Numbered from the stretch's first letter, positions 1 through 42,091 are shown. The stretch is 42,091 nucleotides of DNA from Piromyces finnis finn (GCA_002104945.1 MCFH01000113.1:1-42091); one strand, 5' to 3'. Translations and numbers: made by a program. Notes: generated by a model from the letters alone, not told the origin.

Positions 1-1560
1 AGCGACAGGATGGATCATTTTATCATCAGGTGATTTTTGGGACAGAACTGCTCCTATAGCAAAGTTGCTAGAGTCGGTTTCAACAACAAAGGGAATATCA
101 CGATTTGGATGAGACAGGATGGGAGCAGACGAAATTAATGATTTAATAGTGTTAAATGCGTCAAGAGCTTCAGAGGCAAAATCAAATTTAACATTTTTAC
201 GAAGTAGTCTGTGAAGGGGTTGAGCAACTTTGGTAAAATTAGGGATAAACCGACGATAGTAGTTAGCTAGGCCAATAAAAGATTGAATTTCCTTGACATT
301 GGACGGAACTGGCCAATTGATAATAGCAGAAACTTTATTGGGGTCCATATGTATGCCTTCAGAGGATATCCGATGGCCAAGAAAATCTAGAGGAAACAAA
401 GAATTCACACTTTTCAAGCTTAGCATAAAGACCAGCATTTCTTAAGCGATCCAAGACTTCGATAACGTGCTTAATATGGGATTTATGGTTTTCAGAAAAA
501 ATAATTAAATCGTCAATATATGAATAAACAAAAATTCCTAGAATATTTTTCAAAACATCATTGATAAAATGCTGAAAAACAGCCGGGGCGTTTTTTAGTC
601 CGAATGGCATTACCAGGTATTCAAAGTGGCCGAATTTGCAGGTGAAGGCTGTTTTATATTCATCACCCTTTTTGATTCGGACAAAGTTGTATGCTGATCG
701 TAAATCCAATTTTGAGAAGATTTCGCTTTACCAAGATGCTCTAGCATATCTTGAATCAGAGGTAGAGGATAGGAATCTCTTATGGTAATTTTGTTGAGTT
801 CTTTATAATCTTGACAAAGACGGAGTTCACCATTTTTCTTAGGAACGAAGAGTACAGGCGCACCAGCGGAGGAGATTTGGGTTTCCTAATGAAACCCTTT
901 TTGAGATTTTCATTAATATAATCCTTCAAAACTCTTGTTTCTTCGTCTGTTAGTGGGTAGATTGGTCCATAAAAAAGCTTGGCATTTTCGATTAAGTTTG
1001 ACAATCATAAGGACGATGAGGTGGTAATTTATCAGCTGAAGATTCGCTAAAGACGTCCATATATGATTCTAATTCCTTCGGAAGTTTAGTGATAACACTT
1101 GAGTCTTTAAGAGAGTTTTTTGGTAAGTAAGAATCAACTTTGGAAAGAGAAATATTAGAAGTCATGGCAGGACAAGACTCTTGTGAAGAAGGATCGGTAA
1201 CAGATTCATTGCTAATTGATACAGATTTAGAATGATTCTCTTTGAAATTACGAGAATGAGATAACTTAGAATTTAAAAAAGAAGATTTGGGATTGTCAAT
1301 AAAATGGGCAAAGAAACGAAAAAAGAGTGATTGCCATCAGTAGAATCAGTAGAAAAAACAGATGTTTCCTGATGGAATTCGGGAACATTTGAAGGGAAAG
1401 TCATACAATGATCCAAGCAATAAGAAGAACCAAAAGATAATTTTTTATTTTCAAAGTCAATACTTGGATTGTGTTCCTTAAGCCAACGTAGACCGAGAAT
1501 ACAAGGATATACAGGTAGATCAGTAACATAAAAGACAGTACGGTATAAGTGATCCATATA
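1..1560 (-). pseudogene. Decayed Ty3/gypsy pol fragment (protease C-terminus, RT, start of RNase H), chromovirus-like
   Basis: ORF pieces read CILGLRWLKEHNPSIDF (protease end) and [18 protein letters not shown]...YIDD (RT). The minus strand of 1-180 reads ...PILSHPNRDIPFVVETDSSNFAIGAVLSQ (RNase H). Several frameshifts; runs off the window edge. Confidence 0.9.
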
Positions 1561-2774
1561 TGTAAAGTGGGCTAGGGTTGATATGTAACTTGGTCAGAAT
1601 GTTTTGATATAATACAACTTAATCTAAAATAAAATATTAAACTTGTTTATTATTAACCTTTTCTTTAAAACTTATTAAAGAATTTTAAATAATACTAATT
1701 TAAAAATTAAATAGGTTTTTATATTTAAAATAAAAATTTTAATATAATTTAATTATGAAATTTATTTATTAATTATTTATTTATGAAAACAATATTTATT
1801 AAGTTATATTATAGTTTATATTTAATAATTAATTAGTAATCTTACAAAGAATTTCAAAATTGATTTTAATTCTTTGTTTAAATAATTTTTCTTATAATTA
1901 ATAAAATTACATTGATATTAATATTGATATTAATAATAAGGATAAAAATAAAATAATTTTAAATTAAAATATTAATAATTGATATTGATATTAATAATAT
2001 GAATTCATATGATAGATCTTAAGATTAATCTTTTAAATTAATTTTAAATAAAAAGTATTGTTTTAACCATATTAAATTGTAAATATTTAATATTATAAAT
2101 TGAGAATAACAATTACTGATACTAATTATATATTCTCATGAATAATTAATTAATAATTATAACTAATGATTTTTGATCAAAAGGGTTTTTTGGTTTGTTC
2201 ATGATTGAGGTTATTAATCAAAAATTATTTGAAAAGTATTAATTAACTTTTATAATTGATTAGGTTTGTAATCAAGAATATTTATTATCTAATCTTATTT
2301 AATAATAATGGAGAATTTTTAAATTGAATTATTTATAGAAAGTTGGATGACTTGAATAATGACTTTAATTATATAAATTAATATTGATCATTTTAATATA
2401 TATTTATTGGAACTAATTAATTCTTTAAATAGCTATATCTCAAGAACTAGTGGTCTAAATTAGCTGAAAATTTGTGTGAATATAGATCTCAACTAGTACT
2501 TTCTAATAAAGTTGATTTGAATTCTCTAGAAAAGGAAAATAGGACATGAGATTCCGAAGTTATCACTAGTTTCGTATAATGCATTTTCTTCTCAAGGGTT
2601 AATTTATTGAAATTTAAATTTTTGTGATCCTTAACCCTTTCTCATATTAAATTTTTCAAAGTGATCTTTTAACTATTTTTAAAAGTATTTTATAATTTTT
2701 GAAATATAAATTTGATTTTTAAATTATTTATTTGAATATTTGGTTTATTTATTAATCGTCTTCTATTCTTGACA
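1561..2774. mobile_element. LTR family A, copy A1
   Basis: TGTAAAG...TTGACA termini; full-length close match to 23399-24625. Flanks ATATA/ATATT differ by one base. Confidence 0.85.
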
Positions 2775-2800
2775 ATATTGTAGATAATAATTATTACACA
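2775..2800. mobile_element. Terminal remnant of a family G-like LTR
   Basis: ATATTGTAGATAATAATTATTACACA resembles the G terminus (reverse complement of ~19860-19905) and ends in CA 3 nt before LTR C1. Confidence 0.4.
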
Positions 2801-2803
2801 ATA

Positions 2804-3511
2804 TGATGCAATATATTTCAAAAATACCATAAATAAAATATAACTATGAACGTTAGCAATAGGGAATGATATTTGAATAATATATTAGATAATATTGTAT
2901 TTATTTCTATTTTATAATAATAAGAATAAATGATAAAAATAATAAATTTTATAATAATATAATAAAATAGATTTTGGTTTAAAGTTTCTTTATTTAATTA
3001 TTATTATTATGATTATAACATTAATAACGTTCAATACTAATAGAATCGAAAGTTACTATTTAATAAATATAAAAATATATTGATAAAATTATTATTAATA
3101 ATAAAATATAACTTTTCTGAAATAATAAAAATAAACAATAAATATTATTTTCTTTTATAATTAATATTTAAACTGAGTTATATATAATAAATACTAAATA
3201 CGTAATTATTAACCTAAAACTACTAAAATAAAATAAAATAAAACTAATATTTAAAACTAAAATATCAAATATTATTTATAAATGAAAAGTTCTCTCTTTT
3301 TAATATCTTATTCTTTATAACTATTTTTATATCTTTTCCTTTCTTGTGTAACTAATTATTCTAATATATGTGTAACTTTTGAGTCATAATAATTTATACT
3401 AATATAGTTTAATTATTATTATCATTAGTAATTAGTATACAATTTATAAAAGGATTAGATATTATTCGTAAAATATTTAAAATATTATAGCTTTCTATGT
3501 ATCTTGTATCA
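2804..3511. mobile_element. Solo LTR family C, copy C1
   Basis: TGATGCAA...TTGTATCA terminal inverted repeat; homologous to 12521, 16023 and 21641 copies. Confidence 0.85.
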
Positions 3512-3514
3512 AAT

Positions 3515-3773
3515 TGTAAGAAATATTAATTATTCATAATTGAATAATTATTATTTCTTATTATTTAATAAAAATTTATTTAAATTATTATTTTCGATAC
3601 ATTCAATTATTAAATTATTTAATATTCCATTCATTTGATTGATATTAATGATTTATTTAAAATATTAATTTTATATACACTTATATAAATATAAAATTTA
3701 TTTATTATATTTTTATATATTTAATTAATATTATAAATTTATTTAATTATTAATCTTTACGTACATTTAATTA

Positions 3774-3805
<32 letters not shown>

Positions 3806-4435
3806 ATTATTTATCTTTTATATTTAATTTTGACTATTTATACTCATTACATTTATTGTTTTAAATTACGTATTAATTATATTTTTGTTATTGTATTAAG
3901 CACGGATAGAATAGGAATCGGTATTTTAAGGTTTTCCCGATTACGCTTTAAGGAGGCATTCGGTTTTACTTAAAATTACACGATGATCAATATGATTAGA
4001 ATATTGATCGAAAATCATGTTTAGGTTTTTCTTCTAGTCTTTTCCTAAACATTTCATTTGTTAAGATTAGAACCCATTTTATTTAACCTTATTTCTTAAT
4101 AAAATTATAAATAAAACACTCTTGAAATTCCTTAGAAATTCAAGAGTTATTATTATAAAGGAATACATTATAATAAATAACACAAATACATTTTTTCCTT
4201 TTTTAAAAAATAAAATAAAACATTCTTCTAATAAACCAATAATTAATAGATAATAAAATTTAATTAAATAACTTCCGCTCCATTTAATCCTTAGTGTTTT
4301 GTTGTTTATTATAAATCTTTATAATAAACTCGATAAGTTTTTCATTCTCTATTTTCTATTTTAATTTGTTCAATATTTCTTATTTAAACATATTATATAT
4401 ATATTACTACAATATTAATAGTTAATATTATATTG
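3515..4435. mobile_element. LTR family G, copy G1 (interrupted at its end)
   Basis: Starts TGTAAGAAAT 3 nt after C1; near-identical to the reverse complement of ~19900-20826. Confidence 0.75.
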
Positions 4436-4709
4436 TGTCAAGAGTTTGAGTGGATTTAGAGTTATAATTAAGTCTACTAGGTTAGGATAGGCTTAATTAT
4501 ATAGTAAATAATAAATTTTTATAAATAAAAGAATAATAAATATAGTTATTTTTATAAGAATTATTTTATTTAATTTTTATAATATAAATAAATGATAATT
4601 ATCAATTTTAAATATTTAATTTACTATATAAAAATGAGTATTAATAATCTCACAAAGAACTTCTTAAAGTTGTTCTTTGTTCAACTTATTTATACTTTCA
4701 TTTTTAACA
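4436..4709. mobile_element. Possible short LTR-like insertion (J)
   Basis: TGTCAAG start exactly where G1 homology stops; candidate end TTTAACA at 4709. No clean target-site duplication (TSD), so the end is uncertain. Confidence 0.3.
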
Positions 4710-5024
4710 TAATATAGATATTAATAAAATATAATAATAATATAATATAATTTTCTTTATATATCGATATTAATAAATTGTTAAAAATAATATTAATAAT
4801 TATTTAAATGAATCTTATTTTACTAATTGGTTTGTTTAATATTAATTAATTGTTACACTATTTATCTCCGGATAATAAATAGCTTTCCAATTAATATTTA
4901 TATTAAATAAACTATTATTAGTAATATATTATTAAATTAATATTTTAATTAATTTAACTAATAATTCAAAATTATGAAATTTCATGAAATGTCAAATTTC
5001 ATGAATTGTGATTTTGACAGTAAT

Positions 5025-6007
5025 TGTTAAGTTTTGGGATTTGGTTATGCGGCCAGGTCAGAATGTTTTAATTATATAGTAAAAAATGTTTTTTAAGAAA
5101 TTAAATTTAATTATAAAATAACACTTTAAACTTCCAAATGAAAAATTAATATTTATTTTTTAAAATAACTTTTTATAAAATTTTATTTATTTAGTAATAA
5201 TAAGATAAATGATAATATATTTAATAACTATATAATTAAGATTATAACTATAATCTTTACAAAGGATTAAAATCGAGTTCAACTTATTCTATTATATATT
5301 CTTTGTTCATATTATTAAATTGATAAAAATAAAGTATTACATGTAATATATTAATATAGTAAGATTGTTTGTTTGTTTGTTTGTCATGACATAAAAATAA
5401 AATAAACATATGATTAATCACTTAAACATTTGATCCGTTAACCTATTTTATAATAATTAGAATTATTTAATTTATAAATGTTAACTGTTACACCTAAATG
5501 GTTTAGTTCTATCTTTAGTAACAGTTACTAACATTAATTAAATTAATATAATTAAAATTTCTATTGATATATTTTTAATTTTTGTCAAGTCATAAGAAAT
5601 GTCTATGATCCATACTTGATATCATATTGATTTTAATTTATCTATTAAACTTTAAATTATCATAACTTCTTCAAATGATCAGTTAGAAAGACCGCGATTG
5701 TACCAAAATATAGCTTTTTTCCTAAGCTTTCTAATAAACTTAGTTTCACAGCCATAGCACTTACAGCCGTAACGCTCGTTTTTGGCGAGTTACGCGTAGT
5801 TTCGTATTTGTTTATTTTTGGCTAAGGGTTATAGTGTATTGATATTAAATTTTTTGAAATCATAACCCTTTCACTGAATCAAAATTTAAAAGGTGACTTT
5901 TAAAGGTGTTTTAAAATAATTATTGAAATTATTTAATTATAATTATTATATTTAATTAATTATAGATATTATCTGAATTTGTTTTAAATCCAGTTAATAT
6001 CTTCACA
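5025..6007. mobile_element. Solo LTR family B, copy B1, 5-bp TSD GTAAT
   Basis: TGTTAAG...CTTCACA; GTAAT at 5020-5024 and 6008-6012; homologous to 24630-25632. Confidence 0.9.
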
Positions 6008-6072
6008 GTAATTGTATTATACTATTTAATATAAATATTATAATAAAATTACTACAAAATAATGATACAATA

Positions 6073-6619
6073 TGATACAATAGTAAATATTATCTTAATT
6101 CTATATTTTACTATAGAAAGTAATAATATTTGTATCTAAAAAAAAAAATAAGAAAATAAAATAAATGATTTTTATACTTGTTCATTTGCAAGTATTAGTT
6201 AATTTTTAAAAATATGAAGTTTATTATATTTAATTATAAAATTAAAATATTATTTAATAACTCTCGTATTATTAAATAATTAAGAATTAATACATCTTGT
6301 ATGTATCATAGAAGTTATATAAAAAAAAAATATTGTTTTATTAAAATAAATATCTATTTCTCTCTTGGATAATTAGTAACCATTTATTAAATTTAATATA
6401 ATATATCTAATTTTGACGGATTATTAGGAACAATTTTAAAAAGAATGTTTTCTATTACTATTTATACAAAATTATTATTTTAAAGTATAATTATAAACAA
6501 ATATAAACTATTTAATTTAAAAATAAATAAGCAATTAAATAAATAAAAAGTTTACATTTATAATTTTAATTTAATAATTTTATACATGTTAAATATTTTA
6601 ATTTTTATCTGTATTTAAA

Positions 6620-6655
<36 letters not shown>

Positions 6656-6684
6656 TTATTATTTATAAATTTAATTATTTATCA
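6073..6684. mobile_element. Solo LTR family E, copy E1
   Basis: TGATACAA...ATTTATCA; inverted homologues at 15131-16018 and 20833-21635; carries an (ATT)n tract near 6620-6652. Confidence 0.8.
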
Positions 6685-6687
6685 ATA

Positions 6688-7779
6688 TGACGCGTTGACC
6701 GATATATTTTTGAATAATGTTTTTGATAAATAATAAATTCTATATTATTATGATGAAACAATAAATTTAAAATGAAATGAAAATATGTTTTATAACTAAC
6801 AAATAAATCACTCAAAACTCGAAAATAAACTCTTATTATGTTTTAGATTAAATATTTATTATATTTTATAATATATTTATTATCTATTTATTGTCTTTTT
6901 TTTATTCTCTATTTATTGTCCCCTTTTTATGAAGAAGAATTTTATCTTCCTTTTATGCATTTTCATTTATTATATGTATTATTATTTTTAACTATTAAAT
7001 ATTATTATTATTATTGTTATTATTTATTAAAATTAAAAGAATAAATTAAAATTATGTCTTAGTATTATAAAATATTATAGAATATTACTTATTTGATTTT
7101 CTTATTACTTCAAAATGTTTAAATTTAGAAAAATTATTATAAATTATCATTGACTATCATTAAATGTATAATACCTTGAATAAAATAATTAAAATTTAAA
7201 ATTAAAATAATATTAAAATAAAATTAAAATATTAAAATTATCAATTATTATAAACACACATTTTATACAGAAACATAAAAGAGTTCTGTATTTTATCTTT
7301 AGGATTGTTATTATTATTCTATTTCCAGGTTTTAAGTTTATCATTTTTAGTAATAATTACTCAATTAGTTATTTATTAATTTATAAGTTTAAAAGAATTT
7401 CTAAAGAACACTTGGATAAAACACTAGAATTAATAATTTGATGTATACCATTTTATTTTTAGTTTATTTATTTATTTTTATTTATTTATTATTATTTTAT
7501 TATTTTAGTACATTATTGGATTAAGTCGTTTTATTTTATTTAATAATTTATTTTATTTAATAATTTATTTTATTATTATCACTATTAGGTTGTTTTTACT
7601 CAGAATTTATTATATAATAAAGAGAATATTATTTATTTAAGAAAGGGTTATATTTTCATAAAATTATTATTCATTCATTTTTAAAGGTTATTATCGTTTA
7701 TTTTTATTATAAGTTACCATGAGTTAAGTCGTGTTTATTCAGCTAGTTTTTATTATGCTTTTATGGGAGTAGCGTATCA
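6688..7779 (-). repeat. 3' LTR of element D
   Basis: On -, begins TGATACGC immediately after the PPT AAGTGGGGGGATCT. 7259-7779 aligns to 12000-12516. The distal end at 6688 is inferred from TG/CA and the TSD. Confidence 0.75.
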
Positions 7780-9978
7780 AGATCCCCCCACTTGAGTTTG
7801 GACTTCGTCCCTGGAAGTCTCATTATGCCAAGTATGATAATGAACTAAATTCTTTTGATGAACATTTCTTTCAGCTATTGCACCACTAATAAGGTTACAT
7901 AATGTAGCAGTATTAAATTCCATTTTAATAATACGGAAAGGTCCCATGAAAAATGGATCTAACTTTCTTCTTGAAAAATTTCTAACAAGTACTAAATCGC
8001 CAGCTGAAAATGCAGTATTCATTGAAGCTTTTTGTTTTCTTCTATTTTCCCATAATTTATTAGCATTCTGAATATTTTTGGTAACTTCAATAATCCATTC
8101 CCAATGTGTAGTAAATTTATTTATTAAATATTCTTCAGGAGTTTCATATTCATTTTTATTATTATATTCTATCATAAGTTCAAATGGTTGAAGGTCAGTA
8201 CGACCATATAATAATTCAAAGCTAGAAAATTTTGTTACTTCATTTTTACAAGTACGTAGAGTCAATAAAACCAATGGAAGAACTTCGTCCCATTCTTTAT
8301 TTAAGTCTCCTAATAGTCGAATATTTTTAACAATTTCTCTATTACGATTTTCTACTTGTCCATTTGTTTCTGGATGATAAGTGTTAGAATATTGAACATA
8401 TATAGCATATAAATCAAGAAAACCTTTAGTAGCATCAGAAGTAAATTGTGGACCATTATCAGTAATTAATATTTCTAGAGTACTATGTCTAGAAAATACA
8501 TTTGTAAGAAAATTTATAACATCCGTAGATTCAATTGATTTTAGTGGTTCAGCTTCAACCCATTTGGTAAAATAGTCTACAAGTACTATTATATATTTAT
8601 TATTGTTTTTAGTTATTAGTAGTGGTCCAATAATATCTAAACCAACTCTAGTAAATGGTAGACCTGGCTTTGTTGCAAATGATTCAGTACCACTATTAAT
8701 AGGTTGAGGTCTCTTTAATTGACAATCATGGCAAGTTTTTACAAGTAGTTCTACATCTTTAGCCATATTTTTCCAATAATAATTTTTCTTTAATCTGTTA
8801 TAAGTTTTATAAAATCCTTCATGATCTATTGAATGCACAGCTAATAGTAATTCTATTTTCTCTTCTTTATCTTCAACAGCTTTTCTGATATTGTCTCCAT
8901 CTTTATAATATTTTATTCCATTTATTAAGATAATTTTCTTTTTAAGAAATTCTTTAATTTTATTACTTTCTGGATATTCATTTGAATTATTTTCACTAGT
9001 ATCAATAGATGTGTCAGTTACAAGTACCGCTTCTGAGTCAGTATAATTATCTATTAATTTACTTTTTTCATTTTCAGATGGAACTGAGGATATTTTTATT
9101 TTATTTTCTATATTAAAATAATTATTATTCTGGCTCTTATCAATATCATTTTTAAAATTTATATTTATATTTTTATTTCCATGTGAATTATTATTAATAG
9201 AGATATAATTATTTAAATCAACATTATTAAGTTTAGAATATTTAATTGGATTTACACTTTCATTAACACAAGAATTTTTATTTAAGTCAATATTTTTATC
9301 AATATAAGGATTAATATTATTATTTTTATTTATTTCATTATCATTAATACATGAATTATTAAAATTACAAGAATAAACTATATTTTCATTATTTTTAGAG
9401 TAAAAATCTTTATTTGAATTTAAAATATTATTTTTAGTAGCTTCATCATCATTATTATTAAAAGTAGCTAGTGAAATTTTCATATCATTTTTATCTTCTG
9501 GTATTAGTCTAGATAATGCATCAGCGACTACATTTTTCTTTCCTTGTTCATATTTGACTTTTACCTTGAGCATACTAAGTGTAGTAACCCAGCGTGTTTG
9601 ACGAGCATTATTTGGTTCTTTATTATTAAATAAGCCAACTAAAGGTTTATGGTCAGTATATAATATCGTTTCTTCTTTATTCCCACTTATATAAGATTTA
9701 AATTTCTTACAACAACAAAAAGCTGCGGTTCCTTCTAAGTCAGTTATACTATAATTAATTTCACTATCGTTTAAAGACCTACTAACATAATGAATTGGAT
9801 GTTCAACATTATTTTCATCTTTTTGGAGTAATACACCACCAATACCATTAAGTGATGCATCAGTTCTTATAATAAAATTTTTATCATAGTCAGGATATTT
9901 TAAAATAGGAGACTTAATCAGTCTTTCTTTTAGCATTTGGAAACTTTCTTCAGTTTCAGATGTCCATTCAAATTTCAT
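7777..9978 (-). CDS. pol: Gypsy pol C-terminal part: RNase H and integrase
   Basis: TDAS...E...TDH...ADALSR (RNase H); HEG...CHDC zinc finger; DIIGP/DNG/ENRN DDE core; GPF motif; no chromodomain. The stop TGA is the first 3 nt of the LTR. Confidence 0.9.
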   Translation of the reverse strand: MKFEWTSETEESFQMLKERLIKSPILKYPDYDKNFIIRTDASLNGIGGVLLQKDENNVEHPIHYVSRSLNDSEINYSITDLEGTAAFCCCKKFKSYISGNKEETILYTDHKPLVGLFNNKEPNNARQTRWVTTLSMLKVKVKYEQGKKNVVADALSRLIPEDKNDMKISLATFNNNDDEATKNNILNSNKDFYSKNNENIVYSCNFNNSCINDNEINKNNNINPYIDKNIDLNKNSCVNESVNPIKYSKLNNVDLNNYISINNNSHGNKNININFKNDIDKSQNNNYFNIENKIKISSVPSENEKSKLIDNYTDSEAVLVTDTSIDTSENNSNEYPESNKIKEFLKKKIILINGIKYYKDGDNIRKAVEDKEEKIELLLAVHSIDHEGFYKTYNRLKKNYYWKNMAKDVELLVKTCHDCQLKRPQPINSGTESFATKPGLPFTRVGLDIIGPLLITKNNNKYIIVLVDYFTKWVEAEPLKSIESTDVINFLTNVFSRHSTLEILITDNGPQFTSDATKGFLDLYAIYVQYSNTYHPETNGQVENRNREIVKNIRLLGDLNKEWDEVLPLVLLTLRTCKNEVTKFSSFELLYGRTDLQPFELMIEYNNKNEYETPEEYLINKFTTHWEWIIEVTKNIQNANKLWENRRKQKASMNTAFSAGDLVLVRNFSRRKLDPFFMGPFRIIKMEFNTATLCNLISGAIAERNVHQKNLVHYHTWHNETSRDEVQTQVGGS

Positions 9979-10643
9979 ACCCTTTTTTAATAATTTAAAT
10001 AATGGATGAGCAATTTGGGCAAAATCTTTTATAAACTTCCTGTAATATCCTATAGCTCCTAAAAATGATCTTAGCTGTGTAAGGTTTGTTGGTGACTTCC
10101 AATTTTTAATAGTTTCAATTTTCTTTTCAGCTGGTTTAACACCTTCTACTGATAGAATATGACCAAGGACCTCTACTTCTTGTTTTAAGAAATGTCATTT
10201 AGAAAGATTTGCTTTTATACCATTTTCTTTTATTATATTAAAAACCTTTTGAAGATCTAATATATGTTGTTCAAGACTTGGAGAAAATACTAAAGGTCAT
10301 CCATATAAACAAATAAACATTTTCCAATAAGTGGTAGAAATATACGGTTCATTTCTCTTTGAAAGGTTGCTGGAGCATTACATAAACCAAAAGGCATTAC
10401 TTTGTAATTATAATTTCCAAATATTGTTGTAAAACATGTTTTATCAATATCTTTTTTTTTCATTGGTATTTGATGAAAACCAGAGAATAAATCCAATGTA
10501 GATAAATATTTTACATTATTACCAATAGAAAATAATATTTCTTCAATATATGGAAGTGGATATGAATCTTTTATTGTTATAGAATTTAATTTTCTATAAT
10601 CTACACACATTCTCCATTTTCCATTCTTTTTGTGTTTCATCAA
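9979..10643 (-). pseudogene. Element D reverse transcriptase, N-terminally deleted, with frameshift and in-frame stop
   Basis: KWRMCVDYRKL, LDLFSGFHQI, MPFGLCNAPATFQ, YMDD. Frame breaks near 10290 and a TGA near 10196. Confidence 0.85.
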
Positions 10644-10651
10644 CTATTTTA

Positions 10652-11972
10652 TTAATAAGTTGTAGGTTTAGAATCACTAGTAGTTTTAATTTCTAAATCT
10701 TGGTATTTATCATTCTGACTAGTTAAGTAATATATTAATGCACCTTGATTAATTTCTTCATCAAATTCTTCTATTAAATTAGTTTGATTCATTTCACTAA
10801 TACTTTCAAAAAATCCAATTTTGTGAATATCATCAGTTTTCTGATATAAAGTATGATCAGAAAAGTCCATAATTAATTTCATATTAGCTAAAGTTTCTAC
10901 ATCAATTAAGACCTGGAATATATCTTCTTTTTCAATAAGTCTAAATATTTCTTTAGATGTTATATTACCATTATCAATAGTAATTTCAATTTCATATAGA
11001 TGCGACTCAATAATAGTATTGGAATAAGCTTGATATAAAGTCTCTAATTTTTGAAACTGGTTTTAATGGAATATTATTTTCTAATAAGAATCTTATAGTA
11101 ATCATATTTATAGATGAACAAGAGTCCAAATATACAGTAGTTTCTATTCCTTCTATTTTACATTTTGATTTCACTACTTTATCTTTTCTTATGGTAGAAA
11201 GAATTGTAGATTCATCTTCAATAATTTTAGTAAATTTTAGTGCTTTTGAAAATTCTGTTTTTAATTTAGGACTAATTTCAAGTAGTTGGCCTATTGTTAT
11301 GTTTGCAAATTTTTCACCTATATCTTTAGTTATATTATATTTTTCTTGATCTGCTGAAATAACTAATCTTTTGGTACCTTTTTCATATGATATATTTTTT
11401 TCCTTTTGACTCGGAAGTTCAATCTCCTTTGCTAGTTCAATTATTTCTTTTTCTCGTTCTTTTTTATTATTTCGTTTAGCTTTATCTATAGTGGGTTGGT
11501 TAATGAATGAAGAATCTAATTGTTTTAATTCTTCTGTTGAATTAGTGTTATTATTAATATTATTATTATTGATATTATTATCTATCTTATTACTTTCATT
11601 ATTATTTATATTAGTGTCATTATTCATACTCATATTATTATTAATATTATTATTAAGACTTTTATTGTTATTATTATTATTTTCATTTTCGATTACAGTC
11701 TCCATTTCTACTTCATTATTTGGAACTTCAATTATATCTTCATAAGTATTATTTAATGGTTCTCTAGTCTCATTACTTGGAACTCTAATTGGTTGTGGAT
11801 TATCACTTAGTTTTTCTTTGGTAGTTCTTTTATATGGTTTAATATCAGTATTCTTTTTAGCTTTTCTTATTACTGGAATAGTAATTTCTTCATTTACTGG
11901 TACTGATATTGTAGCAAAAGTAGTATTGGTTTGATTTATGGGAGTATTCCTTCTCCCACTCATAAGTTTAAA
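10652..11972 (-). pseudogene. Element D pol N-terminus: post-frameshift linker and aspartic protease, broken into several frames
   Basis: ORF 11007-11963 contains ITIGQLLEISPKLKTE and VYLDSCSSINMI, homologous to element F pol. Confidence 0.75.
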
Positions 11973-11999
11973 TGATTTTGATTAGAGTTTATAAGGCCT

Positions 12000-12516
12000 C
12001 ATTTTATACAGAAACATAAAAGAGTTCTGTATTTTATCTTTAGGATTGTTATTATTATTCTATTTCCAGGTTTTAAGTTTATCATTTTTAGTAATAATTA
12101 CTCAATAGTTATTTATTAATTTATAAGTTTAAAAGAATTTCTAAAGAACACTTGGATAAAACACTAGAATTAATAATTTGATGTATACCATTTTATTTTT
12201 AGTTTATTTATTTATTTTTATTTATTTATTATTATTTTATTATTTTAGTACATTATTGGATTAAGTCGTTTTATTTTATTTAATAATTTATTTTATTTAA
12301 TAATTTATTTTATTATTATCACTATTAGGTTGTTTTTACTCAGAATTTATTATATAATAAAGAGAATATTATTTATTTAAGAAAGGGTTATATTTTCATA
12401 AAATTATTATTCATTCATTTTTAAGGGTTATCGTTTATTTTTATTATAAGTTACTATGGGTTAAGTCGTGTTTATTCAGTTAGTTTTTATTATGTTTTTA
12501 TATGAGTAGCGTATCA
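12000..12516 (-). repeat. Truncated 5' LTR of element D
   Basis: Aligns to 7259-7779 and is fused directly to the last gag codons. Confidence 0.85.
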
Positions 12517-12520
12517 AATA

Positions 12521-13301
12521 TGATGCAATATATTTCAAAAACACCATAAATAAAATATAATTGTGAACGTTAGCAATAGGGAATGAGAGTTGAATAATAT
12601 ATTAGATAATATTGTATTTATTTCTATTTTATAATAATAAAAATAAATAATAAAAACAAATAATAAAAATAATAAATTTTATAATAATATAATTAAATAG
12701 ATTTTGGTTTAAAGTTTCTTTATTTAATTATTATTATTATTATGATTATAATTATAACATTAATAACATTCAATACTAGTAGAATCGAAAGTTATTGTTT
12801 AATGAATATAAATACTTAAATATAAAATGTAAATATAAAAATATGTTGATAAAATTCTTATTAATAATAAAATATAACTTTTTGAAATAATAAAAATAAA
12901 CAATAATTATTCTTTTCTTTTATAATTAATATTTTAAACTGAATTAAATATAATAAATATATACTAAATACGTAATTAGTGACCTAAAACTAAACTGAAA
13001 TAAACTGTAACTAAAATAAAATAAAATAGAACTTATACTTAAAACTAAAATATCAAATATTATTTATATATGAAAAGTTTTTCTCTTCTTTTATATATTG
13101 TTCTTTATCACTATTTTTATATCTTTTCGTTTCTTGTGTAATTAATTATTCTAATATATGTGTAACATTTGCGTCATAATAATTTATACTAATATAGTTT
13201 AATTATTATTAACACTAGTAATTGATATACAATTTATAAAAGGATTAGATATTATTCATGAAATACTTAAAATATTATATTTTTCTATGCATCTTGTATC
13301 A
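12521..13301. mobile_element. Solo LTR family C, copy C2, 4-bp TSD AATA, 16 nt upstream of tRNA-Gly
   Basis: TGATGCAA...TTGTATCA; AATA at 12517-12520 and 13302-13305. Confidence 0.9.
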
Positions 13302-13317
13302 AATATATTAAAGTAAA

Positions 13318-13388
13318 GCGTTAATAGTATAGAGGTAGAATATTTGCCTTCCAAGCAAATGGCCCGGGTTCGATTCCCGGTTAACGCA
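13318..13388 (+). tRNA. tRNA-Gly(TCC)
   Basis: Acceptor stem GCGTTAA/TTAACGC; anticodon arm TTTGC-CTTCCAA-GCAAA; T arm CCGGG-TTCGATT-CCCGG. Confidence 0.95.
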
Positions 13389-13396
13389 TTTATAAT

Positions 13397-13468
13397 GCCT
13401 GTTTGGCTTAGTGGTAGAGCGTCGCTCTTGTAAAGCGAAGGTCGGTGGTTCAATTCCGTCAATAGGCA
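13397..13468 (+). tRNA. tRNA-Thr(TGT)
   Basis: Acceptor stem GCCTGTT/AATAGGC; anticodon arm TCGCT-CTTGTAA-AGCGA; T loop TTCAATT. Confidence 0.93.
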
Positions 13469-13478
13469 TTAATTTAAA

Positions 13479-13485
13479 TTTTTTT
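13479..13485 (+). terminator. Pol III oligo(T) terminator (T7) after the Gly-Thr pair
   Basis: First run of 4 or more T downstream of either tRNA. Confidence 0.7.
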
Positions 13486-14863
13486 CTAAAAACCCTAATT
13501 AATAAATCTTTTCTAAAATTAAGAATATTAATTTTCTTTATATAAATAATATTGTTTTTAAACTTTCAATGAGAAAGCGTATTATATTTATTACTTAATT
13601 TATATCATTAATAAAGTTTGATTAAAAATGGATTTAAAAATATAAAATATTATAAAACGCTTCTAAAAATATTTAAAAAGTTATTAAAAATTTTAATAAT
13701 ATAGATATTAAAAAATAAAGAAAATTAATATTCAATAAATTAACCCTTAAGAGGAATTGTTATTATGCAGAAAAAAGTTTTGCTTTCCGAATATTACATA
13801 CCATTTTCACTTATTAGAGAACTATAGAAGGTGTTAGATCAGCTTTGATGGAAAATTCCAGAATAAATTAAATAAAAGTTATTTACTAAATTCATTATAA
13901 CCAAGTTTATTTCTAAATTGAACACATTAATTAGGTAAGTTAGGTCAGAAGGTTCTAACCTTTTTACTATATAGTTAAAATAAATAAATTAAAATATAAT
14001 AAATATTTATATAATGACTTTAAGCCTATGACTTATTTTTATTTAATTGGCTTAAGTCATTTTAATTATTTGAGAGAGGAATGACTATTTCATTTATTTA
14101 AATTTCCATCCGCATCAAATGAACAAAGAGATATTATTTAACTTTAATAAACATAAAATCTTAATAATTATAATTAATAAATACCTCTAAAATTATTATT
14201 TAATAATATTTTAATAAAATGTTACTCTTTATTAAATGAATAAAAAATTATTTCAAAAAGTGATTATTATGTTATATTTTTAATTATAACTATATAAGTT
14301 ACATGAATTAAAAATTGAAATTGTTTTTATAAAAATTAATATAATTGTTTTGTTAAAACACAAAATTGTTTTATTAGGAACACTTGTTTTTCTAATATTT
14401 AAATATTTAAAATTTTATTTATTAAGTTATTAAATTGATTATTAAAATTATAAAAATATTAACAAAACTATATAATATTTTCCTTGTTAATAATAATAAT
14501 AATAATGATTAAAATAAGAATATTTACATTTATATTTTCTTTTAAATTTAAACTTTTTACATTAAAATAATAAAATTAATAACTATTTACAATAAAAGTA
14601 ATAAAAGTAATTAAAAATAGCAATAAAAGAAATAATAAAAATTTAAAGAATATAAAAAGTTTTTTATTTTACAATTAATTAAAGTAATAAATATTTAAAA
14701 TATTTTAATAAAAGTGTTTAATTTTATTATTTTATAACATGAATTATTATATTTGTTTACTTTTAAAGTGTAATTTACTAAAGAAGTTATTAAATATTTA
14801 ATTTAACAATTAATTTAACAGAAGTCATATATTTTGATCTCGATTAATTTTTATTTATTACAT

Positions 14864-14874
<11 letters not shown>

Positions 14875-14941
<67 letters not shown>

Positions 14942-14950
14942 GTATTAGTA

Positions 14951-15008
<58 letters not shown>

Positions 15009-15022
15009 GTATTAGTATTATA

Positions 15023-15088
<66 letters not shown>

Positions 15089-15125
15089 TTATAATTTATA
15101 AATTTAATTATTTAATTATTTATCA
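14875..15125. repeat. Long interrupted (ATT)n microsatellite followed by a family E-like LTR end
   Basis: About 210 nt of ATT with AGT interruptions, then TTTATAAATTTAATT...ATTTATCA as in E1. The start of the host element was not resolved. Confidence 0.7.
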
Positions 15126-15130
15126 TTTTG

Positions 15131-15487
15131 TGATACGTGACAAACAGAAAATACTACTTTTAGCATAAACTCCAGATCAATTTACATAAGGGTTAAGATG
15201 ATGATTGATTAATAATAATTTTAATTAATGTTAAGTTTAATTAATATAAACTAATATAATTTTAAAAAAAGGTTCTTGATTTTATAATTAAGTTCCGATA
15301 ATAAAATATAATAATAATTTAGTAATATTAATAAGTGAATAAATGGTATATTTGTATAAGAAAGATTATTGTTTAAATATGTATTATTAATAAATAAATG
15401 TACAAATACTAAGTATAATATCTTATAATAAATAAAGATAAATATTTAATAATAATAAAATGATTCTTTTGTTTATATAATAATGTG

Positions 15488-15522
<35 letters not shown>

Positions 15523-16018
15523 TAAAACACAGATAAAAATTAAAATATTTAACATGTATAAAATTATTAAATTAAAAATTATAAATGTAAACTTTTTGTC
15601 TATTTAATTGTTTATTTATTTTTAAATTAAATAGTTTATTTATTTATAATTATATTTTAAAATAATATTTTGTATAAATAGTAATAGAAAATGTTCTTTT
15701 TAAAAATTGTTCCTAATAATCCAGTAAAATTAGATATATAATTTATATAAAATAATATTTGTAATTATAGTTATATACATACGAGATGTATTGAATAATA
15801 ATAGCATATATATATTTAATAATACAAGAGTTATTAAATATTAAAACTTTATAATTAAACAAAATAATTTTATATTTTAAACTAACAAAGACTTGCAAAT
15901 GAACAAGTATCAAAATCATTTATTTTATTTTCTTTATTTCTATTTATTAAATTTTAGATACAGATATTATCACTTTCTATATTCATATATAGAATTAAGA
16001 TAATATCTTACTGTATCA
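15131..16018. mobile_element. LTR family E variant, copy E2 (inverted relative to E1)
   Basis: TGATACG...CTGTATCA; ~15490-16018 is a reverse-complement match to E1. Confidence 0.7.
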
Positions 16019-16660
16019 AAAATGATGCAATATATTACAAAAACACCATAAATAAAATATAATTATGAACGTTAGCAATAAAGAATGATATTTGAATAAT
16101 ATAATATTGTATTTATTTCTATTTTATAATATTAAAAATAAATAATAAAAATAATAAATTTTATAATAATATAATTAAATAGATTTTGGTTTAAAGTTTC
16201 TTTATTTAATTATTATTATTATTATTATAACATTAATAACGTTCAATACTAATAGAATCGAAAGTTATTATTTAATAAATATAAATAGTTAAATATAAAA
16301 TGTAAATATAAAAATATATTGATAAAATTATTATTAATAATAAAATATAACTTTTCTGAAATAATAAAAATAAACAATAAATATTATTTTCTTTTATAAT
16401 TAATATTTAAACTGAGTTACATATAATAAATACTAAATACGTAATTATTAACCTAAAACTAAACTAAAACTAAAATAAAATAAAACTAATATTTAAAGCT
16501 AAAATATCAAATATTATTTATAAATGAAAAGTTCTCCCCTCTTTAATATCTTGTTTTTTATCACTGTTTTTATATCTTTTCCTTTCTTGTGTAACTAATT
16601 ATTCTAATATATGTGTAACTTTTGCGTCATAATAATTTATACTAATATAGTTTAATTGTT

Positions 16661-17067
16661 TGATACAACTCGGTTCAATACACTCAGGATTTGTGGGTTG
16701 ACTTATATACTTTATTTATAAATTATTCAAATGCATACTTAATATTATATGATCTTAAGAATATCTTCTCCTAACTATTATATTCTTAGATAGAGACTAA
16801 TTTACTATATTTTCTACTAATTTATACCAAAATCTAACTATAAAGTTTGTTTGTTTATCTGTTTATATTAAATACTATAATTACTATAAATACTTTAATT
16901 TATCACATGATTATAAAAATATGATAAATACATTAATGTACTAAATAAAATGTACTAAAAACTACATTATAATCTATTCCAATATTACATTATTTTATGT
17001 TTATATAACATTTATAGTAATATTCAATTATATTATTAATTAAGGTTTTTAGGTTCATTTTATATCA
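16661..17067. mobile_element. Solo LTR M nested in C3, 4-bp TSD TGTT
   Basis: TGATA...TATCA inverted termini; TGTT at 16657-16660 and 17068-17071. Confidence 0.85.
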
Positions 17068-17119
17068 TGTTATTATCATTAGTAATTAGTATACAATTTA
17101 TAAAAGGGTTATATATTAT

Positions 17120-18457
17120 TGTCATGAATATTAGTGGATTCATGATTATTTATTTAAATAATGTTTAATTAATTAGAAATATTTTGCTATAAAACATTAT
17201 TAAATAATATTTAGGAGATTGTAAAGATATAATATATATCTTTAGATTATTTAATAATTAATTATTAATTATTAAATAATAAATTAATATTTAGTAAAAT
17301 TGATTATAAAATTTTTGAATAAATTTTATGGAATAATTTAATAATAAATTATTTTATAATAGTTCCGTTAAATTTAAATTAAGATAAATATTTAAATTTA
17401 AGGAATAAAAGAATTTTAATTAAATTTAAATATTTCAAATATTTTAAATAATTAAAATATATTTTTAAATACTTTTTATTTAATTTTAGAATAGATTATA
17501 CTTTTTTATTTAAATTTAGAATAGTTTAATAATTTTAACTTAGTTTTAAAAATAGATTTGTTTATATTTCAATAGGAAATATATTAAGAATAGTATTGAT
17601 AATATTAAATTAATTTATAGAAAATACATGGGCTTTATTCAATTTTGAGTTTACTCAAATTGAATTAAAAGTATAATGAATTAGTTTTAGTTTAGTTTTG
17701 TTATTTTTTTATTTAAATAGATTAGTGTTGTTTATTTTATATTAAATATATGTTTATTTAAATAGAATAATATATTAGAATATAATTATGAAAAAAATAT
17801 AAATACATGTAATTTTTGTTTATTAAATCGATGTTACTGTTATTTTCAATTTTTTAATTTTTAACTATTATATAGTTAATAATATTTTTAAGAGTTTAAA
17901 TAAAAATTTAATGTTTTATTTTTTATTTTTGTGTTAATAAAAATTGTTTTGTTTTAAGTATAAAATCTGTTTTAAATTTTATACTTTTACAGAGATATTA
18001 TTATTTTATAATTATTAAGATTTTATATTTATTAAAGTTTGAATTAATATCTCTTATTTGATTAAGAAGGAAATTAAATTATAAAATAATCATTCCTTCT
18101 ACAAATGATTTATAATATGACTTTATAATTATTAAATATAATACGAGTTTAAGAAAAAGTCATATATAAGTAATATATATTTAATTTATAGAATAGTTAA
18201 TTAATATAAACAAGTAATCATGTATTAAATATTAAATGTATTCCTTTAATATTAAAGATAGTATAAATACTTAAGAAATTTCCTAACATTAGGAATTTCG
18301 AGAGTTCATTAATTTAAATATTTACTCTAATAAAATAATAATAATTAATAAATAAAGTTAATTAATAAAATAGTATTCATTTATTTATTTAATTATTTAT
18401 TTAACAATTTAGGGTAAATTAGTACGTTCCTACCCAACAGAAGTGAAAAACCTAACA
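17120..18457. mobile_element. Solo LTR N nested in C3, 5-bp TSD ATTAT
   Basis: TGTCA...TAACA; ATTAT at 17115-17119 and 18458-18462. Confidence 0.85.
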
Positions 18458-18512
18458 ATTATTCGTAAAATATTTAAAATATTATATTTTTCTATGCATC
18501 TTGTATCAAAAA

Positions 18513-19854
18513 TGTTATGGTTCGAGGAATTTAATTTTATTTATATAATATTAATAAATTTATTAATACTCAAAAAAATAATATTAAAATCAAATAAGAA
18601 AAATCGTTTTATTAGTAAATTTGTTTTATTAGGATATAAATATAAAATTATAAAAATAAAATAAAAAAATGAAAATAAAAATATCTGTCTCTTCTCTAAT
18701 TCTTATAATATACACCTTTTTATACTTTTTGTAAAAAATTAAGTAGTGTTAATTAAAAGAATTAGTCTTTAATTATTTACATTAATTTTAGTATTTAAAT
18801 TACTTTTAAATTAATAATAAAATTACATTACTATTATAATAAATATTTATACATATTATTGAATCGATTAACATACATTAAAAGTTTACTTCAAATATAT
18901 TTAACTAAAGAATTTTACTATTTTACAGAAATATTATTCATAATTTTAATTAATAAGAATTCATTAACTTGATAAATTAAACTAAAAGTTCAATAAACTA
19001 TAATTTCCAATATATTATTATTACTAAATTAATTTTTAAGTTTCATAAAATAAAATTTAAGTTCAATAAAAATAATTATTAATAATTTTAAATATAATTT
19101 AAGTGTATACATTAATTTACAAATAAGAATGTTGTAAAGTTTTCATACATTTAGGAACAATAATGGATTGGGTCATAATCATTAATTATGACAAGAATAA
19201 CATTATTCATTGGTTCCTTAATGAAATGTAAAAAATTAGATTTATTTTATAATAAATAATCTATATTTCTTATTAAAATTAATTTATTATATTTTTTATT
19301 TAACTTTAATATTTTATTAAATTTTATTATAATACATAATGTATTTTAAATATAACGTAAATTATTGTATTTAGAAAAAATCGATTATTAGAATTTTCCC
19401 AAATCCATTCGGTTTTATTTAATAATACAATAATTGATAAGAATAGATTATCAATCGAAACTTTTCTAGTTTTTTCTTCTAATCTTTTTCTAGAAAAGAA
19501 ATTTATTAAGATTAGAACTTTCTTTTATTCTTTAAGTTTTTATATAAAAAGACCTCTTGAGTTTCATTTGAAAATCAAGAGTCATTATTATAAGAAATTA
19601 TAATAAATAACATAAATGAATTGATACACTTTTAACATTAATAAAACATTCTTATAATAAAAAATATTTTAAAACCTAACACGAACGTTATTTATTTTTA
19701 GACTCTTATAATAAACTCGATAAGTATATTTTATTTTTTCTATATCTTAGTAATTAGTTTCCATATAATTATCTCATTTTAACAATTAGTGTTAAAATGT
19801 AGTTAATAATTTTATTATGTGAAATATTAATACATGTAATAAAATCATTACACA
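18513..19854. mobile_element. LTR-like unit O (one long or two adjacent LTRs); distal half is family G-related
   Basis: TGTTATGG start right after the AAAA linker; ends CATTACACA. 19400-19720 shares G blocks (TTCGGTTTTA, CTCTTGA..TCAAGAG, ATAATAAACTCGATAAG). Confidence 0.55.
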
Positions 19855-19857
19855 AAA

Positions 19858-20521
19858 TATAGTAATTTCTTATTTTTTTAAAAAAATTACTATCTACAAT
19901 ATAATATTAACTATTAATATTGTAGTAATATATATAATATGTTTAAATAAGAAATATTGAACAAATTAAAATAGAAAATAGAAAATGAAAAACTTATCGA
20001 GTTTATTATAAAGATTTATAATAAACAACAAAACACTAAGGGTTAAATGGAGCGGAAGTTATTTAATTAAATTTTATTATCTATTAATTATTAGTTTATT
20101 AGAAGAATGTTTTACTTTATTTTTTAAAAAAGAAAAAAATGTATTTGTGTTACTTATTATAATGTATTCCTTTATAATAATAACTCTTGAATTTCTAAGG
20201 AATTTCAAGAGTGTTTTATTTATAATTTTATTAAGAAATAAGGTTAAATAAAATGGGTTCTAATCTTAACAAATGAAATGTTTAGGAAAAGACTAGAAGA
20301 AAAACCTAAACATGATTTTCGATCAATATTCTAATCATATTGATCATCGTGTAATTTTAAGTAAAACCAAATGCCTCCTTAAAGCGCAATCGGGAAAACC
20401 TTAAAATACCGATTCCTATTCTATCCGTGCTTAATACAATAACAAAAATATAATTAATACGTAATTTAAAACAATAAATGTAATGAGTATAAATAGTCAA
20501 AATTAAATATAAAAGATAAAT

Positions 20522-20553
<32 letters not shown>

Positions 20554-20828
20554 TAATTAAATGTACGTAAAGATTAATAATTAAATAAATTTATAATATT
20601 AATTAAATATATAAAAATATAATAAATAAATTTTATATTTATATAAGTGTATATAAAATTAATATTTTAAATAAATCATTAATATTAATCAAATGAATGG
20701 AATATTAAATAATTTAATAAATTATAAGTAATAATTGAATGTATAGAAAATAATAATTTAAATAAATTTTTATTAAATAATAAGAAGTATTAATTATTCA
20801 ATTATGAATAATTAATATTTCTTACACA
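19858..20828. mobile_element. LTR family G, copy G2 (inverted relative to G1)
   Basis: Reverse-complement match to 3515-4435; ends TTTCTTACACA followed by AAAA. The left boundary is approximate. Confidence 0.75.
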
Positions 20829-20832
20829 AAAA

Positions 20833-20885
20833 TGATAAATAATTAAATTTATAAATTATAAATTAACAATAATAATATTAATAAT

Positions 20886-20969
<84 letters not shown>

Positions 20970-21038
20970 TAAAATACAGATAAAAATTAAAATATTTAAC
21001 ATGTATAAAATTATTAAATTAAAAATTATAAATGTAAA

Positions 21039-21069
<31 letters not shown>

Positions 21070-21635
21070 TAAATTAAATAGTTTATATTTGTTTATAATT
21101 ATACTTTAAAATGATAATTTTGTATAAATAGTAATAGAAAACATTCATTTTAAAAAGATGTTCCTAATAATCCGTCAAAATTAGATATATTATATTAAAT
21201 TTAATAAATGGTTACTAATTATCCAAGTGAGAAAAATTAGATATTTATTTTAATAAAACAATATTTTTTTTTTATATAACTTCTATGATACATACAAGAT
21301 GTATTAATTCTTAATTATTTAATAATACGAGAGTTATTAAATAATATTATAATTTTATAATTAAATATAATAAACTTTATATTTTTAAAAATTAACTAAT
21401 ACTTGCAAATGAACAAGTATAAAAATCATTTATTTTATTTTCTTATTTTTTTTTTAGATACAAATATTATCACTTATCAAAATCACAATTCATGAAATTT
21501 GACATTTCATAAAATTTCATAATTTTGAATTATTAGTTAAATTAATTAAAATATTAATTTAATAATATTTTACTAATAATAGTATCACTTTCTATAGTAA
21601 AATATAGAATTAAGATAATATTTTCTATTGCATCA
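20833..21635. mobile_element. Solo LTR family E, copy E3 (inverted), flanked by AAAA/AAAA
   Basis: TGATAAAT...TTGCATCA; (AAT)n of about 27 units; 108-bp foreign insert at 21475-21582. Confidence 0.85.
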
Positions 21636-21640
21636 AAAAG

Positions 21641-22434
21641 TGATGCAATATATTTCAAAAACACCATAAATAAAATATAATTGTGAACGTTAGCAATAGG
21701 GAATGATAGTTGAATAATATATTAGATAATATTGTATTTATTTCTATTTTATAATAATAAAAATAAATAATAAAAATAAATCATAAAAACAAATAATAAA
21801 AATAATAGATTTTATAATAATATAATTAAATAGATTTTGGTTTAAAGTTTCTTTATTTAATTATTATTATTATTATTATTATTATAAGATTAATAACATT
21901 CAATACTAGTAGAATCGAAAGTTATTATTTAATAAATATAAATAGTTAAATATAAAATGTAAATATAAAAATATGTTGATAAAATTCTTATTAATAATAA
22001 AATATAACTTTTCGAAATAATAAAAATAAACAATAATTATTCTTTTCTTTTATAATTAATATTTTAAACTGAATTAAATATAATAAATACTAAATACGTA
22101 ATTAGTAACCTAAAACTAAACTAAAATAAACAGCAATTAAAATAAAATAAAATAAAATAGAACTTATACTTAAAACTAAAATATCAAAAATTATTTATAA
22201 ATGAAAAGTTTTCACCTCTTTTTTTATATCTTGTTCTTTATCACTATTTTTATATCTTTTCATTTCTTGTGTAATTAATTATTCTAATATATGTGTAACA
22301 TTTGCGTCATAATAATTTATACTAATATAGTTTAACTATTATTAACACTAGTAATTGATATACAATTTATAAAAGGATTAGATATTATTCCTAAAATATT
22401 TAAAATATTATATTTTTCTATGCATCTTGTATCA
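21641..22434. mobile_element. Solo LTR family C, copy C4
   Basis: TGATGCAA...TTGTATCA; very similar to C2; flanks AAAG/AAAT. Confidence 0.85.
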
Positions 22435-22594
22435 AAATGTAATAATTCCACTATAAATTATTATATAATAGAATTATTAACTACAATTTATTGATAAATT
22501 GAGAATAATAAAAAAAATAAATATTAATACTTATCTTTAAGTTCGAGTTTATTATAAGAGTAGAAATAATTTTACACTTTAATAAGTTAATATG

Positions 22595-22848
22595 TTTTAT
22601 TATAGCTAAGTTAAGTAAAATAAAATTAAAAACACTTTTATTATAGCTAAGTTAAGTAAAATAAAATTAAAAACACTTTTATTATAGCTAAGTTAAGTAA
22701 AATAAAATTAAAAACACTTTTATTATAGCTAAGTTAAGTAAAATAAAATTAAAAACACTTTTATTATAGCTAAGTTAAGTAAAATAAAATTAAAAACACT
22801 TTTATTATAGCTAAGTTAAGTAAAATAAAATTAAAAACACTTTTATTA
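22595..22848. repeat. Perfect 41-bp tandem repeat, about 6.2 copies
   Basis: Unit TTTTATTATAGCTAAGTTAAGTAAAATAAAATTAAAAACAC; GCTAAG recurs at 22605, 22646, 22687, 22728, 22769 and 22810. Confidence 0.95.
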
Positions 22849-23398
22849 TTATAATTTGTTTCTTATAATAATAACTCTTGATTCCTTAGAAGAGAATCAA
22901 GAGTCTTATTTATATTATTTAATAAATTTAAAGTTTAAATTAAAATTTTATCTAATCTTAACAAAATAATTTTTTGTTTAGGAAAAGATTAGAAGAAAAA
23001 CCTAAACAAAGTTCGATCAATATTCTATACATATTGACCATCGTATATTTTAAGTAAAACCAATTATTTTAGAAATTGGAAAAACCTTAAAATATCGATT
23101 CCTAAACAATGAATAATTATTTTAAAGTAATTAATTAAATAAATAATTAAATCTATTTGATAAAAATATAAAGTTAAATAAAAGTAATTAATTAAATTAA
23201 TTAATTAAATGCATAAATATAATTAATAAAAATATTAAATAAAATATTGATGCATAATATAATTAAATGGCTAAATGTAATTTAAGATATTAAAATTAAG
23301 TGAAAATAAATAATTAAAATAAATTTAAATGAGAATAATTATTTAAATAAACTAATATTAATTACATTAATTAATAATTAATAATTAATGATTTTAAC

Positions 23399-24625
23399 TG
23401 TAAAGTGGGCTAGGATTGGTATGTAACTTGGTCAGAATGTTTCATATAATATAACTTAATTTTCTAATAAAATATTAAATTTATTTATTATTAAATCTTT
23501 TCTTCAAAACTTATTAAAGAATTTAATTAATACTAATTTAAAATTAAATAGGTTTTTATATTTAAAATAAAAATTCTAATATAATTTAATTATGAAATTT
23601 GTTTATTAATTATTTATTTATTAAGATAATATTTATTAAGTTATATTATAATTAATAATTAATAATTAATAATCTTACAAAGAATTTCAAAATTGATTTC
23701 AATTCTTTGTTTAAATACTTTTTTCTTACATATAATAAAATTACATTGATATTAATATTGATATTAATAATAAAGATAAAAATAAAATAATTTTAAATTA
23801 AAATATTAATAATTGATATTGATATTAATAATATGAATTCATATGATAGATCTTAAGATTAATCTTTTAAATTACTTTTAAAATAAAAGTATTGTTTAAC
23901 CATTTTAAATTGTAAATACTTAATATTATAAATTGAGAATAACAATTACTGATACTAATTATATATTCTCATGAATAATTAATTAATAATTATAACTAAT
24001 GATTTTTGGATTTTTGATCCAAAGGCTTTTTGGTTTGATTATGATTGAGGTTATTAATCAAAATTATTTGAAAAATTATTAATTAATTTTTATAATTGAT
24101 TAGGTTTATAATCAAGAATATTTATTATCTAACCTTATTTAATAATAATGGAGAATTTTTAAATTGAATTATTTATAGAAAGTTGGATGACTTGAATAAT
24201 GACTTTAATTATATAAATTAATATTAATCATTTTAATATATATTATTATATATTTATTGGAACTAATTAATTCTTTAAATAGCTATATCTCAAGAACTAG
24301 TGGTCTAAATTAGCTGAAAATTTGTGAGAATATAGATCTCGACTAGTACTTCCTAATAAAATTAATTTGAAGTCTCTAGAAAAGGAAAATAGGACACGAG
24401 ATTCGGAAGTTATCACTAGTTTCGTATAGTGCATTTTCTTCTCAAGGGTTAATTTATTGAAAATTAAATTTTTGTGATCCTTAACCCTTTTCAATATTAA
24501 ATTTTTCCAAGTGATCTTTTTAATTATTTTTAAAAGTGTTTTATACTTTTTGAAATATAAATTTGATTTTTAAGTTGTTTATTTGAACATTTAGTTTATT
24601 TTTTAATCGTCTTCTATTCTTGACA
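23399..24625. mobile_element. Solo LTR family A, copy A2, TSD TTAAC (right copy split by B2)
   Basis: TTAAC at 23394-23398; TTAA at 24626-24629 plus C at 25638. Confidence 0.88.
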
Positions 24626-24629
24626 TTAA

Positions 24630-25632
24630 TGTTAAGTTTTTGGATTTGGTTATGCGGCCAGGTCAGAATGTTATCAATTATATAGTAAATATGTTTTTAA
24701 GAAATTAAATTTAAATATAAAATAACACTTTAAACTTCCAAATGAAAAATTAATATTTATTCTTTAGAATAACTTTTTTATAAAATTTTATTTATTTATT
24801 AATAATAATATTATAAATGATAATATATTTAATAACTATATAATTAAGATTATAACTATAATCTTTACAAAGAATTAAAATCGAATTCAATTCATTCTAT
24901 TTTATATTCTTTGTTCAGATTATTAAATTGATAAAAATAAAATATTACATGTAATATGTTAATAATATAATAAGATTGTTTGTTTGTTTGTTTGTTTGTT
25001 TTGTCATGACATAAAAATAAAATAAACATATGATTAATCATTTAGACACTTGATCCGTTAACCTATTTTATAATAATTAAAATTATTTAATTTATAAATG
25101 TTAACTGTTACACCTAAATGGTTTAGTTCTATTTTTAGTAACAGTCACTATCATTAATTAAATTAATATAATTAAAATTTCTATATTGATATCTTTTTAA
25201 TTTTTCGTCAAGTCATAAGAAATGTCTATGATCCATACTTGATATCATATTAATTTTAATTTACTTATTAAAATCTTCAAATGATCATATCTTCCTTAAA
25301 TGACCAGTTAGAAGGACCGCGATTGTACCAAAATGTAGCTTTTTCCTTAAGCTTTCTAATAAACCTGGTTTCATAGCCGTAGCACTTACAGCCGTAGCGA
25401 TCGTTTTTGGCGAGTTACACCTTGTTTCGTGTTTGTTTATTTTTGGTTAAGGGTTATAGTGTATTGATATTAAATTTTTTGAAATCATAACCCTTTCACT
25501 GAATCAAAATTTAAAAGGTGACTTTTAAAGGTGTTTTAAAATAATTATTGGGATTATTTAATTCTAATTATTATGTTTAATTAATTATAGATATTATCTG
25601 AATTTTTTTTAAATCCAGTTAATATCTTCACA
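24630..25632. mobile_element. Solo LTR family B, copy B2, 5-bp TSD ATTAA
   Basis: ATTAA at 24625-24629 and 25633-25637; homologous to B1. Confidence 0.9.
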
Positions 25633-25687
25633 ATTAACTAAGAAATATTAATTATGTATCAAATAATTATTATTTCTTACACAAAAA

Positions 25688-26308
25688 TGATAACGGATTG
25701 GTAGTTATATTATAACTTTTTAACTACTTCTTCTGTTATCTTATATTGTTTTATCTCGACAGCTATTGTACGAGCTTTAACAATATCTACTAGTTTTATT
25801 AATTTATTTTAAGTTATTTTATAATTTTAATAGTTTTATTATTTTAATAATATTTATATAGAATAATAACACCAGATTTATTCTATAAAATATTATTTAT
25901 TATTAACACAATAATTACAAATTAGACAAGTTTAATTTCGTTTTTGTATTTTCTTTTATTTATTGTTCTTACGCTCTTTTTAACAATAATTTTTATTATA
26001 TAAAAACTTATTTTTGTCTTTTAAATATTATTATGTATTCACTAATTAATTATATTAACTATTATTAAAATTTAACTTATTATTAATAATCTAAGTCTTC
26101 TTATTTTCTACTAAAAAATATTATTATTCTTTATAATAAAAATTATTTTTATAATTTAACCCAATCAAATATATAAATTTATAAAATATTTGATTTTATG
26201 TAAATTATATTTTTATAATAAACTATATAAAATTATTTAATAATTATTTTATAATAAAATTTTCTACTAATATCAAATGTATAATATATTTATAATTATT
26301 ATTTATCA
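25688..26308. mobile_element. Solo LTR K, TSD AAAA, 13 nt upstream of tRNA-Cys
   Basis: TGATAA...TTATCA perfect terminal inverted repeat; AAAA on both sides. Confidence 0.75.
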
Positions 26309-26321
26309 AAAAAAAAGAAAA

Positions 26322-26393
26322 GGGGTGTTAGCTCAGCGGTAGAGCAATTGACTGCAGATCAATAGGTCTTCGGTTCAAATCCGGAACGCCCCT
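26322..26393 (+). tRNA. tRNA-Cys(GCA)
   Basis: Acceptor stem GGGGTGT/ACGCCCC with U73 discriminator; anticodon arm ATTGA-CTGCAGA-TCAAT; GGTTCAAATCC B box. Confidence 0.95.
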
Positions 26394-26551
26394 ATTTCTG
26401 ACAATGAAATAATATCTATGTAATTACTTCTGTTCCTTTGAAGTATATCGTATATAAAAATGTGCGAAAATACATAGTATGAGTCTTTTTAGTATTACTT
26501 TACAATTTAACAGTAATTTATTTTGGCATAATTGAAATTATAATCTAAGTC

Positions 26552-26907
26552 TTTTATGATTAAATATTATTATTATAATATTTTATATAACACCAACACT
26601 TTATAAATAAATATTTGTATAATATGTATATATATTATTTTATATTTATTTATTATTATTTATTTATTAATATTTGTTATTAATATTTATTATTATTTAA
26701 TACAAGTTATTTAATAATGTCTTTTCTTATATTATGAAAAGAACTACATTTTAATAATAGTAAAAAATATATATTTATATAATATTAAATAAAATTATAC
26801 TTTTCATATAATTAATTTAATTAATACATAAAAATTTAAATAATATATAATTATATAATTAATTAATAGTAAATAAAATATAAAATTATTTCATTATAAT
26901 TTTAACA
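26552..26907 (-). repeat. Copia 3' LTR
   Basis: Matches 32125-32480; preceded on - by the PPT GGGAGAA (26908-26914). Confidence 0.93.
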
Positions 26908-26967
26908 TTCTCCCAAAAGTATAAATACTTTTATTTAATATTCATTTAATATTCATTTAATATTCAT

Positions 26968-29900
26968 TTAATATTTATGTAATAAATTATTTCTAAAAAT
27001 AGACATTTTTGTAGCATCCAAATATTTTGTGAAACCATCAGCAATGTTATTTAAGGACTTGATATATTCCAATTTAATTTTTTTTCTTTTACCATTTCTC
27101 TTATTTTATGATACTTAATATCAATATGTTTTGATTTTGGATTAATAGTATCATTTTCAGCATTATAAATTGCTGCCTGGTTGTCAATGTTTATTACAGT
27201 ACATTTATGAGTTATCCCAAACTCATTAAGTATGTTTGCATACCAAAGTGAATGTTTTCCGCACTCACATAAGCTGTAATATTCTGACTCAGCTGTAGAG
27301 GTAGCAATACAATGTTGAAGTTTCGAAAACCAACTCGTGGGACCACTTCCCATGAAGAAAACAAATCCGGTGGTTGATCTTCTGGTTACTTTGTCACTAC
27401 CGTAGTCTGCGTCTACAAAGGTCTTTAAAGAAGCTTCGCCTGAATAGAGCAATCCGTAATTAATGGTTCCTTTGTGGTATTTAAAAATTTGAATAACATT
27501 CTCCCAGTCTTTAAAAGTAGGTTCTTGTGATTTTCTGGCTGCTTTGGTGACTAAAAATAAAATGTCTGGTCTAGTAGATATAGCAAGATATAGTAAACTA
27601 CCAATGGCTGCACGATACTTTGTTGGGTTATATTTTTCTTGTTTATCATCAACTTCGTTTGCTGGTTTAGGTGTTTTGCAAGGTTTACAGTTTTCTAAGT
27701 TGAATTTTCTTAAGATATCTCTAAGGTATCTTTCTTGGTGAAGTAAGTATCCATTGTTTAATTTTTCAAATTTAATTCTAATAATAAAATCTGCATATCC
27801 AATATCGGTAACTTTGTATCTTTTCTTTAGTAATTCTTTAGTTTTATTTATTTCATAATTGTTACCTGATATTAGGATATCATCGACATATATTCCTAAC
27901 AAACATTTTATATTATTGTTATCATCTTTCTTAACGAAAATACAGGGTTCACTTACCAGTCTTTTAAATCCAATATTAGTTAAAGTATCAGTTATATTAT
28001 TATTCCATTCTCGTGCTGCTTGCTTGAGACCATAGAGTGCCTTATTTAGTTTCCAATAGCCTTTTCGGTAAGTAGAGTCTCCTTCTGGAGCATACATATA
28101 AATACATTCATTTAAGTCAGCATATAAATAAGCTGCCTTTATATCTAATTGATGTATATAAAATTTCTTTTCTGCTGAAATAGCTGTAAGAATTCTTAGT
28201 GAATCATGTTTTAATGTTGGAGAAAATGTTTCTTTGTAGTCCGTACCGTATTCTTGAGTGAATCCTCTAGCTACTAAGCGTGCTTTATACTTAGTAATGT
28301 TTCCTTTGCTATCCCTTTTAATTTTGAACACCCATTTTGAGGTAATTACATTAGTATTTTGTGGAACTTTGTTTATTTTTTCATATACTTTGCGTTCTTT
28401 CATATTGTTTAATTCATCATTTATAGCGTCAAGCCATCTTCTTTTATCTTTTCTCTTAAAGATTTCAAAAAAACTTGTTGGTTCTGTTATTTGGTTATCT
28501 GTCGTTGATGATTTATCAACGTTATTTATTTCTTTTCTTATTCTTTTACTAGTTGTATACTTTTCATTATTATCCAAAATTTTTCTTTTGTTCCTTGGAT
28601 AATTTGGATATTGTCTTTGTTCTACATCTAGTGAATGGTTTGGAATATAGCTTAATGAGTTATTATTTTTTTTTTGTTTATTTTTATTTAATTCTGATAA
28701 ACTAATTCCATTGTCCAAGTCTTTAGCCTTATAAGAAATTTTGTTCTTAGATTTTCTTTCGCTTTCAATTATTTTATTTATCCTTTCTTCTTTGTTTAAG
28801 AATTTATTTCTTTTAATTTTAATTTTACTTTCATCTTCACTTTCTTCGTCACTGTCGATTACTTTTCTTTTATTTTTCTTTTTATGAATATTATTATTGT
28901 TGTTTTTAATTTTATAACTGTTATTGTCTTTCATATTATTAATGAAGTTATTATTTATATTATTATTTATATTATTCTTATTATGTGAATTAATAATATT
29001 AACGTTGTTATCGTCATTATTATCATTAAATTTATTTATATGATTTATATTATTAATATCATTATCATCATATATTTCATTAATATTTTTATTTGTTTTA
29101 TTTAAATTATTATCTTCTTTTGTATTATTATTTTTATTTTTTATTTTATTTTTATTTTTTATTTTATTTTTATTTAAATCATTACTTTCATTTGAATTAT
29201 TATTTTCATCTGAAATATTGTTTTTATTTGGATTATCGTTTTCATTTGAATTATTGTTTTTATTTGAATTGTTATTTTCATTTAAATTATTATTTTCATT
29301 TAAATTATTATTTGTGTTTAAATCGTTATTTTCTTTTAAAATATTATTTTCATTTAAATTGTTATTTTCATTTAAATTGTTATTTATATTTAAATTGTTA
29401 TTTATATTTAAATTGTTATTTTCATTTATGTTATAATTTTTAATGTTTTCTTTATTATTATTGTTATAAATAATATTATCCTTATTATTATTACTATTAA
29501 TGCCGATATAGTTATTGTTGGCATTATATTTTATTTTATTAAAATTATTTGGAAAATCATTGTTATTAATGTTTGATGATATGCCAATTTCTATGTCCTG
29601 TTGAAGACTTTCGTTATCGTCCCCCTCCATTTCATTGATTAATGAATCATGATCGATGAAATTGACATTTTTGACGTTATCATCAAAATTAAAATTACCT
29701 GGTTGGTCTTCTAAAAATTCAACTACTCTTTTGATGACAATTTTAAAAGAATTTAAGTCAAAAATTCTGAATCCGGTAGAAGTGTCATCATAACCAATAA
29801 ATATGCCAGGTAGCGAAGTGCTTTCAAATTTGTGTTTTTCAGTGTTACGTTTAAGATGTAACACTTTACATCCAAAAACACGAAATTTACTGTAGTCTAC

Positions 29901-32096
29901 TGGGATATTATATAACATTTCATAGGGTACCTTCAAGTCATTTCCATTGTGAGGTAACCTGTTATGTATATAATTGGCAGTTCTGACTGCGTCTTCCCAG
30001 AATCTTCTACATAATTTAGCATCTTGCATCATAGTGGTAGCTGCATGGATTAGTACTCCATTAAACCTTTCAGCGCGTCCATTTTGTTGTGGATTATATG
30101 GTACAGTGAATTGTTGTGTAATACCATGAGTATCACAAAAATTTTTAAAATTTAAAGACTTATATTCTGTACCATTATCACTTCTTAAATATGTAATATT
30201 CTTTTTAAATTCATTGGTAACTTTATTATACCATATTTTAAACGCGTTAAACGCGTCACTTTTATTTTTTATAAAAATTACCCATCCATATCTTGAATAA
30301 TCATCTAAAAAGGTAATAAAATAATGATTACCGTATATAGATGACGCGTTAATGGGTCCAACTATATCAGTATGTACTAATTGAAGTACTTCTGTACTTT
30401 TATTAGTAGAACTATGATATGGTTGATTTTTTAATTTTGATAATGAACATGTTTCACAAATATCTTTAATGTTTATATTTAATAATTTATTTTCAATACT
30501 TTTGGCATGAAAATGACCTAATCTTCTATGCCAAAGATGTAATTTTTCATCATTATTTAACTTCCTAATTGAATAACAATACATTGGATTTTGTATTTGG
30601 TAGTTAAATAATTTTGTCTTTGATATATAAACATTAAATATGTTATGTTCATCTTCTCTTGATACATATATATTATTTTTATTTTTATCTTGGATAAATG
30701 CTGTGGCAGCATTATTTATATATTTAAAATTTACATTAAGACCTTCTTTAACAAAATTTGAAATAGATATTAAATTCCTTTTAATATCTGGAACATATAA
30801 AACATTTTTTAAAATTATTTGTTCTTTATTAAAGTAGCCTTTTATGTTGCCTATATGTGTAGAATAACCAACTTCACCATCCGCATAGTAAATTGGTTCT
30901 TTATGTCTTTTAATTTTATATAATAATTTAATATCGTTTGTAAGGTGAACTGATGCTCCTGAATCTAGCATCCACATACTAAAGTTCCCTTTTGATTTTA
31001 TAACCTTTTTATATTTTTTATTTGAAAAATTTACTTTTACAACACTGTTTGATTCTTTTTCATATGTAGAATCATAATCCACGTTGAATAAATTTGGTGT
31101 TATATCCTTGTAGTTACTTCTTTGTTTTGTAACTACATCTGCATATTTCTTTTTATATTTTTTATTTTGTTTATTTTTATAATTTTTATTGTTTGAATTA
31201 TATTCTTTTGCTAATTTTTCTTTAAATATGCAGTTTCTTTCAATGTGGCCTCTTTTATTACAAAAATGACATATTATATCATTTTTATTTTTATTATTTT
31301 TATTTTTATAATTTGAAAATTTATTATTTTTATGATTATAATTATCATAATTTCCATAGCCACTTTCACTACTAAAAACTTGATTAAATCCAAGCCTATT
31401 ACTTCGTTCCCTTTCTTCTGACCTTTGAACAGACTGAACTCTATTTGATACATATTCTCTACATAAAGTCCAGTTACCTTCATAATCGAATATATTTATC
31501 CATTGGTATTGTTTTGGCATAGCTCTGTATAAAACGGCGGCCTTTTCTTCTTCATCTATATGGACTCCCATGGATTCTAATGTTTCAAATTTTAAATTTA
31601 GTTTATTTACAAAACTGGCTATACTATCTTGTGGGTTGTATTTCATTCTATTCACTTCTTTAATAAGGTCAGTTTTCTTACTGGATTGGTTTCCTATATA
31701 TATACTTTCTAAAGTTTTCCATATTTGGTAACCAGTAAGTGTTCTACTTTGAACATCTTCAACTGATTTTGGTGCCAATGTACTTCTAATAAACATTCTT
31801 ACTTTATTATCAATAGCAAGAGTTTCATCTGTTACATTTTTATTATAGTACATGTTAGGCTCATGTGGGACTTCTTTATAATTTTCTTTTTCACTCTCTG
31901 ATATATTCTTTATATATATCTTTGGAGTTTTATTTTCATCAATATATTCTTCCAAACCGCAGCATCTTAAAATATCTCTGACTTTGATCTGCCAAGCTTG
32001 AAAATTTTCTTTATTAAGTTCTATTTGGAATTTTCCTATAAAACTAGAAGGGTCCATATTTGAACTTAGTAGATTTTTATTTTTATTATTAGACAT
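26968..32096 (-). CDS. Copia gag-pol polyprotein; one frameshift in the A-run near 27080
   Basis: CHFCNKRGHIERNC knuckle; LDSGAS protease; HRRLGH...CETC and DIVGP/SDNG/ERFN integrase; YVDD RT; DADY RNase H. The alternative frame continues IKLEYIKSLNNIADGFTKYL to a TAA at 26968. Confidence 0.92.
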
Positions 32097-32110
32097 TTTC
32101 TTGAGACAAT

Positions 32111-32124
32111 TGAGACTCTTAATC
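32111..32124 (-). promoter_or_regulatory. Copia PBS complementary to the anticodon arm of tRNA-Lys(CTT)
   Basis: GATTAAGAGTCTCA directly follows the 5' LTR; its complement is TGAGA-CTCTTAA-TC (stem, CTT loop, 2 nt of the 3' stem). Confidence 0.8.
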
Positions 32125-32480
32125 TTTTATGATTAAATATTATTATTATAATATTTTATATAACACCAACACTTTATAAATAAATATTTGTATAATATGT
32201 ATATATATTATTTTATATTTATTTATTATTATTTATTTATTAATATTTGTTATTAATATTTATTATTATTTAATACAAGTTATTTAATAATGTCTTTTCT
32301 TATATTATGAAAAGAACTACATTTTAATAATAGTAAAAAATATATATTTATATAATATTAAATAAAATTATACTTTTCATATAATTAATTTAATTAATAC
32401 ATAAAAATTTAAATAATATATAATTATATAATTAATTAATAGTAAATAAAATATAAAATTATTTCATTATAATTTTAACA
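32125..32480 (-). repeat. Copia 5' LTR
   Basis: On -, TGTTAAAA...ATCATAAAA; 356 bp. Confidence 0.93.
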
Positions 32481-34674
32481 AAGTCGAAAAATGTGTGAAA
32501 TTTAAATTATATTTATATAAAAAGCAAAAATATATATTAATGAGTTTCACTCCAACTACAATTATTATTATTGTTATTACTATTTAACATATAATGACTA
32601 TACTTTATCAACAAAATATTTTTTTTTTATGTAACTATATGTGGATGTGGATATATGAATAAATAATTATATTATAATTATTTTTATAATTATGAACTTT
32701 GATTTCTTAAAGGAAAGTAAAATCTCTTATTTATGATTAGTTAAAACTAATTTATTTAATGATTTTGATTATGTAATTTAAGAATAATCGTTTTAAATTA
32801 TTTTTAATTTTCTTTTTAAATTAAGTAAATAAAGACGTTTTATACTGATATAAAATATTTTATAACCATAATATAATTAATAATCTCCTAAACTATTAAA
32901 TAATAAAGCTTTTATTTAATTAAATAACTAAATAAAACTATTATTTAAATAAACTATTATAAATTCATTTATATTTATGAAAGATAAAACTACTTATTGA
33001 TATATTGATAATAAAAATTATATTATTAATGCCTTCTTTATTATAAATAAATGCTAAATTAATATGTTTTAGTTTTATAAATTATACAGAAAGTGATATA
33101 TTATATATTCCAGATTGTTTTTACTAATTTATTCTACAAACTTACTAAATTATTAAATAAAATTAAAACAATATTTCTATTTTTCTATTTTTATTTATAT
33201 TACATTATATTATTGTATCATAGTTAATATTTTTAAAATGATTCATTTTATTTGGGTAATGTTTAACTATTTCTAAATTAAAAATATTCATCAATAGTTT
33301 TTAATAATAAAAATTATTTCTTGTGTATAAACAACTATGTTTATAGCTTTCTAATTTTAACTTAAAAAATTATTTGATTTTAATATATAATTAATTTAAC
33401 ATTAAGTAATATAGATTATTATATATTAATTTAAGTCATAACTTTAAAAATAAATTATAAATTATTTAATAATTAGTCATTTGTTATATAAATTTGTAAT
33501 AATAAAAAGCAATAAAAGTATTAATAAATATTTATGGCTTCTAATTCATTCTTACTAATTATCTAAACCCTATCTTGAAGATTTTAATAAATAAATATTT
33601 AATTTTAAAAGTTTTAAAAAATGACAACTTTTATATTCATAGTAAATACAGTTTATAGTTTATTATTTCATAAATAATGATTAACCATATAAATAGGCAT
33701 ATAAATAAGTATATATTGAGATTTTACTTTTAGTAATATTATTATATTAATTAAAAAATGTAATAATGTGATGAATAGTTATCAAGCCAATATAGACTTA
33801 TAACATATATCTTCTATACTAATTTAAATAATCAAAATGTTATATTACTATAACTCTTATAAATATTAGTATGTAACTGAAAGCTAGAGCAAGAAAAGAT
33901 AGTTTAAGTTCTTTTAGAAAATGACGGTAGTGTGTGAATTTTGGAGGATATTATTCATTTTATGTATTATTTATTTTATTAAAGGATTATAATTGACTTT
34001 AATTTTTAATAAATTAATTTTTTTTAAAATTTTTTTACCAATAATCATTTGAAATAATTTTTGAATTGAATTAATAAGACACTATTTGAAATTAGCTTTA
34101 AATATAATCATAATAATTTATCAATTTATTAGTTTTATGCCTTTCCTTAATAAAAATTGTTTCTGGTTGATAAATTTTGACTGTTAATATAGTTTTATAT
34201 AATGAATATAATTTAAATTACATATTAAAATAAAGATAACAGAAATAATAAATATATTCTTAGTTGAATATTAATAAATAAATAATAAAAAAAAATAATG
34301 TAACAATTACTCGATCTTAATAGTATTTTAAATAAACAAATAATTTATACAATTATACTTTTAATTATAATTTATGTTTCATTATTAATTAACATTTAGT
34401 TAAAAGCTATGTATACTTTTAAAGCAGTTATATTTAAATAAATAATTTAAATAAATATATTTAATTAATTATTATCTAAAATATATTAGAAATAAAATTA
34501 GCATTTCAATTTATTTATCATTATCTATAAACTAATAACGTCAAGACATATTATAATTATGCAATAAAATAAATAGATTATAAAATAAAAATATTAAAGT
34601 AATTGAAATACTTTTTAAATTTCTTTCTTTAATACTTTTAATAATTAAAATATAGTATAAACCCAATAATAAAA

Positions 34675-34747
34675 TGCGAAGTGTGAGGTTCGAACTCACG
34701 ACCTTAAGATTATGAGACTTACGCGCTGCCGACTGCGCCAACTTCGC
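34675..34747 (-). tRNA. tRNA-Met(CAT), elongator type
   Basis: Acceptor stem GCGAAGT/ACTTCGC; loop CTCATAA; G1-C72 pair and TTCGAAC T loop indicate elongator; TTTT follows immediately. Confidence 0.93.
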
Positions 34748-34757
34748 AATAACTATT

Positions 34758-34839
34758 CGTCACCTGCAGGACTCGAACCTGCGCTCCCAAAGGGAAATGG
34801 CTTAGCAGGCCACCGCGTTAACCACTCCGCCAAAGTAAC
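34758..34839 (-). tRNA. tRNA-Ser(GCT)
   Basis: Acceptor stem GTTACTT/AGGTGAC with G73; anticodon arm GTGGC-CTGCTAA-GCCAT; long variable arm TCCC-TTT-GGGA. Confidence 0.95.
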
Positions 34840-34856
34840 TAATAATTAATTTAATT

Positions 34857-35688
34857 TGTTAAGGAATGAACATAAATAGTTGAATTAGCTAGAATTTTAG
34901 GAATTAACCTTCAACTATTTATATTCCTTACTAGTGTTTAACTCTATTTTTAAAATATAAAAATTATAATATATAATTTTTATACATTTTTCTAGTAATT
35001 ATTCATATTTTTATTATATAGTTATATTATTTGTATATAGTTATTTAAGACCTTTATTATTAGTATTAGTATAATTACTTATAATATTTTATACTTATAA
35101 ATTTTACAAAATTTTATTATTATTTAAGGTTTATTTTATTAATTAACTTTATTGTATAATATTTTATAATTTGAAATTATGACATAGAATTTAATTATAA
35201 TTTTTACTAAAAGAGGCAACTGTTACACACAAAACAGAAGATACCTCGACAGAAAAATTATTATTTATGTCTAAAAAAGGGCATAATTAATTGAATAATA
35301 TAATTTTATTATATGTCATAATAAAATATATAATATATGATATGCAAAAATGTTACACATATCATAAATTAAAATTTTATTAATTATAAATTAAAAAATT
35401 TTCTATTCAAATATTAAGAGATTATTCATAATATATATTAAGGATTTAATTAATATATGTTATAGTGAATGATCCATATATTATGAATGAAATCAATTTA
35501 AATCCTTAGCTATCCAAAACCATTAAATTTCAAATAATGGATAGTTGGAAAAAGTACGAGGATTTTTGAGAAAATTTTTAAAAATTGAAAAATCAAAAAT
35601 AAATTAAATGAATAAAAATTAAAATTAAATAAATTTTTATTTTTATAACTATTCAAGTGTTTTGTGATATCTTATTTGAACCGTAGCA
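34857..35688 (+). repeat. Element F 5' LTR (832 bp)
   Basis: TGTTAAGG...CCGTAGCA. Confidence 0.93.
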
Positions 35689-35695
35689 TAATTAA

Positions 35696-35713
35696 TGGTG
35701 GAGATATCGGGGA
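35696..35713 (+). promoter_or_regulatory. Element F PBS complementary to the 3' end of a tRNA-Ala
   Basis: TGGTGGAGATATCGGGGA; the complement ends ...TCTCC-A-CCA (U70-C71-C72-A73, consistent with Ala identity). Confidence 0.75.
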
Positions 35714-36104
35714 TAATAATAACATATTGATATCACACTACATTTTTATAGTTATTTTTATATTTATTTTTGTATTATTATTTAATTAAAATAGTTAATA
35801 ATTCAAAAGAGGGTTATACTAGTATAATAAAAAGTTATATACTTCAAGGCACAATTAAAATAGTTAATAGAGAGAAATTAATATTGTTAATTGGTGCAGT
35901 TAAGGAAGTATTTTATATTGGTATTACTAGTTTAACTAAAGAGAATAATTATTAGTGTTGTTAATTAAATATATTTCAAATATTGTTGTAATTCATTCTT
36001 TTAAATTCTTATAAAAGAAAATTATTTTTTTTTTAAACTTGTTTCATTCTTTAATATTATTGTAAAATTGTATTTTTATCTTTATTTAAAACTTGTATAT
36101 AAAA

Positions 36105-37013
36105 ATGAGTACGGGAGCTGATAAATCTATTGACTTTGCTAAATTAATGAAGGAATTAAAGCATGTCACTAGATTAACCGAAGATAATTTGGACATTAAG
36201 ACTTGGTATAGTCAATTAAAGTATTGGACTATGCTTCAAGATGTTAAAAGTCCAAAAATGGTGTTTCTAGCTTGTTTGTTTACTACTACAGGAACACCAA
36301 ATGAACTTATTCAAGAGTTGAATCCTAATAAGGACTTCGAAAGTGATGAAGACAGTGAAGATAGTGATGAAGAAGATGAAGGTAGAGGAAAGAGAAGAGC
36401 TCACTACCCTTCCCTTAAAAAGATAGTCACTATGTTAGAAGAATTTTATGGAGTAAAGGAAGATCAAATAGAACTTCTCAAGGAGCTTAGGGATATGCGA
36501 ATCAAAAAGAATGAAAAAGTAAAAGACTTCAACATAAGGTACCGTTCCTTGTATGTCAAACTAGACAAGAAGCGTAGAAGGAAAGTAGATGTTGAAGATT
36601 ACTTAGATTCCATTGAGCCTAACTATAAAGCCTGGGAAAATGTGCGTAGGGAAAAAGAAGTTACCTTAGCAGAAGCCTACAAGCTTGCCGAAGATGGGGA
36701 CAGACTAAATTTAAGAAATCGTCATAAAGCTAACAATTATGATGTATCCACCTCTTCTAACTCTGATAAAAGATATAAAAATAAATATGAAAGAAAAGAA
36801 GATAGCTATGAAAGGAACAAGAAGCCAACAATAGCGAATTATGGTAATGATAAGAAAGATCCTATGAATGAGTTGACGGAGAAAATGAGAAACTTAACTA
36901 TCAAAACTTGCTACTTTTGCAACGAGAAGGGACACTTTCAATATCATTGTCCTAAGCTGAGTGCCATAGTAGAAGAAAACAAACAAAAGGCCAGAAAAGG
37001 TCATTTAAATTAG
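36105..37013 (+). CDS. gag: Gag with C-terminal CCHC zinc knuckle
   Basis: First ATG at 36105; CYFCNEKGHFQYHC; located between PBS and pol. Confidence 0.9.
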   Translation: MSTGADKSIDFAKLMKELKHVTRLTEDNLDIKTWYSQLKYWTMLQDVKSPKMVFLACLFTTTGTPNELIQELNPNKDFESDEDSEDSDEEDEGRGKRRAHYPSLKKIVTMLEEFYGVKEDQIELLKELRDMRIKKNEKVKDFNIRYRSLYVKLDKKRRRKVDVEDYLDSIEPNYKAWENVRREKEVTLAEAYKLAEDGDRLNLRNRHKANNYDVSTSSNSDKRYKNKYERKEDSYERNKKPTIANYGNDKKDPMNELTEKMRNLTIKTCYFCNEKGHFQYHCPKLSAIVEENKQKARKGHLN

Positions 37014-40000
37014 ATAGTGGGAGAAGAAGCACTCCCAGTAATCCAAAAATAGCTTCACTTAATAACAGTTCAGTTGATAATAATGAGTACTCTGAATATT
37101 CTGAGTATTCTGACTTATCAGATAATGAAGAAATATCTTCTATTGAAGATAAAATTATTGCTGCAGCTAAAAGAAAAGCTAATGATGAAGAAGACTCTTC
37201 CAAGAAAAGAGTACAAAAATCATTAAAAGAAGACCCAAGACCAATAGTTACCCCTGCTACTAGGAAGCAACAAGAACGTGAACTCAGTAATGAGAGTTTA
37301 GAATCAGGTTCACCATCACAACCCAAGAACCAACTTGACACGTCTGTTCTGAGTCAACCTAATATTAACAAGGAAAAAGAAAAAAGTAAAAGACTCAGAG
37401 AAAAACAAAGAAGTAAACCACCAACCCCCATAAATAAAGACGAAAGAGAAGAAAACGAAGATATGGAGGTCAGTATTGATACGGAAGATAAAGTAGAAGT
37501 AGAAAAAGCTAAAAAGAAAAATACAGATATTCTACCGACGTTATTGAAAATGACTAAAGATAAAGAAAAAGATAAAACTAAAGAGGAGAAAGTCACACGT
37601 AATATCCAAATGAGAGGTGATACCAGTGATTATGATATTTTTGAAGATTTAAACACAGCTAAATGTGATATTACTTATGGACAGTTATTTAATGTATGCC
37701 CAAAAATAAGAACACAACTTTCCCAAGGACTAAAGTTAGAGAAAGTACAAAGCAAGGTATCAGGTGCATTAAATAACATAGTAGCTACTACAACCTTATT
37801 AAATAATATCTACCATGACTATATAAGTAAGAATAATGAAGCTTCAGAAGAGGATATAGCAATGGTGGATGCGACTGTGGATGGAATACCAGGAAAACTA
37901 CTGGTGGATACGTGTAGTAACTTAAATGTTATTACATCTTCTTTTTACAAAAGACTACCAAAGGAATATGAAGTGGTAGGAATAAGCAAAGGACGTATTC
38001 GACTAGCTACTACTGATGAAGAATACTCTGAGGGTACTGTGGTGTGTATACCAGTTAGAATAGGAGAGGTAGAACTAGTGGTTGACTTCAGAATACTTGA
38101 AAAAGAAGAACCGTTCTATGATATGTTAATAAATTATAAAACTCAAGTAGATAATTTATTATATATAAATCCAGTAACCAAGAGCTTATGTCAAGTGAAA
38201 GAAAGAGGTGTAGTAGAAGAAATAGTACCTATCAATAACCAATATTATAATGAAGGAAAATTGGTATGTACTATTAAGAAGATACCAGATGGAGATACTA
38301 AAAGCTTGAAGTCTATTGAAGGTTTACCACCTCAGGAGTATATACACAATGAGATATTCTTGAACACCTTACCAAAAGATAAACGGAAAGAAATACTCCG
38401 ACTTTTGGAAGAAAACTTAGAGATTATTGCGACGTCTTCTGAGGAATTAACGCCTTCTAAATTATCACCACATAAAATAAATCTAAAGGCTGGTGTAAAA
38501 CCAGTTAAACAAAGAGCTTATAGGTTAACTAAATTTAAATCAGATATACTAAAAGAAGAGTTAACTAAGCTAATAGAAAAAAAGTTAATAGAGCCGTCCT
38601 ATTCAGAATGGTCCTCCCCTGTAGTTCTGGTTCCAAAACATAATGGTAAGTGGAGAATGTGTGTGGACTATAGGAGAGTGAACGACCTCACGGAAAAGGA
38701 CTCTTATTCACTCCCCTATATTGATGAAATATTTGATAGTCTGAACGGAGCCAAAATATTCACTACTATGGACTTATATTCAGGTTATCATCAAATTTCT
38801 ATGCATGAGGAAAGCACTGAGGTTACTAGTTTTACTACCAAGTTTGGTAACTATCAGTTTAAGGTCATGCCGTTTGGGTTAACTAATGCACCAGCAACTT
38901 TTCAGAGGGAAATGAATAAGATATTATTTCCTTTAATAGGAAATTGTGTATATAATTTTATTGATGATGTACTCATATATTCCAAGAGTGTGGAAGAACA
39001 CATGGAACATATTAAGAGAGTATTTGAAATATTGAAAGAAAATGAATTAAAAATAAATCTTGAGAAATGTAGTTTTATGAAGGAAGAAGTAAATGTATTA
39101 GGTCACAGGTTATCTACTAAAGGTTTGAGTCCTTTGGAAAGTAAAATAGAAGCCATAAGGAAGTGGGAAGCTCCAGGAAATATTCATGAGTTACGTTCAT
39201 TTTTGGGTGCAGTAGGATATTATCGAAATTTTATTCCTAATTATTCTCAAGTAACCGCGCCCTTATGTGAGTTATTAAAGAAAAATGTACGATATAAATG
39301 GGAAGAAAAACATGAAAAAGCATTTAAAGTATTAAAAGAAAAACTGATAAACGCTCCCATTTTAAAGTTTCCTGAATTTGATAAGCCTTTTATCATACGT
39401 ACGGACGCGTCGTATGAAGGAGTGGGTGGTGTTTTATTACAAGAAGATGAAACTAACAAAATAGAACACCCGGTACATTATATTAGTCGAAGTCTTAGTA
39501 AAGCGGAGAAGAACTATGGAATAACAGAGTTAGAAGGTGCTGCGTTATTCTTTTGCGTGAGTAAGTTAAAACCTTATATTTTAGGAAACCCGTACACTAC
39601 TATGGTTTATACGGACCATAAACCACTTTTGGGTTTATTTAAAAATAAGGAACCAAATAGTGCACGTCACAACAGATGGTGTCTTACAGTAAGTCAGTTG
39701 GATATTGATATTCAATATGATAAAGGAAAGAATAATGTTATAGCTGATGCATTATCAAGAATGAAGAATAAAGAGGAGAAAAAGATACTGGTAACAAAAA
39801 TTAATAAAACTAATAATGAAGAGTTATTAACCAAAGTTATTAAGGAGTTTATAGCTGAAAAATTTACTACCATAGATGGGAAGGACTATTTCGTAGATGG
39901 TAATAACTTACGTCAGCTAATATCTACTGTAGAAGAAAAAGTAAAGTTAATATTTCAAGCACATAACGTAGGTCATGAAGGTTATTATAAGACTTATCAA

Positions 40001-40979
40001 AGGTTAAAGAAAAATTATTATTGGAATGATATGATAGCGGATATTAAAAGAATTATTAGCAAGTGTGAGAAGTGTCAAGTAAATAGACCACAACCTTATC
40101 CAGAACCAACTGAGGACAAAGCTACTAAAGTGGAAGGACCATTTGTACATCTAGGTTTGGATATTATTGGGCCATTACCTAAGACAAGAAATAGTAAACA
40201 ATATATAATAGTCATAGTTGACTATTTTACTAAATGGGTAGAAGCCGAAGCGGTGGAAACTGTTACTTCTCTGGACGTGATAAAGTTTTTAATAAATGTG
40301 TTTGCAAGACATGGGGTACCACAAGTTATTACTACAGATAATGGAACTCAATTTACCTCAGATATGACAAAGATATTTCTAGACCTATATGACGTATATG
40401 TGAAGTTCACAGTTCCCTACCACCCTGAAAGTAATGGATTAACAGAAAACCGAAATAAGGAAATTGGGAAACTTTAAGACTTTTAGGGAAAGAAAGTAAA
40501 GACTGGGATGAAGTTCTACCTTCCGCGCTTTGGGCCTTAAGAACTACAAAGAATACGGCTACGAAACATTCAAGTTTTGAGCTAGTTTATGGTAGGGAAG
40601 ACCAACAACCTTTTGATATAGCTGCCCGACCCACTAAAGATCAAAACAAGAGTTCCGATGAAATTCTTTTGGAAAAGTTTATAAATCACTACCGATGGAC
40701 CCTAGAAGCTGCTGAAAATGTAAAGACGGCTAATAAATATTGGTCTATGAGAAGAGAAGAAAAATTAAGTATGAACCAAGCTAAGAAAATAAAAGTAGGT
40801 GACCTAGTTTTGGTAAGAAACTTCAGTAGAACAAAATTGGAACCTTACTTTGTAGGACCTCTCAAAGTGGTCCAGAAACAGTTCAATACAGTAGTCTTAG
40901 CAGACCCAGAAACTGGAGTACTATGAACAGAAATGTACATTTCAAAAATGTCGTTAAATATAACTCAGCAACGGAGTAG
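37001..40979 (+). CDS. pol: Pol (PR-RT-RH-IN) in the -1 frame; two single-base frame breaks near 40470 and 40925
   Basis: Open from 37001. LVDTCS; WRMCVDYRRV; FIDD; TDAS; GHEG...CEKC; DIIGP/DNG/ENRN. Shifted frames continue DWDEVLPSALWALRT, YFVGP and RNVHFKNV to a TAG at 40979. Confidence 0.9.
37004..37037 (+). promoter_or_regulatory. Predicted -1 ribosomal frameshift signal
   Basis: T-TTA-AAT heptamer in gag phase, 7-nt spacer, then TGGGAG-8 nt-CTCCCA hairpin; the same layout occurs in element D. Confidence 0.8.
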
Positions 40980-41003
40980 CTTGAGTTTTAACGAAGGGCA
41001 TTC

Positions 41004-41830
41004 TGTTAAGGAATGAACATAAATAGTTGAATTAGCTAGAATTTTAGGAATTAACCTTCAACTATTTATATTCCTTACTAGTGTTTAACTCTATTTTTAA
41101 AATATAAAAATTATAATATATAATTTTTATACATTTTTCTAGTAATTATTCATATTTTTATTATATAGTTATATTATTTGTATATAGTTATTTAAGACCT
41201 TTATTATTAGTATTAGTATAATTACTTATAATATTTTATACTTATAAATTTTACAAAATTTTATTATTATTTAAGGTTTATTTTATTAATTAACTTTATT
41301 GTATAATATTTTATAATTTGAAATTATGACATAGAATTTAATTATAATTTTTACTAAAAGAGGCAACTGTTACACACAAAACAGAAGATACCTCGACAGA
41401 AAAATTATTATTTATGTCTAAAAAAGGGCATAATTAATTGAATAATATAATTTTATTATATGTCATAATAAAATATATAATATATGATATGCAAAAATGT
41501 TACACATATCATAAATTAAAATTTTATTAATTATAAATTAAAAAATTTCTATTCAATATTAAGAGATTATTCATAATATATATTAAGGATTTAATTAATA
41601 TATGTTATAGTGAATGATCCATATATTATGAATGAAATCAATTTAAATCCTTAGCTATCCAAAACCATTAAATTTCAAATAATGGATAGTTGGAAAAAGT
41701 ACGAGGATTTTGAGAAAATTTTTAAAAATTGAAAATCAAAAATAAATTAAATGAATAAAAATTAAAATTAAATAAATTTTTATTTTATAACTATTCAAGT
41801 GTTTTGTGATATCTTATTTGAACCGTAGCA
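41004..41830 (+). repeat. Element F 3' LTR (827 bp)
   Basis: Differs from the 5' LTR by five single-base homopolymer indels only (by eye); preceded by GAAGGG-CATTC. Confidence 0.93.
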
Positions 41831-41834
41831 AATT

Positions 41835-42091
41835 TGATACGCTACTCACATAAAAACATGATAAAAACTAGCTGAATAAACACGACTTAACCCATAGTAA
41901 CTTATAATAAAAATAAACAATAATAACCTTAAAGATGAATGAATAATAATTTTATGAAAATATAACCCTTAAAGATGAATGAATAATAATTTTATGAAAA
42001 ATATAACCCTTTCTTTAAATAAATAATATTCTCTTTTATTATATAATAAATTCTGAGTTAAAAAATGACCTAATAAGTTTGATTTTTAATA
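41835..42091 (+). mobile_element. LTR family D, copy D3 (cut by the window edge)
   Basis: TGATACGCTACTC is the reverse complement of the 7779/12516 ends; includes an internal ~40-bp duplication at ~41925-42010. Confidence 0.88.

What the first reader, a model, noticed from the sequence alone, without database searches (positions are those of the whole stretch)
2775..42091. Multi-family LTR stacks anchored 13-17 nt upstream of every tRNA locus: a polarised insertion record
Seen: all three tRNA loci have an LTR end 16, 13 and 17 nt from the first mature tRNA 5' end. Behind each, LTRs of distinct families (C, D, E, G, K, F) abut end-to-end in both orientations, with 3-5 nt linkers matching the sequence at that site (AATA, AAAA, AATT). 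Known: yeast Ty3 integrates at Pol III start sites via TFIIIB, about 16-17 nt upstream of the mature tRNA, and Dictyostelium DGLT-A and TRE5 also target tRNA 5' flanks. Inference: many families reuse one nucleotide-precise site, each insertion displaces the previous one, and most collapse to solo LTRs, leaving a chronological array anchored at the tRNA. The two gypsy elements with coding sequence use a 4-bp TSD and -1 frameshifting, unlike Ty3 (5 bp, +1), which suggests independent evolution. I do not recall this being described in early-diverging fungi but cannot search the literature.
Basis: partly seen in the sequence, partly recalled or inferred. Interest (0 to 1): 0.92.

Follow-up and report, generated by a model that had tools for sequence, protein, structure and literature searches.

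The report
Retrotransposon stacks anchored at tRNA genes
In this very AT-rich genome, probably an anaerobic gut fungus, many families of jumping genes insert at fixed distances upstream of tRNA genes (about 15 and about 66 bases), piling up in layers as yeast Ty3 and slime-mould elements do, and I found no paper describing this in this group of fungi.

Summary
LTR ends lie 16, 13 and 17 nt upstream of tRNA-Gly, tRNA-Cys and tRNA-Ser. Behind each, solo LTRs and three full elements abut through 3-6 nt linkers that repeat the local spacer (AATA, AAAA, AATT).

Target-site duplications show reuse of the same site. C2 has AATA on both sides and gypsy2 has AATT on both sides.

The pattern is genome-wide. 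Pattern searches gave 113 LTR-end to tRNA junctions against 0 in the controls. Spacers run 11-22 nt and most fall in 13-17.

- **Second register.** Families A, B and X, with 5-bp duplications, end 64-69 nt upstream (28 hits, 0 control). They often sit about 50 nt inside a resident LTR, so the stack is not strictly chronological.
- **Downstream copia.** The young copia element here belongs to a family that sits 4-200 nt downstream of tRNA genes.

The −15 site is used by at least two gypsy lineages that share only about 33% pol identity. Neither has a chromodomain. One uses a −1 frameshift and the other a single ORF.

This is Ty3/DGLT-A-like targeting of RNA polymerase III genes in a new host group. 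Tethering to TFIIIB is inferred, not shown. Independent origin from Ty3 was not tested.

This scan has already reported the same stacks on other contigs of this genome.

The parts
13318..13469 (+). tRNA-Gly(TCC) and tRNA-Thr(TGT) pair, 7 nt apart. Anchor of the Gly stack. The 16-nt spacer is 13302-13317.
12521..13301 (+). C2 solo LTR (TGATGC...TGTATCA), 781 nt, 4-bp duplication AATA on both sides. It is the youngest layer and has 99-100% identical copies elsewhere in the genome.
6688..12516 (-). gypsy1 (family F). gag ORF 11007-11963, RNaseH-IN ORF 7777-9978, RT broken by frame changes. The 5' LTR is 12000-12516 and the 3' LTR region is 6688-7779. The shared 522 nt are 97.9% identical. A purine tract lies next to the 3' LTR. 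Flanks are (A)ATA and AATA.
6073..6684 (+). E solo LTR (TGATACAAT...TTATTTATCA)
3515..6056 (+). D solo LTR, split into 3515-4435 and 6013-6056 by two successive insertions about 45 nt from its end: X (4436-5019) and B (5025-6007, 5-bp duplication GTAAT on both sides).
2804..3511 (+). C1, an old copy of family C, 85% identical to C2
1561..2774 (+). A solo LTR (TGTAAAG...TTGACA), flanks ATATA and ATATT. It interrupts an older gypsy remnant whose RT lies at 4-727 (-).
26322..26393 (+). tRNA-Cys(GCA). Anchor of the Cys stack. The 13-nt spacer is 26309-26321.
25688..26308 (+). K solo LTR (TGATAACGG...TTATTTATCA), the proximal layer of the Cys stack
22438..25681 (+). D'' LTR, split into 22438-23398 and 25638-25681 by A' (23399-24625, duplication TTAAC) and B' (24630-25632, duplication ATTAA), both inserted about 45-50 nt from its end.
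14248..22434 (.). Older layers of the Cys stack: P 14248-14849, E2 15477-16018, C3 16023-16657, H 18513-19221, Y 19271-19852, D' 19858-20826 (duplication CAAAA), E' 20833-21635 (carrying X' fragment 21477-21583), C4 21641-22434. Linkers are A-rich.
26552..32480 (-). Ty1/copia element with an intact 1681-aa Gag-PR-IN-RT ORF (27051-32096), 356-nt LTRs that are 100% identical, and a 5-bp duplication AAGTC. It lies 157 nt downstream of tRNA-Cys.
34674..34839 (-). tRNA-Ser(GCT) and tRNA-Met pair. Anchor of the Ser stack. The 17-nt spacer is 34840-34856.
34857..41830 (+). gypsy2. LTRs 34857-35688 and 41004-41830 are 99.4% identical. A primer-binding site (TGGTGGAGATATCGGGG) begins 7 nt after the 5' LTR. 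gag 36093-37013 has a CCHC knuckle. The slippery T TTA AAT is at 37004-37010. pol lies in the -1 frame (ATG-to-stop ORF 37463-40477). The IN C-terminus is in another frame (40459-40923). No chromodomain. The 4-bp duplication is AATT.
41835..42091 (-). F-family LTR displaced by gypsy2. Its U3 start faces the tRNA. It is cut by the window end.

Best explanation
The window is a gene-free island made of three RNA polymerase III transcription units and the retrotransposons that targeted them. It is the whole 42-kb contig.

Several Ty3/gypsy families lacking a chromodomain integrate at a fixed distance from the first tRNA of each unit. Their LTR ends lie 11-17 nt from the mature 5' end, with 4- or 5-bp duplications depending on family. 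Each new insertion lands between the previous LTR and the tRNA and pushes older copies outward. LTR-LTR recombination then reduces most copies to solo LTRs.

A second set of LTR families (A, B, X; 5-bp duplications) integrates 64-69 nt upstream whatever sequence lies there, often about 50 nt inside the resident LTR.

A young copia family integrates downstream of tRNA genes.

Shown: the positions, the duplications, the reuse of one site, the genome-wide generality, the element classes and their states.

Inferred by analogy with Ty3, Tj1, DGLT-A and TRE5: integrase is tethered to the polymerase III pre-initiation complex. TFIIIB is the likeliest partner, with the two registers lying on either side of its footprint.
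For: - Distances and duplications were read in the window.
- The site is set by distance, not by sequence. At least 12 tRNA species and an unidentified B-box gene are targeted, each copy with its own spacer.
- In tandem pairs, only the first tRNA has an LTR upstream.
- The -66 ends lie over native sequence in some loci and over 50-54-nt LTR stubs in others.
- Counts: 23 + 90 hits at about -15 and 28 hits at about -66, with 0 controls each. Allowed spacer ranges were about 0-28 and 48-80 nt, yet values cluster at 11-17 and 64-69.
- In the tRNA-centred sample, 19 of 25 upstream flanks have a repeat boundary at 8-18 or 60-70 nt. None of 21 downstream flanks has one at 8-18 nt.
- Intact or near-intact elements sit at the site: gypsy2, and the L015 element (1354-aa single ORF, 100% identical LTRs, 16 nt from tRNA-Arg).
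- Domain order is PR-RT-RH-IN, and Ty3 is the best match among solved structures.
- In 900 kb of metagenome contigs carrying distant gypsy relatives there is no tRNA at all.
Against: - No polymerase III start site, TFIIIB footprint or integrase-partner contact was measured.
- Only about 320 kb of this genome could be read. The remainder rests on exact-motif pattern hits.
- Some junctions are segmental duplicates and not independent events.
- The coding partners of A, B and X are unknown. Only solo copies were seen among 40 B hits.
- The offset differences in D-type LTRs are unexplained: 11-13 nt with the ATTTCTTACA end facing the tRNA and 15-19 nt with the other end facing it.
- The contig is all repeats, so large-scale order could be misassembled. 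The junction evidence is local and does not depend on that order.
Confidence: 0.85

Rival explanations
1. Integration is random. Selection removes insertions elsewhere and leaves survivors in harmless DNA next to tRNA genes.
For: The window has no host protein genes. TE-rich contigs with many tRNAs are common in this genome.
Against: - Selection cannot give a precision of 2-3 nt.
- It cannot give identical duplications at successive layers.
- It cannot give two sharp registers, or zero hits at other spacers within the allowed ranges.
- Downstream flanks lack the -15-type boundary.
Confidence: 0.03
2. A few ancestral LTR-tRNA junctions were copied around the genome by segmental duplication or gene conversion, so the recurrence reflects copying and not repeated targeting.
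For: - Several junctions are exact duplicates. Examples: C181:397430 and C229:21295 match the window's Gly and Ser junctions, and several Arg/Glu/Trp loci repeat.
- tRNA-Arg copies share their 3' flanks.
Against: - Most junctions pair different tRNA species with different spacers and LTR families.
- Duplications flank individual LTRs.
- Young elements with identical LTRs sit at the site.
Confidence: 0.05
3. New elements recognise the DNA itself and not the polymerase III machinery. The cue would be the end of a resident LTR, or the AT-rich junction sequence.
For: Most insertions land right at a resident LTR end. D-type duplications often include the resident LTR's terminal CA.
Against: - The distance to the tRNA stays constant across unrelated resident LTRs.
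- The -66 register occurs in native sequence with no LTR, for example C4:48043.
- LTR ends inside the stacks, away from tRNAs, are not re-targeted.
Confidence: 0.07

Closest known systems
Ty3 of Saccharomyces cerevisiae, and the Ty3-like Tj1, Tyl3/Ylt1/Tyl6 and Tca8 of other ascomycetes (review PMC5911963)
   Same: - Ty3/gypsy order PR-RT-RH-IN with no canonical chromodomain.
- Integration within a few bases of one point just upstream of tRNA genes.
- Solo LTRs left at the site.
- Ty3 is the best match among solved structures (7q5b, E 9e-106).
   Different: - The host appears to be an early-diverging fungus.
- Duplication is 4 bp in gypsy2 and C, against 5 bp in Ty3.
- Gag/pol uses a -1 frameshift or a single ORF, against +1 in Ty3.
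- At least two lineages sharing only about 33% pol identity use the site.
- Stacks reach 12 kb or more.
- The gypsy2/H/F lineage always has its U3 start facing the tRNA: 29 TTCCTTAACA junctions, against 0 for the two U5-end motifs tested.
Dictyostelium DGLT-A, TRE5, TRE3 and Skipper-2 (PMC5006619, PMC6101501)
   Same: One AT-rich genome holds several unrelated retroelement types aimed at tRNA genes: one about 15 nt upstream (like DGLT-A), one further upstream (like TRE5 at about 50), and one downstream (like TRE3 and Skipper-2 at about 100). The L015-type element, like DGLT-A, has a single ORF and no chromodomain.
   Different: - The further-upstream register is at 64-69 nt, not about 48, and is used by LTR elements, not LINEs.
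- The downstream element is Ty1/copia. PMC5006619 reports that dictyostelids have no copia elements.
- The host is a fungus.
Ty1, Ty2 and Ty4 (copia elements of yeast)
   Same: Copia-type elements associated with polymerase III genes.
   Different: The yeast elements insert upstream over a wide window of hundreds of bases. The copia family here lies downstream of the tRNA 3' end: 13 independent cases out of about 19 insertions, at 4-198 nt.

Membership tests
Ty3/gypsy (Metaviridae) LTR retrotransposons | LTRs with TG...CA ends, gag, and pol in the order PR-RT-RNaseH-IN | tested here: met
   Pfam RVT_1, RT_RNaseH, Integrase_H2C2 and rve occur in that order in gypsy2, gypsy1 and L015. LTR ends were read.
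Ty3-like position-specific integrators at polymerase III genes | LTR end in a narrow window just upstream of tRNA genes, about 16-19 nt from the mature 5' end for Ty3 (that figure is from my own knowledge) | tested here: met
   Spacers are 13, 16 and 17 nt in the window. Genome-wide they are 11-22 nt with a mode of 15. The position relative to the transcription start was not measured.
Ty3-like position-specific integrators at polymerase III genes | Integrase binds TFIIIB (Brf1/TBP) | not testable with these tools
Ty3 itself (clade membership) | 5-bp duplication and +1 gag/pol frameshift (+1 per PMC5911963; the 5-bp figure is from my own knowledge) | tested here: not met
   gypsy2 has a 4-bp AATT duplication and a -1 slippery site. 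L015 has a single ORF.
Ty3 itself (clade membership) | Groups with Ty3 in an RT/IN tree | not tested
   No named reference sequences could be loaded. The only evidence is that Ty3 is the best solved-structure match.
Chromoviruses | Chromodomain at the integrase C-terminus | tested here: not met
   There is no Chromo hit at E<=1 in the IN tails of gypsy1 and gypsy2, and none at E<=0.1 in L015. Only an SH3-like C-terminal domain was found.
Ty1/copia (Pseudoviridae) | IN placed before RT, with copia-type gag and RVT_2 | tested here: met
   The 1681-aa ORF has Retrotran_gag_2, rve and then RVT_2.
TRE5-like targeting further upstream | Non-LTR (LINE) element about 50 nt upstream of tRNA genes | tested here: not met
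   A, B and X have TG...CA ends and 5-bp duplications and lie at 64-69 nt. They behave like TRE5 in using a second upstream register but are not members.

The most novel reading that the evidence does not exclude
This fungal lineage evolved at least three separate polymerase III-anchored integration registers on its own: about -15 (used by two deeply diverged gypsy lineages), a sharp -66 register used by LTR elements, and a downstream register used by a copia element. The -66 and downstream-copia modes would be tethering geometries not yet described for LTR elements.
Probability: 0.45. Interest if true: 0.75.

Novelty: new member of a known kind. Interest (0 to 1): 0.6.

Why it matters
All fungal tRNA-targeting retrotransposons listed in the 2018 review are from ascomycete yeasts, and the other well-studied case is dictyostelid amoebae. 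A probable anaerobic gut fungus with dozens of LTR families using nucleotide-precise sites would extend the phenomenon deep into the fungal tree.

The system offers several things:
- A natural layered record of successive integrations.
- Intact candidate elements for integration assays: gypsy2-like, L015-type and the copia family.
- Two sharp upstream registers that could map the edges of the polymerase III pre-initiation complex.

It also bears on assembly and annotation of these genomes, because many small contigs are made of tRNA and LTR islands like this one.

Tried and rejected
- **Fetching more of the genome.** Later genome-wide tests used coordinates and 80-nt match strings only.
- **Exact-protein lookup of the copia polyprotein.** Not on record.
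- **Cross-species test.** Contigs carrying close relatives of the L015 element and an NCBI contig with a 42% relative hold no tRNA. A metagenome scan for the tRNA-Arg 33-mer found nothing. 79 metagenome loci with mostly 28-38% relatives hold no tRNA. These serve only as a negative control.
- **Extra tRNA-like genes inside the stacks.** None was found in the window, so the A...B interruption is explained by ordinary layering.
- **Rfam on the 'GGGACGGGACC' B-box repeat.** No family matched.
- **Empty-site comparison between strains.** Only the source sample holds this DNA.
- **Tree with Ty3 and DGLT-A, and an integrase-TFIIIB complex prediction.** Not possible without reference or host sequences.
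- **First self-BLAST with lenient scoring.** It was useless in this AT-rich DNA and was replaced.

Full report
**What the window is**

The window is the whole contig C17 of a 56,455,805-bp assembly in 232 contigs. GC is 11-37%.

Close relatives of one of its gypsy elements occur in metagenomes, and a 66%-identical one occurs in an Orpinomyces protein set. That points to an anaerobic gut fungus (Neocallimastigomycota). From memory the assembly statistics match Piromyces finnis, but I did not verify this.

The window holds no host protein genes. It has three polymerase III units:
- tRNA-Gly/Thr at 13318-13469 (+)
- tRNA-Cys at 26322-26393 (+)
- tRNA-Ser/Met at 34839-34674 (-)

Most of the rest is retrotransposon sequence.

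**Checking the observation**

Direct reading gives LTR ends at 13301, 26308 and 34857, so the spacers are 16, 13 and 17 nt.

Self-BLAST with strict scoring, and BLAST against 48 other loci of the same genome, define the LTR units. The ends are TG...CA.

Three elements have coding sequence:
- **gypsy1**, 6688-12516 (-), degenerate.
- **A copia element**, 26552-32480 (-), with an intact 1681-aa ORF, identical LTRs and the duplication AAGTC.
- **gypsy2**, 34857-41830 (+), with LTRs 99.4% identical.

**Proof of site reuse**

C2 (12521-13301) is flanked by AATA on both sides. Its left AATA directly follows the end of gypsy1. So before C2 arrived, the gypsy1 end stood 16 nt from tRNA-Gly, exactly where the C2 end stands now.

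gypsy2 is flanked by AATT on both sides, and the outer AATT abuts an F-family LTR. So F also stood 17 nt from tRNA-Ser.

Through the 12-kb Cys stack the linkers are AAAA, AAAAG, AAA, CAAAA and CAAAAA. These match the A-rich spacer of tRNA-Cys. In the Gly stack the linkers are AATA-like.

**A second register**

B (5025-6007) has GTAAT on both sides and follows X (4436-5019). Both interrupt LTR D about 45 nt from its tRNA-proximal end.

In the Cys stack, A' (duplication TTAAC) and B' (duplication ATTAA) interrupt D'' about 45-50 nt from its end. An X fragment interrupts E' 52 nt from its end.

In other loci the B and X ends stand 66-68 nt from tRNA-Arg and tRNA-Met.

Genome-wide, the end motifs of B, X and A followed by a B box gave 28 hits and 0 controls, with spacers of 64-69 nt out of an allowed 48-80. 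The intervening sequence is native in some loci and an LTR stub in others. So the stack is layered, but not strictly in order of age.

**Generality of the -15 register**

I took twenty loci centred on tRNA hits chosen by score alone.
- Most first tRNAs have an LTR 'CA' end 11-17 nt upstream.
- Of 25 non-redundant upstream flanks, 14 have a repeat boundary at 8-18 nt, 9 at 60-70 nt, and 19 have one or the other.
- None of 21 downstream flanks has a boundary at 8-18 nt.

Pattern searches over the whole genome support this:
- The D-type end gave 23 hits and 0 controls, with spacers mostly 11-13 nt.
- The degenerate motif for the gypsy2/H, K/E, C and K-start ends gave 90 hits and 0 controls. About 69 of these are canonical tRNAs, with spacers of 11-22 nt. 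By my hand count about 64 fall in 13-17 nt, and the mode is 15.

Targets include Arg, Gly (two species), Cys, Ser (two), Glu, Thr, Ala, Leu, Val and Trp. They also include a multi-copy, unidentified B-box gene.

**The elements**

gypsy2:
- gag carries a CCHC knuckle.
- pol is in the -1 frame.
- The heptamer T TTA AAT sits in register immediately before the gag stop.
- Its integrase is interrupted by one frame change near 40470.
- Its C-terminus has no chromodomain.

gypsy1 pol shares about 54% identity with gypsy2, but it has several frame breaks, so its frameshift mode cannot be judged.

A different lineage shares about 33% pol identity with gypsy2. It is represented by an intact element in L015: a single 1354-aa ORF, no chromodomain, and 770-nt LTRs that are 100% identical. 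It ends 16 nt from tRNA-Arg. Its LTRs match D'' of the window.

So at least two deeply diverged gypsy lineages use the -15 site.

In the gypsy2/H/F lineage the U3 start faces the tRNA:
- 29 junctions with TTCCTTAACA were found.
- The two U5-end motifs tested gave none.
- gypsy1, gypsy2, H and the F solo in the window are all oriented this way.

Exact U5 motifs may undercount diverged copies.

**Age and order**

Family C fits the layering model:
- C2 (layer 1) has 99-100% identical copies elsewhere.
- In the Cys stack, C4 (3.9 kb out) is 94% identical to C2, and C3 (9.7 kb out) is 88%.
- In the Gly stack, C1 (9.8 kb out) is 85% identical to C2.

Proximal full elements have LTR identities of 99.4% (gypsy2) and 100% (L015). 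gypsy1, one layer back, has 97.9%. I could not do a proper regression on family consensus.

**Mechanism**

The positions depend on distance from the gene and not on local sequence. They apply to many polymerase III genes. In tandem pairs, only the first gene is affected.

This is the behaviour of Ty3, Tj1 and DGLT-A, which target the polymerase III pre-initiation complex (PMC5911963, PMC6101501). The likeliest reading is that the two registers lie on either side of the TFIIIB footprint. This step is inference only.

**Literature**

Seven searches found no description of tRNA targeting in Neocallimastigomycota or other early-diverging fungi. The library covers only part of the literature. The review's table lists fungal cases in ascomycetes only.

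**Earlier notes of this scan**

Earlier notes report the same stacks on other contigs and flag the second register. I tested both points myself here.

Noticed in passing
window 26552-32480; loci L021-L050: The copia family is young: many copies have 100% identical LTRs. It sits downstream of tRNA 3' ends in 13 independent cases out of about 19 insertions, at 4-198 nt, in both orientations, and never upstream. Chance expectation is about 1%. I found no copia element with this habit in the papers read.
   Followed up: partly
genome coordinates (e.g. C13:414974, C90:355712, C185:226065): A multi-copy gene starting TCGTTCCAGTTTTTATCC, with a B box (GGTTCGACC), has LTR ends 4-12 nt upstream at 17 or more loci and B/A-type ends 61-63 nt upstream. 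By eye it does not fold as a canonical tRNA. It is probably another polymerase III gene whose effective start lies about 6 nt further in.
   Followed up: partly
L001:4180-4331 (-), also L008, L010, L035, L039, L043: A GC-rich unit (GGGACGGGACC...GGTTCGAACCCC) with a B box lies inside a repeat. LTR ends sit 8-12 nt upstream of it in some copies. It has no Rfam match.
   Followed up: partly
D-type LTRs stand 11-13 nt from the tRNA when the ATTTCTTACA end faces it, but 15-19 nt when the other end (GAATTATTACA) faces it. In all five of the latter cases the spacer begins with CA or TACA. This looks like a copied end of a resident LTR, but it is unexplained.
   Followed up: partly
window 6688-7779 versus 12000-12516: The two LTRs of gypsy1 are unequal (1092 and 517 nt). 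Solo copies elsewhere carry the long form (L001, L016, L019, L007). One possibility is recombination of a short-LTR cDNA with a resident long solo LTR.
   Followed up: no
window 13318-13469, 34674-34839; L003, L005, L007 (Glu-Arg): tRNA genes occur as tight tandem pairs 7-10 nt apart: Gly-Thr, Ser-Met and Glu-Arg. The Ser-Met pair recalls the dimeric tRNA genes of fission yeast (from my own knowledge).
   Followed up: no
window 22554-22881: A 41-nt tandem repeat array, with near-perfect copies, lies inside LTR D''.
   Followed up: no
window 26280-26308 and other LTR ends: The AT-rich LTR ends place TATA-like sequence about 25-30 nt upstream of the tRNA. This might keep the polymerase III promoter working after the native upstream DNA is displaced. 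This is speculation.
   Followed up: no
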